Assembly: GCA_964403695.1 (NCBI GenBank) | Contig: CAYOHF010000001.1 | Coordinates: forward strand, 38,181 to 102,180 | From: an uncultured Woeseiaceae bacterium | GTDB taxonomy: Bacteria > Pseudomonadota > Gammaproteobacteria > Steroidobacterales > Woeseiaceae | DNA length: 64,000 nucleotides | Direction of reading: 5' to 3' | In this document: in pieces, positions 1 through 64,000 of the stretch | Position numbering within the stretch: position 1 is the first letter of the stretch | Layout of the letters: every line of letters starts with the position of its first letter | Program-made: the position numbers and the translations under genes | The notes under the pieces: model-generated | The model's database searches: none | Told to the model about the DNA's origin: nothing | Seen by the model: only the letters and a program-made list of their open reading frames with translations

Positions 1-1
1 T

Positions 2-193
2 GGCGAGAACCTGGGCTTCGATGCTGATGACAATGCGGTTGAAGTGTATTGGCGTGACGGTGAACACTCATTCCCGATAGCAACGAAGTCTGCTTTAGCC
101 GATGACCTCATCAAGTTGGTTTCTGAACGTTATCTGGAAAAACTAACGGCGGCGACGCAAACAGCATTGCCCGCCATTGCAGTCAGGGACTAA
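2..193 (+). CDS. coaBC: 3' end of bifunctional phosphopantothenoylcysteine decarboxylase/synthetase (CoaBC/Dfp), truncated by the window edge
   Basis: Frame 2 is open from the window edge to TAA at 191-193 ([44 protein letters not shown]...). This resembles the C-terminal tail of E. coli Dfp. coaBC-dut adjacency is the classical gammaproteobacterial arrangement. Confidence 0.7.
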
Positions 194-203
194 CGAGAAA
201 ATC

Positions 204-659
204 GTGCGATCAATTGAACTGAAGATTATGGATTCGCGAATCGGCGACTCCATCCCCTTGCCACACTATGCGACCAGCGGTTCAGCCGGTCTCGACATGC
301 GTGCTTGTATCGATGCAGCACTTACCGTCGAGCCTGGCGAAACAGTGTTGGTACCGACCGGGCTTGCCATTCACATTGGTGATGCTGACCTGGCCGCAGT
401 ACTCTTGCCCAGGTCCGGCCTGGGACACAAACACGGATTGGTGCTTGGCAACCTGACGGGCCTGATCGATTCCGACTACCAGGGACAGGTGTACATTTCC
501 TGCTGGAACCGCAGCAACACAGCATACGAAGTTCAACCGGGGGAACGCATAGCGCAGATGGTTTTCGTTCCGGTCGAGCAGGTACAGTTCGACGTCGTTG
601 AGGAATTTGATGATTCCAGCCGTGGGGAAGGCGGCTTTGGTCATTCGGGGCGTGCTTGA
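204..659 (+). CDS. dut: dUTP diphosphatase (dUTPase)
   Basis: The ORF track gives 177..659. The sequence [35 protein letters not shown]...[13 protein letters not shown]...[10 protein letters not shown] aligns from the first residues with E. coli Dut ([34 protein letters not shown]). I therefore prefer GTG at 204, which also avoids overlap with the coaBC stop. Confidence 0.93.
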
Positions 660-772
660 CGAGGGCAGTCAGTTTTAGATGTGGCAATCACGCCGCAGCA
701 ATGCGTAAAAAACGGGCCAAAAAAAACCGCTAATCATTTGCGGCTTTATTGGCTACCCGTCCTGGCTTATCG

Positions 773-1399
773 CTAATTCAAACCTTTCAATTTCTTGAAT
801 CGATTAATGTCGCCGTCAAAACGGGCGACGATGCCTTGCTGGTCGTTCAGGAAGCGCTGCAGGTTGGCCTGATGACGAGTAATCGTCTCTTTGGTCATCG
901 CAATGTCGTTCGAGAGGTCGGTGCCGATCATCTCTGCGTCAGGGTCGTCAGTGTAAGGCTGAAAGCCTGACGCTTCATCTTTCAGCTCTGACATGCGACG
1001 CTCGAGGTTACGCAAATACAATTCGGTCACCCGGGCCTGAGCTTCAAACAATTCGATGCGTCGATCACGATGCATGAGGATCTCGTCGATCGTCAGATAC
1101 GTTGCGAGCAACGCCTGATCAGCTCTTCGTTCCAGTTCGCGCTGCATGCGCAGGTCATCCTGATGTTTCTCTTCAGCGATTTCCTCTGCGGTCATCTTCG
1201 CGCGCAGCACATCTACGGTGATGCCATGGTTATTGACGATCTGTCTTTCAAGCTCGGCGTACTCCGCCGGGACGCTGTCGCCGTAATGTACGGCGCCGTC
1301 ACTGTCTATCCAGCGGTACATTTTCTGCGACTTCTGGGCGGCCGCAACAGAAATCGGTACAACGACCAACAGCAATAATGTGACGAGTAACTTTCTCAT
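773..1399 (-). CDS. DUF4124 domain-containing secreted coiled-coil protein
   Basis: The signal-like N-terminus MRKLLVTLLLLVVVPISVAAA is followed by the YRWIDSDGAVHYGD motif typical of DUF4124, then a charged coiled-coil region. The ORF-track start at 1417 is probably too far upstream. Confidence 0.7.
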   Translation of the reverse strand: MRKLLVTLLLLVVVPISVAAAQKSQKMYRWIDSDGAVHYGDSVPAEYAELERQIVNNHGITVDVLRAKMTAEEIAEEKHQDDLRMQRELERRADQALLATYLTIDEILMHRDRRIELFEAQARVTELYLRNLERRMSELKDEASGFQPYTDDPDAEMIGTDLSNDIAMTKETITRHQANLQRFLNDQQGIVARFDGDINRFKKLKGLN

Positions 1400-1514
1400 G
1401 GGCCAAATATCACACAAAAATCAAGCAGCGTAGAGGGACTGGTTCGCGGAATTTAAGCTTGGTCTTCATCGCTATATTTGTGTGCCTGACATATTTTCTT
1501 TGTTTATCAACTGC

Positions 1515-2162
1515 TTAGATGTCCGCGCCATATTTCCTTCGATAAGCCAGCACTGGTTCGAGATGCTGGTTCAATTCCGCGGAATCTTCAAGCATATCAA
1601 TGATGTCTTCCAGCCTGATGATGCCTGCTACCGGCATTTCCAGGGATTGCTCGAGCTCCTGAACGGCCGATCGTGAGCCCTGGCCGATCTCCTGACGATC
1701 GAGTGATATGACGAGCCCGGAAACTACCGCCCCCGCCGCCGTGATGATCTTGTGCGCTTCCCTGACTGCCGTACCAGCGGTAATGACATCGTCGACGATT
1801 AGCACTTTGCCGGTCAAAGGTGCGCCGACAATGCTGCCACCCTCACCATGGCTTTTTGCTTCCTTGCGGTTGAAAGCATAGGGCACGTCAATATCGTGAT
1901 GTTCGGCCAGTGCTGAAGCAGCGAGTGCTACCAGCGGAATACCTTTGTATGCCGGGCCGAACAACATGTCGAATTCGATAGCGGAATCTGCGATAGCGGA
2001 GGCGTAGTAGCGGCCAAGTTTGGCCGCGGCATAGCCGCTGCAGAAAAGTCCCGCATTGAAAAAATATGGGCTTTGCCGGCCGGACTTGAGTGTGAACTCG
2101 CCGAAGCGCAGAACCTCAAGTTCGAGTGCAAGGTCGAGAAATTCCCTTTTATAAGCGTGCAT
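1515..2162 (-). CDS. pyrE: orotate phosphoribosyltransferase
   Basis: Full-length similarity to PyrE ([35 protein letters not shown]), with the PRPP-binding motif [13 protein letters not shown]. Confidence 0.93.
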
Positions 2163-2326
2163 ATTGTTGGACTGGTCTTAAGCTTCTGTATGATGGCTCG
2201 CGTCGGTTTCGCGTCAATCTTTACCAGCGCGAAGCACAAGAGTATGACACACAGAAACGTGATTTTGCTTACAAAAAATAGCTTTCATGTGCAACATTTG
2301 ACCAGCTGGAAGAGAGGAGAACGTCT

Positions 2327-3097
2327 TTGTATCGTGTGATTAGCTTAAATGCCAATGGCATCCGCGCAGCGGCGCGCAAGGGTTTTTTTGAGTGGATGGA
2401 AAAACAAGATCCGGATGTCGTCTGCATCCAGGAGACCAAAGCACAGGTTCACCAGCTGACCGATGACTGTTTTTCGCCAGCCGGGTATCACTGCTACTAC
2501 GAAGACGCGGTAAAAAAGGGCTACAGCGGCGTTGCTATTTACTCGAAGCAAAAGCCGGATAAAGTCATACGCGGTTTCGGTATCGATGAATTCGACGACG
2601 AAGGCCGTTACATCGAGGCTCGCTTTGGAAAAATGAGTGTCGTGTCTGTTTACCTACCATCAGGGTCTTCGGGTGATATTCGTCAGGACGCGAAATACAG
2701 GTTCCTGGATGCCTTCACACCACATCTGCAGAAATTGCAGAGGCGCCGCTCCGAGTACGTACTTTGCGGCGATTGGAATATTGCTCACAAACAAATTGAC
2801 CTGAAAAACTGGCGACCGAACCGCAAAAACTCAGGCTTTTTGCCAGAAGAGCGCGCGTGGATGGACGATCTGTTCGGGCCGCAGAAGTACGTCGATGCGT
2901 TTCGGCAAATTAACGAGGAGGCCGATCAATACACGTGGTGGTCAAATCGGGGTCGGGCCTGGGACAACAATGTTGGGTGGCGTCTGGATTACCAGGTTGT
3001 TACGCCCGGACTACGTGAAAAAATTCTGCAAACCGATATCTATAAAGCCGAACGCTTTTCTGATCACGCACCACTAACGATGGACTACGATTGGTGA
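2327..3097 (+). CDS. xthA: exodeoxyribonuclease III (AP endonuclease)
   Basis: SLNANGIRAA...DVVCIQETK...GDWNIAH...RLDY...SDHAPL are the conserved ExoIII/EEP family motifs. The length (256 aa) is typical. Confidence 0.9.
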   Translation: MYRVISLNANGIRAAARKGFFEWMEKQDPDVVCIQETKAQVHQLTDDCFSPAGYHCYYEDAVKKGYSGVAIYSKQKPDKVIRGFGIDEFDDEGRYIEARFGKMSVVSVYLPSGSSGDIRQDAKYRFLDAFTPHLQKLQRRRSEYVLCGDWNIAHKQIDLKNWRPNRKNSGFLPEERAWMDDLFGPQKYVDAFRQINEEADQYTWWSNRGRAWDNNVGWRLDYQVVTPGLREKILQTDIYKAERFSDHAPLTMDYDW

Positions 3098-4416
3098 GTG
3101 ACGGGATCGCAGCAGACGGTCCTCAACCGAGTCCCGGCTGGCGCTACTACCTGCAGAAAAATGTCCTTGTCATATTTTTCCTCGGCTTTTCGTCCGGACT
3201 GCCGTTTCCGCTGGTTTACTCCACTTTATCCACCTGGCTTGCAAGTGCTGGTATTGAGCTTAGTACGGTCAGCACGTTTGCCTGGCTCGGATTCGCTTAT
3301 AGTTTTAAATTCATCTGGGCACCGATCGTCGATACGTTGCGGCTTCCCGTTCTGACCCGCCTGTTGGGCCGTCGCCGCGCATGGATGCTGTTTGCCCAGT
3401 TGTTGATCGGTACTAGTCTGTTCATTCTTTCCGGCATCGACCCGGTACAGAACATAGAGGCCTTTGCCCTTGTTGCAGCTGCGGTCGCTCTCTCGTCCGC
3501 CACGCAGGATATCGTCATTGATGCGTATCGAATCGAAAGCGCTGAGAGCAGAATGCAGGGCGTCTTGGCAGCGTCATACCAGTACGGCTATCGTGTAGCG
3601 ATGCTCGTCGGTGGAGCCGCGGCGATGGCCATCGCCCAGTTTTCTCCATGGTCAACAGCCTATATGGCTATGGCAGGGTGCACGATCGTCGGCATTGTGA
3701 CGACACTCTGGTGCAAGGAACCCGCCTCTCAGATCAAGCAGGCCGTTTACGCCGGTTCGAATGCGATCGAGAAGGCCACAAGTTGGTTTCAGCACGCAGT
3801 TGCCGACCCCTTTGCAGATTTTTTCAAACGATTTGGTCGATTCGCGATTGTAATGCTTGCCTTTATTTCCCTGTACCGCCTCAGCGATTATGTACTCGGC
3901 ATTATTGCCAATCCGTTTTATCTGGATATTGGTTTTTCTCTGCTGCAAATATCCGTCATCGCAAAGGGCTACGGACTCTGGGTGTCATTAGTGGGTGTCG
4001 GCGCGGGGGGCTGGGCTGTGGTGAAGTTCGGCATTGCCCGCTGCCTTGTCATCGCAACAATCCTGATCGCGAGCACGAACCTGTTCTTTGCGGTTATGGT
4101 CATCGTTGGCCCCGAACCATGGATGCTCGCGGTTACGATCAGCGCGGATAATCTGGCCCAGGGATTCTCCGGTACGGTGTTGATTGCCTACCTGTCGAGC
4201 CTGACAAACTTGTCATTCACCGCGACGCAATACGCGTTGTTGAGTTCGTTCATGTCACTGCTTGGCAAATTTTCTGCGGGCTACTCGGGAAATGTTCAGG
4301 AATCTATCGGCTGGCTGGGTTTTTTCCTCTATGCAGCGGCGCTCGGAATACCGGCAATCGTTCTGGCTGTGATTGTGGCAAGACGCCACGACGAGCTTGT
4401 TGGGTCAGCTCGATGA
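3091..4416 (+). CDS. ampG: AmpG family muropeptide MFS transporter
   Basis: Multi-TM MFS protein with an AmpG-like N-terminus (VIFFLGFSSGLPFPLVYSTLSTWLASAGIELSTVSTFAWLGFAYSFKFIWAPIVD). Confidence 0.85.
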   Translation: MVSDGIAADGPQPSPGWRYYLQKNVLVIFFLGFSSGLPFPLVYSTLSTWLASAGIELSTVSTFAWLGFAYSFKFIWAPIVDTLRLPVLTRLLGRRRAWMLFAQLLIGTSLFILSGIDPVQNIEAFALVAAAVALSSATQDIVIDAYRIESAESRMQGVLAASYQYGYRVAMLVGGAAAMAIAQFSPWSTAYMAMAGCTIVGIVTTLWCKEPASQIKQAVYAGSNAIEKATSWFQHAVADPFADFFKRFGRFAIVMLAFISLYRLSDYVLGIIANPFYLDIGFSLLQISVIAKGYGLWVSLVGVGAGGWAVVKFGIARCLVIATILIASTNLFFAVMVIVGPEPWMLAVTISADNLAQGFSGTVLIAYLSSLTNLSFTATQYALLSSFMSLLGKFSAGYSGNVQESIGWLGFFLYAAALGIPAIVLAVIVARRHDELVGSAR

Positions 4417-4766
4417 AAACAACCGAAATGGCCGTTGGGCCAGTCGATAATATTACTGATCCGGGATGTCGCGAATTTACGCTCGGTGATGGCGATTGGC
4501 CGTTCAAGGGTTTTATTGTGCGACAGGGAAATGAGATCTACGCCTATCAAAATTATTGCGTGCATGCGGGTCACCCGCTGAACTGGAAACCGGACAGTTT
4601 CCTGACACCCGATGGCAGCCAGATAATTTGCGCGTCACATGGCGCGGTGTATGAAATCAAAAGCGGTGTTTGTGTAGCGGGACCGTGTCCCGGAAAAAAG
4701 CTGCGGGCACTGGATGTGGAAATTCGGGATGGGACGGTGGTCGTTTGTGTGCCAGAGAATGGCTGA
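4413..4766 (+). CDS. Rieske (2Fe-2S) domain protein
   Basis: It has the two Rieske boxes CVHAGHP and CASHGAVY..G..C. The start overlaps the ampG stop by 4 nt (ATGA). Confidence 0.8.
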   Translation: MKTTEMAVGPVDNITDPGCREFTLGDGDWPFKGFIVRQGNEIYAYQNYCVHAGHPLNWKPDSFLTPDGSQIICASHGAVYEIKSGVCVAGPCPGKKLRALDVEIRDGTVVVCVPENG

Positions 4767-4860
4767 AAGACTTGGATTCACTGCTGTCCCACAAAGACGA
4801 GATTTCTGGCCGAGCGCTCAAGGGTTGGTGCAATGTTCCGGTATTTTTGCAGATTCGGGG

Positions 4861-4926
4861 CATCGCCCGCTGGGCGGGCTCCTACAATACCTATTAGAAT
4901 TGTAGGAGCCCGCCCAGCGGGCGATG
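4861..4926. repeat. REP-like palindromic element, family A (perfect 28-bp inverted repeat, 10-nt spacer)
   Basis: catcgcccgctgggcgggctcctacaat (4861-4888) is the exact reverse complement of attgtaggagcccgcccagcgggcgatg (4899-4926). The core gtaggagcccgcccagcgggcgat recurs at 11550, 14258 and, in partial form, 21548. Confidence 0.85.
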
Positions 4927-4949
4927 CGGGCGAATTGCGCCGCGCTTCC

Positions 4950-5243
4950 CTACTCTGTCTTGTCCAGGAAACTCAGTGGGTCGTGATAGCCGAGCGGAAT
5001 TTCGCCGCTATCCGTGCCCTGGTAGTCTTCTGGATCCATATCGACTGAGCCTGACCAGTCTTCAGGAGCGCCGACTTGCTCTATGAGCAACTTCGGCCAG
5101 TTTTCGAGATCGACTTCATCGATGGTTCCATCGAAGAACTGTATCTCGATCGTCGCATCTTGCTCGTCAATTGCGACCACTTCGAACAAATCTCCATCGG
5201 GGCGCCGGTACCAATGCCCGATGACCGGATATACGACTGCCAT
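4950..5243 (-). CDS. small acidic hypothetical protein
   Basis: 97-aa ORF in an otherwise empty interval, with coding-like composition (MAVVYPVIGHWYRRPDGDLFEVVAIDEQDATIEIQFFDG...). I recognise no catalytic motif. Confidence 0.5.
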   Translation of the reverse strand: MAVVYPVIGHWYRRPDGDLFEVVAIDEQDATIEIQFFDGTIDEVDLENWPKLLIEQVGAPEDWSGSVDMDPEDYQGTDSGEIPLGYHDPLSFLDKTE

Positions 5244-5387
5244 TGTTTCGTCCTCTGGTTGCTGTGTTCTCCACTTTCAGGTTCTCAATACCCCCTTTAT
5301 AGATCAATAAGAGAAAACCGCAAGGCCATTTGAGGGCGTTACTTGCCCCTGATTCGAGTCTTGCTGAGCAGTCGACTGATCGGTCAG

Positions 5388-6077
5388 CTAATTTCGAATG
5401 AAACGCCAGTCCCAGATTCGGTGCCCTTTCTTTAGTCCTCGGGTTTCGAACTTGGTGCCGAAGCGTTGCAGCGGTCGATCTCCTGCGTGTTCGCGTCTTT
5501 CATCGAGCCGAAACAGCCCGGACTCCACGATAATTTCGTCGATGTGCTCAGCATAATTTTGCCAGTCAGTGGCGATATGCAGCGTGCCACCCACAGCGAG
5601 CTTTCGCGCGAGTAGCTGCAGGAATCCATGCTGGATTATGCGGCGTTTATGGTGCCGCTTCTTCGGCCAGGGATCGGGGAAATAAAGATTAACGCGAGCA
5701 AGGGAGCCGTCTTCGATCTGTTGCTGTAACACTTCAATTGCATCATGCGCGATGACACGCAGGTTGCTGATCGCACAATCGCGAGCTTGAATAAGACAAT
5801 GCCCCACACCCGGCTCATGGACTTCAACACCCAGGAAATCAGCATCCGGATGCTCCTCGGCAGCGCGTACCAGGCTCTCGCCATTGCCATAACCAATCTC
5901 CAGGATTTTGTGTGCCGATCGATCAAAAACGGCATCAAGATCGAGCCGCTCTTCTGCATAGTCCAGTCCATATTGTGGCCACAGCTCCTTGCGGGCACGA
6001 ACCTGTGCCGGCGTCATGCGACCGGTGCGGCGCACGAAACTGCGTATGGTGCGCCTGGCTGGTTGAGAATCAGTCAT
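5388..6077 (-). CDS. trmB: tRNA (guanine46-N7)-methyltransferase
   Basis: SAM-binding ILEIGYGNGE and the TrmB signature LYFPDPWPKKRHHKRR are present. I prefer the MTDSQPARR start (6077) over the ORF-track start at 6131. Confidence 0.88.
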   Translation of the reverse strand: MTDSQPARRTIRSFVRRTGRMTPAQVRARKELWPQYGLDYAEERLDLDAVFDRSAHKILEIGYGNGESLVRAAEEHPDADFLGVEVHEPGVGHCLIQARDCAISNLRVIAHDAIEVLQQQIEDGSLARVNLYFPDPWPKKRHHKRRIIQHGFLQLLARKLAVGGTLHIATDWQNYAEHIDEIIVESGLFRLDERREHAGDRPLQRFGTKFETRGLKKGHRIWDWRFIRN

Positions 6078-6141
6078 GGGATCCTGATTACCCAACACCT
6101 GGAATGAACACAAGCATTCCGCGACCGGCAATTGACTGCAT

Positions 6142-7770
6142 TCAGGGCCGACTGCTGATCATTGCCGCAATACCGGCGGCAATCAATGCCCAGCCCGGTA
6201 CTACGGCTGACCCAAGGGTCAGTACCAATGTGCCGGATAACGCTGCAGTTGCGCCTATCGCCAACCAATATCTTTGTTTTTGCTGGGCGCCTAACTGCTC
6301 GCGAATCTGTTTGAGCTCTGGCGAGCGAAGGTTAAGTTGCAGGTCGCCCTGCGTAATCTGTTCGGCAAGATAATTGATGACGCCGGGTAATTCCCGCATG
6401 GCATCGCGTAGCTGTGGCAGGTCTTCGCGCAGACTGTTTATGATGGCCCGCCCGCCGACTTGCTCGTCCATCCACTGGCGCAAAATAGGGTGCGCTGTTT
6501 TCCAGAGATCCAGGTCGGGATACAGCTGTCGGCCCAGTCCCTCGATATTAAACAGAGTCTTTTGCAGGAGCATCAGCTGTGGCTGAATCTCCATATCGAA
6601 ACGGCGCGCGGTGGCGAACAGGCCGATCATTACCTGTGCGAACGATATCTGCGACAAAGGCTTATTGAAAATCGGCTCACAAACGGAACGCACTGCCGAT
6701 TCCAGTTCATCGATACGAGTCTCTGGTGGTACCCAACCGGAGTCGAGGTGCAGTTTTGCAATCTTGTGATAATCACGATCAAAAAAGGCCAGGAAATTAC
6801 CGGCGAGGTATTTCTGATCGTTCGGGCTTAATGTCCCGACAATGCCAAAGTCAACGGCAACGTATCTCGGCTGCTCCGGATCTTCAATCTGTACAAAAAT
6901 ATTTCCCGGATGCATGTCAGCATGAAAAAAGTTGTGTCGAAAAACCTGCGTAAAAAATATCTCAACGCCATTTTCTGCGAGTCTCTGAATATTCGTTCCG
7001 GCAGCCAGCAGGGTTTGCATGTCACTTATCGGTGTGCCGTAAATTCTCTCCTGAACCAGCACTTCCGGCCGACAGAAATCCCAGTAAACGTCCGGTACAT
7101 ATAACAGGTCAGAGCCCGCGAAATTGCGTTTCAATTGGGTGGTATTTGCCCCTTCACGCATCAGGTCCAGTTCATCGAATATGGTTTTCTCGTACTCGGC
7201 CACGAGTTCCAGCGGCCGTAGTCGTTTGCCGTGTTCCCAGTATTTGTCAGCCAGGCCGGCGAGTGCGTACATCACGTCGAGATCTTGCTCAATAAGATCA
7301 CGAATGCCCGGTCGCAGCAGCTTGACAATAACCTCTGTGCCATCGGGCAATGCGGCAGTGTGTACCTGGGCAATGGATGCCGCGGCAAATGGTTCCCTGT
7401 CAAAACGTGAAAACACATCGTCGACCGGCTTGCCATATATTTCTTCGAGCTTCGTGACCGCCTGTTCCTTGGGGAAAGGCGGGACGCGATCTTGTAATAG
7501 CGCCAGCTCATCAGCCATTTCGCTCGGCAAAAGGTCACGTCGCGTCGAGACCGTCTGGCCGAATTTCACAAAAATTGGTCCAAGTTCCTGCAATGCCAAC
7601 CGCACGCGTTTACCAAGTGGTTCAGATACGTCTTTGGCACGCGGAAACAGGTAGAAGAGATATCTCAATGGACGCAGTAAATGGGTCGCCGTGATCAACT
7701 CATCCAGACCGTGTCGAACCAGAACGCGCTGGATGCTCAAAAGTCTCAGGAGTGTCTTCTTACGCCACAT
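6142..7770 (-). CDS. ubiB: ubiquinone biosynthesis regulatory protein kinase UbiB (ABC1/ADCK family)
   Basis: ABC1 atypical-kinase motifs (PIFVKFGQ..STR.DLLP, AAASIAQVH, HADMHPGNIF, VAVDFGIVG), C-terminal TM helices, and a position downstream of ubiE-ubiJ. Confidence 0.93.
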   Translation of the reverse strand: MWRKKTLLRLLSIQRVLVRHGLDELITATHLLRPLRYLFYLFPRAKDVSEPLGKRVRLALQELGPIFVKFGQTVSTRRDLLPSEMADELALLQDRVPPFPKEQAVTKLEEIYGKPVDDVFSRFDREPFAAASIAQVHTAALPDGTEVIVKLLRPGIRDLIEQDLDVMYALAGLADKYWEHGKRLRPLELVAEYEKTIFDELDLMREGANTTQLKRNFAGSDLLYVPDVYWDFCRPEVLVQERIYGTPISDMQTLLAAGTNIQRLAENGVEIFFTQVFRHNFFHADMHPGNIFVQIEDPEQPRYVAVDFGIVGTLSPNDQKYLAGNFLAFFDRDYHKIAKLHLDSGWVPPETRIDELESAVRSVCEPIFNKPLSQISFAQVMIGLFATARRFDMEIQPQLMLLQKTLFNIEGLGRQLYPDLDLWKTAHPILRQWMDEQVGGRAIINSLREDLPQLRDAMRELPGVINYLAEQITQGDLQLNLRSPELKQIREQLGAQQKQRYWLAIGATAALSGTLVLTLGSAVVPGWALIAAGIAAMISSRP

Positions 7771-7773
7771 ATC

Positions 7774-8400
7774 TTATGCAGGGTCCTGCTGGTCGAGGTC
7801 CGATTCGGCCTGTTTCATCCGCGCCTCAAATCTTGCGACGTCATCGCGCAGCGTATCAACCTGGCCGCGAAAAACTTCTGCTTCATAGCGGCTGGGTACA
7901 GCGCGGCTTTCTTCCTGCAGGTATTCACTCGCGTTTTGTTGCAGTGTCGAACCAGCTTCCCGCCCCCATTGGCTGATGTTACGCACCAGTTCACCGATGC
8001 TGTGCGCGGCTGCGTCACCGACCAGCCCGGACAGTTCCTCCTCGAAGTCTGGCCGCGCATAGCGCAACAGTGTTTGAAATTTCCGGGCGAGTATCACGTC
8101 GCCGCCAAGCTCTACAGCATCGCCGCGAACGACCGTATCGCGAGCCGGACTTGCAAGTCTTGCCAGTGCGAGCAGAGAGCCGCTAATTACGACATCCGGT
8201 TCGTCGCTATACTCGCTGGAAAGAAATACCTGGTCAGGGCCGACGATGATATACATCGCTAATGCAGAGTTCGTGACCCGCAATGCCAAAACCCGGTCCT
8301 GCATTTCAGCACAAAGTTCTCGTGCCGGCGTTTTCGATTGAATCTGCCTGTTTAGCAATGCTGCAACAGGGCGAAGCATTGTTTCAAGCGCGTCCGGCAT
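7774..8400 (-). CDS. ubiJ: ubiquinone biosynthesis accessory factor UbiJ (SCP2 domain)
   Basis: It sits between ubiE and ubiB, the conserved yigP/ubiJ slot. It has an SCP2-like N-terminal half and a coiled C-terminus. The start was chosen at MPDALETM so that it abuts the ubiE stop. Confidence 0.7.
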   Translation of the reverse strand: MPDALETMLRPVAALLNRQIQSKTPARELCAEMQDRVLALRVTNSALAMYIIVGPDQVFLSSEYSDEPDVVISGSLLALARLASPARDTVVRGDAVELGGDVILARKFQTLLRYARPDFEEELSGLVGDAAAHSIGELVRNISQWGREAGSTLQQNASEYLQEESRAVPSRYEAEVFRGQVDTLRDDVARFEARMKQAESDLDQQDPA

Positions 8401-8402
8401 TT

Positions 8403-9146
8403 CTAGATCCTGTAACCGATGTGCAGTGCGACGATTCCGCCCGCCAGGTTGTGGTACCGGCAACGCTCAAAACCGGCATCGGTCATCATGTCGCGTAGCG
8501 TATCCTGATTCGGATGCATGCGAATTGATTCCGCCAGGTACTGGTAACTTGCTTGATCATTGGCGACCAGTTTTCCCAGTAGTGGCAGCACCTTAAAAGA
8601 ATAGAGGTCGTACGCCGGTTTGAGCGCCGCAGATGGCTTCGAAAATTCAAGGATCATCGCTTTGCCACCTGGTTTAAGACTCCGCAGCATCGATGCAAGG
8701 GCAGCGCCTTTATCGGTAACGTTTCTAAGGCCAAACGCCATGGTGATGCAGTCAAAACTTGCATTGGCGAACGGCAGGTTTTCTGCATCAACCTGGGCGA
8801 TTGACAGATTTCCGGCAACACCGGCATCAACAAGGCGTCGCCGCCCTTCCTGCAGCATGCTGGCATTGATATCGGCGAGCACCACGTGGCCACTCGAACC
8901 GACCTGGCCCGCAAATACCCTGGCCAGATCTCCCGTTCCGCCGGCAAGATCAAGCACACTCTGGCCGCGGCGTATGGCTGCCTGCGAGATTGTGAAGCGT
9001 TTCCAGATTCGGTGCAGCCCACCCGACATCAGGTCATTCATCACGTCATAACGGCTCGCGACAGAATCGAACACGTCTTTGATGCGCTGTGCCTTTTCCT
9101 GACGAGGCACAGTTTCATAGCCGAAATGGGTGGTTTCTTTGCTCAT
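8403..9146 (-). CDS. ubiE: bifunctional demethylmenaquinone / 2-methoxy-6-polyprenyl-1,4-benzoquinol methyltransferase
   Basis: [50 protein letters not shown]...[10 protein letters not shown] is near-canonical UbiE. The 60-aa N-terminal extension in the ORF track (to 9326) has no UbiE counterpart and overlaps the DUF971 gene. Confidence 0.93.
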
Positions 9147-9150
9147 GGAA

Positions 9151-9519
9151 TCAGCTGTCTGTAACAGGTTGACGAGCATACCCTGCTGCCTCAAGGCGGT
9201 CGAGATAAGCCTGCCAACGGGACTCCTGCTCGGCCCCAAGCTCGTAAAAGTGCTTCCAGGTGTACAGCCCGGTGTCATGCCCGTCATCAAATACCAGGCG
9301 TACCGCGTAGTGTCCGACCGGTTCAATATTTGTCACCTGCACATTTTCTTTGCCTTTTTGCAGGATTTCCTGCCCGGGGCCATGCCCCTGGACGTCAGCG
9401 GAGGGGGAATGAACACGCAGATACTCGAACGGCAATTCAAAATGACTGCCATCGTCGAAACTGATGCTGATTTGCCGCGACTTTTTCTGCAGCTTGATCT
9501 CGCTGGGTACGTGGTCCAC
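9151..9519 (-). CDS. DUF971 domain protein (gamma-butyrobetaine hydroxylase-like N-terminal domain)
   Basis: [25 protein letters not shown]...[25 protein letters not shown] matches the DUF971 pattern. Its location upstream of ubiE is common. Confidence 0.7.
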
Positions 9520-9565
9520 GCCAATACTCCTGTGCTTGCTTATTATTGGATTTGTATTCTGCGGC

Positions 9566-10906
9566 TCAGAGGATATATCGGCTCAGATCCTCGTCTCTTG
9601 CGAGCTCGGCCAGATGTTCATCGACATACCCGGCATCAACCTCAAGGCTGGTGCCACTTTTATCCGAGGCGTCGAACGATACCGTTTCAAGCAAACGCTC
9701 CATAACAGTATGCAAGCGTCGGGCGCCGATATTTTCGGTATTTTCATTGACCTGGAAGGCAACCTCGGCCAGTCGACGAACGCCACATTCGGTAAAAGTG
9801 AGCCCCACGTCCTCGGTGCCAATCAATGCAGTGTACTGCGAGGTAAGGGATGCATCCGGTTCAGTAAGGATGCGTACGAAATCCTCAGTTGTCAGGGATT
9901 TCAGCTCAACCCTGATCGGGAACCGCCCCTGTAGTTCCGGGATGAGGTCCGACGGCTTGCAAACATGGAAGGCGCCGGAGGCGATAAACAGGATGTGATC
10001 CGTTTTCACCATGCCGTACTTGGTATTGATGGTGGAGCCCTCGACCAGTGGCAGCAAGTCTCTCTGCACACCCTCACGTGATACGTCTGCACCTGTCGCA
10101 CCGGATTGTCGCGCGACTTTGTCGAGTTCGTCGAGAAAGACGATGCCATGCTGCTCGACGGCTTCGAGTGCACGTGACTTCATTTCCTCGTCATCCAGCA
10201 TTTTTGCGGCTTCTTCATCCGTCAACAATTTGAAAGCATCTTTAACTTTCAGCTTTTTTGTTTTCTGACGGTTGCCCGACATATTCTGAAACATGCCCTG
10301 CAACTGGCTGGTCATCTCCTCCATGCCAGGAGGCGCCATGATCTCAACACCGACGGGTATTGCCTGAACTTCGACTTCGATTTCCTTGTCGTCCAGCTTG
10401 CCTTCGCGCAACATCTTGCGAAATTTCTGCCGCGTGTCACCGTCTTTGCTGGCGGGTTCGTTGTCCGCTGTGAATCCGACGCCACGTGGCGGTGGCGGCA
10501 ACAGCGCGTCGAGGATTCGTTCTTCAGCAGCGTCTTCGGCGCGATGGCTGACTTTCGCCATTTCGATCTCGCGCGTCATCTTGACCGCGATGTCCATCAG
10601 GTCGCGAATAATGCTGTCTACCTCGCGACCCACATAGCCCACTTCAGTGAACTTGGTTGCCTCAATTTTGATAAACGGGGCGTTCGCAAGCTTGGCCAGG
10701 CGCCTTGAGATTTCGGTTTTGCCGACTCCGGTAGGACCGATCATCAGGATATTCTTGGGCGTGATCTCGCTTCTTAGTGGCTCGTCAACCTGCACGCGAC
10801 GCCAGCGATTTCTGAGTGCAATGGCTACTGCTCGTTTGGCTTCATCCTGGCCGATGATGTGTTTCTCGAGTTCCTGGACGATTTCTCTGGGTGTCATTTG
10901 TGACAT
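9566..10906 (-). CDS. hslU: ATP-dependent protease ATPase subunit HslU
   Basis: [34 protein letters not shown], Walker [20 protein letters not shown]. Full length, 446 aa. Confidence 0.97.
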
Positions 10907-10951
10907 TGTTTAATTCCGTTGCTTTTCGGTATTGGGTCGAATTCTGGCCGC

Positions 10952-11494
10952 TTACTTCGTGTCCGGTAATTCTTCGACAATAATGTTGTGGTTGGTAAAG
11001 ACGCAGATATCGCCGGCGATGCTCAGCGCCTTTTCGACAATCTCCCGTGCTTCCAATTCAGTGTTTTGTAAAAGTGCGAGCGCTGCCGCCTGGGCATAGG
11101 GTCCGCCTGAACCGATTGCCATGAGCTCGTGTTCCGGCTCGATCACGTCGCCATTGCCGGAGATCGTGAACGAAGTTTCCTCGTCAGCGACGCACAGCAA
11201 CGCTTCCAGACGCCGCAGGCGACGATCGGTTCGCCATTCTTTGGCCAGCTCGATCGCGGCCCTGGTCAGGTTGCCGTATTGCTCCAGCTTGCTTTCAAAC
11301 AGCTCGAACAAGGTAAATGCATCCGCGGTACCGCCGGCAAAGCCACCGATGACGCGGCCATTGGCCAGTCTGCGCACCTTTTTGGCGTTGCCCTTCATTA
11401 CGGTATTGCCCATGCTAACCTGGCCGTCGCCGCCGATGGCGACCTTGCCATTGCGGCGTACCGAGACGATTGTTGTCCCTCGAAATTGTTCCAT
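10952..11494 (-). CDS. hslV: ATP-dependent protease subunit HslV
   Basis: The [22 protein letters not shown]-terminal Thr-protease signature, directly upstream of hslU. Confidence 0.97.
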
Positions 11495-11546
11495 GTGATT
11501 GGTTCCTGGCGTATTGCTTCGATAATTCTTATGTTTCGATAATTGC

Positions 11547-11680
11547 TGTGTAGGAGCCCGCCCAGCGGGCGATTGAAGCCTGATGCGTGCGGCATAGCTT
11601 AATCGCCCGCTGCCACGATCGAAACCCGGATCCAGCTTTCGGACTAGCGTTTCTTTCCGTACGGGCTCCTACGATACTTT
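11547..11680. repeat. cluster of REP-like elements, family A (one intact core plus degenerate inverted copies)
   Basis: gtaggagcccgcccagcgggcgat lies at 11550-11573. It is followed by the degenerate complements aatcgcccgctgcc (about 11601) and cgggctcctacgat (about 11662). Confidence 0.7.
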
Positions 11681-11734
11681 GCTACAATTTTTGTTTTTCG
11701 AGTACGTCAAAATTTCGCCCGTTTCGAGGGCGCG

Positions 11735-12640
11735 CTATTTGTCCTTCAGCCGTGCCCTTGGGTGGGTTTTGTCGTATATCTGGGCCAGATGCTGGAAGTC
11801 AAGGTGTGTATAAATTTGAGTTGTACTGATATTGCTGTGTCCGAGGAGTTCCTGGACCGCTCTGAGATCATGGCTCGACTCCAGCAGATGGGAAGCAAAT
11901 GAGTGCCGGAACAAGTGCGGATAGACCTTGGTGTTAATACCCTGGCGCTTTGCCCAGTGATCAACCCGCGCCTGGACCGAGCGTTGGCTCAGGCGGCTGC
12001 CGCGGTTGCTGACGAATAAGGCCTTTTCGCCGAGCGCGGCCAATAGTCCCCGCTCAGTGTGCCACTGACGCAGGGCCGTGATGGCATGTCTGCCGACCGG
12101 CACGATACGGTCCTTGTTGCCTTTGCCGGTAACCCGCACCGTGCAATCCGCCATATCGACATCACCGATGTTGAGATCTGTTAATTCCGCTAGTCGCAGG
12201 CCGGATGAGTACAGCAACTCAAGCACGGCGCGATCACGGGCGACCAACGGTCCCTCGCCTGGAATGTCGAGTAGTTTTGCCATCCTGTCGGCATCGAGGT
12301 TTTCCGGCAGACGTTTGCCTGCCTTAGGTGCCCGGACCGTTTGCACCGGGTTCTTCTTCACATGTTTTTCACGTAATAAAAAGCGAAAAAACATGCGAAT
12401 CGCGGATAGCCGTCTTTGAATGCTGCGTGGCGCCAGTCCACGACGAAACCAGCCGGCCGATACAGATCGCAGATGATCGTCGTCAACCTGGTCCCATTTT
12501 TTGAGGTCAATGCTATCGCAAAATTCGCTTAGCGCGTTGAGGTCGCGGCGGTAATGCTTACAGGTAAGCTTAGACAAACGGCGCTCGTACTCGAGGTGCC
12601 GTATGAATTTGTCTATCCAGTCTGTTTCGCTCTCAAGCAC
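11735..12640 (-). CDS. xerC: site-specific tyrosine recombinase XerC
   Basis: Full-length Xer-type recombinase (RR.LSA...F; HLFRHSFASHLLE; LGHSNISTTQIYTH) in the conserved DUF484-xerC context near hslVU. Confidence 0.9.
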   Translation of the reverse strand: MLESETDWIDKFIRHLEYERRLSKLTCKHYRRDLNALSEFCDSIDLKKWDQVDDDHLRSVSAGWFRRGLAPRSIQRRLSAIRMFFRFLLREKHVKKNPVQTVRAPKAGKRLPENLDADRMAKLLDIPGEGPLVARDRAVLELLYSSGLRLAELTDLNIGDVDMADCTVRVTGKGNKDRIVPVGRHAITALRQWHTERGLLAALGEKALFVSNRGSRLSQRSVQARVDHWAKRQGINTKVYPHLFRHSFASHLLESSHDLRAVQELLGHSNISTTQIYTHLDFQHLAQIYDKTHPRARLKDK

Positions 12641-12683
12641 CTTGTCAGGCTCGATTGCCCGGACTATTCATTAATCGTCCGGG

Positions 12684-13388
12684 TTAGTAGCGTTTCAACG
12701 TCTCGGCAACGAGTTCGCCGAGGCGGGTCAGAAAGTCGATGCTCATACCGGGATGGAATCGATCTGCATCGCCGCTGCCGATGGCGAGAAAACCCATTGC
12801 CGATTTCTCCCCCAGGGGAATGAGCGCCGCAGAGCCGATTTCATCGGTCTCCTTGCCGAAGAGGAAATCCCGCTGGGCGTCGCGGACCTGTCCACAGCGA
12901 GGCCCGCTGCCGTTTAAAAATGTATTGAATGCTTTCACGCCATCATCGCTGCGTTCGATCGGCAGGAAAAATCGCCCGGCATTGATGTCTTTAAATAACT
13001 CAGGATTACCAAACAGTACCAGGATCGATTGATTGGCGTCGAAACCGGTACGCAGTGTTTCCTCGATGATGGTCAAAGTTGTACTCAGATCATCGGCGGC
13101 TATCAGGCTAAGGGCGAGGCCATGAATTTTCTCCGCCAACGAATCGTTCGCCCGCGCAACCTCGAGCAACTCCTTGAGTTGGCGTTCCAGTTTGAGGTCT
13201 TTTTGTCGTAAAACGGAAACCTGCCGCTCCACCAGTGATACGGCACCACCCGCTACATGTGGCAGTCGCAGCGAGCCCAGAAGGGCCCCATGCCGCTCAA
13301 AAAAATCGGGGTGTTCGCTCAGATAATCGTGAATGGCGCTTTCCGAAAGATCCTCATCGACGAACTCCGTTTTTCGTTGTGTGCTCAT
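12684..13388 (-). CDS. DUF484 family protein (YigA-like, GAF-type fold)
   Basis: N-terminus DYLSEHPDFFERH..LL..L.LPH...GAVSLVERQV..LR, typical of DUF484, immediately upstream of xerC as in many Gammaproteobacteria. Confidence 0.8.
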   Translation of the reverse strand: MSTQRKTEFVDEDLSESAIHDYLSEHPDFFERHGALLGSLRLPHVAGGAVSLVERQVSVLRQKDLKLERQLKELLEVARANDSLAEKIHGLALSLIAADDLSTTLTIIEETLRTGFDANQSILVLFGNPELFKDINAGRFFLPIERSDDGVKAFNTFLNGSGPRCGQVRDAQRDFLFGKETDEIGSAALIPLGEKSAMGFLAIGSGDADRFHPGMSIDFLTRLGELVAETLKRY

Positions 13389-13622
13389 AAATTCAGATTT
13401 CCCCTGCGTCCTGCTCTGCGGCTCAGCTTAACACGACTCAGTGACTCTGCAGTTCAGTGTCGACGAAGGCGAAAGCGACAGATAATGGGCCATTTTGATC
13501 ATGCGAAAAAACTCTGCCGTGTTTCCCGGGCAAGTTTAAGTGTTAATGGACATTTCGGTTCTGCGACGGTATTTTACATAAACCAATAACTACATAAAAA
13601 AATTCGTCTCCGGGGACAAAAA

Positions 13623-14261
13623 ATGCGACACATAATGGTCATGAACGCCAAGGGTGGCTGCGGCAAAAGCACTCTTGCAACAAATCTGGCTGCGTACTAT
13701 GCAGATGCAGGCTATGGCGTAGCACTTGCAGATTACGATCCGCAGCGAACGAGCCTCGACTGGCTTGAACGACGCCCGGACAGTCGGCCCAAAATTGCTG
13801 CAATCGCCGGGTTTGAGGACGGTCTGAAGCACGCACCGCGCCAGGCTGACTACGTGATTATCGATGCACCGGCACGCTCGCACGGTAAGGAGCTCACTGA
13901 CCTGGTGCGACATGCAGAGACGATAATCATCCCCGTCCTGCCATCGACGATCGACATGCAGGCATCGGACCGCTTCATTAAAGAACTCCAAGCGGTTGGC
14001 AAGGTTAATCGCAAACAAGCGAAAATTGGCGTGGTCGCAAACCGTGTGCGTGAATACACGTTGATTTATGAAGAGCTTGATGAGCACCTTACGGCAATGA
14101 GGGTGCCGTACCTGGCGTCATTACGCGAAGCGCAGAACTACGTTCGTGCCTATACGCGTGGACTGGGTATCTTCGAGTTGCCGGAATACCTCGCCTGGCC
14201 CGACTGGGAGCAGTGGGAGCCATTGACCAAGTGGCTTCGCAGCGTACGTAGCCAGCCGTAG
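13623..14261 (+). CDS. ParA/MinD-family P-loop ATPase (orphan)
   Basis: Deviant Walker A MNAKGGCGKSTLATNLA, then DYDPQ.TS and IIDAPA. No parB or replication gene is adjacent. Confidence 0.8.
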   Translation: MRHIMVMNAKGGCGKSTLATNLAAYYADAGYGVALADYDPQRTSLDWLERRPDSRPKIAAIAGFEDGLKHAPRQADYVIIDAPARSHGKELTDLVRHAETIIIPVLPSTIDMQASDRFIKELQAVGKVNRKQAKIGVVANRVREYTLIYEELDEHLTAMRVPYLASLREAQNYVRAYTRGLGIFELPEYLAWPDWEQWEPLTKWLRSVRSQP

Positions 14262-14483
14262 GAGCTCGCCCAGCGGGCGATAAAGCTCAATTTTCGTGAT
14301 TATCTGTGGTTTGCCAGGTGTGGCTTTCGTGCGGCTGTGGTTGGCTGTGCTTTGCAAATAATAAAAACCGGGGTCGAACCGAGGTTTTCAATCGACATCT
14401 GTTGATAGTTGAGATGAGGTGCTAGAAAACCTCGGTTCGACCCCGGTTTTTATTATTTGTCAGCCCGCAGGGCGCGCTCCTAC
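14258..14483. repeat. REP family A pair (one intact, one degenerate copy) flanking a nested long hairpin
   Basis: gtaggagctcgcccagcgggcgat at 14258-14281 overlaps the ParA-like stop codon. A degenerate inverted copy gcccgcagggcgcgctcctac lies at about 14463-14483. Confidence 0.65.
14355..14459. repeat. perfect 35-bp inverted repeat with a 35-nt loop (long hairpin; possible bidirectional terminator or miniature element)
   Basis: caaataataaaaaccggggtcgaaccgaggttttc (14355-14389) is the exact reverse complement of gaaaacctcggttcgaccccggtttttattatttg (14425-14459). It lies between the convergent ParA-like and SDR genes. Confidence 0.8.
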
Positions 14484-14569
14484 GGTACCTCGCTACAACT
14501 TTCTGGTTCCGGGTTGGTAACAGGCTTTGCCGGTTATTTGGTCAGATCGCCGTATCCGGGTCTGGCGAT

Positions 14570-15445
14570 TCATTGATTAGCCTGCTTTTTCAGCAGGTTG
14601 TCTTCGATAAGACTGGCCTTGATGCCGTCTTCCGCATTTGCATAGGTGGGCGAAAACTTCAGGGTCTCGCGCATTTTGGTCGCATCGAGTTTTCTGGATT
14701 CAGATAGAAACGAGAGTCGTGTAGCACTAAATGTTGCCAGTGCCTCCTCACGGGTAATTGCCGGCGGCGGATCGAGGCCGGCCATTCCAGCTACGGTGTT
14801 TGCGAACCAGGTTGGACTCCTGAAGTCGCCATCGGCGACATTGTAGATGCCTGGCGCCTTGCTGCTGGTCATCGCAGTAATGCAGCATGCCGCGAGGTCG
14901 TCGACATGAATGCGGTTGCCGGGATTAGACGCTGTCTCAGACAGAACCGCTTTTCCTGTACGAATTTTCTCTATTCCAAGCCGGCCAGGGCCATAGATTG
15001 CCGGTGTTCTGAGGATGAATAACTCGCACTCCCTTTTGCTGCACCATTGTTGCAGCATTTCTTCCGCAGCAAATCGCCGTCGTGCACGGTCTGTTACGGG
15101 CCTGGGGGAATCGGTTTCGCTCACCAGCCTGCCTGCACAATTTCCGTAGACGCCACTGGTGCTGACGTATACAAAACGCTCAGGCGATGGATCGAGCATC
15201 GCCAGAAAGCGCTCCAGCCGGGTGTCTTGTAACGAATCAGGAGACGGTGGCACCGTATAAAGTAATGAGAATCGGGGCGGCAATCGGAGTTCTGCTGCAT
15301 CGGCATGATCGAGATCGAGCACTACCAGCCGTTCATCCGCAAAATCAGCGTTGGGTGAGCGGTTTATCCCCAAAGCCCTCTCCGCCGGTAGTCTCGACAA
15401 GACACGTTGACCCGTGTAGCCAACACCGTTGACGATGAAATGCAT
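14570..15445 (-). CDS. NAD-dependent epimerase/dehydratase-type SDR family protein
   Basis: Rossmann-like N-terminus FIVNGVGYTGQRVL, Y..SSGVYG-type motif (VSTSGVYGN), 291 aa from MHFIV. The ORF-track start (15514) would overlap hemY. Confidence 0.65.
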   Translation of the reverse strand: MHFIVNGVGYTGQRVLSRLPAERALGINRSPNADFADERLVVLDLDHADAAELRLPPRFSLLYTVPPSPDSLQDTRLERFLAMLDPSPERFVYVSTSGVYGNCAGRLVSETDSPRPVTDRARRRFAAEEMLQQWCSKRECELFILRTPAIYGPGRLGIEKIRTGKAVLSETASNPGNRIHVDDLAACCITAMTSSKAPGIYNVADGDFRSPTWFANTVAGMAGLDPPPAITREEALATFSATRLSFLSESRKLDATKMRETLKFSPTYANAEDGIKASLIEDNLLKKQANQ

Positions 15446-15455
15446 TGGCGGACTG

Positions 15456-16664
15456 CTACTCGTCGTCCGCATCCGGTTCGAGGTGTGGAATGGCCGGGAT
15501 TGGTGAACGCGCAACCAGGCTCAAACCGGATCGATAAGCGTCTGCTGCGGCGTCGCCTTCACCCAGTTGATTCAGCAGCCGGCCGAATTCCTGATAGGCA
15601 TCCGGTGTCGGGCGAATCGCGATGACTGTCTCCAGGTAACTGCGTGCCTTGCCCCACAATTCATTGCGCAGGCACAGGCGCGCTGCAGCGAGCAACAAAT
15701 CGACGTCCTCACCATGATTCCTGAGCCAGCCTTCTGCTTTGTTGAGTTGCCGCGTCGGATCGTCGGCCTCAACGATGCCGTACAAACGCACCAGCGGGGG
15801 CCGCCACTCGCGGCGCAATTCGGCTGCGATCTCTTTCTCCGCCTGGGCATGCATGCCGGTTCGTATCAGGCTGGAAAAATAGGCCTCCAGCAGTTCAATA
15901 TCCTTTTTCTGTTGTTTGGGCAGTTTTTTCCAGACCAGTTGCACTGCAGCTCCGTCTGCAGCCGAGCGCAGGTGTTCCTGGTAGACACGCAGCGACCACT
16001 GGTGCAGCGTCGCCGCATCGATACGCCCGTGTTTGGTCAAACGGGGCAGCAAATCTGCCAGGTGTTGCCAATCGTTAAGGCGAAAATAGAGCCGGCCGAG
16101 GAGCACCAGCGCATGCGAGTGGTTTGGTGTGTTTTCCTCAATCTTGCGAAGCGTCGCGAGTGCAGGTTCATATTGCCCCTGGTCGAGTTGCAATTCGGCC
16201 TGCGTCAACAGCACTGCGTTCGCGGCCTCTGGAGATTGTTCGTAGGCCAGTCGCAACCAGCCATCACGCCGGTCATCCTGACCGAGCAGGTGGGCGGCAC
16301 GTGCCGCCTGCAGATAATTGAGCAGCGGTGCATCACTGATTCCGGCTGAGCGCGTCAGCAATCGTTCACCTTTCGCGAAGTTACCTTCGGCAACCTCGAT
16401 GATTCCCCGGGTGAGCCGCTGACCGGCACGACCGGCACGGTAACGGCCGGCAGCCTCCCCCAGTTTTCGCGGGGCGTGAAATAACTTAATGGTGAACCAT
16501 ATGGTAATCAGCAGCAGAACAAATATTGCCAGCAGAATCGGTACCGACATCTCCACCAGGTAGCCGCGAAAGCTAATGACGACATAGCCTGGATCCTGTA
16601 ACAACAGGCTGGCGGCCAGTGCACTGAGAATCAGCGCCACAATAAAGATGAGGCCGAATTTCAT
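15456..16664 (-). CDS. hemY: HemY-like TPR membrane protein (haem biosynthesis-associated)
   Basis: Two N-terminal TM helices followed by TPR-like repeats. It is last in the hemC-hemD-hemX-hemY order, and its start overlaps the hemX stop by 4 nt. Confidence 0.8.
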   Translation of the reverse strand: MKFGLIFIVALILSALAASLLLQDPGYVVISFRGYLVEMSVPILLAIFVLLLITIWFTIKLFHAPRKLGEAAGRYRAGRAGQRLTRGIIEVAEGNFAKGERLLTRSAGISDAPLLNYLQAARAAHLLGQDDRRDGWLRLAYEQSPEAANAVLLTQAELQLDQGQYEPALATLRKIEENTPNHSHALVLLGRLYFRLNDWQHLADLLPRLTKHGRIDAATLHQWSLRVYQEHLRSAADGAAVQLVWKKLPKQQKKDIELLEAYFSSLIRTGMHAQAEKEIAAELRREWRPPLVRLYGIVEADDPTRQLNKAEGWLRNHGEDVDLLLAAARLCLRNELWGKARSYLETVIAIRPTPDAYQEFGRLLNQLGEGDAAADAYRSGLSLVARSPIPAIPHLEPDADDE

Positions 16665-17941
16665 TGCTGCAGCTCTTCCTCTTGCTCTGGTTCCGGATCT
16701 GGCTCGACCTCGGTTTCATTAGCAGGCTGTGCCAGGGCCTCCGCGAGGCCGTTGAATTGTCGCAACGCGCGCAAAGAATGCGATATATCGGGTACGGCAA
16801 CGGAGAATACGCTACCGCGAATCTCAGTAATGGTCTCCTGAGCGCCTTGTACCGCAGTATTGCTGGTGTCGTAATATTCGTTCAGCCAGGCAGATGCATC
16901 ATCCAGGCTTTGTGAAAAAATCGCTTCCTCGCTCCTGAGCACGGCAAGCCTCGCGGCCTGCAATTGCAATGCGAGATTAGCCCGCAGAAAATATTGCGCT
17001 TCCGGTGCCATGAGCGGCTGCATGGACTCATCGATTCGCCGCACGGAGACCACGCCACCGAGTGCGTTCTTCAACGATGCGTAGGCACGATCGGCGCCGG
17101 TCAAATCCGGATCAAGCAGTGTGCTGTCAGCAGTCTGTACGACGACTTCCTGTCGTAGTGGCAGCGAGTCAACCACACTGGCAAGGCTTGCCAGCGTCAG
17201 CGTAATACCTTCTGTGTCGGGGCTTTCCATAACTTCCAGTGCGCGCAGTTCATTCGACAAAGCACGCCTGACTTCTGTCAGCCCCGGGTCCGCAAGCTGC
17301 AAGATGCGCTCATCGGCCAGCTTCAATGCGAGGCTTGCAAGTTCCGGATTGCCGGCGAGTTGTAGCTGCGCATTCGCAATCTGCATGTAGTATTCCGCTT
17401 CCGCCAGGAGCCAGGCGTCTCTGGCGCCGGTCGAGATTCCCTGTAGCGATGACACGGTTGCCTCAATGTTTGATAACCGGGCTGGCACGACTTCGAATTG
17501 GCGCAGACGGGAATTTAGCCGCTGTTCGATTGCAGCAATTTCGGCGTTGCCCGATGCCCTGGTTGTGCCGAGCGCTGCTACCTTTTGCTCCAGTGCGTCC
17601 AGCGCAGCCCTGGTGGCCCGTACTGATGCCGAGAATGTCGCTATGCTTGTGTCACTGTCGTTCATCGCCCCGGCAGCACCGCGATTCTGCAGATAAGTGA
17701 GCGCAAACGCTCCCAGCGCGGTGACAGACAGAAGCAGGGCGAGCCAGATGACCAGGCCATTGCCTTGTCTTCGGGCGGGTACAGTTGATGGGGTTTTTCC
17801 ATTTGACGACGCCAAGCCAATACCCGCCTCTGCCGATTCAGGCGTCCAGTCCTGTGATACCTCGGCTTCATCCGCGTTACCGACGTTGTCGGCTAAATCG
17901 CCCGTTTCTTCTGTCGTTTCAGTGGTCTTTTTCTTGCTCAT
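16661..17941 (-). CDS. hemX: HemX family protein (annotated in databases as uroporphyrinogen-III C-methyltransferase-like)
   Basis: An acidic N-terminus, a single TM helix (LVIWLALLLSVTALGAFAL), then a long alpha-helical periplasmic region. It occupies the slot between hemD and hemY. Confidence 0.75.
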   Translation of the reverse strand: MSKKKTTETTEETGDLADNVGNADEAEVSQDWTPESAEAGIGLASSNGKTPSTVPARRQGNGLVIWLALLLSVTALGAFALTYLQNRGAAGAMNDSDTSIATFSASVRATRAALDALEQKVAALGTTRASGNAEIAAIEQRLNSRLRQFEVVPARLSNIEATVSSLQGISTGARDAWLLAEAEYYMQIANAQLQLAGNPELASLALKLADERILQLADPGLTEVRRALSNELRALEVMESPDTEGITLTLASLASVVDSLPLRQEVVVQTADSTLLDPDLTGADRAYASLKNALGGVVSVRRIDESMQPLMAPEAQYFLRANLALQLQAARLAVLRSEEAIFSQSLDDASAWLNEYYDTSNTAVQGAQETITEIRGSVFSVAVPDISHSLRALRQFNGLAEALAQPANETEVEPDPEPEQEEELQQ

Positions 17942-18717
17942 TAATTCTGTCCGGATTGCCGTAGCGCGATCAATGCGCTGATTATATCGGCGGCCTGTGG
18001 TCCCGGTGCCAGTATTGTAGAAATACCGGGAATTGACTCCTCAGCTGTTTGTATCACACGAGTACTGGGCGCCACCAGTGGCGTTTCTACCAACAGCTCG
18101 CGACACGCCACCGGTAACAACTGCAGCATATTGTGCAGCGTTTCCACGCTCATTACAGTCACGCAATCGATCTCACTGCTGCTCCAGCATTTCTCGAGTG
18201 CAGCAAGCTCAGCTGCCGATGCGCAATGCAGCTGACGTTCGTAAACCGGCAGGTAATGAATCGTGGCGCCACGTGAACGCAGGATTCTTGCGAGCTTCTC
18301 ACGACCGTCCGCGCCGCGAACAATGACGATTGTCTTACCGGCGACGTCCTGCAGCTCGGGATGGGCGAGCAGTTGCTCACTATCGCTGCCCTGTTCAGGA
18401 ACGATATCGACATGCGTCCCGTTTTCTTCCACCGCTGCTTTGGTTGCCGGGCCGACCACAGCGATCAGTGAGTTGCCGGTGTCGATTGCGGCCAGGCCAT
18501 AAACGACAGCATTGCGACTGACGAATACGATGATGTCGGGCTGTGGCAATGCTGCGAATACGGTGCCGACGTCCCCTGCAGCGGCGCCGACGATATCAAT
18601 AACCGGAAAACGGATGGCACGACCACCAGCATCTGCAATTGCGTCCGCCAGCTCAGCGGACTGTCCAGCGGGACGGGTTACCAGCACCCCGTATCCGGCC
18701 AGCGCGGCTTCGCTCAC
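17941..18717 (-). CDS. hemD: uroporphyrinogen-III synthase
   Basis: 258-aa HEM4-type protein (LAGYGVLVTRPAGQSAELADAI...G..AIRFPVI). It overlaps the hemC stop by 4 nt. Confidence 0.85.
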   Translation of the reverse strand: MSEAALAGYGVLVTRPAGQSAELADAIADAGGRAIRFPVIDIVGAAAGDVGTVFAALPQPDIIVFVSRNAVVYGLAAIDTGNSLIAVVGPATKAAVEENGTHVDIVPEQGSDSEQLLAHPELQDVAGKTIVIVRGADGREKLARILRSRGATIHYLPVYERQLHCASAAELAALEKCWSSSEIDCVTVMSVETLHNMLQLLPVACRELLVETPLVAPSTRVIQTAEESIPGISTILAPGPQAADIISALIALRQSGQN

Positions 18718-19631
18718 TCGCCGACCTCTTCGAGCATTGCACCAGCGCCATTTTCGAGCAGGCGCGTTGCAACCTCAATACCGAGCAGCGCGGCATCTTC
18801 TGCACTGCCGGAGATCTGCTCGCGAAGTACTTTGCTGCCATCGGGCAATGCAACCAATGCCTCTATTGTTAAAACGTCAGCATCAATGCTGGCGAAACTG
18901 GCAACCGGCGACTGGCAATTGGCCTGCAAGGTCTCGGCGACGGCCCGTTCTGCAGTCGTCGTCATTTTTGTTGCAGCATGTTCGAGTGACGTCAATACCT
19001 CGCGTAAATCGCCGCGGTCCTGCAGGCATTCAATGCCAATGACACCCTGGGCCGCTGCGGGCAACATTTTTTCCGTGCTGAATTCTTCGGTGATATTTGA
19101 CTGCAGGCCCAGTCGCTGCAGCCCGGCGCTTGCCAGGATGATGGCATCGTATTGACCATCACGCAGTTTTTGCAGGCGCGTATTTACATTGCCACGTAAC
19201 GGCTGCACAACCACGTCAGGCCGTTGTGCTTTTAATTGCGCCTGGCGCCTGAGGCTGGAGCTGCCAATGCATGCACCGTGCGGCAGCTGCGTAAAAGTCT
19301 TGTCGGTAGCGGAGACAAAGGCATCGGCTGAGCTGGCGCGCTCTAACACTGCGGCAATACAAAACCCGGCGGGGATGTCCGCCGGCACATCCTTCATAGA
19401 GTGCACGGCAATGTCAGCCTCGCCAGCCTGCATAGCCACTTCGAGTTCTTTGATAAAGAGACCTTTGCCACCGATTTTTTGCAGGCTTTTGTCGAGAATC
19501 TCATCACCGCGCGTGGACAACGGCACCAGCACAACAGTTGCGACCTGCGGCAGCTCGCGAAGTTTTTCAGCGACATGCTCAGCCTGCCACAGTGCAAGCT
19601 CGCTTTTTCGCGTTGCAATTCGAATATCCAA
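18714..19631 (-). CDS. hemC: hydroxymethylbilane synthase (porphobilinogen deaminase)
   Basis: IRIATRKSELALWQAEHV...TRGD......IGGKGLF.KELE....G.ADIAVHSMKD and RGNV.TRL.KL are canonical HemC motifs. Confidence 0.95.
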   Translation of the reverse strand: MDIRIATRKSELALWQAEHVAEKLRELPQVATVVLVPLSTRGDEILDKSLQKIGGKGLFIKELEVAMQAGEADIAVHSMKDVPADIPAGFCIAAVLERASSADAFVSATDKTFTQLPHGACIGSSSLRRQAQLKAQRPDVVVQPLRGNVNTRLQKLRDGQYDAIILASAGLQRLGLQSNITEEFSTEKMLPAAAQGVIGIECLQDRGDLREVLTSLEHAATKMTTTAERAVAETLQANCQSPVASFASIDADVLTIEALVALPDGSKVLREQISGSAEDAALLGIEVATRLLENGAGAMLEEVGE

Positions 19632-19636
19632 CTTAT

Positions 19637-20389
19637 TTATCCCTTCCTGAGGCGACGCTTTACGTCCGTGAGGTGTCGGCGGCTGATGAAAAGATCATCG
19701 TCGTTATTGTCATCTGGCCTGGGGTCGCGAAGCTGGACCTGGGTTCGGCCATCTTGCGATTTTTGAAGTGACCTGATTCGGCCGACAGCGACGAGCGCGG
19801 CGCGATGAATGCGCACGAAAGTGTCAGCGAATTCATCTTCCAAAGATTTCAGCGAGTCATCAATCAGGTCTCGTCCACTCTCGTGCGCCACGCAGACATA
19901 CTTCTGGTCAGCAAGAAAGTAATGAATCTCGTTTACCGGGATGAGTTTTAGTTCACCCTGAATTCGGGCGCACACATGCTGGCGTTGCTCAGCAATACCG
20001 GACTGCTTTGCGACCTCGCCGAGCACGTTATGACTCAGGCGTGCGGCCTGGGCAAGCGCCTTCTCGAGGCGCTCCTTACGCACGGGTTTCAAAACATAGC
20101 CGATTGCGTTCGCATCAAAAGCGTCAATGGCGTACTCGTCATACGCTGTTGTGAATACCACGGCCGGTGGACTATCAAAACTGTTCAGGTGATGCGCAGT
20201 TTCAACCCCGTCGAGACCTGGCATACGAATATCCAGCAAGACGACGTCAGGGTTGAGTTTTCCGGCCAGATCCAGGGCCTCACGACCATTGCCGGCCTCA
20301 CCAACGACGATATGTTCGCCGGCATCCTCAAGCAGTTGTCGCAGGCGGTCGCGAGCGGGTGCTTCATCGTCGACGATCAGAACATTCAT
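19637..20389 (-). CDS. algR: LytTR-family response regulator (AlgR-like)
   Basis: Receiver domain (MNVLIVDDE...DVVLLDIRMPGLDG) plus a C-terminal LytTR DNA-binding domain. It sits upstream of hemC, matching my recollection of the Pseudomonas algR position. Confidence 0.85.
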   Translation of the reverse strand: MNVLIVDDEAPARDRLRQLLEDAGEHIVVGEAGNGREALDLAGKLNPDVVLLDIRMPGLDGVETAHHLNSFDSPPAVVFTTAYDEYAIDAFDANAIGYVLKPVRKERLEKALAQAARLSHNVLGEVAKQSGIAEQRQHVCARIQGELKLIPVNEIHYFLADQKYVCVAHESGRDLIDDSLKSLEDEFADTFVRIHRAALVAVGRIRSLQKSQDGRTQVQLRDPRPDDNNDDDLFISRRHLTDVKRRLRKG

Positions 20390-21444
20390 GCGCCAACCTC
20401 ATCGCAGGGAAAAACAAGCAGCACCGAGTACTCGATATCCGTTTCCTGCACACTCACTTTTGCGCGATGCCCATAGGCGAGCTCAAATCGCTGCAGGATG
20501 TTGGAAACGGCCATTTTATTGCCGCTTTTCTTGCGTCTCTGGTCTGATGAAACCGGATTTGTCATGCTGATTTCCAGGTTGTCATTGACTCGTTTGCCGC
20601 TGACCCTTACCTCGCCACCATCAGGCAACAGTTCTATGCCGTGGTAAATAGCGTTTTCGAGCAACGGCTGGATGGTCAGGCTCGGTATCAGCGCACGCAT
20701 CGGCAGCTCACTTACGTCCCAACGCACCTTCAGTCGATCTCCGAGTCGCAGTTTTTCAATACGCTGATAAATCGCGGCAACCTCAAGCTCCTCCTTCAAG
20801 GTCGTACGTTCCTTTTGTGCACCAAGGTTGACGCGCATCAGGTCTGCCAAATCTTCGATGGCTTCTTCAGCCTGCTGTGGATTACTTCTTGTGAGTGAGG
20901 CGATGGTGTTCATCGTGTTGAACAAAAAGTGCGGGCGAATCATTGCCTGCAGCGCACTAATACGCGCCTGCGCCTCAAGCACTATAGAGCGTCGCCACTC
21001 ACTGGATATGTACAGGTAACGCATGGCCAATGCGATGACGATGGAGCTGATGGCGAAAGTCCGCAACAGAAAGCCGCCATGCGTGCCGTCGATGATGACG
21101 GCTTCGGCGAAAATTCCGGTGAGCTGATAGCTAACTTCGGCAAGTAGCAGGCACAATGCCAGCAACACAACGAAACAGATAACGAATGCCTGCGTGTGGC
21201 CCTGTTTTTCTGCCCAGGGGCGAATCAGGCACAAACTCGCGTCGCCGAGCAAAGCGAGCCACAGCACGTACATCGACATTTTCGAAAGCTCGGTAAGAAA
21301 CGTGCCGGGAACGTACGCCGCTATCGTCAGTACAATAGCCACCAGCTCAGCAACCAGCAAAATTACCAGGACCGTACCGGCGGCACAGAAATCGGGCAGG
21401 TAAGCCTGAGATTGTTTGATGTTGACTTCAGGTGCTGAGGCCAA
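20386..21444 (-). CDS. algZ: LytS/AlgZ(FimS)-type sensor histidine kinase
   Basis: N-terminal multi-TM region and a His_kinase (PF06580-type) motif RPHFLFNTMNTIASL. It has a C-terminal ATPase domain and a 4-nt overlap with algR. Confidence 0.8.
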   Translation of the reverse strand: MASAPEVNIKQSQAYLPDFCAAGTVLVILLVAELVAIVLTIAAYVPGTFLTELSKMSMYVLWLALLGDASLCLIRPWAEKQGHTQAFVICFVVLLALCLLLAEVSYQLTGIFAEAVIIDGTHGGFLLRTFAISSIVIALAMRYLYISSEWRRSIVLEAQARISALQAMIRPHFLFNTMNTIASLTRSNPQQAEEAIEDLADLMRVNLGAQKERTTLKEELEVAAIYQRIEKLRLGDRLKVRWDVSELPMRALIPSLTIQPLLENAIYHGIELLPDGGEVRVSGKRVNDNLEISMTNPVSSDQRRKKSGNKMAVSNILQRFELAYGHRAKVSVQETDIEYSVLLVFPCDEVGA

Positions 21445-21618
21445 TCGTGATCCTCCTCACGAATGAAGCCGGCATTGTAACGCGAAGAGGACCCGGGAAC
21501 TGTGGCCAATTCACGCATTTTGAAGCCCAAAAACCGTAGCAAGCCCACGTAGGAGCCCGCCGTACGATAGATGCGCAGTCTTAACTCCGGAGACTCTCTA
21601 TCTATCTGCACGGGCGAC

Positions 21619-21660
21619 AAACAAATAAGGGCATGTCGCAAGACATGCCCTTATTTGTTT
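21619..21660. terminator. strong bidirectional hairpin (19-bp perfect stem, GCAA loop), likely the terminator of the DUF4124 gene at 21725-22186
   Basis: aaacaaataagggcatgtc-gcaa-gacatgcccttatttgttt. The stem ends are U-rich in both orientations. It lies 65 nt past the minus-strand stop at 21725. Confidence 0.65.
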
Positions 21661-21724
21661 GCAAAGCTCAACCAACCAAACCCGCTAAAAAAACTCGCCC
21701 TCCGGCGTCAGGCCGTACTACCCC

Positions 21725-22186
21725 CTAATTACAATATTCCTCCACCCGACTCACCGCACGTTCACGTGTCGCAGCCATCTCGGCCTCATCCATGTAAACC
21801 CGCTCGCCATTTTCGTCTTCGCGATATATACGGCGGTTGGTAAGAAATTTTTGTAGCTGGGCTTTATGGGCAGTGCACTGTTTAGCCCGTTCGTCTGCCT
21901 CCGCACGCAACTCATCTCGTGATGGACCAGCAGGTAAGTTAGCGGCCTCTTGCCGCTCCTGGTCCCTGGCATCTAAACGAGCCTGCGTCGTAGCCTGGAC
22001 TTGCGTGTTGTTGGTTGCCTTTGACCTGATAGCAAGGTGTTCAGATTGCGGGTCAACCGGGACATCGCTGTAATGCACGTTGCCCTCCGCATCGGTCCAC
22101 TTATAGATTTCACTTGCGAGGGCGCTGCCGCCGACGAGAAGCGTCAGCAAAGTGGTAGTAACAATCGCAATTGCTCGATTACGCAT
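21725..22186 (-). CDS. DUF4124 domain-containing secreted protein
   Basis: Signal peptide (AIAIVTTTLLTLLVGGSALA), then IYKWTDAEGNVHYSDVP. It is a paralogue in type of the 773-1399 gene. Confidence 0.7.
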   Translation of the reverse strand: MRNRAIAIVTTTLLTLLVGGSALASEIYKWTDAEGNVHYSDVPVDPQSEHLAIRSKATNNTQVQATTQARLDARDQERQEAANLPAGPSRDELRAEADERAKQCTAHKAQLQKFLTNRRIYREDENGERVYMDEAEMAATRERAVSRVEEYCN

Positions 22187-22292
22187 GATGACATTCCTTT
22201 GAAACCAGCTCCGGGTCTGTGCCGCCCGGTTACCTTAATATATATAAGGCAGTGCACGATAACCTATTAGATCACGCTGATTCCAGCATTGT

Positions 22293-22308
22293 TGTGATCA
22301 TGATCACA
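22293..22308. promoter_or_regulatory. perfect CRP/Vfr-type palindrome TGTGA-N6-TCACA
   Basis: tgtgatcatgatcaca at 22293-22308 is a perfect 16-bp palindrome whose half-sites match the CRP consensus. It sits in the 331-bp divergent intergenic region between the DUF4124 gene and the ubiK-like gene. Confidence 0.55.
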
Positions 22309-22517
22309 GCCCATTTTGTGCACTATTTGGCAATAAATGGCGGACTCACTCGCTACAGTCACAGTGATTGCGCCAATGCGCATTTGTCATAAAGCTGTCC
22401 GCGCCTGCAGCCTTTGCTGCCATTGGATTTCGCTGTCGGGCCATGAATATGTGAAACAGGCCAGTGCACACTGATTCACCACTGTTCTTTTCTTGTTGAT
22501 TACGGTATCAAGCTAAT

Positions 22518-22886
22518 ATGAGTAACGATTCGATAGATAACCTGGCACGGCTGCTTGCTGAAACTCTCCCGCAGGGATTGCGTTCGGCACGGGACGACCT
22601 GGAAAAAAACTTTCGTTCAGTGCTGCAATCAGGCCTGACGAAATTGGACCTGGTGACCCGCGAGGAATTTTCGGTTCAGGAAGCGGTCCTGGCTCGCACG
22701 CGCGAGAAGCTGGATGCACTGGAGCAGCGCCTGGCTGAACTTGGATCCAAAAAACCGGCAAAGAAAAAGGCTGCTAAAGAGGCGGCCCAAAAGGCTGCTA
22801 AAGAGGCGGCCCAAAAGGCTGCTAAAAAGTCTGCAAAAAAGACAGCGTCAAAAAAGAAGGTGAGCAAAAAGAAAACTGCTAAATAG
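22518..22886 (+). CDS. ubiK: UbiK/YqiC (BMFP) family accessory factor with a Lys/Ala-rich C-terminal tail
   Basis: The N-terminal about 75 aa (L......LP.G......D.EKNFR..LQS.L.KLDLVTREEF.VQ..VL.RTREKL..LE.R) fit the UbiK family. The tail is AKKKAAKEAAQKAAKEAAQKAAKKSAKK... Confidence 0.7.
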   Translation: MSNDSIDNLARLLAETLPQGLRSARDDLEKNFRSVLQSGLTKLDLVTREEFSVQEAVLARTREKLDALEQRLAELGSKKPAKKKAAKEAAQKAAKEAAQKAAKKSAKKTASKKKVSKKKTAK

Positions 22887-22951
22887 CTTTAGCAGAGATT
22901 TCATTGCCATGGAGCGGCGATGCTATTCGAACCAAATAAGATCGTGTTGCT

Positions 22952-24460
22952 GTGAGCCTGGCTATTTTGCACAGCAGGGCCCAGCTTGGCGTCGAAGCGC
23001 CTCCTGTAACCATAGAAGTTTTCCTGTCCGGTGGTTTACCGACTTTTCACGTTGTCGGCCTGGCGGAGAGTGCGCTGCGTGAGAGCAAAGATCGGGTGCG
23101 CAGCGCGATCCTGAGCTCGAAATTCGATTTTCCGCAGGAACGTATAACAGTCAATCTGGGTCCTGCAGACATGCGCAAGACCGGGGGGCGGTTCGATTTG
23201 TCTATCGCGCTTGGTATTCTCGCGGCCATGGGCGTCATACCGAAAGAGCTGTTCGCCACCCACGAGTTTTTCGGTGAGCTTTCCCTGAGCGGTGACCTGC
23301 GGCCGGTTCCCGGAATGTTGCCCGCAGCGATAAAGGCCGCGCAGGCCGGCCGAGCGATCTTCGTGCCGCAAGAGAATGGAGCGGAGGCAAGTCTTGCGAG
23401 CGGGGAGGTGTTTGTGGCCAATAGCCTGCTTGATGTTACGGCACAGATACGCGGCGTTCGCACTGCCTTTGTTGCCGATCCGCTCCGGCCTGAGTCCCGC
23501 GAATCAACCGGCCCGGATCTGGCGGACGTAAAAGGGCAGCAACTTGCCAAGCGCGCACTGGAGATTGCCGCATCGGGTGGCCACAACATCCTGTTCACAG
23601 GTCCGCCGGGAACCGGCAAGAGCATGCTGGCGCAACGATTACCCGGAATTCTGCCACCTTTAGCAGATGACGAGGCGATCGCGACGGCAGCCATAGATTC
23701 GATTCTTGGGCGGCCTGTCGACCTGACATGCTGGCGACGTCGTCCGTTTCGCGCGCCGCACCATACGGCTTCGGCGGCAGCACTGGTTGGTGGTGGTTCT
23801 GACCCGCGCCCGGGTGAAATATCGCGGGCCCACAATGGCGTCCTGTTTCTGGATGAATTGCCGGAGTTTAGTCGTCATGTGCTCGAGGTACTACGCGAGC
23901 CGATGGAAAGCGGCGAGATTACGATTTCCCGTGCCGGCCGGCAGGCCGACTTCCCGGCACGCTTTCAACTCGTCGCGGCGATGAACCCGTGCCCCTGCGG
24001 CTATCTTGGCGATATTCGCGGCGACTGCCGCTGCAGTGCCGAAAGCGTACGTCGTTATCGCGGAAAAATATCCGGGCCACTCCTGGATCGCATTGATATT
24101 CAAATGCAGGTGAACAGGCCGCCCCTGGACGTACTGCGCGGTGACGCACCCGCGGGTGAATCCAGCGCCATTGTTGCCGAACGAGTGCAAAGTGCGCGGC
24201 AAATTCAGCTGGATCGGTCCGCTGTTTGCAATGCCGAGCTAAGCGGGGGTGCGCTGAAAAAGGCTTTTACGGCTGATCAGCAATGCTGGTCGTTACTGGA
24301 TAAAGCGACAGAGAGTTTTGCACTGTCGGCACGTGCTTATCAGCGTGTGCAACGTGTCGCGCGAACAGTGGCCGATCTGGCCAGTGAGGAAACAGTAACG
24401 GCCAGGCATATGGGTGAGGCGCTGGGTTTAAGACACCTGGATCGGCGAATGGGGTCTTAG
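22952..24460 (+). CDS. yifB: YifB/ComM family Mg-chelatase-like AAA+ ATPase
   Basis: Lon-like N-domain (VEV.LS.GLP.F.VVGL....V.ESK.RVR.A), Walker A GPPGTGKSMLA, LFLDELPEF, and the Cys-rich CPCGYLGD....C.C insertion. Confidence 0.93.
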   Translation: MSLAILHSRAQLGVEAPPVTIEVFLSGGLPTFHVVGLAESALRESKDRVRSAILSSKFDFPQERITVNLGPADMRKTGGRFDLSIALGILAAMGVIPKELFATHEFFGELSLSGDLRPVPGMLPAAIKAAQAGRAIFVPQENGAEASLASGEVFVANSLLDVTAQIRGVRTAFVADPLRPESRESTGPDLADVKGQQLAKRALEIAASGGHNILFTGPPGTGKSMLAQRLPGILPPLADDEAIATAAIDSILGRPVDLTCWRRRPFRAPHHTASAAALVGGGSDPRPGEISRAHNGVLFLDELPEFSRHVLEVLREPMESGEITISRAGRQADFPARFQLVAAMNPCPCGYLGDIRGDCRCSAESVRRYRGKISGPLLDRIDIQMQVNRPPLDVLRGDAPAGESSAIVAERVQSARQIQLDRSAVCNAELSGGALKKAFTADQQCWSLLDKATESFALSARAYQRVQRVARTVADLASEETVTARHMGEALGLRHLDRRMGS

Positions 24461-24527
24461 GATGTTCGCTTTTGTGATTTCAGATCACGCAGCGGGACAA
24501 TGCGCACAGTCTCAGGAATGGGAAAGG

Positions 24528-24601
24528 CTGTGGGAGCGGCTTTAGCCGCGAATGGCTTGGCCGCAATCCTGGGCTATTCGCGGCTAAAGCCGCTCCCACA
24601 G
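24528..24601. repeat. REP-like palindromic element, family B (perfect 26-bp inverted repeat, 22-nt spacer)
   Basis: ctgtgggagcggctttagccgcgaat (24528-24553) is the exact reverse complement of attcgcggctaaagccgctcccacag (24576-24601). Confidence 0.85.
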
Positions 24602-24651
24602 GTAATCTCAATCAATTTCACTGCACCTGCAGGATGTCGCAATGTGAATGC

Positions 24652-25167
24652 CTAGTTCTGCACCTCGGAAACCATGTAATCCACGGCATCACGAACCTCT
24701 TCATCCGACAAATCCATGCGGCCACCTTTCTGCGGCATGAAGCCGGACGAGCCGGTAAAGCCTTCGATCGCGTGCAGGTACAGCGTGTCATTTCCCTGGG
24801 CGATGCGTGCCTGCCATGCCGCAGCATCACCAACCGTTGGCGCGCCGCCAATACCGCTGCCATGACAGGCTATGCAGGCTGCGTTATAGACCTGTGGCCC
24901 AGACATCGCGGTCGCAACCGGCTCTGAATGGGTCGCTTCAGCCACCTGTGGTGCAGCAGCGTTGGCTTCCTCACCCGGCAGGTAGACCTGGCCGACGGGA
25001 CGAAGCCGCTCCGCGACTGATGCCTGGTACTCCTCGGAATCGGTGGTGTACAGACCCTGCGTCAGGTCTGACATTTTCATAGCAAGTACGAGGACGGCCA
25101 CACTAAAAATGGCAAGGATGCCAATCACAATGGAATACATGTCAAAAAACTTCTGGTCGCGCTTCAA
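24652..25167 (-). CDS. membrane-anchored cytochrome c5-type monohaem cytochrome
   Basis: N-terminal TM helix, a linker, then CIACHGSGIGGAP...G...MP (c5-type haem site and distal Met region). Confidence 0.8.
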   Translation of the reverse strand: MKRDQKFFDMYSIVIGILAIFSVAVLVLAMKMSDLTQGLYTTDSEEYQASVAERLRPVGQVYLPGEEANAAAPQVAEATHSEPVATAMSGPQVYNAACIACHGSGIGGAPTVGDAAAWQARIAQGNDTLYLHAIEGFTGSSGFMPQKGGRMDLSDEEVRDAVDYMVSEVQN

Positions 25168-25250
25168 GGTGTTGCTCCGAAAAAATAAATATCAAACGGC
25201 CGGGGCCGCTCGCTGCGCATTATATATCAAGAGAATCTGTCTGCTGCACA

Positions 25251-25835
25251 CTATTCTAGATGTAGCATGAGCCATTCGTCATCGGCGCTGAAAGTCAGGC
25301 TGCGAACTTCGTCCCGGGTCGCCACATTGACGTGGTTGATTTGCCCGGGAAAAACGTCGCTCAGGATGGTGTCGCGGACCGCGATATTGGCAGGCAGGTC
25401 GCCCGCGTATTGTTGGTAGACGAGCACAAAATCGCCATCCAGTTCCGCACCAATCAGCTCCAGCGGCAGCCGCTGGCCGATTTCGCCATCAACCACCGGC
25501 GCAACACTGAATTGCTCTTCTACATAGAGGGCCAGGCGGGCGCGGCCAGCCAGTTGATCCAGCGTCAGTTGCCTCTCGCCGGTCAAAACCACCATGCCGA
25601 GCTCCGCATCATGAATATGCAGGCGGTGAATGATTTCGATGATGCCGGTTTCGGCGTTGGTCTTGATCGTCGATAAACTACCAGGCATACGGTGCGCAAA
25701 AGCGAACGCCGTGACGAAGATCGTCACGGCGCAGGCAGAAGTGCAAAGTCTGCGAAAAATTGGCGGCTTAATTATTGCCACTGGCAGGCTCAAGCGGCAC
25801 ATTTGCAGAGTCGCTGTCGCCGCCCTTGGCTTCAC
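25251..25835 (-). CDS. hypothetical secreted protein (possibly DUF6702-like)
   Basis: ORF immediately downstream of the M1 peptidase gene. A signal-like segment is followed by IEIIHRLHIHDAE. The start is uncertain: both candidate ATGs (25835, 25802) overlap the peptidase 3' end. Confidence 0.5.
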   Translation of the reverse strand: MKPRAATATLQMCRLSLPVAIIKPPIFRRLCTSACAVTIFVTAFAFAHRMPGSLSTIKTNAETGIIEIIHRLHIHDAELGMVVLTGERQLTLDQLAGRARLALYVEEQFSVAPVVDGEIGQRLPLELIGAELDGDFVLVYQQYAGDLPANIAVRDTILSDVFPGQINHVNVATRDEVRSLTFSADDEWLMLHLE

Positions 25836-28251
25836 GCAAGGTTCGCAGCATGTCAGACATCAGGTCGCGGGTTTCGTCCTCGTCCTTGTAGAGCTCAATG
25901 CGTGATTTATTGATCTGGCCCGGGTAGTGGTTATTCGAAAAATCAGCGTCCGCTGTTTCACGGCGTGGATCAACTTCGACAGATACAATCGGCTCATCGC
26001 GAATCAACATCTTGGTCACAGCCTGGCTGTTACGCCGCCAGATCTCTGCTGGAATCATCATGAACTCCACGCTGCCATCGGCATTCGTGATGTTCAGCGG
26101 CAACGGAGAAACCAGGCCGCCGATATTGCTGAAGTCCATAAAGTAGACGTAGTCATCATCTTCAGCCGCACGCAGCAGCGCTGCTAGTTCCCAGTCTTCA
26201 AGCCCATCAACGAGATCTGTGTACTGGTTTCGGTCAGCGTTGCTTACCGTGAACTCGTCGTTTTCATTGTAGAAGTCACCGAGTTCAGGAAAGCGCTCCA
26301 GCCGGGTTGTCCTACCTTCTTCGCGGTTGCGAATCTGGCCAAGTGTTTCAGGAACTTCGTCTGTATGTTCCTGACGATTCAACTCAAACTCAACCTCCGG
26401 GTTCGCAGTCGATACCTTGTATTCACGCATGTCGGTAATGGCGACATCGACGTGATCGGTAGAGTAGTACCAGCCACGCCAGAACCAGTCGAGGTCTACG
26501 CCGGAGGCGTCCTCGAGCGTACGGAACAAATCAGAGGGCGTTGGTCGTTTAAACTTCCAGCGCTGTGCGTATTCGCGAAAGGCGAAGTCGAACAGCTCGC
26601 GACCGAGGATCGTCTCACGCAGCACGACGAGTGATGCGGCCGGCTTGGTGTAGCCGTTGGGTCCGAACTGCAGTATCGAGTCTGACTGCGTCATGATCGG
26701 TACCTGGTTCTCGCTCACCATGTACTCGGCGACGTATTCGAGAATACTGTAATTATCGCGGTGGTTATGAAAATCTTCTTCCCACTCGAGCTCGGCCAGG
26801 TACTGCAGGAAAGAGTTAATGCCCTCGTCCATCCAGGTCCACTGGCGTTCATCGGAATTGACCGTCATCGGAAAGTAGATGTGGCCGATTTCATGAATGA
26901 TGACGCCGACCAGGCCATGTTTCGCTCGTCGCGAATAGGTGTTGGCCGGTTTTTCGCCAGCAGCGGCATCATCTTCATCAGGTTCAAAAGGCTCGGGACG
27001 GCGGCCGTTGAATGTGATCATCGGGTATTCCATGCCACCGCTTTCCCAGGCGTTCACTGATTGCGCGGTGGGATAGGGATAGGGGAACGAGAATCGCGAA
27101 TACACGTCCAGCGTGTGCACAACGGAGTGTGTTGAGTACTGTGACCAGAGCGGTTCGGCTTCGTTTGGGTAGAAGGACATCGCCAGCACTTCAGGCTGCT
27201 CTGCATCGTCCTGTTTGTGAATCATGCCGTCCCAGATGAATTTACGTGAGCTTGCCCAGGCAAAATCACGCACGTTGTCCGCTTTGAAAACCCAGGTCTT
27301 CGACTCTGTTGTGCCCTCTGCTTCATTCGCCAGGGCTTCTTCAGGCGTGACGATAAATACCGGTTTGTCGGCGTCGCGCGCCTGACTCAGGCGATTGCGT
27401 TGTTCACTGGTAAGCACGCTGGACGCATTTTGCAATTCGCCGGTGGCTGACACGATGTGATCCGCTGGTACGGTGATTTCAACTTCATAGTTACCAAATT
27501 CGAGCGTGAATTCGCCGCGACCGAGGAATTGCTTGTGTTGCCAGCCTGCATAATCAGTGTAGGCGGCCAGGCGCGGAAACCATTGCGCGAGGAAATAAAT
27601 ATAGGTGTCGTTTTCCGGAAAGTGGTCATAGCCACCACGACCGCCGATGATCGATTCCTCAATAATATTGAAAGACCAGTCGATGGAAAATGTCGTGCGG
27701 TCGCCACTGGCGAGCGCCTGCGGCAGGTCGATTCGCATCATGGTGTTGACGATCGTGTAAGCAAGGTCGCGGTCACGGCCATCGACCACACGTTCAATTT
27801 TGAAGCCATGCTCGACGTCGGCGAAACGCTGCTCTTTGGCAAGCGTGCCGTAACTCAACTGATCCTGGCCTTCTTCCTCTTCGGCTGTCTGCGTCAGTCG
27901 CTCAATCGAACCCTTCGCGAAACGGTTCTGGTCGAGCTGTACCCAAATATAGCGCAACGTGTCCGGCGAGTTGTTCGTGTAACGAATACTCTGTGATGCG
28001 CTGATACTGCGATTCTGTTCATCCAGCGTCACCTTGATGCTGTGATCGGCCCGTTGTTGCCAGTACTGCGTGCCGGGCGCTCCTGATGCTGTTCGATAGA
28101 CATTAGGTGTTGGCAGGTCAACGTCAAGCTGGCGGAAGGCGTCGTAGTGCTCGTTCTTGGTCTGGCGTATGGCATCGGCGAAAGCGACATCAACAATCAG
28201 GAGTACCGCTGTGAGCAGCAAAATCTGTGAACGCATAGTGGGCTCTCTCAA
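25768..28251 (-). CDS. M1-family zinc metallopeptidase (secreted)
   Basis: HEIGH followed exactly 18 residues later by E (HEIGHIYFPMTVNSDERQWTWMDEG), which is the gluzincin HEXXH-X18-E signature. It has an N-terminal signal peptide and is 827 aa. Confidence 0.85.
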   Translation of the reverse strand: MREPTMRSQILLLTAVLLIVDVAFADAIRQTKNEHYDAFRQLDVDLPTPNVYRTASGAPGTQYWQQRADHSIKVTLDEQNRSISASQSIRYTNNSPDTLRYIWVQLDQNRFAKGSIERLTQTAEEEEGQDQLSYGTLAKEQRFADVEHGFKIERVVDGRDRDLAYTIVNTMMRIDLPQALASGDRTTFSIDWSFNIIEESIIGGRGGYDHFPENDTYIYFLAQWFPRLAAYTDYAGWQHKQFLGRGEFTLEFGNYEVEITVPADHIVSATGELQNASSVLTSEQRNRLSQARDADKPVFIVTPEEALANEAEGTTESKTWVFKADNVRDFAWASSRKFIWDGMIHKQDDAEQPEVLAMSFYPNEAEPLWSQYSTHSVVHTLDVYSRFSFPYPYPTAQSVNAWESGGMEYPMITFNGRRPEPFEPDEDDAAAGEKPANTYSRRAKHGLVGVIIHEIGHIYFPMTVNSDERQWTWMDEGINSFLQYLAELEWEEDFHNHRDNYSILEYVAEYMVSENQVPIMTQSDSILQFGPNGYTKPAASLVVLRETILGRELFDFAFREYAQRWKFKRPTPSDLFRTLEDASGVDLDWFWRGWYYSTDHVDVAITDMREYKVSTANPEVEFELNRQEHTDEVPETLGQIRNREEGRTTRLERFPELGDFYNENDEFTVSNADRNQYTDLVDGLEDWELAALLRAAEDDDYVYFMDFSNIGGLVSPLPLNITNADGSVEFMMIPAEIWRRNSQAVTKMLIRDEPIVSVEVDPRRETADADFSNNHYPGQINKSRIELYKDEDETRDLMSDMLRTLREAKGGDSDSANVPLEPASGNN

Positions 28252-28419
28252 ATTGGACTTTGGTGGACGGGCCGTAATGTATCACTTCGTCATGCAGGGC
28301 AGGCAAAGCGTTACGGCTGATGCAATGGTTGATCGACTAGGACTGAAATCTGCGGCAAACAGCAATTGCATTGACCAACCCCGGGTGAGAAAGTTGCCGG
28401 TCGCTCACAGGGGAACCCG

Positions 28420-30201
28420 ATGTCACAAACGAAACACGTAATACTGGCAGCATCGCTTGCTGCGCTGCTAATGGCAGGCTGCAGCGATGCGTCAAAACAG
28501 GCTGAAGAGCCTGCTACAGCCACGGCAGCAACCGTTGCGCCGGCTGACCTCGTATTGCGCGGCGGCAAGGTCGCGACGGTCGATCCGGCGCTTGGCAACG
28601 CAGAGGCAATAGCCGTCAATGGCTACCAGGTTACTGCTGTGGGCAGTAACGACGAGATCTCAGCGTATATCGGGCCCGAAACCGAGGTCATCGAACTGAA
28701 TGGGCGTTTCGCGATGCCCGGGTTTATCGAAGGCCACGGGCACTATATGGGACTCGGCCGGGCCAAGCAGATCCTCGACCTCAATGACGTGGCCAACTGG
28801 CAAGAAGTCGTCACCATGGTTTCGAGCGCGGTGGACAAGGCGCAGCCGGGTGAGTGGATTTTCGGCCGCGGCTGGCACCAGGATAAATGGGACAGCGTGC
28901 CCGATGACGCCGTTGACGGCGTGCCGCGCAATGACACCCTGAGCGCAGTTTCGCCGGATAACCCCGTTTCCCTGGGGCACGCCAGTGGTCACGCGGCTTT
29001 CTTTAATAAAGCTGCGCTCGAAGCTGCGGGAATCACGGTTGATACCGAGGACCCGGCAGGCGGCACGATCGTGCGAGCACCTGATGGCCGGGCGACGGGT
29101 CTGATGCGGGAAACGGCACAGAGATTGTTGAACGAAGCCATTGGCGTCTATGAAGGTCGTTTAACGCCGGAACAGATGGAGCAGATTGATCGTGAGCGCG
29201 TCATGCTCGCGGCTGACGAATCGCTTGCTCATGGTGTTACATCATTCCAGGATGCCGGTTCTTCATTCGAGACAATCGATTTCCTGAAAAAGCTGGAGGA
29301 GGAGGGCAATCTTCCGATCAGGTTGTACGTCATGGTTCGCGGAGCGTCGAACGAACTGATGGCCGAAGGCTTGCCACAGTACAAAATGCTGCCCGAGGGT
29401 AATGATTTCCTGACCGTCCGTTCTATCAAACGACAGATCGACGGCGCGCTGGGCGCACATGGCGCCTGGCTGCTTGAACCTTACGTTGATATGCCAGAGA
29501 CAGCCGGCCTCGTACTTGAGGAGCCGGATGACATCGAGCGCACGGCAGAGCTTGCCGTCGAGCACGGCTTTCAGTTGAATACACACGCAATCGGTGATCG
29601 TGGCGTGCGTGAGACGCTCGACATCTATGAACGCGCATGGAAAACGATGGAGGTTGATGGCAAACCGTTGCGCTGGCGTGTCGAGCACGCCCAGCACATC
29701 GATCCACTTGATGTACCAAGATTCGGCAGTCTCGGTGTAATCCCTGCCGTGCAGGCGGTTCACGGTACTTCTGATGGCCCCTGGATTCCGAGCCGACTTG
29801 GTGATGAAAGAGCAAAAATTACCTCACAACCGTGGCGTGATCTCATCAATACGGGCGCGTTAATTACCAACGGTACAGATGTACCAGTGGAACGCATCAA
29901 CGCGTTGGCTTCTTATTATTCGTCCGTCAGCCGGATGATGATAAACGGAGAAAAATTCTATCCCGAGCAGGCACTGACTCGCGAAGAAGGGCTGGCCGCG
30001 TACACTCTGAACAATGCGATTGCCGCATTTGAAGAGGACATCAAAGGCACGCTGACACCCGGCAAGTATGCTGACATCGTCGTGTTATCGCAGGACCTCC
30101 TGACCGTCGACGAAGAAGCGATTCCGGATACGACTGTCGACATTACTATTGTTGGCGGAAAGGTGAAGTACACTCGCGCCACAGGCGGCAGCAAAAAATA
30201 A
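28420..30201 (+). CDS. amidohydrolase-family (Amidohydro_3 / YtcJ-like) metal-dependent hydrolase, lipoprotein
   Basis: Lipobox LLMAGCS. It also has FAMPGFIEGHGHY (the HxH metal site), NTHAIGD, and C-terminal GTD.PVE and YADIVVL motifs. Confidence 0.85.
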   Translation: MSQTKHVILAASLAALLMAGCSDASKQAEEPATATAATVAPADLVLRGGKVATVDPALGNAEAIAVNGYQVTAVGSNDEISAYIGPETEVIELNGRFAMPGFIEGHGHYMGLGRAKQILDLNDVANWQEVVTMVSSAVDKAQPGEWIFGRGWHQDKWDSVPDDAVDGVPRNDTLSAVSPDNPVSLGHASGHAAFFNKAALEAAGITVDTEDPAGGTIVRAPDGRATGLMRETAQRLLNEAIGVYEGRLTPEQMEQIDRERVMLAADESLAHGVTSFQDAGSSFETIDFLKKLEEEGNLPIRLYVMVRGASNELMAEGLPQYKMLPEGNDFLTVRSIKRQIDGALGAHGAWLLEPYVDMPETAGLVLEEPDDIERTAELAVEHGFQLNTHAIGDRGVRETLDIYERAWKTMEVDGKPLRWRVEHAQHIDPLDVPRFGSLGVIPAVQAVHGTSDGPWIPSRLGDERAKITSQPWRDLINTGALITNGTDVPVERINALASYYSSVSRMMINGEKFYPEQALTREEGLAAYTLNNAIAAFEEDIKGTLTPGKYADIVVLSQDLLTVDEEAIPDTTVDITIVGGKVKYTRATGGSKK

Positions 30202-30218
30202 TTTGGCAGGAGAAGAAA

Positions 30219-30461
30219 ATGACGGACTTCGACGATATCGTTGATGAAGTAAAACAAAAGCGTGACGAGCTGAGAGTGCAAATTCACCTGGCTTCGAAAG
30301 AGGTTCAGGAAGAATGGCATGAGCTCGAAGGCAAGATGGAGCACTTCAATAACAAAGCCAGCCTCGGCGACACCGGCGAGGGTGTAGGCAAGGCGTTAGG
30401 ACAGCTCGGACATGAATTGAAGCTGGGGTATGAGCGCATCCGGGATGCGATCAAGGATTAA
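30219..30461 (+). CDS. small helical hypothetical protein
   Basis: 80-aa ORF starting 18 nt after the amidohydrolase stop, preceded by ggcaggagaag (Shine-Dalgarno-like). Charged helical composition. I recognise no family. Confidence 0.5.
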   Translation: MTDFDDIVDEVKQKRDELRVQIHLASKEVQEEWHELEGKMEHFNNKASLGDTGEGVGKALGQLGHELKLGYERIRDAIKD

Positions 30462-30603
30462 TTCCAATACACAAGGAAGGACGCAATAAACCGCAGCATT
30501 GCGCCGACGCTTCAGCCCACGGCCAGAATACTCGTCTTTATGGGACAGCGGTGGGTCGTACAGAGCATCGTGTAGTGAGTTTGACACCCACGTTGTTGTG
30601 AAC

Positions 30604-30634
30604 AAAAAGCCCCGTGAGGGGCTTTTTGCTTTTA
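30604..30634. terminator. bidirectional rho-independent terminator
   Basis: aaaaagcccc-gtga-ggggctttttgctttt, a GC stem flanked by an A-run and a T-run, between convergent genes ending at 30461 (+) and 30652 (-). Confidence 0.75.
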
Positions 30635-30651
30635 GACATTAGCGTTGTGAC

Positions 30652-31344
30652 TTACAACACGGATTCCGGACATGAGCTATCCGGGCAAGGTGCAAAAATA
30701 GCAAATGCTGTGCTTACCGCAGGTCCGGCCATTGGAAAGTTGGTCGTCGTCAGATCGCCGATCCACGAGTCCATACCTGGCGTTATGTGTGGATGTTGGT
30801 CAACAACCAGAGCTACCTGTGCAGTGTATCCATTGTTGCGGCGCAGGCCGCCACCCTCTCCGACAAGGATGAACAGATCATTTGGCAGGTTACCGGCAAC
30901 AACGCTGAAATCGATGTTGACGACACCACCACTGCTGCCATCGGATGCACTGATAGCGCCGCTGGCGTTGAACACTGAACCGCCAACATCCGGGTTAGCC
31001 AGGTCCGGATCATCGCAGGGACCCTCGCAGGCAGCCGGGTTGTTGAATACGACGAACCAAAGCGTGTAAGGATCGCCAGCAGTCGGTACCTTAGTCATAA
31101 CGCGCCCGGTGATGCTGTTCTTCGAACGAATCATCCAGGCTGCACCTTTGCGCGTGCCTGGGCCGGACGCGCCGTCAAAAACGTTAGCGGTCTGATAGCG
31201 GCGCGGCAGATAAGTCGCCCGTTTTTGCAGTTTTTCGGCAAGGCGTGCCTGCGCACGCGCGTAACCGTTCGAGTGATCGGCTGACGCTGGTAAGGTCAAT
31301 AGTGCAAAGCTGAATATGACGGTGGTCATGAGTAGTTTCTTCAT
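30652..31344 (-). CDS. secreted hypothetical protein
   Basis: Signal peptide MKKLLMTTVIFSFALLTLPASA. Gly/Asn-rich, probably beta-rich, with paired Cys (ACEGPCDDPD and CPDSSCPES). I recognise no family. Confidence 0.6.
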   Translation of the reverse strand: MKKLLMTTVIFSFALLTLPASADHSNGYARAQARLAEKLQKRATYLPRRYQTANVFDGASGPGTRKGAAWMIRSKNSITGRVMTKVPTAGDPYTLWFVVFNNPAACEGPCDDPDLANPDVGGSVFNASGAISASDGSSGGVVNIDFSVVAGNLPNDLFILVGEGGGLRRNNGYTAQVALVVDQHPHITPGMDSWIGDLTTTNFPMAGPAVSTAFAIFAPCPDSSCPESVL

Positions 31345-31589
31345 GGTTTGCTTCCTCTGATTGTTGTCTGTTGTGGCAGTGCTGCGTCCCTGTCGGAATA
31401 CGGCATTGCCACAGTTCAGGCTATTGGAAGGCTGCGTGGAAGTAGTGAAACAACCATGAAAAAAGAACTAAAAATATCTGGAATCAATAACTTGCGAAGC
31501 TGGACAATCCGGCAGGCGGTTGTATAGGAGCTGCATCCCGATTCCAGCACCTGAGCTGCAGGCAGCGCATGCCAAAAGCCCGGCAATAC

Positions 31590-32336
31590 TCAATACTGCC
31601 TTACAGCATCCGGTGCCAGAATTTCGGAGCGCTCGGCGATATCTTTCAGGAAACGCAGTATTTGTGTCGATGTATATAGTCGTGCGGGCTCAAGTTCGCC
31701 ATCGTTAGTTGTACCGATGAGTGCGCCCGAGGGATCGTAAAATATTGCCACCGGAATGCCGCGGCCAAGGGTCACTCCCAGGTCCACAGCAACGTCGATA
31801 TTTCGATCGAATTCTCCGACATTGACATTGACGAATGTGAACCGGTCACTGCTGTACTCGATAACATTGTCGCTGCCGAGCGTGGCATACAGGGTGCGGC
31901 AATCGACGCACCAGTTGGCGCCAAATGTAATCATGAGAAACCGGTTGCTCTCAACGGCGGCCGCACGAGCTCTCGCTACCTCGGCCCGCGCATCAATGCC
32001 ATCTTTGTACGGAAAGACGAGAATGTTCCTGTTTGTGTCAGCAGATTCACGAACGCCGAACAGGTCGTCGGACAAAAGCCGATTATCCTCCCTGAGCGCC
32101 TCAATCAGTTCGAGCTGATCGGCAAGCGCTTGCTGGTCAATAAACGTTGCTCCGCTGATTAGCAGGATGGCGTGGTGCAATAGCGCTCCACCGAGCAGTC
32201 CGGCTAACAGAATGGATACTGAATTTCGGCCCGAATTGATCACATTAGCCCCATGACAGGCCGGTCCGGGCAGTGTCTGCGTCCACTGGGTTGCTTGTTT
32301 TGCATGGTTGCAAAGCAAATCATGATTCCCGGTCAA
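31590..32336 (-). CDS. membrane-anchored thioredoxin-fold protein
   Basis: TM helix (SILLAGLLGGALLHHAILLISG) followed by a thioredoxin-like domain with the active-site-like WCVDC (FGANWCVDCRTL). The start codon is uncertain. Confidence 0.65.
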   Translation of the reverse strand: MTGNHDLLCNHAKQATQWTQTLPGPACHGANVINSGRNSVSILLAGLLGGALLHHAILLISGATFIDQQALADQLELIEALREDNRLLSDDLFGVRESADTNRNILVFPYKDGIDARAEVARARAAAVESNRFLMITFGANWCVDCRTLYATLGSDNVIEYSSDRFTFVNVNVGEFDRNIDVAVDLGVTLGRGIPVAIFYDPSGALIGTTNDGELEPARLYTSTQILRFLKDIAERSEILAPDAVRQY

Positions 32337-32440
32337 TCGGTAGTGAATTCAGCAATTTTCACCGAAATTTCATTGCTGCATTCAGATGCGGTGTGCTAAA
32401 AATGGTTCCTCAAAACAAAAGTACTGACGCGAGGATCAGG

Positions 32441-32908
32441 ATGAAATTCTACCTATCAGTCTTATTGACAATTGTTGCTCTGGGCGGGTCCGCCTATACA
32501 TTCGCCTGTGGCGACAGTCTGTACCGGGTTGGCAAAGGCGTGTCCTACAGAACCTATTCGGCGCCATTGCCAGGGAACTTGCTGGTCTACGGCACGACAG
32601 AGGGTGCCAGGCAACTCGCCGAGGAACTCGCCCGATCCGGTCACGGCGTACAGGTTGTTGGCAGCGCTCAGGAACTAAATTCAGAGCTGGAAAAGGGTGG
32701 CTACGATGTCGTCATCGCACCGTTTAGCGAACGAGGTGCGATCGAGCAGCGGGCGAATTCCTCGGACGCATCATTTCTGCCGATCGCGATGAGCAGCGAA
32801 GAAGAGCGCCTGGCACGGCAATCCTACGAGAGAGTGATGGTGCCCGAGAAGCATGAGCTCAAGCACTATCTGAAAGAGATACACCGGGTTTTGAGAAGCA
32901 ACGGCTAA
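32441..32908 (+). CDS. secreted hypothetical protein
   Basis: ATG at 32441 is preceded by gaggatcagg, and the signal peptide is MKFYLSVLLTIVALGGSAYTFA. The upstream part of the track ORF (from 32273) overlaps the divergent gene and is not signal-like. Confidence 0.55.
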   Translation: MKFYLSVLLTIVALGGSAYTFACGDSLYRVGKGVSYRTYSAPLPGNLLVYGTTEGARQLAEELARSGHGVQVVGSAQELNSELEKGGYDVVIAPFSERGAIEQRANSSDASFLPIAMSSEEERLARQSYERVMVPEKHELKHYLKEIHRVLRSNG

Positions 32909-32955
32909 TGTTACTTTCAGACGAGGAACCGACGCATCCATGTATCCCGGCCAGA

Positions 32956-33858
32956 ATGACCTTCGCCGTATATCTGTCAACACTCTTCCTGATCGTTTTG
33001 GTCGTGCCATTTGCAGCGCACGCGGAGAAAGGAGATTTCAGTCTCGGCGTTGAGTATCAGTACGTTCGCACCGGGAAATTTGACAGCAGCGTCGGCGAAC
33101 TCGAAATCGGCAATACCGACTCGCATGTGATGATGATCTCTGGGGACTATGCGCTTAGCGACCGTTGGTCCATCAGCGCGAGCCTGCCTTACATCAAAAA
33201 ACGTCACACGGGCGCTTTGCCGCACAATCCAGCGGTTGATCTTACGGAATACCCCGAAGCGGATCAGTCCCTGATAGATGACGGCAACTATCACAGTGAC
33301 TGGCAGGATATCTACGTTGCTGTTTCCTACCGCGCGCGGGAAGGTCGCTTGTCCCTTTATCCTTTCATAGCCCTCGGCGTGCCAACGAATGACTATCCGT
33401 TCTATGCGCACGCCGCAGTAGGGCGCAATATCCAGCATGTACCGGTTGGAGTTGCGTTCAATTTTACGCCGTATTTTTCGGATTTCTCTTTGAGTGGTGA
33501 TATCGCCTACGTTTTCACCGAAAAATCATTGGGCGTCGACATCAGTCACTGGCTCATCAATCTGGACGCCAGCTACTATGTAACGCCAGGTTTTGCTCCA
33601 AAAGTGTTTTTATCGATCAAACACGGAACAAAAGGCCTGGATTTTCCGAACGATTTTGACGTAACAGCGCTTAACGACGAAGCCTGGTACTTTCACGATC
33701 GAACCATCAAGCACAACTTCGTGAACGGTGGTTTGGGCTTTGACTGGATCCTGAACGAGAAGTATTTGCTGTCCGGCAGCGTACTGACGATGCTGGTTCC
33801 TGATCAGGTGAACATCGTTGACTACGGGTTTTCTTTCGGTTTCAAACGATTTTTCTAG
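32956..33858 (+). CDS. predicted outer-membrane beta-barrel protein
   Basis: Signal peptide (MTFAVYLSTLFLIVLVVPFAAHA), alternating beta-strand pattern, and a C-terminal aromatic signature ...FSFGFKRFF. Confidence 0.6.
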   Translation: MTFAVYLSTLFLIVLVVPFAAHAEKGDFSLGVEYQYVRTGKFDSSVGELEIGNTDSHVMMISGDYALSDRWSISASLPYIKKRHTGALPHNPAVDLTEYPEADQSLIDDGNYHSDWQDIYVAVSYRAREGRLSLYPFIALGVPTNDYPFYAHAAVGRNIQHVPVGVAFNFTPYFSDFSLSGDIAYVFTEKSLGVDISHWLINLDASYYVTPGFAPKVFLSIKHGTKGLDFPNDFDVTALNDEAWYFHDRTIKHNFVNGGLGFDWILNEKYLLSGSVLTMLVPDQVNIVDYGFSFGFKRFF

Positions 33859-33893
33859 GGCGAGCAGGCCGGCCCACTCGTGAAATATTCGGG

Positions 33894-35975
33894 CTAAAGC
33901 TTAACGCCAAATTCCACCAGGGTCTCGGGCAGTTGTGCGCGCAGCAGCGCTCGTCGCTCATCAACCCTTTGTAGCATCGCCTGGTATTGAGGCTCGTTGA
34001 CGAATCGCTGCAGGCAGCGTGGGTCGCGAATGATACCGTCCCACGGTAAACGCGCACTTTCAGCAATAATGTCGAAACGTTTTTTCACTTCGTCGTCCTG
34101 GCCAAGCACAGCGTATGTACAGCCTTGGTATAAATTGCTCCACCAGGTGTCATTATTCACCCGTGGTCGTACATTCGCCATCCAGTGCGCGAGATCGTGC
34201 GCAGTCTCGGATTCACCGAGACCCTCGAGCGCATCAAACAGGTAGACATACGCCTCAATATCGGCCGACTGCTTGGTATTGGGCACAATGGAGTCCGGCA
34301 GACCGGCGGACCTGAGCATCCAGACAGCTTTCTCAAATTGACCCGTAGCGTTGTAACTGAAGGCCAGCAGGTAACGCAGCGTAATGTCTTCTGGTTCATC
34401 AATCATTCGCAGCTCACCTTCGTCAATGAGCTGATCGTAGTGGCGCATCTTGAATAACAGGCCAATACCATGCTCCGGTTCGAGTTGAATGGCTGTATCG
34501 AAGTCACCAATCTCGGCATAAAGCTCGGCCAGCATGCCGACGTTGGCTGGATTGTTCGGTTCCATGTCTCGCGCGCGCATTGCCCAGGCAATGCTCTGAT
34601 CGAGACGTCCCGATAACTCAAGTAATCGGGCAATGAGTCGGGCCGCCGTGGCGCCTTCAAATACATCCTCGATACGACGGGCGATTTGCAATGTTTCGGC
34701 AACTCGTCCGTCATAGCCATAGAAAATGCCCAGCGCACCAAACCTGGCTAAGGAAAGCGGATCAAGTTCGAGCGCTCGTTGGTACAGTGCAGCCGGCGTG
34801 ACGTTATCACCCTGCATCCAAAGCCAGTGGGCGTAGTCAGCGAGCGCATCCGCATTATTTGGATTCAAATCAACGGCATTTTTATAAGCGTTTGCTGCGC
34901 CAGGCAAACTGCGTTGCATGTAATACTCACCCAGGGTGTTTTGCACCTGGGATAAGTCAGGATCGATCGAGAGCGCCCGAAAAATGGGCGCCTCCGCACC
35001 AGGGATGTCGCCCGCATATAAAAGTGCGCTGGCGAGCTTACTGAACGCAAGGGCCGAGTCAGGATCGACTTCGGTAGCTTTTCTGTAAAGCTGGATGGCC
35101 TCTGCCAGGAGCTCGAAATCGACTTCCGGACGATCCCGAACCTGTTGCTCGAAATAACGCGCCTGAAACATTAATTCACTAGCTGATGAGCTTCTCGTCG
35201 ACGGGGTTGCGATAATCTCAACCGAATCCGGAAACATACGTTGAACAATTTCTTCAGCGATCGTCTGTTGCACCGCAAGTAACTCTTTTGAGCTGCGGTC
35301 ATAAGTTGCGCTCCAGAGCGCCAGTCCGGAACTGCCCTCGATCAGCTGCACCGATATGCGCAGCTCATTGCCGCGCCGCCGCATGCTGCCCTCGACGAGC
35401 ACCGCAACACCGAGGCTGCTGGACATGGATTTCGCATCCGAGGCGCGTTCCCTGACGGAATTGGAAGAAGATCGCGCTGCAATACGTAACCCGGAAACTC
35501 TGCCCAACTGGTCGCGCAACTCATCGCTGAGTCCTTCGCTCAGATAGTTGTCATCGGCATCCCGGCTCATGTTCTCAAACGGCAAAACGGCAATACTGTT
35601 TGGAATATTCCGGGATGAAAAGTCAGCGCCGCCGTGCCCCTGCGTGGCCGGCCTGATCAGCCAGAACAAACCGGCAGTGCAGACAATGAGAAGAGACATC
35701 GCAGCGAAGATGCTGGCCTTGCCGCGGCGACTGGTAAGCGTCGTTCTTTGTATTCCTTCCGGCGTGATATCGAATGTCCAGGCCAGGAACATCGCGATCG
35801 GGAAACCCACAACAAAAGCGATAACGGCCAGTGCCGATACCCAGTTGGGCAGGAAGAGTTGTTCCACGACCGTAACAATGATTTCGGTAGCGCCCCATGC
35901 GATGGCGCCATAAATTGCCGCGACTTTGATTACATGACGCTTTTGCAATTCCTCGATAAACGAAAAATCAGACAT
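33894..35975 (-). CDS. membrane-anchored TPR-repeat protein (paralogue of the adjacent regulator, lacking the DNA-binding domain)
   Basis: The N-terminal segment FIEELQKRHVIKVAAIYGAIAWGATEIIV plus further TM helices is followed by a TolB-N-like segment (SIAVLPFENMS...YLSEGLSDEL) and TPR repeats. The C-terminal about 450 aa align visibly with the 35990-38203 product. Confidence 0.7.
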   Translation of the reverse strand: MSDFSFIEELQKRHVIKVAAIYGAIAWGATEIIVTVVEQLFLPNWVSALAVIAFVVGFPIAMFLAWTFDITPEGIQRTTLTSRRGKASIFAAMSLLIVCTAGLFWLIRPATQGHGGADFSSRNIPNSIAVLPFENMSRDADDNYLSEGLSDELRDQLGRVSGLRIAARSSSNSVRERASDAKSMSSSLGVAVLVEGSMRRRGNELRISVQLIEGSSGLALWSATYDRSSKELLAVQQTIAEEIVQRMFPDSVEIIATPSTRSSSASELMFQARYFEQQVRDRPEVDFELLAEAIQLYRKATEVDPDSALAFSKLASALLYAGDIPGAEAPIFRALSIDPDLSQVQNTLGEYYMQRSLPGAANAYKNAVDLNPNNADALADYAHWLWMQGDNVTPAALYQRALELDPLSLARFGALGIFYGYDGRVAETLQIARRIEDVFEGATAARLIARLLELSGRLDQSIAWAMRARDMEPNNPANVGMLAELYAEIGDFDTAIQLEPEHGIGLLFKMRHYDQLIDEGELRMIDEPEDITLRYLLAFSYNATGQFEKAVWMLRSAGLPDSIVPNTKQSADIEAYVYLFDALEGLGESETAHDLAHWMANVRPRVNNDTWWSNLYQGCTYAVLGQDDEVKKRFDIIAESARLPWDGIIRDPRCLQRFVNEPQYQAMLQRVDERRALLRAQLPETLVEFGVKL

Positions 35976-35989
35976 GGCCTAAAAATTCC

Positions 35990-38203
35990 TCACAGCACGA
36001 CTGCATAGGCGCTCAGCGTTACAGACAATCGTTCCCGTAAATTCCGTCGCCGTGAATCGACCTGATCAAGTACTGCGAGGTACCGGGCTTCATTCTGGAA
36101 TCTGGCGAAACAGCGCGAGTCTTTTAAGGTTGTGTCCCACGGCAACCTGGGGCTGGAAGTGACCCGTTCAATACTCTGTAAGGCGAGTTCATCGCGACCC
36201 TGTACAGCAAGTGCACAGGCCCGATAAACATGAATCCACCAGTTGTCGCTCTTGGTGTGTCGCGCCGATTCAAACCACCTGGCCAATTCACTGGCCTGGT
36301 TCGATGCGCCACTTGCATCGAGCGCATCAACATAGGTAACGAATGCTTCAAGGTCCACGGGATGCTTGGCTTCGGCTCTTGCCGCATTGGGCTGACCGAT
36401 TCGTCGCAGTATCCGGATCGCGCCTTCCGAATTTCCGGTTGCGGTATAGGCGAATGCGAGTAGATGGTGCAGGTAGATATCGTTAGGTTCATCGATTGTT
36501 CGTAATTCGGCAATTTCAATCATCTCGTCATAGCGCCGCATCTTGTACAGCAGTCCTATACTTTGCTCGGGTGCAAGTTGCACCGCCGTATCAAAATCGC
36601 CAATTTCAGCATAGAGCTCTGCAAGCGCGGCGACGTGCTCGCCGTTGTCTGGTTGCCGATCCCGAGCTTTTATGGTCCAGGCGATACTCCGGTCGATTTC
36701 CCCTATGAGCTCATACAAGCGCGCGATAACCCGGTACGCGGCTGCGCTGTCGAATTGCCGCTTGATACGCTCCACGATCGCCTTTGTATCGCCCACTCTT
36801 GCTTCATTGGCATAAAACTCGCCCAGTGCAGCGTGTCTGGACAGCGACAGCGGGTCCAGTTCCATCGCACGTCGGAACATTTCCTCCGGTCTGTCGTCGT
36901 TGGCTTGCATCCAATACCAGTACCCGTAAGCAGAAAGCGCGTCGGCATTGTTTGGATTGAGGTCTATAGCTCTGTTCCACGCTGCACCGGCCCCGGGGAG
37001 TCTGGCTACCCAGTAATAGTCGCCAAGTGTTTTTTGTACGTCCGATATATTCGGATCGAGTTCGACCGACTTGAGAATTGGCTCCTCTGCGGCTGATAAC
37101 TGGCCTCCATACAATAACGCTCCGCCAAGGCGACTGTACGCCAGTGCTGAATTGGGGTCTGCCTGAATGGCGTCGCGATAAAGGCTGATCGCCCGGTCCA
37201 GCAGTTTCTGGTTAACCTCCGGACGTTCGCGGACGTCACGTTCCAGAAATCTTGCGAGAAACATCAGCTCATTTGCCGAAAAACTTTGAATCGCTGGCGG
37301 GTAAGGGCTCGCCTCGGCAGCGGGCGCAATCTTCAACAGGACTGCCTGAGCGATTTCGTTTTGCACGATGAACAGATTGTCCGCATGCTGTTCATATCGT
37401 TCTGACCAGATATTGGCGCTATTCGCCGTGTCGACCAGTTGCGCCGTAACAATCAACTGATCCCCGGTTCGGCGCACACTTCCCTCGAGAACATAAGTGA
37501 CGTTTAAGGTGTCACGAATGGTCTGGATGTCAGGCACCTTGTCAGCGAACGAAAATGAAGACGTTCTCGCAATGACCCGCAATTCTGAAGATCGTGCCAG
37601 CAAATTGAGAACGTCATCCGAAATTCCGTCACCCAGGTATTGTTGATTTTGCGACTCGCTGGTGTCGGCAAAGGGGAGTACGGCAACCGAATTTTTGAGG
37701 ATCGACGGAACTGGCCCCGCACGATTGAGGTTGATCAACCAGGCAAACGAGACCGCAATGACCATTGTTGTCGCGGCGATGGCGACGACCATACCTCTTG
37801 TGAATTGCCCTGGACCACGACGCGACTGTTTCTCCGGCGCCATGGACTCTTCGACCGTGCAAGGCGACTCAAAAATATATCCTCGCCTAGGGACCGTTCG
37901 AATGATTGATTTGTCCGTGTCGCTCAGCGCTTTTCTGATATCAAGAAGGCAATGGGTCAGCGAGTCGTCCGTGACGATCTTGCTGCCCCAGATTTCTCCT
38001 TGCAGATGAATCTTCGTGACCAGGCTGCCTTGCTGCTCCAGCAGGATTCTCAATACATCAAATGATTGTGGCCTTAACCTGATTTCCTCGCCATGCTTCA
38101 GGAGTGCGCCACGGCCGGTATCCAGCGAATAGTCACCGAACGAATAGACGAGCTGTTTTTGTTGCAGCGTGGTTGGCATGTGTATCCATACACGGTTTTG
38201 CAA
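35990..38203 (-). CDS. CadC/ToxR-like membrane-bound transcriptional regulator (OmpR/PhoB-type winged helix + TM + TPR)
   Basis: Trans_reg_C pattern YSFGDYSLDTGRGALLKHGEEIRLRPQSFDVLRILLE......T...L....W.......D.SL...L..IRKAL......IIRTVPRRGYIF. It has one TM helix (VVAIAATTMVIAVSFAWLI), SVAVLPFADTS...YLGDGISDDV, and TPR repeats. Confidence 0.8.
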   Translation of the reverse strand: MQNRVWIHMPTTLQQKQLVYSFGDYSLDTGRGALLKHGEEIRLRPQSFDVLRILLEQQGSLVTKIHLQGEIWGSKIVTDDSLTHCLLDIRKALSDTDKSIIRTVPRRGYIFESPCTVEESMAPEKQSRRGPGQFTRGMVVAIAATTMVIAVSFAWLINLNRAGPVPSILKNSVAVLPFADTSESQNQQYLGDGISDDVLNLLARSSELRVIARTSSFSFADKVPDIQTIRDTLNVTYVLEGSVRRTGDQLIVTAQLVDTANSANIWSERYEQHADNLFIVQNEIAQAVLLKIAPAAEASPYPPAIQSFSANELMFLARFLERDVRERPEVNQKLLDRAISLYRDAIQADPNSALAYSRLGGALLYGGQLSAAEEPILKSVELDPNISDVQKTLGDYYWVARLPGAGAAWNRAIDLNPNNADALSAYGYWYWMQANDDRPEEMFRRAMELDPLSLSRHAALGEFYANEARVGDTKAIVERIKRQFDSAAAYRVIARLYELIGEIDRSIAWTIKARDRQPDNGEHVAALAELYAEIGDFDTAVQLAPEQSIGLLYKMRRYDEMIEIAELRTIDEPNDIYLHHLLAFAYTATGNSEGAIRILRRIGQPNAARAEAKHPVDLEAFVTYVDALDASGASNQASELARWFESARHTKSDNWWIHVYRACALAVQGRDELALQSIERVTSSPRLPWDTTLKDSRCFARFQNEARYLAVLDQVDSRRRNLRERLSVTLSAYAVVL

Positions 38204-38397
38204 GGCGTAACTTATTGATTACAGGTTTTTATAGCACTTTTTCACCATTGTTTTGGCACTTCTTTTCCGTTACGGATTTCTCTACCGCGCAAGCTCCCGG
38301 TCTTCAGCATTTCGGCCTGCTTATGCTGGGGTTCTTGCCGATACGGATATCGACAACCGGGACGCCGCTGCCTCTGCTTCGAGTGGAACAGGCGTAA

Positions 38398-38556
38398 TCA
38401 GCGCGACTCAAGCACTATGTTAAACGGTGTCTCTGCGACCCGTCGCGTCTCGTCGAATCCGGCCTCCCGCATAACTTCTGCCATACGTTTCTCACCGGCC
38501 TGTGCGCCCAGAGCGAGTCCGACCACTTGTCCTGCAAATTGTTCAACCTTGCTCAT
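38398..38556 (-). pseudogene. possible remnant of the C-terminus of a SAM-dependent methyltransferase
   Basis: The short ORF ends ...AGEKRMAEVMREAGFDETRRVAETPFNIVLESR, which resembles the C-terminal tails of class I methyltransferases. No upstream catalytic part exists. Confidence 0.25.
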
Positions 38557-38643
38557 GGCAATATTTATTGTCTGACTCCTTGTATATGGTTTTCGATAAA
38601 TCGTAAATATCAACACTGGCTCGAAATGCGTGAGTGCAAAACG

Positions 38644-39744
38644 TCATGCCGCAGCCAGGAACTCTTTCCATACCCGGGCTATTACTTCACTTATTGCCGG
38701 GATGTCAGTGATGTCATCAACGCTCATGCCGGCATAAGCCGCCATCGCTTCGATGTCGCCGGTGTAGCTGGAACCGGGGGAGTTGATGCTGTAACGCTCT
38801 ACCCCGGTATCCGTTCCGTATACAGCGACCGTGTCTGATTCGCCCGGTCGCTTGCCAATGGCGGGACAGCCGGCGGACTCCCACATATCGAACGTGCTGT
38901 TTCTCAGGATTCGGTGTGTCGCACCATTCCAACCCTTATTCATACAAGTGGTGAAAACCGTATCTGCAGATCGCGCGTTTACCAATGCGCTTTTGTAGTC
39001 AGCGTGTGCCGCACATTCCTTTGTGGCGACGAAACGAGATCCCATGACGACACCAGCTGCTCCCAATTGCATGTACGTTCGCATCTTGTCGCCCGTTGCG
39101 ATCCCACCAGATGCAACGACTGGCACATCATTGGCGACACTCAAAACATTTTCCAATGCTCGTGCCAGCGGCCTTGACGCGTGCACATGACCGCCCGCCT
39201 CGGTGCCCTGGCAAACCAGGTAGTCGGCCCCCAGGGACAGTGCCAGCCTGGCGCTGGCCTTGCTGGTTACCTGTATACCCATGACCGCGTTTGCCGATCG
39301 AATCGCCTCGATCATTTGCCGGTCCGGCATGCCCCAGGAAAACTGGATAATTCGCGCTCCACTCTCGAGAGCAACGGCCAATGCTGCGGGATAGAAATTG
39401 AGCACGAAGTTGGCGAAAAATGACTTTTCTGTTTTCGCCTTGATTGCTGCAATTTGCCGGGCAGCAACGTCTGGCGAAGACCAACTAAGTGGTATCGCGC
39501 CCAGTGCACCACTATTCGCAACGGCAGCGGTCATCGCACTGCTTACTACACCACCGGTTGGCGCCTGGATGATCGGATACCTGATCTTTAACAACGACAG
39601 CAAACTTGCTGTCGTTGCTGACGGGTAACTGATTTGGGCTTTGGTCTCATCAACATCGAGATTGCTGGCTGCGATTGATGGCGAGGCCAGGCTGACGAGT
39701 GCTGCTTTGGTGACGAAGTCACGCCTTGAATACGTTGTTATCAC
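38644..39744 (-). CDS. nitronate monooxygenase (NMO / 2-nitropropane dioxygenase-like FMN enzyme) with a Tat-type signal peptide
   Basis: NMO motifs IRYPIIQAPTGGV, ...VCQGTEAGGH and VVASGGIATG. The N-terminus is MITTYSRRDFVTKAALVSLASPSIAA (twin-arginine motif SRRDFV + h-region + AxA). Confidence 0.8.
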   Translation of the reverse strand: MITTYSRRDFVTKAALVSLASPSIAASNLDVDETKAQISYPSATTASLLSLLKIRYPIIQAPTGGVVSSAMTAAVANSGALGAIPLSWSSPDVAARQIAAIKAKTEKSFFANFVLNFYPAALAVALESGARIIQFSWGMPDRQMIEAIRSANAVMGIQVTSKASARLALSLGADYLVCQGTEAGGHVHASRPLARALENVLSVANDVPVVASGGIATGDKMRTYMQLGAAGVVMGSRFVATKECAAHADYKSALVNARSADTVFTTCMNKGWNGATHRILRNSTFDMWESAGCPAIGKRPGESDTVAVYGTDTGVERYSINSPGSSYTGDIEAMAAYAGMSVDDITDIPAISEVIARVWKEFLAAA

Positions 39745-39780
39745 AGGGCTGTCCTCTGGAATTGTGCCGTTGACGAGTTG

Positions 39781-40386
39781 CTAGTCCGATCTACTTTTTC
39801 GCGAGGCCTCAAGTCTTGACGCTTCTGTGCTGCTCCAGACAGCTGCCGCGAACTGTTCGTCCAGACGAAGCTGCAATGCCGAATCAACGTAGTTGCTGAA
39901 TGTTTTAAGAGTGATACCCATCACCACTTCCATTATCTGTTCGCGCGAAAATCCGGCCTGGATGATTACGGCAACTTGCTCTGGTGTCGCGTGACCCCGG
40001 GCTTGAATCATTTGTCGGACAAACGTCTCTAAAGCGGCCAGCCGCGCATCTGCAACAGTGCCTGCGGATCGAATTGCGTTTATCGCTTGCTCTTGCATAC
40101 CAATCGAGCGGCCGAACAAGGTGTGCCCGGCGACGCAATAACGGCCGCTATTTTCGACACTGGCTGCCAGCAAAATCGTTTGCCGTTCGATCGGTGTCAG
40201 GCTGGTGTTCGTGAATGCAGCGTCGAGGCCGACGAATGCTTCAACAACGCCCGGTTGCTCTGCGAGCGTGGCGAACAATGCAGGTACGAAGCCTATTCTT
40301 TCGGCGATGCTATCGAGCACCGGCTGTGAGGAGGGTTGGGGAATTGCGCTGATATTCGTGGCTGAAGTTGGCATTACTGTCTCCAA
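39781..40386 (-). CDS. carboxymuconolactone decarboxylase (AhpD-like) family protein
   Basis: PALFATLAEQPGVVEAF......F....SLTPIERQTILLAASVENSGRYCVAGH is the AhpD-core/CMD pattern. It is divergent from a LysR gene. Confidence 0.75.
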   Translation of the reverse strand: METVMPTSATNISAIPQPSSQPVLDSIAERIGFVPALFATLAEQPGVVEAFVGLDAAFTNTSLTPIERQTILLAASVENSGRYCVAGHTLFGRSIGMQEQAINAIRSAGTVADARLAALETFVRQMIQARGHATPEQVAVIIQAGFSREQIMEVVMGITLKTFSNYVDSALQLRLDEQFAAAVWSSTEASRLEASRKSRSD

Positions 40387-40463
40387 ATGTCGGGTTGAGG
40401 ATTGCCAGACTATGGAGTTCAGTGATATAAATCTAATCGTATAATTCTATTTCTATTATAAAT

Positions 40464-41369
40464 ATGGCCGATATCAGAAACCTGGACCTGAACCTGCTGC
40501 GTGCCCTTAGCGTGTTGCTGGAAGAGCGCAATGTCTCGCGCACAGCTGAACGGTTGCATGTCACCCAGCCTACAGTCAGTGGCATGCTGTCCCGATTGCG
40601 GAATATATTTGGCGATCCACTGTTCGTGCGTACTCAGCGCGGCCTGTTACCAACGCCTCGTGCCGAGGCATTGGCGCCAGCATTACGACAATTGATCACC
40701 GATGCGATAGCGCTGGTTGACCCGGACGAGTTTGTTCCGCAGACCAGCACTGCAACACTATCGGTGTCAGTCAATGACTATATGCAGTCTGTGATGATTG
40801 TGCCGCTGGTCGCAGAGCTTCGACATTCGGCACCAAACATAAAGCTGGCGGTGCGCAACCTTGAGGTCGCAGCGCTCACATCAAAGCTGGCAAGTGGCGA
40901 CATCGACGTGGCTATTACGATTCCCGAGTTTGTCGATCCGTCTCTGCGTACTCAATTTCTGTACCGCGAAGAGTATGTCGCCGTTGTGCGAGAAGAGCAC
41001 CCGATCCGCGCGCGGCGCGTGTCACTGAAACGGTTCCTCGACTATGACCATGTCCTGGTCTCGCCCTCCGATGGATCCTTCGAAGGCCCAACCGATAACG
41101 TGCTCAGAGAACTTGGTAGCAGCCGGCGAGTTGCTCTTTCCGTGCCGAGTTTTTTTATCCTTACCGAGGTGTTGCAGGAAGATGATCTGATTGCGTTCAT
41201 GCCGCGACGCTTGTTCGCAAGGCGGTCGAAAAACCTGAGGATGATCGGAGCGCCTTTCGATGTACCTGGGTTCGATGTCATTGCTGCATGGCATCCACGT
41301 ACTGATTCTGAGTCAGCGCATGTCTGGATGCGCGGACAACTCGCAAAATTGGGCGAGTCGGTCACATAA
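40464..41369 (+). CDS. LysR-family transcriptional regulator
   Basis: The N-terminal HTH LDLNLLRALSVLLEERNVSRTAERLHVTQPTVSGMLSRLR is followed by a LysR substrate-binding domain. 301 aa. Confidence 0.9.
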   Translation: MADIRNLDLNLLRALSVLLEERNVSRTAERLHVTQPTVSGMLSRLRNIFGDPLFVRTQRGLLPTPRAEALAPALRQLITDAIALVDPDEFVPQTSTATLSVSVNDYMQSVMIVPLVAELRHSAPNIKLAVRNLEVAALTSKLASGDIDVAITIPEFVDPSLRTQFLYREEYVAVVREEHPIRARRVSLKRFLDYDHVLVSPSDGSFEGPTDNVLRELGSSRRVALSVPSFFILTEVLQEDDLIAFMPRRLFARRSKNLRMIGAPFDVPGFDVIAAWHPRTDSESAHVWMRGQLAKLGESVT

Positions 41370-42300
41370 CAAACTGAATAACCACGTACAGGATCGCCAG
41401 CGTAACCGCAAAAGCAACAGCGGCCAGGATGATGTTCCTGGTGTTGCCCGGTGGTTTAACTGCTTTGCTGACTCTCGTGGCGCTACCCAATTGATCCGGC
41501 GTCCTGAAGACACACTCAACAGGACCAAAACGAATTCGATCACCATTGTCGAGGTAGCTCATGTTGCTGCGTTTGCCATTGACGAAAGTGCCGTTCGCTG
41601 ACATTTGATCCGTTAATTTCCAGCGCGCTCCATCCTGGGTTAGCTTGGCGTGGACGCCTGAAACGCCTTGTTCTTCGAGCACGATATCGCGATCTGCGTC
41701 GCAGCCGATCGTCCACTCACCTTGCGTGCCTGCCGATTTCAGATTAATCCGGGCACCTGACATGGCGCCGGTTGAGACGATCAGGACAGGAACATTTACG
41801 TCGTCGGCCATTTCACTGACGCCCTGTTCTCCATCCTGCATCATCTGTTTCAGAGCTGCCGAATCGATAAACTCGGTTTTTGGCCCACCAGCCGATTTCT
41901 GATTCGGATCAATCCATGCCGGCCTTTCCCGGATGCCACTGCCATCGACGTCGATGTCCTCAAGTTTTCGCATCACCGTTTGCTGCGAATCGTTGCTGAC
42001 GGTTTGGTCGTAAGGAATCTTGTATTCGAATTCTTCAAGGTCAAAGCGAATCTTGTCGCCTGAGCGGAGCACGACCGAACTCTCGATCCGCTGGTCATTG
42101 ACGAACGTGCCGTTCGACGAACCCAGGTCTTCGAGTTTAAGCTCATTGCCGCTGATACTGAACTTGGCATGTTGCCGCGACGGATGTCCTTCAGTCAGCA
42201 CCAGGCCCGATTCCGCCAGGCGCCCGGCGATAAGGCCGTCGGTCAACACGGTTTCTTCGCCATTACTTGCTTTTTTAAGAATTAATTGTACGTCCGACAT
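41362..42300 (-). CDS. tail-anchored protein with two FHA domains
   Basis: FHA1 is canonical (GR...., SRQHAKF, SSNGTFVND, GDKIRF). FHA2 is near-canonical (IGCDADRDIVL, VSGVHAKL, SANGTFVNG, GDRIRFG). A C-terminal TM helix IILAAVAFAVTLAILYVVIQFV is present. Confidence 0.85.
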   Translation of the reverse strand: MSDVQLILKKASNGEETVLTDGLIAGRLAESGLVLTEGHPSRQHAKFSISGNELKLEDLGSSNGTFVNDQRIESSVVLRSGDKIRFDLEEFEYKIPYDQTVSNDSQQTVMRKLEDIDVDGSGIRERPAWIDPNQKSAGGPKTEFIDSAALKQMMQDGEQGVSEMADDVNVPVLIVSTGAMSGARINLKSAGTQGEWTIGCDADRDIVLEEQGVSGVHAKLTQDGARWKLTDQMSANGTFVNGKRSNMSYLDNGDRIRFGPVECVFRTPDQLGSATRVSKAVKPPGNTRNIILAAVAFAVTLAILYVVIQFVM

Positions 42301-42320
42301 ACTCGTTCCATATAGCCAGG

Positions 42321-43121
42321 CTATTTAACTGCCCACAGTATCAGGGCGAAAATAATTGCCAGTAGCGGCCCCACCACGAATGGCCACCAACGTGCGTTCA
42401 TGACCCGCCACAAATGGCCGAGTCCTTTTGCATCTTTGAATTCAATAATTATGACACTAGTGTTGTCGCGACCGCCATTAGTGATGGCCGCATCGACGAG
42501 TTCATCGACGGCCGACTGCACATGTTCACAGGATGCCAGTATTTCCGCGATTTCTGAATCTTCAAGTTCACCGTTCAGGCCATCGCTGCAGAGCAATATC
42601 CAGTCACCATAACGCAGTGGAACCTCTGTAATTGACGGCATCGGCTCACCGAGCCCCAGTGTTTGCGTGACCAGGTTGCCGCGCGGGTCCGCACGAATCT
42701 GTTCCTCGGTCAGGATATTTTGCGCGCGCAATAATTCATGGAAGGAATGATCGCGGGAAATTTGTGACAGGTCCTTTTTGCGCCACAAGTAGGCACGACT
42801 ATCGCCGACCCAGGATATCTCCGCCAGGTTATCCGCCAGTTTTGCGACAACAATGGTTGTGCCCATGCCTGACAGCGACTGGTCCTTGTCGGCGGCAGCG
42901 ATAATTGCCTCATGGGCGCCAACAATTTGTTCTTCCGTGGATTTATCCGGTGCAGGTTCGAGCAGGCTTTTGCTGGCGGTCTCGCTGGCGGTCTTGCCAT
43001 TGACGTGACCGCCCATTCCATCAGCGACAAACCAGAGTTTGCGCTCCTCATCCCAGCCGATCGAGTCCTCATTCTCGCCACCGCGGCTGCCGACGTCAGT
43101 TTTGGCTGCAAAATTAAGCAT
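42321..43121 (-). CDS. PP2C-family Ser/Thr protein phosphatase with a C-terminal TM anchor
   Basis: TDVGSRGGENEDS, FVADGMGGHVNG, GMGTT, LLCSDGL and GGRDNTSVI are PP2C motifs. The C-terminal helix is WWPFVVGPLLAIIFALILWAV. Confidence 0.88.
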   Translation of the reverse strand: MLNFAAKTDVGSRGGENEDSIGWDEERKLWFVADGMGGHVNGKTASETASKSLLEPAPDKSTEEQIVGAHEAIIAAADKDQSLSGMGTTIVVAKLADNLAEISWVGDSRAYLWRKKDLSQISRDHSFHELLRAQNILTEEQIRADPRGNLVTQTLGLGEPMPSITEVPLRYGDWILLCSDGLNGELEDSEIAEILASCEHVQSAVDELVDAAITNGGRDNTSVIIIEFKDAKGLGHLWRVMNARWWPFVVGPLLAIIFALILWAVK

Positions 43122-43124
43122 CGC

Positions 43125-44441
43125 TCAGAACTGTCCCTGCACGTCTTGTGCGGTTCGGCTGAAAGACGAAGGATTGAATGTCGAATCGTTTTCGACCTCT
43201 TTATATATTCGGTCGAGTGCAGCAGTTTTTTGTTGCCTGTCGCCCAGCGTGTAACTCAGGCTTTCAAGCCCAAGGTACAACTGTTCCGCTGCATTGAAGT
43301 CGTTCATATTTCCACCTGCTGCAGATTGTATGAGTGCACGTCGAACCGCAACAATAGTGTTCTTGTCGAACGGTCGAGTCGACCACTCACTCTTGCGGGT
43401 TTCAAGCCAGGTAATGAGTGCCCGGCTTGTTTGCCGGACACTCGCAATATTTTCCTGGCCTGAACGAACAAACGCAGCAGTGGCAGCGGTCATCTCTGTC
43501 TGTGCAGAGGTCGATTCAATAGTGCCGACGACGGTTTGCAGAATGATCAGGTGCTGATCCTGCAGCCGCGGTGAACCTGGCAATACACCAGGACCAGCTC
43601 GAGCCGGCGTCCAGCGTTTGTCATCCATTTCATGGTGACATCCGTGGCAGTCATATAGTGCGAGTTCCGGGTACAAGCCTTCATTGGGAACAAGCCTTTG
43701 CCCGACAAGATCGAGATAACGGCGAGCGGCTTCAACCTGGCCGGTGAGCCACAAATTGAACCCCGGTATCTCTCCTTTGCGTTGACGATAGTCTTCGTCA
43801 ACGTCGTAGTGAGCCGGCTGGTTGGTTGTGAACGCCTCCAGTTCAAAACTGAGTCGCGGGTGACCGGCACCCATGATGTCGTGACTGGCAAACTTTTCGG
43901 CCGTTCCCATGTGGCATGACAAACACAGCTCTGCCCGGTCGCCCGGTTTTTCGGTCGGATACATTCCTCGCGCAAGGTTGTCGGCGTGCGTTGCTCCTTC
44001 CGCTGCGTGACTCTTGATCCATTCTTCGGCACCACCGTGACAGGCCTCGCAGCCAACGCCATCACTAAGCTGAAACTTGGGGCCACGTTTTTCCCTTGCG
44101 ACGTTGTCCGTATGGCAATCGAGACAAACTTTTGCGGTAGTGGCGCTGCCGAGGCCAAGATAGTCCGCAATCCGTTTCGATTCGTCACTTGTCAGGGTGC
44201 GATACGCCTGCGAGTGTTTGTCGGCACTGGTCCAGATGCGATATTCGTTCAACCAGACATTGATGTCTTTTTGCCGATCCAGTTTTCCGTGACAAACACT
44301 ACTTGCACAACTAGCGGGGCCTAAGTGTATGTTTTGGTTAATTAATGTTTCATCTGCGAATACATTTTCAGCACTTACAGACAGTGCTGCAATCAAGCAC
44401 AGCAGTCGGCAAGTGGCCGTTTTGTAAGTCGCAGCATTCAT
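43125..44441 (-). CDS. periplasmic multihaem c-type cytochrome (cytochrome c554-like family)
   Basis: Signal peptide. Four CXXCH motifs (CLDCH, CEACH, CLSCH, CHGCH) plus one CX4CH (CASSVCH). The segment W.....DKHSQAY is typical of c554-like proteins. Confidence 0.8.
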   Translation of the reverse strand: MNAATYKTATCRLLCLIAALSVSAENVFADETLINQNIHLGPASCASSVCHGKLDRQKDINVWLNEYRIWTSADKHSQAYRTLTSDESKRIADYLGLGSATTAKVCLDCHTDNVAREKRGPKFQLSDGVGCEACHGGAEEWIKSHAAEGATHADNLARGMYPTEKPGDRAELCLSCHMGTAEKFASHDIMGAGHPRLSFELEAFTTNQPAHYDVDEDYRQRKGEIPGFNLWLTGQVEAARRYLDLVGQRLVPNEGLYPELALYDCHGCHHEMDDKRWTPARAGPGVLPGSPRLQDQHLIILQTVVGTIESTSAQTEMTAATAAFVRSGQENIASVRQTSRALITWLETRKSEWSTRPFDKNTIVAVRRALIQSAAGGNMNDFNAAEQLYLGLESLSYTLGDRQQKTAALDRIYKEVENDSTFNPSSFSRTAQDVQGQF

Positions 44442-44446
44442 TTCAT

Positions 44447-47400
44447 TTACTCACCAGCATCGGTCGTCGCGACATCTTCTGGCGCAGTTTCTTTTGCCGC
44501 GTCGTCAACAAACCATGGTTTCCCTGACTCGTCGAGATACAGGCGGCGCATTTCTTCGAGATTCAATGGTCGCGAACCACGTCTGCCGAACACGGCAACC
44601 TGGCCACCAGTTTCGTCAACGCCGCGATCACGTTCAAGGCCGCGCGACAAACTCAATGCCGTCTTCGACGTCTCGTAACTCGCAATGAGGTCAGGCACAG
44701 GCTCCGGACTAAAGCCATAGAACTTCGGCTGCAGATCCGGTGACGTAAGCTGCACTATCTTAATGCCATTTGCGCCATCGGCAACGTAAGCGAATAACGA
44801 TGCGTTGGTTGTTGCAACAACCACATCGCGTGCATCGTTCAATGCACCGTTTGCATCGAACCGGGTGAGCTCAACCAACGCTTCTGGTCGTTCTGCATCC
44901 ACGATAACCAAGCCGTCCGCTCCCGCAGCAATATAGGCATAAGTTCTGGCGACGAATACCTTGTGCGCATTTGAGAGCGCGATCGTGTTGTTTTCGATCA
45001 GCCTCGCGGAGCCAGGATCGGTGACGTCAATGACGCTAAGCCCTGCACCTGAAGTCACAAACAAATAGCGAAACTGCAATACGCTGGCTCTTGCGTCGTC
45101 CAACGCCACCGTCGCGATCAGTTCCGGGTGTAGTGGATCGTCGACACTAATAATTTTTACGCCGCTATCGGTTGTGATGTAAAGGTAGTAACCACCAACC
45201 GTAATGTGCCGTGCACCATTTAGTACGCCATCGGGGTTCCAGCTTAGCGCGCGCTCCAGGTCATTATTGCGTGGCTCACCATCGACCAGTGTGTTGACAT
45301 TGACCAGGATCAGCCCTTCTTCTGCGTCGATGATAAACGCGTAGTCGTAAAGCGGGTGTATTACCTGCTCGAGGTTATCTATCCGCATGAGGTCGCCCTC
45401 ATTGCGCGCCGGATTGATGTTCTGGTTGGTTGGCAGCGCAACACAGGTCGCGTTCTTCGTCTTGATATGGGTGTCCTGTCCTACCGCACTAAATGGTGAT
45501 GAGATGATGCGTTGGGATATGCCTTTATTGGCGATGCCCGCAACGTCATAGACATTGAACCCTTTCTTGCCTTCCGCCACGTACAGATACTCGCCACGTA
45601 ATTGCAGGCACTGCGCCGTGCCTGCGCCGTGCTGATAGGCTTCTTCGAGCTCAGCACCATTATCTAAGTGCTTCTGATAGAAATCCGGATACGCGTAGCG
45701 ATGCAGGTAGCTGCCAATGACCGCCTGCGGCTCTTCCCACTCGGTCACTGTTACCGCGGAAATTTCTCCCTGCCCGCCGACATAAGCATTGAAACCGATG
45801 AAATTGACGAAGTTGGTTCCCTGCGCCAGCAGTTGCGCCATGATGGCATTGTTATCGTTTTCACCCGAGAGATGGCAATCGACACAGGTCTTGGTCTCCG
45901 TCTTGCGTGCCGTATGCGGAAAATGCGGATTAAATGCCTGCGAACTGAAGCCGCTCGCTGAAATCGGTGGCTGCTGCACGTAAATTCTTTCGCGATTTGA
46001 ATTGGTTGAAGACAACACGAGTGCCGAGCTCGAGCGCACTGGCGCTATCTTGCCGCTTTTCGCTTCGCCGCGGCGACCGATGAGGAACATCTGGTCACGT
46101 GCAACCTGTGGATTGTAGGTGGCATAGTTTCTGGATTCGCCACCTTCATAGTGATGGCGGTCTGTCTTCCAGTTCGCCTCAATTGGTAAGTGACAACCAC
46201 CACAACTCGTGGTCCATGACGTATGGCAGGTGTAACACTCGATTTCGTCATTGGAGTGCGCGAGATTATCGGTCGACACATTGGTGCCCCATAGTTGGGT
46301 ACCGGTGTCCTTGCTCATGAGTTTCGCCCGGGCCGCTTTTTCGTTGTAATTCTCATGTCCCGGCGTAACCGAGTCTTTCACCAGGCTGAGTTGCCATTCC
46401 AGTTCCGGGTCGAGCATCGAGCGCTGATACAAAACGTCATTTTGCCATTCGAAGCGGCGTCTGCCGTCGGGCGTACGCAACGCTTCCAGATCAGCACCGC
46501 CGGATAGTGCAGCTGGCCCCGACGTATAAAGGTTTGGATACGACTGCGCGGTACCGTGACAATCTTTGCAATCGACCTCGACCGCGAGCGCTACTTCGCC
46601 GTAGATATGCCCGTTGCCGTGGTTGTCCTGCGAGAAATGACAGTCCACGCAGTGCATGCCGACATCCACATGGATCGACGACATGTGTACTGCCTTGGCG
46701 AATTTTTCCGGGTCCTCATCGCTGACGACTGCACCCTCATCGTCAAGCAGATTTCCTTTCCTGTCGCGCTTGAAAACCGCACGGAAATTCCAGCCATGGC
46801 CATGGTAGTCGGCGAACTGCGTGTCGTTGAGCTCGGAATTCATCTCCGAAACCCGTTTCAGAAATTCGACATCTGCCCAGTTGCCACGCACAGCAGCACC
46901 TTCCGGATTGCGGTCGAGGATTTCACGCTGTTCCGCAATCGTAGGGTACTGTTGTTCCTCCGGCCACATGGCCGGCGCATCCGATTCGTAATCCCACATC
47001 GTGTAGCCGAGGTAGCTGTTCATGAACATGTTCGGCTGATGCATGTGACAAACCATGCACTGGCTGGTCGGTACCGCGCGGGTAAATGTATGTTTCAACG
47101 GATGGCCCGACTCGTCCTTGTTGATGGTCGGATCTACAGTCTGGGTTTTGCCTTCATGACCGAACTGCGCATATACGCCGGAGTGGCGCGGATCGCGGTC
47201 GTTTGCGTAAACGCTGTGACACGATGAGCAACCGGACTGACGATAGTCGCCCGGCTGGTCGTTGGTGCCCATAAACCAGGTGAACGGATCGTTAAGCCGT
47301 GTCTTGGTAATGTTAATCAGAGGCACTGATATGCGTCCCCCCGTTCCCGGTCCACGATTGGATTGGCGAAAGTCCGGCCGGCCCGGTTCTTCGATGCGCT

Positions 47401-48247
47401 GCAACTGGCCGAGGGCATTTGGCAGGCCGGTTTCCGGGAACAGGTTGCTTATGTTGCGGCCACCACGTTCAAAGACCCTGAAAATGTCGCCAGGTTTGAC
47501 GGATTCCCACACCGGCAATGGGTATAAGGCCGGAATAATGCCGGCATCCAGCAGCGCTTGCTTGTGTGCGTCTGCCACGGTTGGTCCATGCAGGATGACC
47601 GGGTTACCATCCTCATCGTACGACTCGCCGAGGATGTAATTCTTGAAAGGCAGAATGCCGTTGTTATAGGCGGCACCGCCCCACAACATTGCGCCCGTCG
47701 CATGCATGCTGCGTATCGAAGCTTCAATTGTCGATTGATGACATGCGCCGCAAGCGTCATTCGCAACGCGGTAGTCCGATGGATTCATGAAGCGAACAAA
47801 CTCACGGCTTTCGCGATTCAGCAACGTATAAGTTCGCTCCGGGTTGGCACTGTGTGGCAGATGCCATGATTCCGGGTACAACGGCAACACGTGTGCTTGT
47901 TCGACTGCCGCCGCGTAATCCGGGCTGCCATGCGTAGTGCCGACGCTAATGGATACTGCGGCATTACCGCCATGGCAATCCGTGCAACCGAGTTGTACAG
48001 CAGGGCTAACATGCATGGACTTGCTGTCGGTCTCCGTGTGACAGGACAAACAACCCCCACTTTTCGCATCTGCGTCGGCTACGGTCTGGTTGGCTGGCGC
48101 CGGGGGCGTCTCTGCATAATCGCGCTTGACCGGTTTTTCACCTTCTGCGGCCGACGCGATCAGGGCGGAAAACAAAACTGACGCCAGTACAAAAGTGCAA
48201 ACCTGCAGCGACATTTTCGGCACACGTTTCATTATTGATCTTTTCAT
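44447..48247 (-). CDS. 1266-aa decahaem c-type cytochrome fused to a C-terminal LVIVD-repeat beta-propeller
   Basis: Signal peptide. Ten CXXCH motifs (CLSCH, CTDCH, CGACH, CSSCH, CMVCH, CVDCH, CKDCH, CYTCH, CGGCH, CVDCH) lie in the first about 830 aa. Six LVIVD-type repeats follow (YLYVAEGKKGFNVYDV, YAFIIDAEEGLILVNV, YLYITTDSGVKIISVDDP, YLFVTSGAGLSVIDVTDP, YAYIAAGADGLVIVDAERP, FAYVADGANGIKIVQLTSP). Confidence 0.85.
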   Translation of the reverse strand: MKRSIMKRVPKMSLQVCTFVLASVLFSALIASAAEGEKPVKRDYAETPPAPANQTVADADAKSGGCLSCHTETDSKSMHVSPAVQLGCTDCHGGNAAVSISVGTTHGSPDYAAAVEQAHVLPLYPESWHLPHSANPERTYTLLNRESREFVRFMNPSDYRVANDACGACHQSTIEASIRSMHATGAMLWGGAAYNNGILPFKNYILGESYDEDGNPVILHGPTVADAHKQALLDAGIIPALYPLPVWESVKPGDIFRVFERGGRNISNLFPETGLPNALGQLQRIEEPGRPDFRQSNRGPGTGGRISVPLINITKTRLNDPFTWFMGTNDQPGDYRQSGCSSCHSVYANDRDPRHSGVYAQFGHEGKTQTVDPTINKDESGHPLKHTFTRAVPTSQCMVCHMHQPNMFMNSYLGYTMWDYESDAPAMWPEEQQYPTIAEQREILDRNPEGAAVRGNWADVEFLKRVSEMNSELNDTQFADYHGHGWNFRAVFKRDRKGNLLDDEGAVVSDEDPEKFAKAVHMSSIHVDVGMHCVDCHFSQDNHGNGHIYGEVALAVEVDCKDCHGTAQSYPNLYTSGPAALSGGADLEALRTPDGRRRFEWQNDVLYQRSMLDPELEWQLSLVKDSVTPGHENYNEKAARAKLMSKDTGTQLWGTNVSTDNLAHSNDEIECYTCHTSWTTSCGGCHLPIEANWKTDRHHYEGGESRNYATYNPQVARDQMFLIGRRGEAKSGKIAPVRSSSALVLSSTNSNRERIYVQQPPISASGFSSQAFNPHFPHTARKTETKTCVDCHLSGENDNNAIMAQLLAQGTNFVNFIGFNAYVGGQGEISAVTVTEWEEPQAVIGSYLHRYAYPDFYQKHLDNGAELEEAYQHGAGTAQCLQLRGEYLYVAEGKKGFNVYDVAGIANKGISQRIISSPFSAVGQDTHIKTKNATCVALPTNQNINPARNEGDLMRIDNLEQVIHPLYDYAFIIDAEEGLILVNVNTLVDGEPRNNDLERALSWNPDGVLNGARHITVGGYYLYITTDSGVKIISVDDPLHPELIATVALDDARASVLQFRYLFVTSGAGLSVIDVTDPGSARLIENNTIALSNAHKVFVARTYAYIAAGADGLVIVDAERPEALVELTRFDANGALNDARDVVVATTNASLFAYVADGANGIKIVQLTSPDLQPKFYGFSPEPVPDLIASYETSKTALSLSRGLERDRGVDETGGQVAVFGRRGSRPLNLEEMRRLYLDESGKPWFVDDAAKETAPEDVATTDAGE

Positions 48248-48262
48248 AATTACACCAGCACT

Positions 48263-50140
48263 CTAGTAAGCCAGCACGAGATTCAGGAGGAAATAACCGG
48301 CGTCTTCATCCGGAAACAGGTCATCGAAGCCATCCTCGGCAATGAGTTGTGCGTACGAGGCACGAACTACAATGTTCTGTGACATGAGCGGTCGGTAGGT
48401 CAGCGACGCAGAAACATCATGACCAATGTGATCGTCGATCTCGGCTTGGTTGCGCGCCGCTTCCAGCACCTCGGTATGTACGAAAAAGAGGCTATTGAAG
48501 TTAAGCGACAAGCGCAGTTTTGGTGTCAGGTCCATGTCCGCACCAAGGCCGACAAGAATGACGCCCGGGTTGGTGAAGTTCGACTGCCCCTGTTCCTTGG
48601 AGGAACGCAAGCTATTCAATACGCCGTTACGACTCGACAATGCGACCCGACCACCACCGATCAGCGGTACAGCCTGACGAATCCAGTAGCTGGTGTCGGC
48701 ACCGGCGAACTGCGGGTTTTCGAAAATCGCGTCAAAACCTGTCGCTTTGTCGTCATACGGATCATCGTCGCCACTACCGTACAGTGCCGAAATGCGTGGC
48801 CGGAACCAGTCAAAGTCCATCGAAAACTCGAGCGCCGCGAAGCCTGCGCTAATTTCCACATCGTCGTCGACAAAAACGCCCGGTGAGATATCACCAAACG
48901 CGTAGTACAGGGACGTCGACATATTCAGGCGCCCAAAATGGCCATCGCCGCTGTAACCGACATAATAAACGTCGTAGTCACGCGGCGTTTCCCGGCCAAA
49001 CGATGCGGGCCTCTGGATGAAGTCGTTTTCATCGAAAAACGACCCCGACCCTTCCCGGTTGCGGTTATAGACAATGGTCGCCTGTGAGGTAAATCCGCGT
49101 ACCGGCATGTCCTGCCAGTAAAGGTTGGCAACGAATACATCATCGTCGCGTATATCCTCACTAACGTCATTCAGGCCACTGTTGGTATCTTTTTCAAGGC
49201 GCCGGAACCACGCGAGGTTGTACTGGAAGATATTGTTGTTCCGGGTGCCGAACAGGCGTACGCCCAGCTGGTTGTCCTGGAAAAGAAAACCGCGAAAATC
49301 GGAAGAGAACGGCTGGATGCCGATACGGATACTGTCGAAATCGTAACGTTCCGATACGTTGCGCAGATGTTTGTCGAAGAAGGCAGCCTGTATACCGACG
49401 TGATTGTCGCTGCGTGTCGTACCGTTTACCGGATTTGCGTTAAGGCCAAGAACTTCATCGATCGACGCATAATTGAAATTGAATACTGGCGTGAAACGAA
49501 ACTCATAGTCAGGTGGTCGGAATACGGTGTCGCCTTTGTAGTAGACAAACTCCGTTGCGAGGTTCTCGACCAGCGCATATTGATCGGCGCTGCCGAAAAC
49601 ATCGATACTGCCTGGCGCATTGGTGCTGCTGCCGCCAACCGGCGTAGGCACTTCGCGGACCTCGTAGACTGAATCCGAAATTATCGTAATGTTGAAAAAT
49701 TTGTCGTCCTTGACCGGCCTGTCGGCCTTGAGGATGTTGCGGTTGTACGGATCCCATATACTTTCGGTGTAGCCAATCGCATCGACTATGCGCCAGCGAT
49801 CGGGCAATGGCACAGAAGACACATAGTCGTTCATGCCTGGTCGTGGCACGGGTGAGGCAGCGTTTCTCGTTCGCTCCGGTCGACCGGCCTGCTCGCGTGT
49901 ATCAAGCGTCAGGTCTGCCCTGCGGCTTGCATCGGACACTTCCGGCGCCGCTGCGGCGTCCTCACCTGCCTGCGGTGCAGCTGGTGCAGGGCAGGGAACC
50001 TCGCTGTATCCGGGTCGGCGGCGGGTAACGATTCGACCATCGTCATCCTGGTAGCAGGTCTCCTGCGCGAGCGCACTCGGTGCTGCGATAAAGCTACTGC
50101 CGGTCGCTATGATGGCTGCTGCGAGAATGCGGTGAATCAT
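48263..50140 (-). CDS. large predicted outer-membrane beta-barrel protein
   Basis: Signal peptide from MIHRILAAAIIATGSSFIAAPSALA. A Pro/Ala-rich linker is followed by about 500 aa with alternating hydrophobic beta-strand periodicity rich in Y/F/G/D/N. The C-terminus is ...YFLLNLVLAY (terminal aromatic). The track start at 50290 would overlap the upstream gene. Confidence 0.6.
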   Translation of the reverse strand: MIHRILAAAIIATGSSFIAAPSALAQETCYQDDDGRIVTRRRPGYSEVPCPAPAAPQAGEDAAAAPEVSDASRRADLTLDTREQAGRPERTRNAASPVPRPGMNDYVSSVPLPDRWRIVDAIGYTESIWDPYNRNILKADRPVKDDKFFNITIISDSVYEVREVPTPVGGSSTNAPGSIDVFGSADQYALVENLATEFVYYKGDTVFRPPDYEFRFTPVFNFNYASIDEVLGLNANPVNGTTRSDNHVGIQAAFFDKHLRNVSERYDFDSIRIGIQPFSSDFRGFLFQDNQLGVRLFGTRNNNIFQYNLAWFRRLEKDTNSGLNDVSEDIRDDDVFVANLYWQDMPVRGFTSQATIVYNRNREGSGSFFDENDFIQRPASFGRETPRDYDVYYVGYSGDGHFGRLNMSTSLYYAFGDISPGVFVDDDVEISAGFAALEFSMDFDWFRPRISALYGSGDDDPYDDKATGFDAIFENPQFAGADTSYWIRQAVPLIGGGRVALSSRNGVLNSLRSSKEQGQSNFTNPGVILVGLGADMDLTPKLRLSLNFNSLFFVHTEVLEAARNQAEIDDHIGHDVSASLTYRPLMSQNIVVRASYAQLIAEDGFDDLFPDEDAGYFLLNLVLAY

Positions 50141-50177
50141 TTTGCAGTTGCCGAGCTCAAGGTTCATTCCGGCCCCC

Positions 50178-52229
50178 CTATTTCGCGTCGCAGACATTGT
50201 CGTCTCCCGTCGCAATAAATGGTGCTTGCGGACATTGCACGTAGCGCAAGCGAACGCCCTGCGGTGTGAGATTGTCCGCACGCCGGTCAATCGGCGCGTT
50301 ACCGACGCCGTTACCGAGTTCCAGACCTGCGTTGTGCAGTCCGAGGAAAGAAATCATGTCGTCCTGGTCGATACCGTCGCCGGATACGCCGATACCACCT
50401 ACCAACGTACCATTTCGATAAATGGGCACACTACCGGGGAAGATCTGCAGGCCATTGCCGACGCGGTTGTTCGTAACAGTCGGGGCGAAGGTCAGGGTAT
50501 TGGGATCAACCAGTTCAACGCCGGCGCAGATCGGCCCGACATCGGCAGCGATAATGCCAGCAGCAAAAAGTACATGCTGCAATACGGCGTTGTATGAGAC
50601 GTCCAGTTGCAGCCCGGTAGAAAACGGGCTCCACTGTCCTGCGGCTTTGCTCAACGGACCCGCTCCGTTGGTATCAATGCCATCCGGGTAGTAAGGCCGC
50701 GACAGGTTGCCGCCGGCACGGTCCGAAAAAGCTACCAGCCCATTGGTCAGTGCATCGGGGTCGCCGAGAAAAGCCTGCAGTGCAGTAACGTAGTCATCGA
50801 TTACAACCGGCAGTGAGAACGCCGGACCAGCATCGCTTGTCGTCAGGTAGCTGACGTCCGGCAGTGCGGTGAGAAAATCCGCTGCGGTCGCGGATGAGAA
50901 AAAAGTTGCTGTACGCGCTTTTTGTAATGAAACGTCGGCACCGAATACCGGCGCGTCGCGACTACGCACCATGCCAAGAATTTCACCCTCGGTGTCGACG
51001 ACTGAAATCGTAACTCGTGCAAAAGTGCTTAATGGCTGGCGAATTTGCGCGCGGGCCCGGGTCGCTACGTCGAGCGCATTGCGCAAGATTGTTGTTACGT
51101 CATTCTGCGTCAGTTCATCGCCTGCGAGCGCCGCGCCATCCGTGCCACCAATCGGCGGATAACGGGGTGTTCCTGCTGAATCGACAAAAACGAACGCATC
51201 CAGGCCGGGAAACAGGTTGGCAGCATCTGGTGCTATGCCAGAGGCGTTTGTGCCAAAAAGTGTTCCGTCACGAATAACACCATCGGTGTAACCGACCACG
51301 CTAAGCAAGGCGCCGGTCGCAACCGGAAGCGTGGCAAAGGCGGGCGCAGATGCCGGATCACTTGCGAGGTCTGAAAATCCAACATCACTAAAACGAAACG
51401 TCTTGCCCTCGACGGTAATCTGGTCGCCACGCCGGTCCTGCGGTGCGGCAAAGCCGAAGGTCGCAGCATAGGCGATCATTTCGTCAGCATCGCGGTCACT
51501 GTCGGTTATGACCGGATCAGCTCCGTAAACGCCATCGGCGATAACGCCGACGCCACCGACCACGGTGCCATCTTTATACAGCGGGAAGCCACCCGGATCC
51601 GCCGCCAGGCCCAGCGGTGATCTGTGAGGGCCTGCACTGACGCCAATACCGTCAAATGGCTGGGTAAAATCGGAACAAGCCAGCTGGCTGAACTGGACGC
51701 CAAACAAGGGTCCGCCAGGTTGAAACTGTTCTCCCGGATTGAAATGGTCCTGCACGATCTGGCTTGCGGTTCGGCTCGAAAACGCATTGCCCTCGGAGGA
51801 CAGGTAGGCACCGGTTACTGCTTTTGCGATTGCTGCGAGGTCATCCAGGTTTGCCGCAACCGGAGCAACCGGCAATAGGATGCCCTCCAGACCCGCGGTG
51901 ACCGGTGTCGCACCGCCGACGCCGGCTGTCGTTGATATCAGTACATCACGATTGGCGGCGTTGCCCATGCGATAAACCGCCAGGACATTGCCAACCCGGT
52001 CAACGACTGCCACGGTAGCTTCAACATTTTGTGCCTGTGCTTCGGCGACTGCTTGTGCAATTACCTGCTCGACATCGGCGACCAGCATTCCGGCAGCCGT
52101 CGCTGCACAATTGCCATCACAATTGTTTCCCGAATCGGTCCCCGCATCGCTACTGGTCGGGCTGCCACCCGAACACGCTGACAGAATAAGAATCCACAGA
52201 GGCAAAAACAGCTTATTGCGATTTTTCAT
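50178..52229 (-). CDS. lipoprotein with two GlcG/HbpS-like (DUF336, haem-binding-type) domains
   Basis: Lipobox LILSACSG. Two copies of the DUF336 pattern are present: (1) VAVVDRVGNVLAVYRM...GGFPLYKDGTVVGGVGVIADG; (2) ISVVDTEGEILGMVRSRDAP.FGADVSLQKARTA..F...GSVPIYRNGTLVGGIGVSGDGIDQDD. Confidence 0.7.
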   Translation of the reverse strand: MKNRNKLFLPLWILILSACSGGSPTSSDAGTDSGNNCDGNCAATAAGMLVADVEQVIAQAVAEAQAQNVEATVAVVDRVGNVLAVYRMGNAANRDVLISTTAGVGGATPVTAGLEGILLPVAPVAANLDDLAAIAKAVTGAYLSSEGNAFSSRTASQIVQDHFNPGEQFQPGGPLFGVQFSQLACSDFTQPFDGIGVSAGPHRSPLGLAADPGGFPLYKDGTVVGGVGVIADGVYGADPVITDSDRDADEMIAYAATFGFAAPQDRRGDQITVEGKTFRFSDVGFSDLASDPASAPAFATLPVATGALLSVVGYTDGVIRDGTLFGTNASGIAPDAANLFPGLDAFVFVDSAGTPRYPPIGGTDGAALAGDELTQNDVTTILRNALDVATRARAQIRQPLSTFARVTISVVDTEGEILGMVRSRDAPVFGADVSLQKARTATFFSSATAADFLTALPDVSYLTTSDAGPAFSLPVVIDDYVTALQAFLGDPDALTNGLVAFSDRAGGNLSRPYYPDGIDTNGAGPLSKAAGQWSPFSTGLQLDVSYNAVLQHVLFAAGIIAADVGPICAGVELVDPNTLTFAPTVTNNRVGNGLQIFPGSVPIYRNGTLVGGIGVSGDGIDQDDMISFLGLHNAGLELGNGVGNAPIDRRADNLTPQGVRLRYVQCPQAPFIATGDDNVCDAK

Positions 52230-53947
52230 GGCTGACTCGTTTCTATAGTGGCGGTGTAGTCACTGGCAAATGGATGATAGGAATGACAATCGATACAACT
52301 TGTCGTCACACGTTCCGGCGTTGGTTTATCGCTGTGGCATGCCAGGCAGGTATCGATGTCCGGAATAAGCAAATCGATGCTCTGCGACGATTGATCGGCG
52401 CCGTGACAAACCAGGCAAGCCGCGTCACCGGTCTTCTCATTCATTACCTGGTGGGAAAGGTGATCGAAGCGGCCCGCGGAAAAATAATCGGTGGCCAGTC
52501 GCACCGGGTGTACCTGGTAGCGCGCATAAATTTCACTGTTCACATGTTCCTCGACGATATGGCAGCTGACACACCCTCTTACCGTGAACTGCTCGCGAAT
52601 ATCCTCTGCCGCCGCCTGCGCTGCACAATTGAACGCGGTATCGACACACTCACGTGTGCTGTTGTCCTTATCGGGAATTCTGCGCCGTACGACGGCCTCC
52701 TGTGGCACGCTCGGATCGCTGAACTTACGCAAATACTGGCCCTCCAGCGCGAACATGACTTCTACCGGCTGACCATGTGGCAAGAGGCGATCCGGCATGG
52801 TCGGGTCAAACGTTAGTTCGTGACACTCAACACATTGCGTTTCCATTGTTATTGGCACGAAATGTTCCCGGTCCAGGGAAAGTTCGTGACAATTTCCGCA
52901 GCCAAGCGGGTTGCCATCGCGCAGGTCGGTAACCAGTTCTGCATCCAGGTGCGTGTCATGCGGAAACTTGAGGTTCGACATTTCTACCGCGTTGCTGACC
53001 GCTTCACTTTGTTCCTGCCACTCGAAAGACAGTCCGGTTCCGGCTCGACTGCTGACTGGTTTCAGCAACGTTGCGGCAAAAGCAGGATGATCGGTCTCGG
53101 AAAAACCTGATACCGACGCAATACTTCCGGCAACTGACAACTGATCGGAATCGATATGACAATCGGTACACAATGAATCCGCGCGAATGATCAGGTGTGG
53201 CTCGGGTTCATTGTGTTCCAGATGACAACTTGCACAGCGGGGCGTCGGCTCGAGTGTACTTATTGCCGCCATCGTGTCGGCATGCACATGATCATTGATG
53301 CGCTCGTGACAATTTAGGCAGGCTGTATCCTGCACGCGCTCGAAATTCTGCATGTGACACTGACGACAGTCATCGCCGATCGCAAGTGTATGTGCCGGAT
53401 GCAAAGGACCGCTGGTCCAGAATGCGTCGCTGGGAATCCAGGCCGTATCCGCAAAGCTGTCATCACCGCTACTTTTGAGAAACATTGGCAGCAGGAACGC
53501 GAGCACGATCAATAGACCCGAGATTGTCCAGGCGGCAGAGCGGATGGAGAACCAGGATTGGTAAAGGTCTGTGCGAAATGCGCTCTCGAAAACGCTGGCA
53601 TCGACATTCGCGTCGAGCTCGATCTGGATACCGTGGTCAAAACCCGCCGGTGCGTCTACGAGCATGAGCCGATTGCCACCGATTTCAATAACGTCCCCGG
53701 TTGACAGCGTTGCCGACGTAAGCTCTTCACCGTTGACCAAAACGTTGTAACCGCGGCGACATTTAATCGCCAGCCCGCCCGGCGCAGCCGTGAGCTCTGC
53801 ATGTTCCGCGCCGACGTTATTCCCCAGCACCTGGATCGAGCGGTCCGGGGCACTGCCGAGCGTAATCGTATCCGCGGAGACTTCGACATCGCGATATTCG
53901 GCAATGCCATCGGCGCTGGGTCTTATTTCTCTTAGCAGTACATCCAC
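52226..53947 (-). CDS. FHA-like domain / single TM / decahaem c-type cytochrome fusion protein
   Basis: The N-terminal about 100 aa have an FHA-like pattern (ITLGSAPDRSIQVL...GAEHAEL....GGLAI......VLVNGEEL....L..GDVIEIGGNRLML). The TM helix is WTISGLLIVLAFLLPMFL. Ten CXXCH motifs follow (CRQCH, CLNCH, CASCH, CTDCH, CGNCH, CVECH, CVSCH, CLVCH, CLACH, CIDCH). Confidence 0.8.
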   Translation of the reverse strand: MDVLLREIRPSADGIAEYRDVEVSADTITLGSAPDRSIQVLGNNVGAEHAELTAAPGGLAIKCRRGYNVLVNGEELTSATLSTGDVIEIGGNRLMLVDAPAGFDHGIQIELDANVDASVFESAFRTDLYQSWFSIRSAAWTISGLLIVLAFLLPMFLKSSGDDSFADTAWIPSDAFWTSGPLHPAHTLAIGDDCRQCHMQNFERVQDTACLNCHERINDHVHADTMAAISTLEPTPRCASCHLEHNEPEPHLIIRADSLCTDCHIDSDQLSVAGSIASVSGFSETDHPAFAATLLKPVSSRAGTGLSFEWQEQSEAVSNAVEMSNLKFPHDTHLDAELVTDLRDGNPLGCGNCHELSLDREHFVPITMETQCVECHELTFDPTMPDRLLPHGQPVEVMFALEGQYLRKFSDPSVPQEAVVRRRIPDKDNSTRECVDTAFNCAAQAAAEDIREQFTVRGCVSCHIVEEHVNSEIYARYQVHPVRLATDYFSAGRFDHLSHQVMNEKTGDAACLVCHGADQSSQSIDLLIPDIDTCLACHSDKPTPERVTTSCIDCHSYHPFASDYTATIETSQP

Positions 53948-53951
53948 GGCA

Positions 53952-54845
53952 TCACCAGTAAATGAACGTCGTGACGATATGAATCACGAGCGCTATGAGA
54001 AGTGCGACTGATATTGGGATATGAATCAGCAGCCAGATCCTGATCCGGCCACGCAGACGAATATCGTGAGAAACCCGGCGCAATACAGCCTGACGCCGGC
54101 AAAAAACTTCGAGAAGCTCCTGTAGTAATTCGGTTTCGGCAACTTTGTTGGTTTTCGGTAAGCGACCCGCAATGAAATCGATGACAGGTTGCTGGTCCCT
54201 GTTACTAACTGGCTTGCCACCGTCGGATCTCGCGCCGGACGATGGCCGTATAAAGAGTGACTGATCCTTGCCAACCAGTTGTGCGTATGCGCCACCGCCA
54301 ATTGCGGTGCGTTCTACGGCACTACGTACTGCCAGGTTGATGTCATCAGGACTTTTTGCGCCGAGTTCGCGGGCGCGATTGTCCAGTGAGAAAAGCTCCG
54401 CGAACAGTGCCGATCGCGACGACCCGGAGCGGTTGGCAGTCATCGAATGCGGGTAGTTGATATAGGTGTAAATGCCGTAGAAACCGCTAAAGATGACGAA
54501 ACACATCATCAGGTAGGCCAGCGAGTGCACGTTCCAGCCCAGCTGCCCGGCGCTGTGCAAAGTTGCGACGATAAGCAACGCAGTCCCGAGGTAAACATGG
54601 GCGGAAGTCCAGCCAGCCACCGAGCCAAGTGACGATGAGTAACTGCGTTTCCTGATGCCCAGCATCAGCAACCAGACAATAAGGAGCGCGCCAACAGTTC
54701 CCAGGACATACCCTTGCCAGGTGCCGCCATTCGCTGGCTGAAAGCCGCCCTGGGTCGAATAAAGTATTGCTGATATCACCACCAGCACCAGTGACCACCA
54801 CAAGTAGCGGTTGTTGGCGTAACGCAGAATGCCAACATGGATCAT
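53952..54845 (-). CDS. integral membrane protein with a di-haem-b-type His-X13-His pair on two helices
   Basis: About 5 TM helices. Helix 3 is SAHVYLGTALLIVATLHS and the last helix is LIHIPISVALLIALVIHI, each with two His exactly 14 positions apart. Its start overlaps the upstream oxidoreductase stop (ATGA at 54842-54845). Confidence 0.7.
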   Translation of the reverse strand: MIHVGILRYANNRYLWWSLVLVVISAILYSTQGGFQPANGGTWQGYVLGTVGALLIVWLLMLGIRKRSYSSSLGSVAGWTSAHVYLGTALLIVATLHSAGQLGWNVHSLAYLMMCFVIFSGFYGIYTYINYPHSMTANRSGSSRSALFAELFSLDNRARELGAKSPDDINLAVRSAVERTAIGGGAYAQLVGKDQSLFIRPSSGARSDGGKPVSNRDQQPVIDFIAGRLPKTNKVAETELLQELLEVFCRRQAVLRRVSHDIRLRGRIRIWLLIHIPISVALLIALVIHIVTTFIYW

Positions 54846-57397
54846 CGACGGCGTTCCTCGACCAGGTCAATAAATTGCGCAGGACCTATGCGCATTGCCG
54901 CACCGGTGGGGCATGCGGATACACAGGCCGGGCCACCTTTTTGCCCCACGCAGGCGTCGCACTTGGTGGCCTTCTTGCCTTTCTTTTTCGCCGCGTCTGA
55001 TACCTCGTAGTCGTCCTCCTGGCCAGGTCCGCTGCCGCTGCCAAACATCAGCCAACTGAACAAACCGGGTTTTGCCGGGGCGTCATAATTAAGGCTGATT
55101 ACCTTGTATGGACAATTGGCAACGCAGTTGCCGCAGCCGATGCAGGAGTCGTTGATATAAACCTCGCCACTCTCAGCCCTGCGAATGGCATTCGGCGGGC
55201 AGTCCTTCATGCAGTGCGGTTGCTCACAATGCCGGCAGGAAATTGGTATGTGCACTTCAGCTAACGTTGGGCCCTCTTTTCGGTTAAGCCTCGATATGCC
55301 GGCATGCGTTTCTGCACAGGCTTTTTCACAATTGTCACAACCAATACACAGTGACTCGTCAATGACGAGCACGTTGGTCGCCTCACCGAGACCCTCTGCC
55401 ATCAGGAATTCCATGACCAATCCCGATTCGGGTCGGACCGCCATGCGTGCTTTGTCAGTCACATTCTGGCTGACCGTTTCCTGGAGAACCTTTATCTGGC
55501 CCTCGTCCTTGCGCACCAACTCGATGAACTCCGGACGATTGACCTCAATAGTTTCGACGGCGACAGTCGCCCTGGCGGATTCGCGCCGGGTCGGATCACC
55601 CATGAGCGCCATGTCACCAATGCGCCGACCGCCGCGTACTTCACCAACCAGCACCGCTTCGCCATCGACCATGCGGGAGAGGGCGACACCGCCGGAGCGA
55701 ATGATGTGCAGGCTGTCACCTTGTTCACCTTCAGTGAAAATGATGTCGCCAGCCTTGAAACTGCAAACCTGCACCCGCGAACTGATGTTACGAAGTTCGG
55801 CAACGTTAGCGCGCGGGGCAAATTGTGCCTGCAACTCGCGGACCACAAATATCCACTCAATGCCTTCACGAACTGTATCGTTGGAGTTCATCAGTTTCAG
55901 CATCGTGCGGCGTGGGGACTCAACGACGATGCAACTTGCGCCGGCAACCGCCCGCTCCAGGCGTGGTCGCCCGGACAACAAACTCATCTCGCCGAAGAAT
56001 TCGCCACGCGACAGAGTTGTTTTATCAATGACACCAGCACCGTCTATGTCCCGTTCGAGAGAGACTTCGCCATCGACAATCGTGAAAAATGAGGTGCCGA
56101 ACTCGCCTTCCTCGTAAATTACATCGCCTTCGCGAATTACACGAGTCGTACGTGGCGGTTTGGTATTGGCGGCGAATTTTTCGGCAAGCAGATCGGCTTT
56201 TTTTCTTGCTTCCCCATACTCCGCACCATCGGGGTAGGAAACAATGATGTTGCTTTCGATAACCAGTTCCCTGAAGGCGAGAGCATTCAGCTCACCAAAC
56301 ATGGGTATGAGGCTTTGGAAGCGCTCGATCAGGTCGTCGACCTCGCGCTCATATGGCAAACCGTGAAACTGGTATTCGAGCAGCGGATGATCGGCTGGTT
56401 GTATGAAGTTGCCACCAATGAACTCGACCACGTCGTAGCCCTGGTTCATTGCCTGCTTGATCAGCGGATAACCGGCCAGTGAACCGATGATGTAAATACC
56501 GGGGCAATTGCTCTCGTAATGTCGTGACAGTTGCGGAATCGCATCGCGCTTGTTGCTGGGGAATTCCACGCCGATAGATTCAACAAATTTTCTCGGCGGG
56601 ATTGCGCCCAGTCGTGCAATGATCCGGTCGCAAGGCTGCTCGATCTCGCCCTCAGGCGTATCCAGTGTCGCAAGCAAAGCGTGTTCCGCACCATCGGTCT
56701 GTACGACCGATTTGATCGAAGTGGAATAGTGGCACTCGAGCCGTTCGTCGGGATTGCTGATAGCGGCAAGAATAGCGTTCAGGTTGCCCTCTTTTGCCCG
56801 GCTGAACTCATCGCGCCGGTTAAGGATCCAGACCTGGTTTTGCTCTGCCAGCGCAAGGGCATTTTCGATCGCCGCGTCACCGGCACCGACGACCAGAACC
56901 TTTTCTTCGTCATATTCTTTCGGGTCATCAAGCTGGTATTGCACCCGCGGCAAGTCCTGACCTTCGACGCCAAGCTTGCGCGGGTTTCCTTCCAGCCCGA
57001 TAGCCAGGACGACGGACTCTGCCACGATAGTAGAACCGTCAGTCAGCGCGATACTGAAATTGCCTTTGTCGCCCGTTATGCTTTTGACTTCTGCGCCAAA
57101 GCGAATATTGGCGCCGGTCTTTTGCAAATCCTCCTGCCATTGGCCGAGAATCTGTTCACGAGCACCGGCAGAAAAACGCATGTCGCTGCGCAGATCAAGA
57201 AAGCCAGGTTCGGCCATGACGTGCTTGCCTTTCTGGTATCGTTGCACGGTCTTGGCATGCACACCGAAACCTTCAAGGAGGATATGTGAAGGAGAGGCTG
57301 CGCCGGACTCAGCATCCAGTCGGGCAGCACGGCCTGCGGCACTCAGACCAGCCGGACCCGCACCAATAATGGCGATGCGATAGCTATCCGTCGCCAT
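54842..57397 (-). CDS. FAD/NAD(P)-binding oxidoreductase fused to two cyclic-nucleotide-binding domains and a C-terminal 4Fe-4S poly-ferredoxin
   Basis: Dinucleotide folds IAIIGAGPAGLSAA and VLVVGAGDAAIENA. Two cNMP-binding patterns (FFGEMSLLSGRPRLERAVA; IGDMALMGDPTRRESARA). Cys clusters CIGCDNCEKAC, CRHCEQPHCMKDCP, CIGCGNCVANCP and CDAC...CVSACP. No signal peptide. Confidence 0.85.
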   Translation of the reverse strand: MATDSYRIAIIGAGPAGLSAAGRAARLDAESGAASPSHILLEGFGVHAKTVQRYQKGKHVMAEPGFLDLRSDMRFSAGAREQILGQWQEDLQKTGANIRFGAEVKSITGDKGNFSIALTDGSTIVAESVVLAIGLEGNPRKLGVEGQDLPRVQYQLDDPKEYDEEKVLVVGAGDAAIENALALAEQNQVWILNRRDEFSRAKEGNLNAILAAISNPDERLECHYSTSIKSVVQTDGAEHALLATLDTPEGEIEQPCDRIIARLGAIPPRKFVESIGVEFPSNKRDAIPQLSRHYESNCPGIYIIGSLAGYPLIKQAMNQGYDVVEFIGGNFIQPADHPLLEYQFHGLPYEREVDDLIERFQSLIPMFGELNALAFRELVIESNIIVSYPDGAEYGEARKKADLLAEKFAANTKPPRTTRVIREGDVIYEEGEFGTSFFTIVDGEVSLERDIDGAGVIDKTTLSRGEFFGEMSLLSGRPRLERAVAGASCIVVESPRRTMLKLMNSNDTVREGIEWIFVVRELQAQFAPRANVAELRNISSRVQVCSFKAGDIIFTEGEQGDSLHIIRSGGVALSRMVDGEAVLVGEVRGGRRIGDMALMGDPTRRESARATVAVETIEVNRPEFIELVRKDEGQIKVLQETVSQNVTDKARMAVRPESGLVMEFLMAEGLGEATNVLVIDESLCIGCDNCEKACAETHAGISRLNRKEGPTLAEVHIPISCRHCEQPHCMKDCPPNAIRRAESGEVYINDSCIGCGNCVANCPYKVISLNYDAPAKPGLFSWLMFGSGSGPGQEDDYEVSDAAKKKGKKATKCDACVGQKGGPACVSACPTGAAMRIGPAQFIDLVEERRR

Positions 57398-57444
57398 CAG
57401 CTAATCCGTTTAGCATTGCCCGACCCCCCCCAGGACCACCTAAT

Positions 57445-58968
57445 CTAGAATTGGCCGCGTAGTCCCACCGAGAAAGTACTGCTGGACATGTGATCGCTAC
57501 CAACCAGGAAATCGAATACGCCATAGAGCTGAATTCGTTGTGAAAACACTGCTGCCAGGCCTACGCCGACCAAGCCAAAGTCGGTATCTATATTGTCACT
57601 GGTCGCCTGGAAGCAGGAGAAACACTGCGCCGTATCGAGGCTGAAAAATCCCGGGCCCGCAGCACCGACGAGGCCCTGATTGGCCAGCAGTTCTTCAACA
57701 GAATACTTGGCGATCAATTTCTGCGGATCGTCGCGGAACTCATGATGCCACTCAGCGCGAAACTGCGGGCTGAGGATGCCGAAACTCTTGCTGAATGCCC
57801 GACTAAATGAAACACCCAGGATAGACTTGAATGAATCCACTGTCTGGTCCGCATAACTCAGGGTCAGGCCGCCACCGGCAGGATCAACCTCAGTGTAGCC
57901 ATCGATGCCAATATCACGGTAGGAGAGGCTGAGTGACGTGGTGATATCCCAGTTGCTCTTGTTCACGTCGTATCCAACGGTCGCGCCGCCGGAAAAGAAA
58001 TCACCGCTTGTGCTGCCTAAAAGCCTCGCGTCAACGCCGGGGCAGGGCGTTGCGATCGGGCATGTATTGGCCGAGGTGTAAAACGCGCTACGATCGGTGT
58101 CACTGTCAAGGCTGCCAAACGACAGGATGCCGTCGAAGTACCAGTTGCCGCTATAAAAAGCGCCGAAAAGCGAACCGCTGGTGCTGTCAACATCGACGCC
58201 GCCACCATTAACATTCACGTTGGTGTCAAACTCCGCTTCGTAATTGTCGGTGCCGATTGATACGCCGATGACACCGGAATTCAGCATGTAATCCAGGCCA
58301 AGGGTGACACTGGTGGCGTCGAAATCGAAGCCGTCTTCGGCATCTGTCTGGTCACGATCACCGGTATTGAAACTGCCTTCGACGAACCAGCCGAGCCGAC
58401 TGCCGGCGACTTCATAGTCACCTGCCGCGCCACCGCCGCTGAGTGATACCTGGTTGTAAGTTGGTGAGTTTTTATCTGGATTGTCGTAGGGGTCAGAGTA
58501 GGCAACACGCCCACCGGCGCCCGCGCTGGTGCCGCCCAAGCGCAACGCGTTCAGCCGGCCTGCAATATTCGAGAACTGCGCATTGGTCACGCGCGTCGAC
58601 ATCGTGCTCTGGCTGAACAGTTCTTCACCGGCGACGTTTTGTACTGCTGAAAGAAGCTCCGGGCTGCTGAGACCGAGGTCGCGTGGTGGTCGATTGCCGG
58701 TAGGGTCTGTTTGCAATGCAACTGCGGTCTGTACCATTTCATTGCAGCGCAGGAACAGGTCGCCTTCCTGACCTTCCAGCGCAAAGCCGCCCTGGCCGGC
58801 AAGCGTTCCACAGGCCCGCTGCACAGCGTTGCCCGTCTGTATCTGAATGTCCGTAGCGCCGTTAGCCGGATCGTTGACGAAGTCCGCCAGGTTTTGAGAA
58901 TACGCTTGTGTCGCGAACATCGCGCAGCAAGAACCCATTATGAAACGGCCTGCCGTTATTATTTTCAT
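57445..58968 (-). CDS. autotransporter-type outer-membrane beta-barrel protein with a short passenger
   Basis: Signal peptide (...CAMFATQAYS), a passenger of about 150 aa, then an autotransporter beta-domain pattern (RLNALRLGG..., GWFVEGSFNTGDRD, ...TLGLDY). The C-terminus is FSVGLRGQF. Confidence 0.7.
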   Translation of the reverse strand: MKIITAGRFIMGSCCAMFATQAYSQNLADFVNDPANGATDIQIQTGNAVQRACGTLAGQGGFALEGQEGDLFLRCNEMVQTAVALQTDPTGNRPPRDLGLSSPELLSAVQNVAGEELFSQSTMSTRVTNAQFSNIAGRLNALRLGGTSAGAGGRVAYSDPYDNPDKNSPTYNQVSLSGGGAAGDYEVAGSRLGWFVEGSFNTGDRDQTDAEDGFDFDATSVTLGLDYMLNSGVIGVSIGTDNYEAEFDTNVNVNGGGVDVDSTSGSLFGAFYSGNWYFDGILSFGSLDSDTDRSAFYTSANTCPIATPCPGVDARLLGSTSGDFFSGGATVGYDVNKSNWDITTSLSLSYRDIGIDGYTEVDPAGGGLTLSYADQTVDSFKSILGVSFSRAFSKSFGILSPQFRAEWHHEFRDDPQKLIAKYSVEELLANQGLVGAAGPGFFSLDTAQCFSCFQATSDNIDTDFGLVGVGLAAVFSQRIQLYGVFDFLVGSDHMSSSTFSVGLRGQF

Positions 58969-59099
58969 TGCCCCTACACCCCTGATTTTCTAATTATTAT
59001 TCGAGTCAGTTACTTGCGCGTTTGTGTTGCAAGTACTGCAAATTTCTTATTCCTGGGCCTGGCTATCTGCAACCCCCGATCAACTACCGCTATTTCTTT

Positions 59100-61838
59100 T
59101 TATACGCTGTCCTGTGCGGTTGATGCCCGTGCAACCATCAATGGTTTCTGCACGGGAACAAAGAAGAAATCTCCGCCCCTGTGCCCGGCATCCTGTAGTG
59201 AAGTATATGACGGCGTTACGCGGTCCGGGTTTTCGGCTTTTTCGCGAACCCGCGATCCCAGCTCATATGAAAGCATCTCACCGCTAAGAACGTTCTCATT
59301 CTGCCGTAATATTTCCATGAAATATTTCGCGAACAGGGAATGTGTACGATCGCCGTTCTCGTCGCTAACTGGCACATTTGCGCCTGACGTTAGCACAACC
59401 CGGGATTTCAAGCTGGCCATCTGCTTGAAAATATTTGGATCCACACCCCGACCAAGTGCCGCCGACTTCGGCTGCACGCGTCGTCGTGAAAAACACGAGT
59501 CGGTCACGACGAGAATACGTTGCGCATCGATTTGTTTGATCTTGTCGCTGATATGCTCCGACAATAACCACGTATTACGCAGCTCGGGATCAGCATCAAC
59601 GCCCAGCCAGTAGGCGCGATCCGGCGGGCCGTCCGGCGTACTGCCGCGACCTGCGTAATAGACCATCAAATTGTCTTCGTCTGTCAGCGTATTGGAGTAG
59701 TCGTGCAGAGCTCGCATGATCATATCGTCAGTGGCGTCAGTTAATACCTGCACTTTAAAGCCGTAACGCGTGACCAGCAGTTTTTCAATGTCACGCACAT
59801 CGCGAATCGGTGTGCTTAGCCGCGGCATATTGACGTATGCCTCATTCGCAATCAGCAAAGCGTGAAAGCCTCCGAGGTTCGGATCTTCTTCCGCCGATTG
59901 CGCCATGCGCAGAACCGAAAGGGCCTTTGGCACTTCGATCGCCACCGTTGCTGTCTCACCTGCTTCGCTCTTAAGCGCGGCCAGGCTCGCAGCACCCTCA
60001 TCCGCCTGCTTTTCCAGCGCTGCAATTTGCAGGTTTTGCAAATTAATCGTGCTTTCGGCGGTGGCGACCTTGGCACGTAGCAATTCGAGCTCAGACTCGC
60101 TCGCATTGCTGGCAACGGCCATTTGCTCCTGAAGCTCAATCTGATCCCGCAGCAGCCCGGACTCAAGTGCGGATTTTTCTGCACCGGCATCCTCCAGTGC
60201 GCCGCGCAGGTTGACGGCTTTCTGCCTGGCCATCGCCAGGCTTGCCTGCATGCGCGCATTGCTCAGGTCGGACTGTTGCGCCTGGGCGCTTTGCTGCGAC
60301 TCGAGTTCGTTTACCCGCGCTCTGAGCTGCTCGGACTCGATTGCGAGTACGTCAATTTCACGCTTGCGGGCACCTAATTGGCTATCTTTGTTCGTCAGGC
60401 GCTGTTTCGATTCAGCATACAAAGTGTTGAGCTCTTGCTTGTCAGCAGAGTAATCCTGCTTGAGGCGCCCCTGATCGTTTTGCAATGCGGCGACGTCGTT
60501 GTCGTAGCGCACTTGCAATACAGACAATTCCTGTCGCAGACCGTCTGCTACCGCCGTGCTTTGCGAGCTGGCGAGCTGGCTTTTCATGTTGATCAGCTGT
60601 GCTTCAAGACTGGTGACGCGAGCTGTCCCGGATGCGAGCTCCGCTTCTTGCACAGTAATATAAGCGGCAGCGTCAGACTCTGAACGGGAGCGGGCCAACA
60701 GCATGCGTTCTCTTTGTGCAGCTACCTGGTCAGATTCCTCGCGAAAGGCGAGTTGCAGATCGCGAATTTCTTTGTTGGCGTGGATAAGCCGATTCTCGGC
60801 TTCGGCCAACTGCACAGTGACTGAGTTAGCATCCTGCTCGGCAAGCTCTGTTCTAGCGAGTAGCTCGCGTAACTCCATTTGAGTTGCCTGTCCTCCGGCC
60901 AGCTGCAAGGCAAGTGAAGAATCGGCAGTATTACGCTCGCGTTCCAGGTCGAGGATTGTTGCCTGGCTATGCTTAAGTTGCTGCGTAACGCTGGCCAGTT
61001 GTCCTTCAAGCTGCGTAATTTGCGGTGAGGATGCATTGGCCACACCGCGTTTTGCTTCTTCAAGGTCGGCGACCAGCCCGGTAATTTGCAGGTCTTGTTG
61101 ACGAGCGCTATTGCGGGCGGCGGTTAATCTTGCCTGCGTATCCATGAGCTCCAGCTGTGAATCAGCCAAAGCGCTATTTGCAGCATTGAGTTGAGTGGCG
61201 AGATTTGCCGCGAGAGCGTTCGCGTCGTCGATCTTGTAAGAATAGTCCAGAGCATCGCCAAGGCCGGACGCCTCACGTTGCAAATTCAACGCCTTTAAGG
61301 CGTCCTGCTCAACGCCAAGACCACGTTCATATAAATAGCCCAGTTCCTGCTTGGCCTCCGCATAGCCCTGGTCCGCAGCCAGTTGGTACCAACTCGCAGC
61401 CTCCGGGTAGTCGATGTCGACGTTATCCATGCCGTTGGCGTAGATACGCGCAACGTAATACTGGGCTTCGGCATCGCCGTCTTTGGCCGGCACCATCCAG
61501 CGCTGCAAGGACAATGTACCGCTGGCCAGATCACCGAGGGTGTATTCGCCACCACGTGTTCGACAGACAATAGCGGATGCTCTAATCAACCGGCCTGGTG
61601 TCAGGTAGTTGCGAGTGCCACCGAGTCTGCGCAATTTTCCCGGCAACTGACAATCGACGACAATCGCATCTTCCATGTTGGCAGCGGCGATGCGAATTCT
61701 CTCTTCAGTTTCTTCGCTTTCCTGTGCGCTTGCACACACGACCACCAGGCCAAAGCCCAATGCAACCATCGCGCTTCGCTGCCGTAGTTTCGAATACTTG
61801 GTCATCAAATTCATAGCATTATATTCCTGCCAACTCAT
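59100..61838 (-). CDS. secreted Sel1-repeat / long coiled-coil / caspase-like (peptidase C14) domain protein
   Basis: Signal peptide. Sel1 repeats (AEAQYYVARIYANG...; AASWYQLAADQGYAEAKQELGYLYERGLGV). About 480 aa are Q/A/L/E-rich heptad-like coiled coil. The C-terminal caspase-like fold reads FHALLIANEAY...P..D....L....GF.V..L.D.T...MVYYAGRGS....AYWLGVDAD...ILVVTDSCFS. Confidence 0.75.
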   Translation of the reverse strand: MSWQEYNAMNLMTKYSKLRQRSAMVALGFGLVVVCASAQESEETEERIRIAAANMEDAIVVDCQLPGKLRRLGGTRNYLTPGRLIRASAIVCRTRGGEYTLGDLASGTLSLQRWMVPAKDGDAEAQYYVARIYANGMDNVDIDYPEAASWYQLAADQGYAEAKQELGYLYERGLGVEQDALKALNLQREASGLGDALDYSYKIDDANALAANLATQLNAANSALADSQLELMDTQARLTAARNSARQQDLQITGLVADLEEAKRGVANASSPQITQLEGQLASVTQQLKHSQATILDLERERNTADSSLALQLAGGQATQMELRELLARTELAEQDANSVTVQLAEAENRLIHANKEIRDLQLAFREESDQVAAQRERMLLARSRSESDAAAYITVQEAELASGTARVTSLEAQLINMKSQLASSQSTAVADGLRQELSVLQVRYDNDVAALQNDQGRLKQDYSADKQELNTLYAESKQRLTNKDSQLGARKREIDVLAIESEQLRARVNELESQQSAQAQQSDLSNARMQASLAMARQKAVNLRGALEDAGAEKSALESGLLRDQIELQEQMAVASNASESELELLRAKVATAESTINLQNLQIAALEKQADEGAASLAALKSEAGETATVAIEVPKALSVLRMAQSAEEDPNLGGFHALLIANEAYVNMPRLSTPIRDVRDIEKLLVTRYGFKVQVLTDATDDMIMRALHDYSNTLTDEDNLMVYYAGRGSTPDGPPDRAYWLGVDADPELRNTWLLSEHISDKIKQIDAQRILVVTDSCFSRRRVQPKSAALGRGVDPNIFKQMASLKSRVVLTSGANVPVSDENGDRTHSLFAKYFMEILRQNENVLSGEMLSYELGSRVREKAENPDRVTPSYTSLQDAGHRGGDFFFVPVQKPLMVARASTAQDSV

Positions 61839-61866
61839 TGTGCCGCGTGTCTGTTAAAGCCGGGCT

Positions 61867-63228
61867 TCAGACTACTCCTTGTGCTGCCATCGCGTTGGCT
61901 ACTTTGACAAAACCAGCGATATTGGCGCCTTTCACGTAATTCACATAGCTGTCATCACCGTCAACTACTCCGTGCTCAGCACATCGATCATGGATCTTCT
62001 GCATGATCTCGCGCAGGAGCCGCTGTAATTCGTCTTCGCTCCAGGTGATTCTTGCTGAATTCTGGCTCATTTCGAGACCAGAAACAGCGACACCGCCCGC
62101 ATTTGCGGCTTTACCCGGCGCAAAAAGGACTCGCGCCTCCAGAATGTGTTCCATGGCTTCGGCACTGGTCGGCATATTCGCGCCTTCAGCGACGCCGCGA
62201 AGCCCGTTACCGATAAGCGTTCTGGCGTCGCTAATATCCAGTTCATTCTGTGTTGCACAAGGAAAGGCAAAATCGCAGGGGACAACCCAGGGTTTGGAGC
62301 CATCGCCATGAAATTCTGCGCCAAACTTGTCGGCATATTCGGAAATTCGTCCGCGACGGCCCGCTTTTAATTCCTTGATGAAGGCAAGCTTTTCTTCGTC
62401 AATGCCGTCCTTGTCGTAAATGAATCCGGATGAATCGCTTGCGGTAACCGGCTTGCCATGCAAATGCAGGATTTTTTCAATCGCGTGCTGCGCGACGTTT
62501 CCGGATCCGGATACCACGCAGGTTGAACCTTCGAGATCCTGACCGATGCGATCCAGCATCGACTCCATAAAATACACAGCGCCGTATCCGGTTGCCTCGA
62601 CGCGAATAGGGCTGCCGCCGAATTCCATCCCTTTGCCGGTCAAAATACCAACAAAGCGATTAGTAATCCTTTTGAACTGGCCGAACATGTAGCCAATTTC
62701 CCTGCCGCTCACGCCAATGTCGCCGGCCGGTACGTCAGTATCCTCGCCAACGTGACGGTATAGCTCGTTCATGAACGACTGGCAAAAACGCATGACCTCG
62801 AACTCGCTTTTGCCCTTGGGATTGAAATTGGAGCCGCCTTTGCCGCCGCCCATGGGCAGGCCGGTCAAAGCGTTCTTAAAGGTTTGCTCGAAGGCGAGGA
62901 ACTTGAGGACGCTTTGATTGACCGACGGATGAAAGCGCAGCCCGCCCTTGAACGGTCCTATAGAGTTGTTGTGTTGCACGCGATAACCGCGATTGACGCG
63001 AATATGACCCGCGTCGTCCTGCCAGGTCACTCTGAACGAGATCACACGTTCCGGTTCAGATATGCGCTCGAGCAACTGCAGTTCATTAAAGTGAGGATTC
63101 TGCTCGATGAATGGCAATACATCCGCCGCAACTTCTCGCACTGCTTGTATAAACTCAGGCTGGCCGGGATTGCGTTTTTCGACGCCAGCAACGAACTCGA
63201 TAAGACTGGGAACCTTTTCTCGTGACAT
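61867..63228 (-). CDS. gdhA: NADP-specific glutamate dehydrogenase
   Basis: GPFKGGLRFHPSVN..VLKFLAFEQTFKNALTGLPMGGGKGGSNF is the Glu/Leu/Phe/Val dehydrogenase active-site region. 453 aa, full length. Confidence 0.95.
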   Translation of the reverse strand: MSREKVPSLIEFVAGVEKRNPGQPEFIQAVREVAADVLPFIEQNPHFNELQLLERISEPERVISFRVTWQDDAGHIRVNRGYRVQHNNSIGPFKGGLRFHPSVNQSVLKFLAFEQTFKNALTGLPMGGGKGGSNFNPKGKSEFEVMRFCQSFMNELYRHVGEDTDVPAGDIGVSGREIGYMFGQFKRITNRFVGILTGKGMEFGGSPIRVEATGYGAVYFMESMLDRIGQDLEGSTCVVSGSGNVAQHAIEKILHLHGKPVTASDSSGFIYDKDGIDEEKLAFIKELKAGRRGRISEYADKFGAEFHGDGSKPWVVPCDFAFPCATQNELDISDARTLIGNGLRGVAEGANMPTSAEAMEHILEARVLFAPGKAANAGGVAVSGLEMSQNSARITWSEDELQRLLREIMQKIHDRCAEHGVVDGDDSYVNYVKGANIAGFVKVANAMAAQGVV

Positions 63229-63578
63229 GGGTGCGGTATCCTTTGCGCAGATTTCGTTATTATTATTATCTAAAGATCAGCAGACCTTCGCTTGTAGCTG
63301 TCAGCAATGTTTTTGCCTTACGCAAATGGGCTGGTTTTCCACTGCATGTGTGGACATGCCATGAATGCGGACCGGCTTGAGATTTATAGTTTTTTTAAGT
63401 TTGTCTCAAGCAGCCGAGAGCGGTGTCAGGTCGCGCCGTAGCTGACCCCTAAGATTAGTATTTCGGCGTCAAATTGCAAGGGCTTCAGCTATTTAGCCCT
63501 ATTCTGGCGTGTTTTTCGGCGATTTTGCCACGATGCCCGTGTTTTTGCGCATTTGTAGTCGCTCGATCAGTCATCCGG

Positions 63579-64000
63579 CTAACGAGCAACGATTGCCGAC
63601 CAATATTGTTTCCAGCCACTCGCGTGTGAACAGGACTGCACGATACGTCGCTCTGCATTCTTTGCGGTGGCAAAATATGCATCCGTAATCTGCGGCGGAA
63701 TAATGTGATCATCCCGGCACTGCCAATGGATTTCTGACATCAAACCAGGCAGGGCCGCTGCAGAGTCGAGAGGACCAAGATCATTGAGCGGCGAGTACTC
63801 ATGGAATTCTGTCCATGCCCGGGGATCCAGGTTGGCAGCGATCGTTGTAATTGCTACCAGGTGGTCAACGCATGAGCGCATGCCAACGACGATCGTGCCA
63901 CCACCCGAATAGCCGATTAGTTGCACGCTCTGTGCGCCGTACTGACGTGTAATCTCGTTGGCCGCGAGACACATGCTGTCGACGATCTCGCGTCCGTAGC
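63579..64000 (-). CDS. alpha/beta-hydrolase-like protein, 5' end beyond the window
   Basis: The reading frame stays open to the window edge (…YGREIVDSMCLAANEI…). A nucleophile-elbow-like G-Y-S-G-G (IGYSGGG) is present. The family is not resolved. Confidence 0.45.
   Translation of the reverse strand, partial: YGREIVDSMCLAANEITRQYGAQSVQLIGYSGGGTIVVGMRSCVDHLVAITTIAANLDPRAWTEFHEYSPLNDLGPLDSAAALPGLMSEIHWQCRDDHIIPPQITDAYFATAKNAERRIVQSCSHASGWKQYWSAIVAR

Follow-up and report, generated by a model that had tools for sequence, protein, structure and literature searches.

Within the window, the whole 64-kb stretch of DNA that was analysed, ten open reading frames (g0 to g9) occupy positions 41362-58968 and lie on the minus strand throughout, separated in transcription order by 47, -4, 4, -4, 37, 15, 5, 3 and 20 nt. 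The first-pass annotation had placed all genes on this strand and proposed a single operon; the reading frames and gaps were reproduced, including the ATGA stop/start overlaps at 54842-54845 and 52226-52229, and every domain call of its inventory was recovered in Pfam, NCBIfam and PDB sequence searches. The core unit comprises the nine genes g1-g9 (41362-57397, all minus). Considering the shared strand, the internal gaps of only -4 to +37 nt and that terminator- and promoter-like sites are not in excess inside the cluster, g1-g9 are predicted to constitute one operon, and the conserved synteny bears this out. Topology prediction (signal peptides, lipobox, TM helices) assigns g3-g7 to the extracytoplasmic side and g1, g8 and g9 to the cytoplasm.

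Relatives are encoded by 300 species genomes, and 80 related loci were taken for neighbourhood comparison, with hosts including Woeseiaceae, Steroidobacteraceae, Marinobacter and some Alphaproteobacteria (the alphaproteobacterial contig L087 also carries the cluster). The gene order g1-g8 is kept in nearly all of these ~80 loci, so that the families co-occur as a unit. Both g1 and g2 are present in all 53 loci with enough upstream flank, while among 48 loci g4 and g5 were each detected in 46, g7 in 44, g6 in 41 and g8 in 40. Two loci (L090 and L091) hold the full g1-g9 set, flanked on both sides by unrelated genes. The conservation of haem-motif counts and gene order excludes chance as the origin of the cluster.

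g1 (54842..57397, minus) encodes a cytoplasmic FAD-NAD(P)H protein predicted to serve as electron input. Searches of Pfam and NCBIfam detected Pyr_redox_2 and two cNMP_binding domains, and the domain order is a TrxR/FNR-like FAD-NAD(P)H domain devoid of the CxxC disulfide, a tandem cNMP-binding region and a HycB-like four-[4Fe-4S] module, with the PDB sequence matches being YpdA/Bdr and TrxR-type FNR (residues 1-310), the tandem CNB of PKA-R (416-630) and HycB (677-848). Sixteen cysteines make up the four ferredoxin motifs, and the dinucleotide motif GxGxxG is found twice, at 12 and 171. The overlapping g2 (53952..54845, minus) encodes a 5-TM inner-membrane protein and putative di-haem b cytochrome with two H-X13-H helices. 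TM3 and TM5 each display WX3HX13H, TM4 displays SGXXG, and a loop of ~140 aa on the cytoplasmic side is conserved. The motif set is kept in 79 of 81 orthologues, and none of the four histidines (His83, His97, His275 and His289) varies among 37 sequences. The family is large (2250 representatives at 50% clustering). The Pfam search returned no family above threshold for g2; cytochrome b561 (PF01292) is sub-threshold in all 37 members, at best 1.4e-5, and Ferric_reduct gave no significant match, with two of the 37 at E ~0.09. Since the structure model is of low confidence in the membrane part, and since neither the fold search nor the PDB sequence search yielded a relative, it is the motifs that point to the putative binding of two b haems. 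In Magnetococcus, a single fused protein, P0500, joins counterparts of g1 (41% identity, 828 aa) and g2 (30% identity, full length), which supports a direct g1-g2 complex and would place the g2 N-terminus in the cytoplasm.

Two further cytochromes face the periplasm. g3 (52226..53947, minus) encodes an inner-membrane-anchored decahaem cytochrome c with a cytoplasmic FHA-like domain, a TM helix (139-157) and 10 periplasmic CXXCH motifs, all of which are invariant across 29 sequences together with 11 further His; the same motif count was found in 81 of 85 relatives, and none of the more than 183 homologues has a functional name. g7 (43125..44441, minus) encodes a periplasmic c554-like cytochrome (Pfam Cytochrome_C554 6e-12; PDB 1bvb 1.5e-3), with four CXXCH motifs, one CX4CH motif and a C-terminal domain free of haem motifs, and these 4+1 counts are kept in 48 of 49 orthologues.

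In the lipoprotein g4 (50178..52229, minus), both ends carry HbpS/GlcG-like (DUF336) domains; Pfam HbpS-like aligned over three stretches (2e-23), and PDB sequence matches were to EfgA/GlcG and an extracellular haem-binding protein. The lipobox of g4 is LSAC, with the Cys invariant in 64 orthologues, and this lipid Cys is followed by Ser at +2, which points to sorting to the outer membrane; g4 is a possible tetrapyrrole-binding partner of the adjacent barrel. This barrel, g5 (48263..50140, minus; 625 aa from Met51), is a predicted outer-membrane protein with a signal peptide and a C-terminal Tyr. About 120 aa at its N-terminus form a periplasmic region in which a pair of Cys is invariant, and a loop of 56 aa (468-523) is strongly conserved. 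The Pfam search returned no family, and among at least 7989 homologues a functional name was found in none of the 120 matches listed; aligned homologues share 65-85% identity. The AlphaFold model (pLDDT 62) shows 18 long strands, and in Foldseek AlgE is the best match (E 1.6e-15, TM 0.64), followed by OprD/Occ and chitoporin, with MtrB absent from the top 50. The earlier prediction of an outer-membrane barrel is reproduced, with ~18 strands. A barrel of this class is probably not wide enough to enclose a decahaem in the manner of MtrB, and considering that g5 looks like an 18-strand AlgE/OprD-type barrel, as compared to the 26 strands of MtrB, the passage of electrons across the outer membrane is doubtful and likely the weakest link of any path through the cluster.

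g6 (44447..48247, minus) encodes a secreted 1266-aa protein in which a decahaem cytochrome (~60-830) is fused to an LVIVD beta-propeller (~880-1230; Pfam LVIVD 3e-13), the latter usually described as a cell-surface module. Ten CXXCH motifs are present in all 49 full-length orthologues, corresponding to ~77 aa per haem, and g6 shows the strongest conservation in the cluster, with 65-78% identity over 80 loci and 32% of columns invariant. The PDB sequence search gave no relative at E <= 1, the NCBIfam match to ExtM is far below its cut-off, and searches of Pfam, NCBIfam and PDB sequences detected neither a catalytic signature nor a relative among known enzymes. We consider g6 a candidate terminal redox protein.

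The two last genes add signalling functions. g8 (42321..43121, minus) encodes a PP2C-type Ser/Thr phosphatase (NCBIfam Stp1 5e-55; Pfam PP2C_2 and PP2C) with conserved DGMGG, GDSR, SDG and DN motifs, a C-terminal TM helix (247-265) and a cytoplasmic catalytic domain, and g9 (41362..42300, minus) a tail-anchored double-FHA protein (Pfam FHA 1.3e-34, two stretches; C-terminal TM 290-308), of which FHA1 is canonical (GR, SRxH, NGT) and FHA2 lacks the Arg. g9 closes the cluster in L006, L090 and L091, and in L004 and L005 it is found behind the PP2C gene. Phospho-threonine readers, a phosphatase and cNMP sensors had been described as embedded in the cluster, and the domains themselves are confirmed; the FHA-like domain of g3 (Pfam FHA 1e-5, Yop-YscD_cpl 7e-6) is however degenerate, as alignment and residue check revealed that the canonical phosphothreonine-binding Arg and Ser are absent. 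No Ser/Thr kinase is encoded within the 64-kb window, and a Hanks kinase is found nearby in ~40% of relatives. The alphaproteobacterial version (L087) has neither PP2C nor FHA2, and phosphorylation control would therefore be lineage-specific. Among the conserved members of the unit, as delimited by L090 and L091, there is neither a transcription factor nor a histidine kinase.

How does the cluster relate to known systems? PCC4 subgroup II (He et al. 2017, PMC5566968) and ptdABCDEFG (bioRxiv 10.1101/2023.11.21.568154) are genome-predicted, uncharacterised porin-cytochrome clusters, described in the literature as of completely unknown function; two groups independently read this cluster type as a porin-cytochrome complex (PMC5566968; bioRxiv 10.1101/2023.11.21.568154). 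As a stand-in for both we used the TARA locus L089, whose gene content fits either and which equates to PCC4 by published description only. L089 encodes homologues of g1 (PtdE, 46% identity), g2 (PtdF, 34%, same motif set), g3 (PtdG, 26%, likewise with 10 haems and an N-terminal FHA) and g7 (PtdD; two c554-like proteins, 31-32%). Furthermore, the five TM helices, SGXXG and two WX3HX13H motifs of g2 are exactly the FRD-like set published for the PCC3/PCC4 inner-membrane protein, the FeS gene is in each case immediately upstream of the gene for this protein, and marine Gamma- and Alphaproteobacteria host both types. By these similarities, g1, g3 and g7 are assigned as homologues of PtdE, PtdG and PtdD, and g2 as homologous to PtdF and to the inner-membrane protein of PCC4. 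On the other hand, the pentahaem PtdA is absent here, g5 is unrelated to the ptd-type porin of L089 (no match even with filters off), and the FHA Arg and Ser lost in g3 are retained in the ptd-type protein. The double HbpS-like lipoprotein (not found in L089), the decahaem-LVIVD protein and the PP2C and double-FHA pair are additions, which with the AlgE-like barrel make up an outer block specific to this variant. The cluster had been proposed as an undescribed system; this applies to the outer block, but not to the four proteins with predicted Ptd counterparts, and the cluster is best classified, as judged from homology, as a PCC4/Ptd-family variant with its own outer module.

The same three-gene core is reported for the nonahaem cytochrome (NHC) cluster of Ferrigenium straubiae (bioRxiv 10.64898/2026.01.22.701106), where an inner-membrane FHA-TM-multihaem fusion has the same two neighbours, one with [4Fe-4S] and one with 5 TM helices; compared by description only, NHC is a putative homologue of g3. 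NHC has nine haems rather than ten, however, its FeS protein is described without FAD or cNMP domains, and neither the outer-membrane block nor the PP2C/FHA pair is reported there. The karst MAG "Group 1" porin-cytochrome clusters (FEMS Microbiol Ecol 2026, PMC13264449) probably represent the same architecture, judged by the brief description in the paper: a decahaem gene of 4-5 kb adjoins a ~20-strand porin, a ferredoxin-NADP+ reductase gene is nearby in 7 of 11 cases, and the site is rich in Steroidobacterales; that paper's analysis did not extend to the inner-membrane protein or to the FHA, HbpS, PP2C and cNMP parts. Congruent with the first-pass annotation, the layout differs from the Mtr/Pio/Mto and Geobacter arrangements, with no match in Pfam, NCBIfam or the Foldseek search of the barrel. 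MtrCAB, MtoAB and PioAB also combine multihaem cytochromes, including the decahaem count, with a co-encoded outer-membrane barrel, but here there is no MtrB/PioB-family barrel, no cluster protein matches the MtrA/DmsE family at the NCBIfam cut-off, and electrons would enter through an NAD(P)H flavo-FeS protein and a putative cytochrome b rather than a CymA/NapC-type quinol dehydrogenase. The NOX/FRE and MsrQ-Fre systems share the route from NAD(P)H via flavin and two stacked bis-His b haems (H-X13-H helices) to a non-cytoplasmic acceptor; g2 however spans the membrane with 5 helices and does not match Ferric_reduct significantly, and the flavin domain, TrxR-like rather than FNR-fold, belongs to another polypeptide, with two cNMP domains and four FeS clusters interposed.

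Aggregated, these data lead us to favour, with modest confidence, a regulated envelope system of the PCC4/Ptd family, with its own outer module, that would serve as a quinone-bypassing export route for NAD(P)H electrons. Electrons would pass from NAD(P)H to the FAD of g1, on to its four [4Fe-4S] clusters and across the inner membrane via two b haems on the four invariant His of g2, and then to the membrane-anchored g3 with its ten c haems, from where the c554-like g7 would relay them to g6, the decahaem-propeller protein at which the redox chain likely ends. At the outer membrane, the lipoprotein g4 and the barrel g5 with its ~18 strands would make up a station that docks g6 or admits the acceptor. 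The path outlined in the first-pass annotation, from NAD(P)H through FAD, FeS, two b haems and 24-25 c haems to a barrel, is consistent with the conserved cofactor motifs, the tight synteny and the g1-g2 fusion. The outward direction is favoured because the input is low-potential NAD(P)H/FeS and no quinone-binding subunit is evident, and the system may thus represent a reductive, non-energy-conserving electron valve, gated by cyclic nucleotide on g1 and by Ser/Thr phosphorylation, with g8 and g9 tethered to the same membrane. A route all the way to the cell exterior is only a possibility, and to our knowledge most cultured hosts (Steroidobacter, Marinobacter) are not known as metal respirers.

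It is also possible, albeit rather unlikely, that g6 acts in the periplasm as an enzyme for a soluble N-, S-, Se- or metal-oxyanion or chelate entering via g5, with g1-g2-g3-g7 supplying or removing electrons. The resemblance of g5 to narrow 18-strand substrate channels rather than to MtrB fits such a role, as do the high conservation and haem spacing of g6, which are more enzyme-like than wire-like, the NrfA-like pentahaem filling the equivalent slot in the sister ptd cluster and the weak likeness of g6 to ExtM, from a selenite/tellurite-reduction operon. The missing catalytic signature and enzyme relatives of g6, the usual surface location of LVIVD propellers and the T2SS operon that directly adjoins the cluster in one relative (L088) however argue otherwise, and the barrel model is of low confidence. 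Electrons could instead move inwards, from Fe(II), Mn(II), sulfide or a cathode via g6, g7 and g3 to g2, and further to quinone or, through g1, to NAD(P)+. From Fe(II)-level donors, transfer via FeS to NAD(P)+ is strongly uphill, and inward electron movement opposes the membrane potential, which disfavours uptake; in addition, no quinone site is evident, and most hosts of the cluster are presumably heterotrophs. Most PCC-bearing MAGs of the 2026 karst survey are likewise read as heterotrophs (PMC13264449). Hence, despite the weak similarity of g2 to quinone-reactive cytochrome b561 and Ni-hydrogenase cytochrome b, and although PCC4 and the FHA-nonahaem module from Fe(II) oxidisers have been interpreted in this manner, with uptake proposed for related modules by He et al. 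(PMC5566968) and the Ferrigenium study (bioRxiv 10.64898/2026.01.22.701106), we regard this direction as improbable.

Similarly, we see little chance that the cluster is a sensor of redox or haem stress, in which the HbpS-like lipoprotein and the cytochromes report to the FHA, PP2C, kinase and cNMP domains without bulk flux. HbpS-family proteins are extracytoplasmic redox or haem sensors in Streptomyces, congruent with the HbpS-like domains of g4, and signalling domains are unusually dense in the cluster; yet 25 haems, four FeS clusters and a flavin represent a large outlay, the unit conserves neither a transcription factor nor a histidine kinase, and the g1-g2-g3 core occurs without HbpS, PP2C and FHA2 in Magnetococcus and in ptd-type loci.

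Upstream of the core, g0 (57445..58968, minus) encodes an autotransporter beta-domain with a short passenger (PF03797 8e-40), which had been thought to possibly belong to the operon. It is present in only 13 of the 53 loci, with variable position and orientation, and is absent from L090 and L091; g0 is thus an occasional neighbour, part of a separate, variably placed module. The next gene, up1 (59100..61838, minus), encodes a Sel1-repeat, coiled-coil and caspase-like (Peptidase_C14) protein (Pfam). up1 and g0 recur, joined in other genomes by a Hanks kinase, as an accessory trio, which is inserted between g3 and g4 in L010, L031, L032, L050 and L054.

The cluster lies within ten adjoining ORFs, all on the minus strand and running from 58968 down to 41362. 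Listing and translation of the ORFs reproduced the gene set of the first-pass annotation exactly, and Pfam and NCBIfam confirmed every one of the domain names given there; the finding is real and had been well described. The first ORF, g0 (57445-58968), carries an autotransporter beta-domain and precedes g1 to g9 (57397 down to 41362), numbered in order of transcription. These comprise g1 with Pyr_redox_2, two cNMP_binding domains and a 4Fe-4S dicluster region (PF13247 together with two PF00027 domains), g2 without any family match, g3 with an FHA/YscD-like domain and cytochrome c3/c7-type motifs, the HbpS-like g4, the barrel protein g5, which has no Pfam family and only a weak porin match, g6 with LVIVD and multihaem motifs, the Cytochrome_C554 protein g7, the PP2C protein g8 and g9 with two FHA domains. 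From g0 through g9 the gaps measure 47, -4, 4, -4, 37, 15, 5, 3 and 20 nt, with ATGA stop/start overlaps at 54842-54845 and at 52226-52229; the g1 stop overlaps the g2 start, and a convergent LysR-type gene abuts the cluster end. Identical DNA was found in two independent ENA metagenome assemblies, which excludes an assembly artefact. A promoter and terminator scan returned counts at or below shuffled expectation and is therefore uninformative, except that it showed no terminator signal inside the cluster, and an Rfam scan of the whole window matched no family.

Haem motifs number ten in g3 and ten in g6, while g7 holds four CXXCH and one CX4CH. By simple hydropathy g3 has a single TM helix, and g8 and g9 are each anchored by their C-terminus. 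Export signals consist of hydrophobic signal-peptide cores in g5 and g6, a signal-like N-terminus in g7 and an LSAC lipobox in g4. The CXXCH motifs, their conservation and these signals predict that g3, g6 and g7 are c-type cytochromes.

We then assessed whether the genes travel together. More than 180 full-length homologues of g3 were recovered at 44-91% identity, none of them functionally named, and a scan with the g3 alignment against one genome per GTDB species detected a relative encoded in 300 genomes, the best 80 of which supplied the loci compared. The closest of these, from a Woeseiaceae MAG with 69% identity, shares the gene order including GdhA, g0 and the Sel1/caspase-like gene up1 (59100-61838). 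Hosts include the cultured Steroidobacteraceae Steroidobacter agaridevorans, S. flavus, S. gossypii, Peristeroidobacter soli and P. agariperforans, as well as "Pseudomonadales" MAGs, Spongiibacteraceae, Oceanicoccus, Paraglaciecola, Marinobacter salexigens and Marinobacter sp. S6332. When the window proteins were compared by BLASTP with every ORF of the best 80 loci, the order g1-g2-g3-g4-g5-g6-g7-g8 was seen nearly wherever the flank permits, congruent with the proposal that the genes are co-conserved in related genomes. Both g1 and g2 were present in 53 of 53 loci, and among 48 loci g4 and g5 were each found in 46, g6 in 41, g7 in 44 and g8 in 40. L090 (Povalibacter) and L091, barrel-centred loci, contain the whole of g1-g9 with the double-FHA gene last and unrelated genes on either side; as the g1-g8 order is kept and the full set is bounded in this manner, we take the unit to be nine genes. 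Conservation is uneven across the proteins, and informatively so: over the best 80 loci, identity to the window protein is highest for g6 (65-78%) and lowest for g3 (35-69%). Directly after the cluster in L090, at 19313-21848, a VgrG-like (Phage_GPD/Gp5) gene is followed by an AHH-nuclease-like gene, a type VI secretion effector pair that is unrelated to the cluster.

An accessory trio recurs beside the cytochrome cluster, consisting of a g0-type autotransporter, an up1-type Sel1/coiled-coil/caspase-like (Peptidase_C14) protein and a Hanks Ser/Thr kinase. At least one member occurs in 24 of 53 loci and the kinase in 21 of 53, with variable orientation and, in five loci (L010, L031, L032, L050 and L054), insertion between g3 and g4. 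Some of the trio kinases bear periplasmic CsgG/LpoB/PEGA domains. The window itself contains g0 and up1, and BLASTP with three cluster-linked kinases identified no Hanks kinase there. The UbiB/ABC1 kinase-like gene at 6142-7770 was rejected as the cluster kinase, being unrelated housekeeping; like hemX and hemY (15456-17941, in a haem-biosynthesis operon context), it looks like an ordinary chromosomal gene. A defence-system reading was also dropped, because a PADLOC scan of g1, g8, g9, g0 and up1 gave nothing beyond generic cNMP and PP2C domain similarity.

Turning to the cytoplasmic end, a search of PDB sequences relates residues 1-310 of g1 to TrxR-like flavoproteins (YpdA/Bdr and TrxR-type ferredoxin-NADP+ reductases), residues 416-630 to the tandem cNMP-binding domains of PKA regulatory subunits, and residues 677-848 to HycB/NrfC-type modules with four clusters. 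With two GxGxxG/A motifs, four ferredoxin motifs that account for 16 Cys, and no CxxC redox disulfide, g1 fits the role of an electron carrier linking NAD(P)H with an FeS chain rather than that of a disulfide reductase. Its neighbour g2 exhibits, in 37 aligned sequences, four invariant His arranged as H-X13-H on two helices, with W-X3 ahead of each. The intervening helix carries SGXXG, and a basic loop of roughly 140 residues is also conserved. The prokaryotic cytochrome b561 family PF01292 was matched sub-threshold by all 37 members (best 1.4e-5), and DUF4405 was matched by 14 of them. Of the marks of the ferric-reductase-domain superfamily (NOX/FRE/MsrQ), a significant PF01794 match and two bis-His haem sites on TM3 and TM5, g2 has the H-X13-H pairs, which are invariant; PF01794 was detected in only two of the 37, at E ~0.09, and there was no structural match. 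The AlphaFold model of g2 is of pLDDT 69 overall and poor in the membrane part; a fold search against the PDB with this weak query yielded nothing below E 0.5, and a g2 profile found no match among PDB sequences at E <= 10. With a poor model and no PDB relative by either search, we infer b-haem binding by g2 from its motifs. The family is large, with 2250 representatives at 50% clustering (E <= 1e-3).

A natural g1-g2 fusion of 1110 aa is present in Magnetococcus sp. YQC-9 (P0500, MEO5345780.1; L086 10001-13333), with 41% identity over 828 aa in the g1 part and 30% over the full length of the g2 part. This Rosetta-stone arrangement speaks for a physical complex of g1 with g2 and for a cytoplasmic g2 N-terminus. 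In the same locus an FHA-like 8-haem cytochrome is all that follows P0500, and no outer-membrane genes are nearby.

In g3 (52226-53947), none of the ten CXXCH motifs and none of another eleven His residues varies among 29 sequences, which would suffice for bis-His ligation. The FHA match of g3 is marginal (26.3 bits vs a cut-off of 20.7), and in residues 1-100 of the family Ser replaces the phosphate-binding Arg and Gly/Ala replaces Ser. As the phosphothreonine-site Arg and Ser are absent, the domain is probably a phospho-independent interaction domain. Gly-Arg is retained in g3 relatives of the ptd type (L089 10844-12523, on a TARA contig) and of Magnetococcus (L086 13366-14955), suggesting a shift from phospho-dependent to phospho-independent binding that may have coincided with the gain of a separate double-FHA protein. 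That protein, g9, scores 1.3e-34 for FHA and has a canonical FHA1 (GR, SRxH, NGT) and an FHA2 without the Arg. The phosphothreonine readers proposed at first pass hence stand for g9, whose FHA1 keeps the site residues, but not for the g3 domain. The phosphatase g8 retains the PP2C metal-binding motifs DGMGG, GDSR, SDG and DN, reaching 47.5 bits for PF13672 (cut-off 24) and 186.5 bits for NF033484, under the equivalog cut-off of 230.

The outer block is formed by g4, g5 and g6. In g4, a lipoprotein with GlcG/HbpS-like domains, the lipid-attachment Cys is invariant, and Ser at +2 suggests sorting to the outer membrane. At least 7989 homologues of g5 were found (of 8000 candidates scored), with no functional name among the matches listed. 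The AlphaFold model of g5 (pLDDT 62) has about 18 long strands, and the fold search returned as best match the 18-strand alginate exporter AlgE (E 1.6e-15, TM 0.64), followed by OprD/Occ channels and chitoporins; MtrB was not in the top 50. The modelled AlgE-like barrel is in keeping with the prediction of an outer-membrane barrel; an Mtr-like picture needs revising, and it is unlikely that an 18-strand AlgE/OprD-like barrel, as modelled, would sheathe a decahaem as MtrB does. The N-terminal region of g5 contains an invariant Cys-X20-Cys hairpin (residues 29-50), and the 56-residue loop 468-523 is almost invariant in aligned homologues, yet of very low model confidence; both are candidate docking or plug elements. 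For g6, no match at E <= 1 was obtained among PDB sequences, and matches to ExtM and MtrC-type domains are short and far sub-threshold. In the farmland-soil relative L088 (1-9000, 15001-17583), a complete type II secretion operon adjoins the cluster divergently, which might be a hint that the decahaem-propeller protein is secreted. The barrel protein of L088 has an extra N-terminal SH3-domain part of about 300 aa.

How does the cluster relate to described systems? The absence of a match to Mtr/Pio/Mto or Geobacter arrangements was upheld, with family scores under the cut-offs and an AlgE-like g5. MtrCAB, MtoAB and PioAB are defined by an MtrB/PioB-family barrel of 26-28 strands and an MtrA/DmsE-family decahaem, and the cluster has neither; the sole DmsE-family match is g7, at 1.2e-3 and 18 bits vs a cut-off of 192. 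The Geobacter Ext and Omb-Oma-Omc systems likewise differ, as no cluster protein reaches the NCBIfam cut-offs (ExtM 67.7 bits vs 800; ExtN, ExtO and GSU2203 at about 15-27 bits). With family scores so far below cut-off, known respiratory complexes (ACIII, HAO/c554, Nrf, Mtr, Ext) were rejected.

The closest relationship is instead to the predicted PCC4 system (He et al. 2017, PMC5566968), which combines a 5-TM inner-membrane protein and a porin with multihaem cytochromes of 4, 5 and 10 haems. In marine PCC4 subgroup II a PF13247 Fe-S gene is added directly upstream of the inner-membrane protein gene, and the two are annotated as fused in one genome; the PCC3/PCC4 inner-membrane protein was compared to a di-haem ferric-reductase domain (PMC5566968). 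The motif set published for that protein is exactly the one of g2, namely five TM helices, SGXXG on TM4 and WX3HX13H on TM3 and TM5, with the motifs recovered in 79 of 81 orthologues. The cluster also shares with PCC4/Ptd the Fe-S/cNMP gene directly upstream of g2 and the decahaem and c554-like cytochromes. A 2023 preprint (10.1101/2023.11.21.568154) independently named ptdABCDEFG, of "completely unknown" function, which encodes cytochromes with five (PtdA), four (PtdD) and ten haems (PtdG) together with the porin PtdB, a protein annotated as FAD/NAD(P) oxidoreductase, the cNMP/FeS protein PtdE and the membrane protein PtdF, which resembles ferric reductases. As an example of this type we used L089, selected by its fit to the published gene content, PCC4 being compared by its published description; the locus encodes an outer-membrane protein, one 5-haem cytochrome and two of the c554-like kind (4+1 haem motifs), besides g1-, g2- and g3-type genes. 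Identities to the cluster amount to 46% for g1, 34% for the inner-membrane protein g2, 26% for the FHA-decahaem g3 and 31-32% for the c554-like g7. The outer components differ: the pentahaem NrfA-like PtdA has no counterpart gene in the cluster, the L089 pentahaem matching g6 over 84 aa only (E 4e-4), and g5 is unrelated to the L089 outer-membrane protein as far as detectable. A g5 profile (HMMER, all filters off) did not match that protein at E <= 10, whereas g5 orthologues scored 1e-217 or better.

Two further descriptions are relevant here. A 2026 preprint on Ferrigenium straubiae (bioRxiv 10.64898/2026.01.22.701106) describes an FHA-TM-nonahaem neighboured by a [4Fe-4S] protein and a 5-TM protein and calls FHA-multihaem fusions previously unreported, and a 2026 karst metagenome paper (PMC13264449) places a large decahaem (4-5 kb) beside a ~20-strand porin, often with a ferredoxin-NADP+ reductase gene; judged by description, the latter group probably has the same architecture as the window cluster. 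We consider PCC4, ptd and the Ferrigenium FHA-nonahaem one family, with the PCC4 and Ferrigenium links drawn from published descriptions rather than sequences. Magnetococcus L086 is a g2-family locus with the core only, and the alphaproteobacterial contig L087 is arranged g7-g1-g2-g3-g4-g5-g6, without PP2C and the second FHA gene. The resulting picture, as far as sequence comparison can draw it, is a separable core of g1-g2-g3, usually with a c554-like protein, that would carry interchangeable outer modules, here g4-g5-g6 and the PP2C/FHA pair, a combination not dissected in the literature searched. The description of the system as undescribed therefore stands only in part: the cluster is not categorically new but a variant of the predicted, still uncharacterised PCC4/Ptd family, with an outer module and phospho-regulatory pair of its own.

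Conserved cofactor motifs, topology signals, synteny and the natural fusion of g1 with g2 are all apparent from sequence and comparison; from them we infer an electron path from NAD(P)H to g6, and the electron-path interpretation of the first-pass annotation is the best available reading. NAD(P)H would reduce the FAD of g1, and electrons would continue through four [4Fe-4S] clusters to the two putative b haems of g2, and thence via the ten c haems of g3 to g7 and g6. Outward flow is thermodynamically favoured, because the NAD(P)H/FeS module on the cytoplasmic side is of low potential and none of the subunits is recognisably quinone-reactive. Such a flow would bypass the quinone pool and conserve no energy, so that tight post-translational control would make sense; this could be exerted by the cNMP domains of g1, the membrane-tethered PP2C and the FHA reader, together with the kinase in many relatives. 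We favour, with moderate confidence, a regulated NAD(P)H-driven electron-export system. The opposite direction, electron uptake towards NAD(P)+, would be uphill and against the membrane potential, and we consider it improbable; a role as a pure sensor appears more improbable still.

The weakest part of the export model is the outer-membrane step. Possibilities are that g4-g5 form a new kind of redox station, that g6 is surface-exposed by another route, or that the acceptor enters through g5. The last of these represents the main rival, in which the chemistry would be periplasmic; the enzyme-like conservation of g6 speaks for it, and we hold it to be rather unlikely overall. A bolder form of electron export, put forward tentatively and more doubtful than export as such, would make the cluster a cNMP- and phosphothreonine-gated valve exporting NAD(P)H electrons out of the cytoplasm, an envelope-spanning bacterial counterpart of eukaryotic NOX/FRE that serves sediment and soil heterotrophs as a quinone-bypassing dump, with the AlgE-like barrel and the HbpS-like lipoprotein as the new redox station. 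If so, Woeseiaceae, Steroidobacteraceae and Marinobacter could pass reducing equivalents straight from their pyridine nucleotides to acceptors in the periplasm or outside the cell, for example metals, humics or O2 (giving superoxide).

If the path is right, the NAD(P)H pool is tied directly, and independently of quinones, to redox chemistry in the periplasm or outside the cell, a mechanism that would fall outside the Mtr/Omc paradigm. To our knowledge, post-translational control of such an electron chain by cNMP, PP2C and FHA modules has not been described before. With a g3 relative in at least 300 species genomes, about 8000 barrel homologues and the 2250 g2 representatives, the family has a very wide distribution, and some of the most common bacteria of marine sediments and soils are among its hosts. 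Its spread, its occurrence in these abundant heterotrophs and its cultured hosts merit follow-up; S. agaridevorans, S. flavus, S. gossypii, P. soli, P. agariperforans and M. salexigens are potentially tractable, rendering the question directly testable.

Outside the conserved cluster, the window also encodes two adjoining minus-strand TPR-rich proteins (33894-38203), paralogue-like and of about 700 aa each, of which the 737-aa member (35990-38203) alone reached the threshold applied for the winged-helix Trans_reg_C domain.

Follow-up and report, generated by a model that had tools for sequence, protein, structure and literature searches.

A conserved decahaem cytochrome with a C-terminal LVIVD propeller, encoded beside an outer-membrane barrel, as a candidate terminal reductase of electron export

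The window analysed here is a stretch of 64,000 nucleotides from an uncultured Woeseiaceae bacterium (GenBank assembly GCA_964403695.1, contig CAYOHF010000001.1, positions 38,181 to 102,180). It encodes a large multihaem cytochrome with the following features, in window coordinates:

44447-48247, minus strand: secreted decahaem c-type cytochrome with a C-terminal LVIVD propeller, 1266 aa (ORF, translation, motif count)
48149-48247, minus strand: Sec signal peptide, aa 1-33, cleavage after ASA (read by inspection of the sequence)
45872-48052, minus strand: haem domain with ten CXXCH, aa 66-792 (motif positions, conservation, AF2 secondary structure)
47330-47476, minus strand: very conserved loop, aa 258-306 (conservation profile against AF2 pLDDT)
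44735-45649, minus strand: six LVIVD repeats, aa 867-1171, forming a beta-propeller (Pfam PF08309, repeat HMM, AF2, Foldseek)
44528-44734, minus strand: conserved C-terminal segment, aa 1172-1240, ...LERDRGVDETGGQ.AVFGRRGSRP... (invariant columns, leftover AF2 DSSP strands)
44450-44509, minus strand: acidic tail, unconserved in sequence (composition; consensus ends in x positions)

Public collections contain a protein identical to this 1266-aa cytochrome, whose 90%-identity cluster also takes in RLA34778-type proteins of gammaproteobacterial MAGs. By inspection, no lipobox was found at its N-terminus; the signal ends ASA/AEG and the mature N-terminus, AEGEKPV.R.Y..PPAPA.Q, is kept among relatives, those of the main clade likewise having a plain Sec signal in which no lipid anchor was found. 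The initial annotation had proposed ten CXXCH motifs across residues of about 65 to 830, followed by a six-bladed LVIVD-type propeller. Pfam domain calls and structure prediction agree on ten c-type haem sites and then an LVIVD beta-propeller; the count of motifs is exactly ten (starting at aa 66, 88, 166, 340, 397, 533, 560, 671, 682 and 788), but the upper bound was too high, the last motif ending at aa 792. The protein's own composition would yield 0.014 such motifs by chance. All 20 motif cysteines are conserved at 90% or more in a 50-sequence alignment, and ten motifs are found in 78 of the 81 full-length relatives from genome loci. A scan of the 1266 aa for CXXCK or CX3-4CH found none, and outside the motifs cysteine occurs only at C17, within the signal peptide, and at C880 and C935. 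The haem domain, in which a beta-rich insert separates haems 9 and 10, matches only generic or sub-threshold cytochrome models in Pfam and NCBIfam; the MtrC/MtrF domain II/IV model recurs at 28.4 bits, below its cut-off of 30. Alignment adds fourteen further conserved His and four conserved Met. The loop at aa 258-306, which AF2 cannot place (pLDDT 31-56), is a candidate partner-binding segment.

The propeller is identified by several methods. Against a cut-off of 20.2 bits, PF08309 reaches 49.3 bits with the full-length protein and 58.3 bits with its C-terminal 467 aa, in five stretches. An HMM built from the family's own LVIVD repeats, which matches those repeats by construction, places copies at aa 867-908, 947-987, 997-1041, 1041-1081, 1085-1123 and 1126-1171, and found no seventh copy by sequence. 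The C-terminal domain is modelled by AF2 with pLDDT mostly above 90, and its top-50 Foldseek matches in the PDB are all propellers. The predicted LVIVD fold is thereby upheld, as are the six repeats, but not the total of six blades, which is probably seven on the evidence of DSSP strands and of the best TM-scores, these being to proteins that we take to be seven-bladed. In this model aa 1172-1240, together with the strand at aa 820-833, would probably form a degenerate closing blade. The acidic tail that had been noted is also borne out, with 9 D/E against 2 K/R in the final 30 residues. The propeller also contains invariant D/E/N/K residues, and its H873 and H964 are conserved. LVIVD repeats were first defined in cell-surface proteins (Methanosarcina acetivorans; PMC2447325), which share with the cytochrome 42-aa repeats above the Pfam cut-off and the beta-propeller fold; the fusion to a decahaem domain is peculiar to the latter, and the literature searched does not describe it.

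The decahaem-LVIVD architecture occurs in at least 566 species genomes; identity is 57-75% between copies from the Alpha-, Beta- and Gammaproteobacteria, and every copy is annotated as 'hypothetical' or under a generic name. The initial annotation had named an architecture both common and already functionally assigned as a refutation; it is common, but not functionally assigned. Its hosts are, from their taxa, mostly ordinary heterotrophs rather than lithotrophs, and by the same token appear to be mostly aerobes with oxidases. Distant clades have other redox partners, a 16-haem cytochrome (L084) or an 18-haem extension (P0212/L083). Around the cytochrome gene lie the following genes:

41362-42300, minus strand: protein with two FHA domains (Pfam FHA, 119 bits, 2 stretches)
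42321-43121, minus strand: PP2C-type Ser/Thr phosphatase (Pfam; NCBIfam Stp1 186 bits, below the 230-bit cut-off)
43125-44441, minus strand: secreted c554-family cytochrome, 438 aa, pentahaem with four CXXCH and one CX4CH (Pfam Cytochrome_C554, 46.8 bits)
48263-50140, minus strand: outer-membrane beta-barrel, 625 aa, about 18 strands, AlgE/Occ-like (AF2, Foldseek, synteny)
50178-52229, minus strand: lipoprotein with three HbpS/GlcG-like domains (a haem-binding family), 683 aa (Pfam PF03928, lipobox LSAC)
52226-53947, minus strand: inner-membrane decahaem with a cytoplasmic FHA domain, one TM helix and a periplasmic domain with 10 CXXCH (Pfam FHA and cytochrome matches, motifs, TM segment)
53952-54845, minus strand: 297-aa membrane protein with His pairs H83/H97 and H275/H289 (53-sequence alignment)
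54842-57397, minus strand: cytoplasmic 851-aa FAD/NAD(P)-binding oxidoreductase with two cNMP-binding domains and a 2x[4Fe-4S] ferredoxin domain (Pfam)

The 851-aa protein, in which no signal peptide was found, matches Pyr_redox_2 (98 bits), cNMP_binding (116 bits), Fer4_7 and other Pfam models, and its domains of thioredoxin-reductase type suggest NAD(P)H as its electron donor. The two invariant His pairs of the 297-aa protein, which lie on two TM helices with a spacing of 14 residues, point to a transmembrane carrier of two haems b; its cytochrome b561 and DUF4405 matches are sub-threshold only, and the Pfam Ferric_reduct model gave no match. The FHA-decahaem has a conserved N-terminal domain and ten motifs in 55 of 58 relatives. 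All three genes lie together in 54-58 of 82 loci, many of the misses being contig ends. The lipoprotein (PF03928, 83 bits in 3 stretches) is present in 64 of the 82 and is named 'heme-binding protein' by PGAP in Sphingobium, and the motif pattern of the c554-like cytochrome is kept in 58 of 61 relatives.

The closest association is with the barrel. Its start is likely the ATG at 50140 rather than the TTG at 50290, and its stop (48263) leaves a gap of exactly 15 nt before the cytochrome gene, as the initial annotation had stated; the barrel fold is now modelled, and 78 of 82 loci have the two genes side by side. They stay together even in clades where identity is 40% (cytochrome) and 26-31% (barrel), and on gene order the two are an obligate pair. 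Behind a 146-aa N-terminal periplasmic extension, AF2 models 18 strands at medium confidence (pLDDT 65, below 50 in L7). The Pfam search places the barrel in no Pfam family; the best Foldseek matches of the model are AlgE, which ranks first (E 3e-15, TMt 0.63-0.66), and the OccD/OccK channels. Loops L3, L4 and L7, which constrict the pore in OprD-type channels, are the most conserved parts of this barrel, and its lumen-facing residues are conserved too. The barrel therefore looks like a solute channel rather than a cytochrome sheath. The 18 modelled strands and the structural matches to AlgE and OccD/OccK speak against an MtrB-type sheath; the calculated C-alpha diameter is about 33 Å, as against about 47 Å for 26 strands. 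An 18-stranded, AlgE/Occ-like barrel with conserved loops thus does not readily suggest a haem wire running through the outer membrane to a head on the surface.

Our preferred reading, to which we give slightly less than an even chance, is that the cytochrome acts as terminal reductase, close to the outer membrane, in an electron-export chain that bypasses the quinone pool and is built like an NADPH oxidase or ferric reductase. Electrons would pass from cytoplasmic NAD(P)H to the FAD and two [4Fe-4S] clusters of the 851-aa protein, gated by cyclic nucleotides, cross the inner membrane via the two haems b of the 297-aa protein, and reach the membrane-anchored decahaem, whose cytoplasmic FHA domain would provide phospho-regulation. 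They would then travel via the c554-like pentahaem to the ten haems of the large cytochrome, entering at its N-terminal haems, as the N-terminal position of the 18-haem extension in P0212/L083 suggests. The C-terminal propeller would dock the cytochrome on the 18-stranded AlgE/OprD-like channel, probably with the HbpS-like lipoprotein, and the cytochrome would reduce an acceptor arriving through the barrel, or its reduced product would leave that way. The analysis shows the domains, haem motifs, propeller fold, barrel type, gene order and distribution; from these we infer in what order the carriers act, that electrons move outward, that the propeller docks the cytochrome, and where the cytochrome lies.

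The outward direction is favoured because it is thermodynamically unfavourable to drive electrons into the cell onto NAD(P)+; working against the membrane potential, this would need a donor far below -320 mV. This bears on the reverse possibility, that the cytochrome oxidises an extracytoplasmic donor (for instance Fe(II), Mn(II) or reduced compounds of sulfur or nitrogen) and the c554-like cytochrome feeds the respiratory chain, as in HAO to c554. Such electron uptake would suit the c554-family gene directly downstream and hosts that appear, from their taxa, to be aerobes with oxidases, but the hosts are mostly ordinary heterotrophs and the conserved partners are cytoplasmic FAD/Fe-S and transmembrane haem-b proteins rather than a quinone reductase or oxidase; we consider it very improbable.

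For the terminal reductase we propose, the periplasmic face is somewhat more likely as a location than the cell surface; there, a plain Sec signal without an anchor would suffice and an extra secretion system would be unneeded. Some observations fit surface exposure instead: the haem density, about 76 aa per haem, resembles that of MtrC/OmcA, and some distant relatives (P0209, P0215, P0216) carry lipoboxes. These features, with the sub-threshold MtrC/MtrF domain match, would suit a surface-exposed terminal reductase like MtrC or OmcA that sits on the barrel's extracellular loops, its propeller binding a solid or polymer as acceptor (for example an Fe/Mn oxide, humic matter or a second cell), in line with the docking or substrate-binding head that the initial annotation had proposed. 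The definition of LVIVD repeats in surface proteins (PMC2447325) agrees with this, as does the presence among the best propeller matches of BT1954 and BT2095, surface B12-binding proteins of Bacteroides, the latter solved in complex with its TonB-dependent transporter. The unusual conservation of extracellular L3, L4 and L7 would be expected if a partner covers them; an 18-strand barrel is narrow, however, and its own loops probably fold inward, leaving little room for a cytochrome that would conduct electrons to the other side. In addition, neither an MtrA-like small decahaem nor type II secretion genes were found in the cluster, the main clade lacks a lipid anchor, and 57-75% identity across classes is unusual for a surface-exposed protein, so that we regard this arrangement as rather unlikely.

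The cytochrome is the most conserved protein of the gene cluster, which could point to catalysis on a specific substrate instead of a relay function. A multihaem enzyme of this kind would use a haem or propeller site to reduce a specific small solute entering via the barrel, such as an oxyanion, a nitrogen or sulfur species or a peroxide (compare NrfA/ONR/OTR and cd1 NirS), with the HbpS-like protein as cofactor chaperone. The resemblance of the barrel to a substrate-specific channel would suit this, as would the invariant D/E/N/K residues and H873 and H964 of the propeller, and propeller-plus-haem enzymes exist, NirN being among the Foldseek matches. In a profile search, haems 6-7 weakly match octahaem nitrite reductase, at E 0.009, and NrfA, at E 0.14-0.2, and the counterpart in the related ptd operon is an NrfA-family pentahaem (10.1101/2023.11.21.568154). 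Sequence matches to the PDB are not significant, however, the protein has no CXXCK or other atypical motif, its fourteen His and four Met suffice for six-coordination of all ten haems, the propeller has no His-rich metal site, and the addition of 18 haems in P0212 is wire-like behaviour. We judge a dedicated enzyme improbable.

The terminal reductase we favour follows an electron path known elsewhere. In the NADPH oxidases and ferric reductases (NOX, FRE) and bacterial MsrQ, of the ferric-reductase-domain superfamily, electrons pass from NAD(P)H through a flavin and two stacked haems b to an acceptor on the far side, under phosphorylation or second-messenger control. The logic of the path and the tight regulation are shared with the present cluster, which differs from these systems in placing flavin, Fe-S and haem b on separate, unrelated-looking proteins and in carrying the path to the outer membrane over twenty-five c-type haems. 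As regulation of the proposed chain we count the PP2C gene (17 of 82 loci) and the gene with two FHA domains (13 of 82), both confined to a close gammaproteobacterial clade in which a Ser/Thr kinase also occurs, and the CHASE2 adenylate/guanylate cyclase that is a neighbour in 12 of 82 loci, drawn from all three classes. The nearest published description, compared by description only, is the ptdABCDEFG operon of marine UBA11136 Alphaproteobacteria and others, whose function is stated as completely unknown and whose PtdF is called 'ferric reductase-like' (10.1101/2023.11.21.568154). Judged from the descriptions, the inner module and logic are alike; its outer cytochrome PtdA, however, is an NrfA-family pentahaem with a beta-sandwich in place of the decahaem and LVIVD propeller seen here, PtdC and PtdE are two proteins instead of one fused protein, and the description makes no mention of the HbpS-like lipoprotein, FHA or PP2C, all of which are present here.

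The porin-cytochrome complexes of Shewanella (MtrCAB) and Geobacter (Pcc) likewise span inner to outer membrane with a multihaem chain, place a barrel gene beside a decahaem gene, and have terminal cytochromes of similar haem density. In contrast, MtrB has 26 strands and encloses the MtrA decahaem, which has no equivalent here, and input comes from a quinol dehydrogenase (CymA, ImcH, CbcL) rather than from a flavo-Fe-S protein through haem b. The present cytochrome also differs in having no lipoprotein anchor, in its mostly aerobic hosts, and in scoring below the cut-off of the Pfam MtrC domain model. Its best named-family match is ExtM, the 12-haem cytochrome of Geobacter extHIJKLMNOPQS (NCBIfam NF040943, E 6e-19), a remote relationship only at 67.7 bits against an 800-bit cut-off. 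ExtM has no propeller, and the ext inner module is, unlike that described here, a Rieske/cytochrome b. Both clusters nonetheless combine multihaem cytochromes with a non-MtrB outer-membrane channel, that of ext being the porin ExtI, discussed as a possible selenite/tellurite route (PMC5877670).

The target reading frame (window 44447-48247, minus strand) encodes a protein of 1266 residues with a Sec signal peptide at its N-terminus and exactly ten CXXCH motifs, located by script at residues 66, 88, 166, 340, 397, 533, 560, 671, 682 and 788; the chance expectation from the protein's own composition is 0.014 such motifs. All ten are conserved and constitute putative haem sites. The initial annotation had counted the same ten, but had extended their span to about residue 830, whereas the final motif ends at residue 792. 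It had also described an acidic tail and a 15-nt gap to the upstream barrel gene, and indeed the final 30 residues include nine Asp or Glu and two Lys or Arg, and the gap measures 15 nt. A motif script run over the whole protein found no CXXCK or CX3-4CH variants, and only three cysteines lie outside the motifs: C17, within the signal peptide, C880 and C935.

The C-terminal LVIVD repeats proposed earlier are recognised by Pfam PF08309, a model of tandem repeats of about 42 residues with a gathering cut-off of 20.2 bits, at 49.3 bits for the whole target and 58.3 bits for its C-terminal 467 residues. A repeat HMM placed six copies at residues 867-1171, spaced 40-54 residues apart with one gap of 80 residues; as this HMM was derived from the same family, six matches are found by construction, and the informative part is the seventh repeat, which was not found in the target up to an E-value of 100. 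An AlphaFold2 (AF2) model of residues 34-1233, built from a 50-sequence alignment, had a pTM of 0.81 and a mean pLDDT of 75, with the C-terminal 400 residues all-beta and mostly above 90. The best 50 Foldseek matches of the model in the PDB were all beta-propellers, with TMt up to 0.68, in agreement with the fold that had been read from the repeats. The search used the full-length model, and with only propellers among these 50, the matches carry no information on the fold of the haem domain. They included AztD, BamB, 3dsm, 3u4y, mLST8, NirN, and BT1954 and BT2095, B12-binding surface proteins of Bacteroides. The description of the propeller as six-bladed holds for the LVIVD repeats but probably not for the closed fold. 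In the model each repeat accounts for four strands and four strands are left over, at residues 820-833 and three within residues 1186-1220, and the matches with the best TM-scores (0.64-0.68) are seven-bladed proteins. Because of these leftover strands and scores, we infer a propeller of six LVIVD blades and one degenerate closing blade.

No specific family could be assigned to the haem domain, for which Pfam returned only generic c3, c7 and c554 motif models, joined by NrfB-like motif matches when three sub-fragments were searched. The NCBIfam model for ExtM (NF040943) scored 67.7 bits against a curated cut-off of 800. Compared with the surface cytochromes MtrC, OmcA and MtrF, the target has no lipoprotein signal, and the Pfam model of their domains II/IV (PF22113) reached 28.4 bits against a cut-off of 30, over residues 64-175 only. 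Inspection of N-termini found no lipobox in the target or its main-clade relatives. We also considered that a lipobox on the target might replace the HbpS-like lipoprotein where the latter is missing, and rejected this, as main-clade N-termini carry plain Sec signals either way. The target sequence alone matched no PDB sequence up to an E-value of 1, and the family profile gave weak, non-significant matches to ActA, TvNiR, NrfA and YncE. The idea that the target is a true multihaem enzyme for a specific solute can draw on profile matches to NrfA and octahaem nitrite reductases, which are non-significant (E 0.009-0.2) and cover haems 6-7 only. The haem domain contains 14 additional histidines and four methionines that are at least 90% conserved, enough ligands for ten six-coordinate haems, and we regard the enzyme reading as improbable. 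Hydrazine synthase and cd1-type haem-propeller enzymes differ from the target in domain order and repeat family, and serve as an analogy only.

Relatives of the target are numerous. A word-indexed search returned 7983, of which the best 120 were full-length at 70-92% identity and were all unnamed or 'hypothetical'. An exhaustive search of 1.84 billion cluster representatives gave 982 proteins at E ≤1e-30, about 20 of them standing for full-length 50%-identity clusters whose nine or ten motifs keep their spacing. Counting one genome per species, at least 566 species genomes contain a confirmed relative (566 of the 600 matching stretches listed), and identity across classes is 57-75%. The hosts belong to the Cellvibrionales, Steroidobacterales, Woeseiaceae, Lysobacterales, Methylococcales, Burkholderiales, Sphingomonadales, Caulobacterales and Rhodospirillales, with a few in Acidobacteriota, Myxococcales and Bacteroidia MAGs. 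Among cultured bacteria, relatives occur in Dasania marina, Oceanicoccus sagamiensis, Qipengyuania zhejiangensis, Tsuneonella rigui, Sinimarinibacterium flocculans and, on the 959-kb replicon pMSHV, Sphingobium herbicidovorans MH, where PGAP names the protein 'multiheme c-type cytochrome'. The whole cluster is present on this conjugative replicon (794270-822178), flanked by two ShlB/FhaC-type two-partner-secretion transporters and a hypothetical protein of about 2090 residues.

Proteins of the window were compared by tblastn with 82 related loci, where many misses of the commoner neighbours are due to contig ends. The neighbours of the target recur as follows:

48263-50140, minus strand: outer-membrane barrel, 625 residues; 78 of 82 loci
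Triple HbpS/GlcG-like lipoprotein, same strand, preceding the barrel; 64 of 82 loci
43125-44441, minus strand: c554-like cytochrome; 61 of 82 loci
FHA-TM-decahaem protein (inner decahaem); 58 of 82 loci
FAD/cNMP/Fe-S protein, 851 residues; 57 of 82 loci
Membrane protein, 297 residues; 54 of 82 loci
PP2C; 17 of 82 loci, only in the close gammaproteobacterial clade
2xFHA protein; 13 of 82 loci, only in the close gammaproteobacterial clade

The same-strand order of lipoprotein, barrel and target is kept in the 82 loci wherever all three are present. No other protein of the cluster is as well conserved as the target: in Qipengyuania its identity is 57%, compared with 50% (barrel) and 27% (inner decahaem). 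In two clades at only 40% identity the barrel-target pair is kept and the other partners differ, and thus barrel and target form the core unit. A divergently transcribed gene for a 16-haem cytochrome accompanies the pair in one of these clades. Targets of the other clade carry a fused N-terminal extension with 18 further haems, a comparison which makes this end the likely electron entry side. One such fusion (P0212; locus L083, 2927-7873) has 28 CXXCH motifs, its 18-haem N-terminal extension preceding the decahaem-propeller unit, and is encoded between an upstream barrel gene and a downstream PEGA-domain Ser/Thr kinase. An apparent natural fusion of barrel and target (P0289) was discarded as a frameshifted mis-call in a high-GC contig.

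Some of the remaining cluster proteins resemble an electron input module. The 851-residue protein has no signal peptide and contains Pyr_redox_2, two cNMP_binding domains and a dicluster ferredoxin domain (Pfam). The 297-residue membrane protein gave only sub-threshold Pfam matches to cytochrome b561 and DUF4405; its two invariant histidine pairs (H83/H97 and H275/H289), each 14 residues apart and carried on two transmembrane helices, we read as the signature of two stacked haems b. The c554-like protein contains four CXXCH motifs and a CX4CH motif (CASSVCH, residues 45-51), and the latter recurs in 58 of 61 relatives, which makes a pentahaem cytochrome probable. A full-text literature search found no published description of an LVIVD-multihaem cytochrome fusion. 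The nearest description is that of the 'ptd' operon of marine bacteria, which encodes an FAD/NAD(P) oxidoreductase, a cNMP-binding 2x[4Fe-4S] protein, a ferric-reductase-like membrane protein, a periplasmic decahaem, a tetrahaem and a porin, and whose function is completely unknown according to its authors (10.1101/2023.11.21.568154). The window cluster has every one of these domains, as do 54-61 of the 82 related loci, a likeness at the level of architecture. In contrast, the outer cytochrome of ptd is an NrfA-family pentahaem with a beta-sandwich, where the present cluster has a decahaem with an LVIVD propeller. The system has been noticed before only indirectly, via this preprint. Two other candidates for the same system were rejected: the 'EET cluster' of Methylobacter (PMC13322032) is of the MtrA/MtrB type, and in the uet cluster of Tenderiales the LVIVD protein is separate and haem-less.

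The nature of the barrel bears directly on how the target could be positioned. Its reading frame was called mechanically from TTG at 50290, which makes it overlap by 113 nt with the HbpS-like gene before it; when read from the ATG at 50140 (minus strand) the protein has a normal signal peptide (MIHRILAAAI...ALA/QE), and this is likely the true start. The AF2 model is of medium confidence (pLDDT 65, pTM 0.65) and has 18 long strands at residues 147-624, following a periplasmic extension of 146 residues. Across 73 sequences these strands follow the alternating conserved and variable pattern of a membrane barrel. No Pfam family matched even at an E-value of 10. The best Foldseek match was AlgE (E 3e-15, TMt 0.63-0.66), followed by OccD/OccK channels, MOMP and chitoporin, and MtrB was not among the best 50. 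In MtrAB, the 26-stranded MtrB sheathes a small periplasmic decahaem. The present barrel is modelled with 18 strands rather than 26, and the window cluster contains no MtrA-like gene by Pfam. From standard barrel geometry, the C-alpha diameter is calculated at about 47 Å with 26 strands and about 33 Å with 18, and the latter would leave little lumen room for a cytochrome; on the model, the barrel is not an MtrB. Conservation across the 73 sequences is higher in loops L3 (0.85), L4 (0.70) and the 71-residue L7 (0.80) than in the strands (0.55). In OprD-type channels L3 and L7 fold into the lumen and form the constriction, and as such the conserved loops would fit a specific solute channel, with a covered docking surface as the alternative. 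Residues 258-306 of the target (window 47330-47476) are among its most conserved stretches and are modelled with pLDDT below 50, and may fold only against a partner or haem. Barrel L7 (residues 456-526, window 48563-48775) is likewise highly conserved with AF2 pLDDT below 50, and both regions are candidates for folding only in the complex.

Our leading interpretation, to which we would give slightly less than an even chance, is that the target is an outer-membrane-proximal terminal reductase. Electrons would pass from NAD(P)H through FAD and 2x[4Fe-4S] to the two haems b across the inner membrane, then to the inner decahaem, the pentahaem and finally the ten haems of the target, with input gated by cyclic nucleotide and by phosphorylation through FHA domains. 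The target would be held at the barrel by its propeller and conserved C-terminus, and would act on something passing the barrel channel. The same logic is found in NADPH oxidase, ferric reductase and MsrQ, here lengthened by 25 c-type haems. Outward flow is favoured because inward transfer to NAD(P)+, against the membrane potential, needs a donor far more reducing, and electron uptake appears highly improbable. The periplasmic face is somewhat preferred to the surface as the site of the target, since Sec and cytochrome maturation would suffice for periplasmic placement, the barrel resembles a channel, and the target is too conserved for an exposed protein. A surface-exposed MtrC-like reductase whose head binds a mineral or polymer, a head of the kind suggested by the initial annotation, is less likely, but deserves more weight than the other alternatives.

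The genes that may control such a terminal reductase are lineage-dependent, with PP2C, 2xFHA and Ser/Thr kinase genes in Gammaproteobacteria. In 12 of 82 loci (L033 17644-19902, L076 1745-3841 and ten others), drawn from Alpha-, Beta- and Gammaproteobacteria, a CHASE2 adenylate/guanylate cyclase adjoins the cluster; none is encoded in the window. An adjacent cyclase is consistent with the pair of cNMP-binding domains in the FAD/Fe-S protein. A metallophosphoesterase adjoins the cluster in 13 of 82 loci. No Fur-box-like site with up to three mismatches occurs anywhere in the window, and when the cluster was scanned for promoters and terminators, sites were no more numerous than in shuffled sequence. 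A role in anti-phage defence, an idea arising from the FHA, PP2C and caspase neighbours, was dropped, as PADLOC gave only generic cNMP-domain matches.

The trans-envelope multihaem conduits known so far are mainly those of metal-respiring or metal-oxidising specialists and are fed from the quinone pool. A multihaem trans-envelope pathway with an outer-membrane barrel is of an already known kind, but the present system differs from every described case in its input module, barrel type, cytochrome-propeller fusion and signalling control. Very conserved, it occurs in hundreds of Alpha-, Beta- and Gammaproteobacteria that are ordinary and for the most part aerobic, with Sphingobium, Qipengyuania, Dasania and Oceanicoccus among its cultured carriers. 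It apparently draws directly on cytoplasmic NAD(P)H, via the flavo-Fe-S protein and the two-haem-b membrane protein, is tied to cyclic-nucleotide and Ser/Thr-phosphorylation signalling, and would have as its outer end the cytochrome-propeller fusion with its channel-type barrel partner. Should the chain work as proposed, it would represent regulated export of reducing power by aerobes, with a bearing on iron acquisition, on extracellular reactive oxygen species, and on how metals and organic matter are redox-cycled in oxic waters and soils. A more specific proposal is a two-membrane bacterial counterpart of eukaryotic NADPH oxidase (NOX) or ferric reductase (FRE), in which a cyclic-nucleotide or phosphorylation signal would trigger aerobic heterotrophs to spend cytoplasmic NAD(P)H, sending single electrons to the outer membrane, where superoxide would be formed from O2 by the decahaem-propeller protein, or Fe(III) reduced for uptake. 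[quoted passage not shown] Were this proposal true, which we consider a long shot, it would give that activity a molecular identity. Genetically tractable hosts exist, allowing direct testing.

Several further genes were noted around the cluster. Directly upstream lie a Sel1-repeat and caspase-like (Peptidase_C14) protein of 912 residues (59100-61838, minus strand) and an autotransporter beta-domain protein of 507 residues (57445-58968, minus strand), a pair that recurs in locus L012 and, just on the downstream side of the cluster, in Dasania marina (L001 18724-21895). Two large TPR proteins are encoded a few genes downstream (33894-38203, minus strand), one of which (737 residues) carries a winged-helix Trans_reg_C domain at its N-terminus. 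HemX- and HemY-like genes (15456-17941, minus strand), of the kind associated with the haem-biosynthesis gene cluster, lie about 25 kb away from the cytochrome genes, in what looks like a normal chromosomal setting and not an island.

Follow-up and report, generated by a model that had tools for sequence, protein, structure and literature searches.

Proteins joining a forkhead-associated (FHA) domain to a multihaem cytochrome have been mentioned in the literature in just two places, a table of 2023 and a preprint of 2026, without an assigned function. One is 'NHC' of Ferrigenium straubiae, a membrane-associated nonahaem cytochrome c described in section 6.3.2 of bioRxiv 10.64898/2026.01.22.701106; the other is cytochrome cluster 403 of the Gallionellaceae pangenome, named 'Forkhead-associated protein', with 10 haems and found in 27 genomes (PMC10734462). 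In both descriptions an FHA domain in the cytosol is linked by one TM helix to 9-10 haems in the periplasm, and the gene adjoins those of a five-helix membrane protein without a database match and a [4Fe-4S] protein. The 573-aa protein analysed here resembles them in all these respects. The likeness is one of description, not of sequence homology, and no Gallionellaceae names occurred among the listed relatives of the target.

The target ORF is located on the minus strand of the window, the whole stretch of DNA that was analysed (64 kb); the first-pass annotation gave no strand. That annotation described an FHA-like domain, a hydrophobic helix and ten CXXCH motifs in a single polypeptide, and this architecture proved genuine (Table 1). 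The motifs are at residues 194, 210, 238, 260, 350, 372, 459, 511, 534 and 551. When the target protein was shuffled 20,000 times, the chance CXXCH count had a mean of 0.04 and a maximum of 2. Full-length homologues with ten CXXCH (44-91% identity, 98-100% coverage) were present in at least 118 independent database clusters. Full-length relatives were encoded in 366 species genomes, mostly of Woeseiaceae, Steroidobacteraceae and other Gammaproteobacteria. Their ORFs ranged from 555 to 636 aa, and the order FHA, TM helix, 9-10 CXXCH was constant; nine-haem variants occurred within the family of the target.

Two artefacts were considered. A frameshift joining two genes is ruled out by the occurrence of the same single ORF in these clusters and genomes. 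A secreted cytochrome with a cleaved signal peptide is ruled out as well, because a domain modelled with confidence comes before the hydrophobic segment, which starts at residue 138, and no hydrophobic region is found at the N-terminus. No point in favour of either was found, and their probability is negligible.

Table 1. Features of the locus, with positions in the window.
Feature	Position	Strand	Basis
Target ORF, 573 aa: FHA-like / TM / decahaem c-type cytochrome	52226..53947	-	GTG start, stop included
FHA-fold domain, residues 1-110, 'GS-type' (pThr-contacting Arg, Ser, Asn replaced)	53618..53947	-	Pfam, AF2, Foldseek
Juxtamembrane helix, residues 117-131, consensus DASxFExAFRTDLxQ	53555..53599	-	AF2 secondary structure, (near-)invariant columns
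Single TM helix, residues 138-158, signal anchor, N-in	53474..53536	-	Hydropathy, positive-inside statistics
Periplasmic decahaem domain, residues 159-573	52229..53473	-	Ten CXXCH; Pfam Cytochrom_c3_2, Cytochrome_C7, Paired_CXXCH
Five-helix membrane protein, 297 aa, candidate di-haem b cytochrome	53952..54845	-	Conserved His, weak b561 matches
Cytoplasmic oxidoreductase, 851 aa: FAD/NAD(P)H flavoprotein, two cNMP-binding domains, four-[4Fe-4S] ferredoxin domain	54842..57397	-	Pfam
Predicted lipoprotein, 683 aa, three HbpS-like/GlcG (haem-associated) domains	50178..52229	-	PF03928 x3, lipobox-like LILSAC; 72/80 loci
Probable outer-membrane beta-barrel, about 634 aa	48263..50167	-	Signal-peptide-like N-terminus, C-terminal LVLAY; 61/80 loci
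Secreted decahaem cytochrome, 1266 aa, LVIVD beta-propeller repeats	44447..48247	-	10 CXXCH, signal peptide, Pfam LVIVD and c3/c7; 55/80 loci
Secreted multihaem cytochrome, c554-like, 438 aa	43125..44441	-	4 CXXCH and 1 CX3-4CH; 45/80 loci
PP2C-type Ser/Thr phosphatase (Stp1-like), C-terminal hydrophobic tail	42321..43121	-	Pfam PP2C, NCBIfam Stp1_PP2C_phos E=5e-55; 43/80 loci
Double-FHA protein, 312 aa, C-terminal hydrophobic tail	41362..42300	-	Pfam FHA, two domains, E=1e-34
Autotransporter beta-domain protein, accessory, directly upstream	57445-58968	-	Pfam
Sel1 and caspase (Peptidase_C14) protein, accessory, upstream	59100-61838	-	Pfam

The target has one hydrophobic segment (core 139-157), and a TM segment was located at about 130-165 in every full-length relative. 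No hydrophobic stretch or signal peptide was found in the target N-terminus. The flanks obey the positive-inside rule, with a mean K+R of 2.5 on the N-side vs 1.2 on the C-side (n=119 homologues), and every haem motif is C-terminal to the TM helix. Because the helix follows 137 folded residues, no hydrophobic stretch precedes it and its flanks are positive-inside, the FHA domain is predicted to be cytoplasmic and the haems periplasmic. The segment is thus a membrane anchor, as the first-pass annotation had it, and the target is a genuine bitopic inner-membrane c-type cytochrome.

All ten CXXCH were kept in 118/118 full-length homologues. Exactly ten non-motif histidines (186, 220, 245, 287, 330, 333, 391, 496, 499 and 558) were invariant, and the same ten were still invariant when relatives at 26-41% identity were aligned. 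With ten invariant distal histidines in the alignments, the cofactors look like ten bis-His c-haems. C434/C441 form a further invariant pair in this domain. Only remote PDB relatives were found, namely the GSU1996-type c7 polymer, HmcA and NrfB. The TM helix and the first haem motif are separated by about 35 residues, which include a strongly conserved membrane-proximal segment, PxDAxWxSGPLHPAH.

This segment could form a quinol site, and one TM helix with a periplasmic multihaem domain would suit a link to the quinone pool. The target would then act like CymA/NrfH, as a membrane-anchored quinol dehydrogenase or quinone reductase, and its FHA-like domain would be an accessory regulator; such a link is the hypothesis favoured in the preprint for the Ferrigenium nonahaem protein. 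However, the NapC/NirT model PF03264 and the NCBIfam quinol-dehydrogenase models gave no match, and the distance from the helix to the first haem motif speaks against it. The coupled cytoplasmic four-cluster flavoprotein and His-rich membrane protein would also be superfluous for a CymA-type enzyme. We consider this explanation quite unlikely.

The N-terminal region both scores and folds as FHA. Pfam FHA (PF00498) scored 26.3 bits over residues 28-90 of the full-length sequence and 29.3 bits with the domain alone, both above the gathering cut-off of 20.7 bits, and 38/46 family members matched at E<=1e-3. The AlphaFold2 model of residues 1-135 is an 11-strand beta-sandwich (pLDDT 86.4), and the 50 matches listed by Foldseek against the PDB were essentially all FHA domains. 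As judged from mean column identity (0.58 vs 0.61), the N-terminal domain is conserved as well as the haem domain, and its apical loops are conserved best. The first-pass annotation was right about the pThr pocket: G-S stands in place of G-R and G-A-E-H in place of S-x-x-H, and the subfamily of the target conserves both replacements. Position 32 was Ser in 111/119 sequences and Arg in none, position 46 was Ser in just 3/119, and replacement across the subfamily extends to all three pThr-contacting residues, Arg, Ser and Asn. Despite these replacements, G31, D35, Q39, G42 and H49 are invariant or nearly so. A conserved segment, P100-A-G102-F103-D104 (P100, G102 and F103 invariant), precedes the juxtamembrane helix, in which T126 is near-invariant.

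In a sister GR-type subfamily the phosphate-binding Arg was retained in 132/183 sequences, the only one of the three residues to be kept. Binding of a phospho- or acidic ligand may therefore be ancestral to the domain, and the target might still have it in a non-canonical form. Neither this subfamily nor a kinship with KIF13B (see below) figured in the first-pass annotation.

Synteny was counted in 80 genome loci. The gene of the 297-aa protein adjoined the target in 79/80 loci and that of the oxidoreductase was present in 74/80, with gene order and strand unchanged, both preceding the target gene. The junctions measure -4 nt (oxidoreductase/297-aa), +4 nt (297-aa/target) and -4 nt (target/HbpS-like lipoprotein), which fits translational coupling of subunits. 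The trio was kept in relatives at 26-38% identity even with different downstream genes, and in loci without the outer-membrane genes (L023, L051 and L067).

The oxidoreductase contains FAD and NAD(P)H motifs, with GAGPAG at 12-17 and GAGDAA at 171-176, and 16 Cys in four 4-Cys groups, 98-100% conserved; no CxxC disulfide was found in it. At the level of sequence, the Cys pattern matches a DmsB/NrfC-like four-cluster wire, a type normally docked on a membrane subunit. The 297-aa protein has a helical cytoplasmic insert (residues 130-265) and two His-x13-His pairs, H83-x13-H97 and H275-x13-H289, whose four histidines were 96-100% conserved in 72 orthologues. Sub-threshold matches to PF01292 (cytochrome b561) were obtained for 35/35 members of its family (best E=8.5e-6), the protein of this locus scoring 12.9 bits vs a cut-off of 30.1. 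Its AF2 model was weak in the TM region (pLDDT 55-65), and a search of the PDB gave no structural or sequence relative. The conserved pairs suggest that it is a di-haem b cytochrome.

We propose, with about even confidence, that the target is the periplasm-facing subunit of a three-gene trans-membrane redox module and that its FHA-like domain is a cytoplasmic docking foot. Electrons from NAD(P)H would pass through FAD to four [4Fe-4S] clusters within the cNMP-binding flavo-iron-sulfur protein, cross the membrane via two b-haems on the His-x13-His pairs, and enter the ten-haem wire of the target. From there they would move on to periplasmic and outer-membrane components encoded downstream: the lipoprotein, the probable beta-barrel and the two secreted cytochromes (LVIVD and c554-like). 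The three core proteins would form a physical complex, and electron flow would be outward, a direction argued from thermodynamics only. The FHA-like domain would most likely serve docking or assembly independently of phosphorylation. At the base of the TM helix it would hold the soluble flavo-FeS subunit, the cytoplasmic insert of the b-type protein, or both. Regulation would act in trans, through cNMP binding to the oxidoreductase and through the co-encoded PP2C, the canonical double-FHA protein and a Hanks kinase. It counts against this model that conservation within the cluster is lowest for the target (37-53% identity vs 55-78% for its neighbours).

One earlier reading was that of a trans-membrane redox sensor. 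In this reading the haems would sense the periplasmic redox state and the FHA-like domain would relay it to partners in the cytoplasm, with no net electron throughput. A bitopic build is common to many sensors, and signalling functions are co-encoded (cNMP-binding domains, PP2C and FHA, with a kinase or cyclase in relatives). However, ten invariant bis-His haems at short conserved spacing are wire-like, and known sensors of the haem-c type have just one or two. The flanking genes give a complete redox-cofactor chain on both sides of the membrane, and no output domain is fused to the target. A sensor of this kind is improbable, and the earlier interpretation as a whole is partly supported. An electron-transfer subunit with an FHA-like docking element is favoured because the haems are wire-like and because the target gene is invariably accompanied by translationally coupled genes for a flavoprotein with 4x[4Fe-4S] and for a protein that is probably a b-type cytochrome. 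These constant neighbours point to an uncharacterised cross-envelope electron route.

The double-FHA, PP2C and oxidoreductase neighbours named in the first-pass annotation are all present. The start of the barrel gene is uncertain (ATG at 50167 or 50140; longest ORF to 50290); the product had a weak NCBIfam porin match (E=5e-6) and is probably a beta-barrel. The accessory pair (57445..61838) occurred with the cluster in 17/80 loci, in varied positions. Loci in which PP2C was missing were mostly at contig ends. Domain 1 of the double-FHA protein keeps the canonical GR, SRQH and SSNGT motifs, and the FHA-like domain of the target shares just 30% identity with this neighbour over 63 aa. A Hanks kinase was encoded at <=10 kb in 25/80 loci (Pkinase E about 1e-40 in L023 and L051), and no kinase gene was found within the window. 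It is precisely the GS-type subfamily that the PP2C, double-FHA and kinase genes accompany, an argument for a role of phosphorylation at some point in the system.

The target itself might be that point, if Ser/Thr phosphorylation controlled the conduit through the FHA-like domain; such control would not conflict with the electron-transfer role, and the two readings part only over what that domain does. The domain would either bind a phosphorylated partner non-canonically, or it or the T126 helix would be phosphorylated, read by the membrane-tethered double-FHA protein and reset by PP2C. In the window, and in most loci whose flanks extend far enough, the operon ends with PP2C and the canonical GR/SxxH/NG double-FHA gene, and the hydrophobic tails would put both products at the membrane. 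In L023, L051 and L067, which lack the outer-membrane genes, the signalling genes are still linked to the trio. The nearby kinases, the conserved apical loops and the Arg of the sister subfamily are also consistent with such control. Yet the subfamily accompanied by kinase and phosphatase genes is the one without Arg, Ser and Asn for pThr binding, the Arg-keeping GR-type clusters were without PP2C or FHA genes in 4/4 contexts examined, and the window itself lacks a kinase. We regard phosphorylation control through this domain as unlikely.

The docking-foot model can be compared with several known systems. The target differs from NHC in its gammaproteobacterial origin and its far larger cluster, with HbpS-like, barrel, two multihaem cytochrome, PP2C and double-FHA genes. 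For the membrane partner of NHC the preprint reports no redox motif, and it proposes a quinone link, whereas the partner of the target has the His-x13-His pairs and weak b561-like matches.

The likeness to YscD/EscD-type proteins suggested earlier is fair as an architectural analogy. T3SS SctD (YscD/EscD/PscD/PrgH) likewise runs from a cytoplasmic FHA fold without canonical pThr residues through a single TM helix into a periplasmic domain. YscD (4d9v, ranked 38th), PscD (6uid) and EssC FHA were among the Foldseek matches, and PF16697 matched 43/46 family members at E<=1e-3. The target itself, at 26.7 and 30.3, did not reach the PF16697 gathering score of 33.2, TIGR02500 gave no match, and no secretion-system genes were found near the target, which has a periplasmic decahaem cytochrome, not ring-building motifs.

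The best sequence match among solved structures was KIF13B FHA (E=1.1e-7), rather than YscD. The FHA domain of kinesin-3 KIF13B/KIF13A (3fm8, 5djo) is also a fold match and shares iGSA..(d)IQL.G..i..eH, with Ser replacing the phosphate-binding Arg. It is a eukaryotic motor-protein domain from an unrelated context, and the similarity may be convergent. The KIF13B domain reportedly binds its partner without phosphorylation, a result ascribed to Tong et al. in 2010. Actinobacterial GarA/OdhI ranked among the best fold matches (target-normalised TM-score up to 0.74) and gave significant profile matches; they are soluble, have the full pThr-binding set and regulate metabolic enzymes, whereas the target is membrane-anchored and lacks those residues.

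The NapC/NirT family (CymA, NrfH), whose likeness was invoked for the Ferrigenium protein, shares the single TM anchor and periplasmic multihaem domain. The target differs in having ten haems, not four, an internal TM helix after a 137-residue cytoplasmic region and other partners, besides the absent PF03264 match. Tmc/Hmc complexes of sulfate reducers combine a periplasmic multihaem c subunit, a membrane b-type subunit and a cytoplasmic iron-sulfur subunit to carry electrons over the inner membrane with no obligatory quinone chemistry, the same logic as that of the proposed module. The TmcA, HmcA, HmcB and DsrO models gave weak matches far below their cut-offs (TmcA 20.9 bits vs 114), and the cluster is without CCG-type cytoplasmic subunits. 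Unlike Tmc/Hmc, it has an NAD(P)H flavoprotein with cNMP domains in the cytoplasm, and its cytochrome carries an FHA-like domain.

The target is a 573-aa protein with an FHA-like domain, a single membrane segment and a decahaem domain, encoded on the minus strand from a GTG start. Ten CXXCH motifs were located between residues 194 and 551, compared with a mean of 0.04 and a maximum of 2 in 20,000 shuffles of the protein. The core of the single hydrophobic segment covered residues 139-157 and the predicted transmembrane (TM) helix residues 138-158, C-terminal to the FHA domain. The first-pass annotation had read an FHA-like region, a hydrophobic helix and ten CXXCH motifs in one polypeptide, and this was confirmed throughout, with exact coordinates. 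At least 118 full-length database clusters matched the query with 98-100% coverage and 44-91% identity, each containing exactly ten CXXCH motifs. A frameshift that had artificially fused two genes, which the same annotation had considered, was excluded, since at least 118 protein clusters and 366 genomes share the single ORF. A cleaved signal peptide, which would put the whole protein in the periplasm, was also rejected: folded protein (137 residues) precedes the segment, which begins at residue 138, the N-terminus is without a hydrophobic stretch, and the flanks are of the positive-inside kind. In 119 homologues, the mean number of Lys and Arg residues was 2.5 on the N-terminal side of the TM segment and 1.2 on the C-terminal side, with net charges of +1.1 and −0.8, respectively. 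Haem c attachment takes place in the periplasm. Because of this requirement and of the positive-inside flanks, the target is probably an N-in signal anchor with its FHA domain in the cytoplasm and its haems in the periplasm. We regard the architecture of the target as nearly certain.

The joining of FHA and multihaem domains proved genuine and widely spread. The 366 genomes with relatives came from a scan in which each species was represented by one genome, and the top match was a Woeseiaceae MAG (69% identity). Other hosts were many Steroidobacteraceae, including cultured Steroidobacter and Peristeroidobacter, as well as 'Pseudomonadales' MAGs and one Marinobacter strain. When the N-terminal domain was used for an exhaustive profile search, 505 representatives reached E≤1e-10. 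In the 150 best-scoring of these, all full-length N-terminal matches had a TM segment at about 130-165 and 9-10 CXXCH motifs (ten in 54 of the full-length proteins and nine in 5). The same profile matched, with E down to 1e-31 summed over the repeats, proteins of 900-1,700 aa that contained 4-7 tandem FHA domains, one TM segment and no haem motifs (P0263, P0264, P0267, P0290, P0311 and others).

The ten CXXCH motifs were present in 118 of 118 homologues of the target, together with exactly ten invariant non-motif His residues (186, 220, 245, 287, 330, 333, 391, 496, 499 and 558); in the alignment, the equivalent ten His were still invariant among relatives of 26-41% identity. This pattern fits ten bis-His haems in an arrangement typical of electron wires. 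The Pfam profiles c3_2, c7 and Paired_CXXCH all scored above their cut-offs, and the CXXCH set with its conserved distal ligands is that of a class III-like bis-His multihaem c cytochrome. Solved structures related to the haem domain are remote (GSU1996-type c7 polymers, HmcA, NrfB and c3). Two further residues outside the CXXCH motifs, Cys434 and Cys441, are invariant across the subfamily and may form a periplasmic disulfide or an unusual ligand pair.

The NapC/NirT profile (PF03264; CymA, NrfH) gave no match on the target at E≤0.01. In NapC/NirT proteins the N-terminal TM helix stands directly before a tetrahaem domain, whereas in the target it follows the FHA domain, the first haem motif lies 35 residues past it and there are ten haems. 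Membership of the target in NapC/NirT was thus supported neither by profile cut-offs nor by context. A CymA/NrfH-type link to quinone, as proposed for the nonahaem cytochrome of Ferrigenium straubiae (bioRxiv 10.64898/2026.01.22.701106), would by analogy be conceivable here too; it ranks lower, as profile support is lacking and the invariable partners of the target, an oxidoreductase and a 297-aa membrane protein, would be left unexplained.

Against a cut-off of 20.7 bits, the Pfam FHA profile (PF00498) matched residues 28-90 at 26.3 when the whole protein was searched and at 29.3 with residues 1-135 alone; 38 of 46 family members matched at E≤1e-3. An AlphaFold2 model of residues 1-135, based on a 46-sequence alignment, was confident, with a mean pLDDT of 86.4 and a pTM of 0.77; it placed an 11-strand β-sandwich in residues 2-110 and, after it, a helix in residues 117-131. 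The FHA pattern first noticed by reading residues 1-110 was thus recovered by profile and by model. Essentially all of the 50 matches listed by Foldseek against the PDB were FHA domains; the best E was 1.7e-5, and target-normalised TM-scores reached 0.74. They included Rv1747 FHA-2, GarA/OdhI, EmbR and KIF13A/B, with YscD, PscD and EssC ranking lower.

Gly31, Asp35, Gln39, Gly42 and His49 were invariant or nearly so in the query's subfamily. Position 32, after the invariant Gly31, was Ser in 111 of the 119 sequences and Arg in none; the Ser position of S-x-x-H (46) was Ala, Gly or Gln, with Ser in only 3 of 119, and the loop Asn position between β6 and β7 was variable. The substitution of the pThr contacts, suspected from one sequence, is therefore correct and subfamily-wide, although the structural Gly31 and His49 are retained. 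It does not extend to the whole family: in a large, divergent sister subfamily, 29-38% identical to the query, Ser and Asn are missing and Arg is kept in 132 of 183 sequences of the wider set. The two subfamilies are referred to as GS-type (the query's, with G-S for G-R) and GR-type. Recent descent of the target's domain from its canonical FHA neighbour was rejected, since the two are only 30% identical over 63 aa.

A likeness to the non-phospho-binding FHA-like domains of YscD-type proteins, suggested at first pass, stood in part. YscD and PscD are among the fold matches, but the closest sequence match among solved structures was the FHA domain of kinesin-3 KIF13B (3fm8, E=1.1e-7), which has the motif iGSA..IQL.G..I..EH in common with the target and reportedly binds its partner without phosphorylation. 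PF16697 (YscD cytoplasmic) scored 26.7 and 30.3 bits on the target, just under its cut-off of 33.2, TIGR02500 (SctD/YscD) gave no match on it, and no T3SS genes were found among its neighbours, which are redox and signalling genes. T3SS SctD carries ring-building domains in the periplasm, whereas the target carries a decahaem cytochrome there. Membership in SctD was accordingly unsupported.

Positions of the target, its core partners and neighbouring features
Feature	Position	Strand	Length (aa)
Gene running off the window end	63597-63998	-	
NAD(P)-type glutamate dehydrogenase	61867-63228	-	
Sel1-repeat + caspase (Peptidase_C14) protein	59100-61838	-	912
Autotransporter beta-domain protein	57445-58968	-	
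Oxidoreductase	54842-57397	-	851
Membrane protein	53952-54845	-	297
Target (FHA-like / TM / decahaem cytochrome)	52226-53947	-	573
Cys434 and Cys441 of the target	about 52625-52648	-	
Triple HbpS-like lipoprotein (predicted)	50178-52229	-	683
PP2C phosphatase	42321-43121	-	
Double-FHA protein	41362-42300	-	
TPR protein with Trans_reg_C domain	35990-38203	-	737
TPR protein	33894-35975	-	693

The target gene lies in a co-directional array with successive junctions of −4, +4, −4, +15, +5, +3 and +20 nt. The array encodes, in order, the oxidoreductase, the 297-aa membrane protein, the target, the lipoprotein, a probable outer-membrane barrel of ~634 aa, a 1266-aa LVIVD decahaem cytochrome, a 438-aa c554-like cytochrome, the PP2C phosphatase and the double-FHA protein. 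Order and strand were unchanged across 80 related genome loci. The 297-aa protein was present in 79 of these loci, the oxidoreductase in 74, the HbpS-like protein in 72, the barrel in 61, the two cytochromes in 55 and 45 and PP2C in 43, and most absences fell at contig ends. The core trio of oxidoreductase, membrane protein and target was kept in three loci that lack the outer-membrane genes (L023, L051 and L067) and also in relatives of 26-38% identity with different downstream genes. The first three genes form an invariable core. The target was the least conserved member of the cluster, with 37-53% identity to the query across loci, compared with 55-78% for the oxidoreductase, the HbpS-like protein, the barrel and the 1266-aa cytochrome.

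Downstream of the core, two secreted multihaem cytochromes are encoded beside the 634-aa candidate barrel, which starts with a signal peptide, ends in an aromatic residue and matches porins weakly (E=5e-6). With respect to porin-cytochrome/Mtr conduits, no match at the level of MtrA, MtrB or MtrC was found among the downstream genes. The predicted lipoprotein contains three HbpS-like/GlcG domains, and its gene overlaps that of the target by 4 nt and is translationally coupled to it. This triple HbpS-like architecture beside multihaem cytochromes appears to be uncharacterised.

Other genes border the cluster. The autotransporter beta-domain protein and the Sel1-caspase protein are encoded directly upstream of it; of the 80 loci, 17 have homologues of them along with the cluster, at varied positions: between the cytochrome and the HbpS-like gene in L005, L027, L028 and L047 and immediately after the cytochrome in L051. 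The glutamate dehydrogenase gene is located a few kb upstream of the oxidoreductase gene. It was found near that gene in 13 of 84 related loci (L001, L004, L037, L040, L044, L045, L053, L059, L060, L062, L064, L074 and L084), one of them with a cytochrome only 26% identical to the query. The enzyme could be a local source of NAD(P)H or, as in GarA/OdhI, a target of FHA-type regulation, or its position could be coincidence. The two adjacent TPR proteins are encoded a few kb downstream of the cluster, and the longer one has an N-terminal OmpR/PhoB-type DNA-binding domain and a FlgO-like region.

The oxidoreductase contains an FAD motif (GAGPAG), an NAD(P)H motif (GAGDAA) and two cNMP-binding domains; no CxxC disulfide was found in it. 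Its 16 Cys residues, 98-100% conserved, fall into four groups of four, the predicted ligands of a wire of four [4Fe-4S] clusters of the DmsB/NrfC type. Four-cluster proteins of this type normally dock on a membrane subunit. The 297-aa protein is predicted to contain five helices, and an insert on its cytoplasmic side is helical. In 72 orthologues, two His pairs, H83-x13-H97 and H275-x13-H289, showed 96-100% conservation, and both were invariant in A3, which gives four conserved His on two TM helices at the spacing of b561-type ligands for two stacked b-haems. The cytochrome b561 profile (PF01292) scored 12.9 bits on the query's partner, under its cut-off of 30.1; all 35 family members tested gave sub-threshold matches to cytochrome b561 (best E=8.5e-6), and 15 of the 35 matched DUF4405. 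Profile and fold searches against the PDB returned no relative of the 297-aa protein, the TM region of its model being of low confidence. The His pattern and the consistent sub-threshold matches point to a candidate di-haem b cytochrome, in a family of at least 1,479 members that are all annotated as hypothetical.

In the model that we propose, electrons would pass from NAD(P)H to FAD and the four Fe-S clusters of the oxidoreductase on the cytoplasmic side, then to two b-haems of the 297-aa protein in the membrane, then to the ten c-haems of the target in the periplasm, and onward to further cytochromes and the barrel. Judged from the protein sequences, an unbroken cofactor chain is plausible, and the trio is likely to form a complex. 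The FHA-like domain would most simply serve as a phosphorylation-independent docking foot for the soluble subunit, for the cytoplasmic insert of the b-type subunit or for both; its lack of pThr contacts, its conserved apical loops and a conservation equal to that of the haem domain fit this role. This docking role is the weakest step of the model, and we consider the chances of the model as a whole to be about even. Outward flow from NAD(P)H to the periplasm is favoured, since electrons from any likely periplasmic donor would face a steep energetic climb in moving inward, against the membrane potential, onto NAD(P)+. A pure redox sensor, by which the target would relay the periplasmic redox state to cytoplasmic partners, ranks lower; the ten-haem wire and the complete cofactor chain around it speak against this role.

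GS-type clusters, that of the query included, terminate in PP2C and the canonical double-FHA protein. The two proteins have C-terminal hydrophobic segments (residues 243-266 and 286-312, respectively), as if they were tail-anchored in the membrane, and the second FHA domain of the latter has G-C in place of G-R. Of the 80 GS-type loci, 25 have a Hanks kinase no more than 10 kb away, with Pkinase matches at E about 1e-40 in L023 and L051; in the 64-kb window itself none was found. The gene running off the window end has a weak match (28% over 138 aa) to a 312-aa lipoprotein whose gene is flanked in L023 and L051 by those of the Hanks kinase and the oxidoreductase. It is possible on this likeness that a kinase partner of PP2C and the double-FHA protein lies just past position 64000.

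The four GR-type clusters examined (L083, L085, L086 and L087) carry genes for CHASE2-adenylate/guanylate cyclase, TPR and FecR-domain proteins immediately upstream of the cNMP-binding oxidoreductase, at about 1200-6700 in each locus. PP2C and FHA genes were absent from all four clusters examined, and no CHASE2 cyclase was found near any of the 80 GS-type loci. The GR-type gene set suggests that the same module is controlled there in another way, through cyclic nucleotides. With different regulator sets in GS- and GR-type clusters, the module is clearly under signalling control, and the cNMP, kinase/phosphatase/FHA or cyclase genes alongside the cytochrome suggest that electron export is gated post-translationally. 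Phospho-gating, acting through the FHA-like domain itself or through its helix with the near-invariant Thr126, is a live rival to the docking foot. The subfamily accompanied by kinase and phosphatase is, however, the one that lost the phosphate-binding residues.

Full-text searches located the FHA-multihaem combination in two published places only. A table of a 2023 Gallionellaceae pangenome has a row 'Forkhead-associated protein' with 10 haems in 27 genomes (PMC10734462). A preprint of May 2026 presents from Ferrigenium straubiae a nine-haem protein whose FHA domain is cytosolic and which adjoins a five-helix and a [4Fe-4S] protein; it gives the combination as unreported before and leaves its function open (bioRxiv 10.64898/2026.01.22.701106). 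The likeness of that protein to the present family is one of description, and a profile search built on divergent members gave no Gallionellaceae or Ferrigenium names among its best 120 matches. In databases, the family goes by the names 'predicted CXXCH cytochrome family protein', 'cytochrome c3 family protein' or 'FHA domain-containing protein'. The literature retrieved on LVIVD/multihaem, Steroidobacter/multihaem, cNMP/4Fe-4S/multihaem and FHA/decaheme concerned unrelated systems only (Tenderiales uet cluster, MtoAB, FhaB/FhaC adhesins), and a Woeseiaceae metagenomics paper gave FeGenie-type mtrCAB calls only, with the present cluster unmentioned. The fusion has already been noticed by others, yet it is uncharacterised. 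The present analysis newly adds how widely the fusion occurs in Gammaproteobacteria, an invariable core of three genes, candidate ligands for b-haems in the 297-aa partner, the four-cluster NAD(P)H flavoprotein and the GS/GR split with alternative regulatory sets.

Outside Shewanella and Geobacter, few steps of extracellular electron transfer are as poorly resolved as the passage of electrons across the inner membrane, above all in iron oxidisers and in Gammaproteobacteria that abound in sediment and soil, such as Woeseiaceae and Steroidobacteraceae. In kind, the target would be a multihaem cytochrome anchored in the membrane, as part of a proposed trans-membrane redox complex. It marks a conserved module of 366 species genomes, with a continuous cofactor chain on sequence evidence, and its family is the first of multihaem cytochromes to bear a fused eukaryote-like signalling fold. 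The model is directly testable in the cultured hosts (Steroidobacter, Peristeroidobacter and the Marinobacter strain). If it is true, electron conduits would gain a new class of entry or exit point at the inner membrane, and the hypothetical proteins of the 297-aa family would be given a function.

The TmcA profile scored 20.9 bits against a cut-off of 114, and HmcA and HmcB were far under their cut-offs on the neighbours. Membership in TmcA/HmcA was supported neither by profile cut-offs nor by context, and the functional logic alone is alike. In that logic the proposed module resembles the Tmc/Hmc complexes of sulfate reducers and NOX-type enzymes, membership tests having placed it with none of them. 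A more specific reading, which we offer tentatively and consider rather unlikely, is that the trio acts as a hitherto unrecognised, quinone-independent electron gate of the inner membrane, an NAD(P)H:multihaem-cytochrome-c oxidoreductase with a new di-haem b family, in which the FHA foot would be an on/off switch worked by Ser/Thr phosphorylation in the GS-type and by cyclic nucleotides in the GR-type. The logic of such a gate would resemble that of eukaryotic NOX/ferric-reductase enzymes, extended towards the cell surface by iron-sulfur and haem wires.
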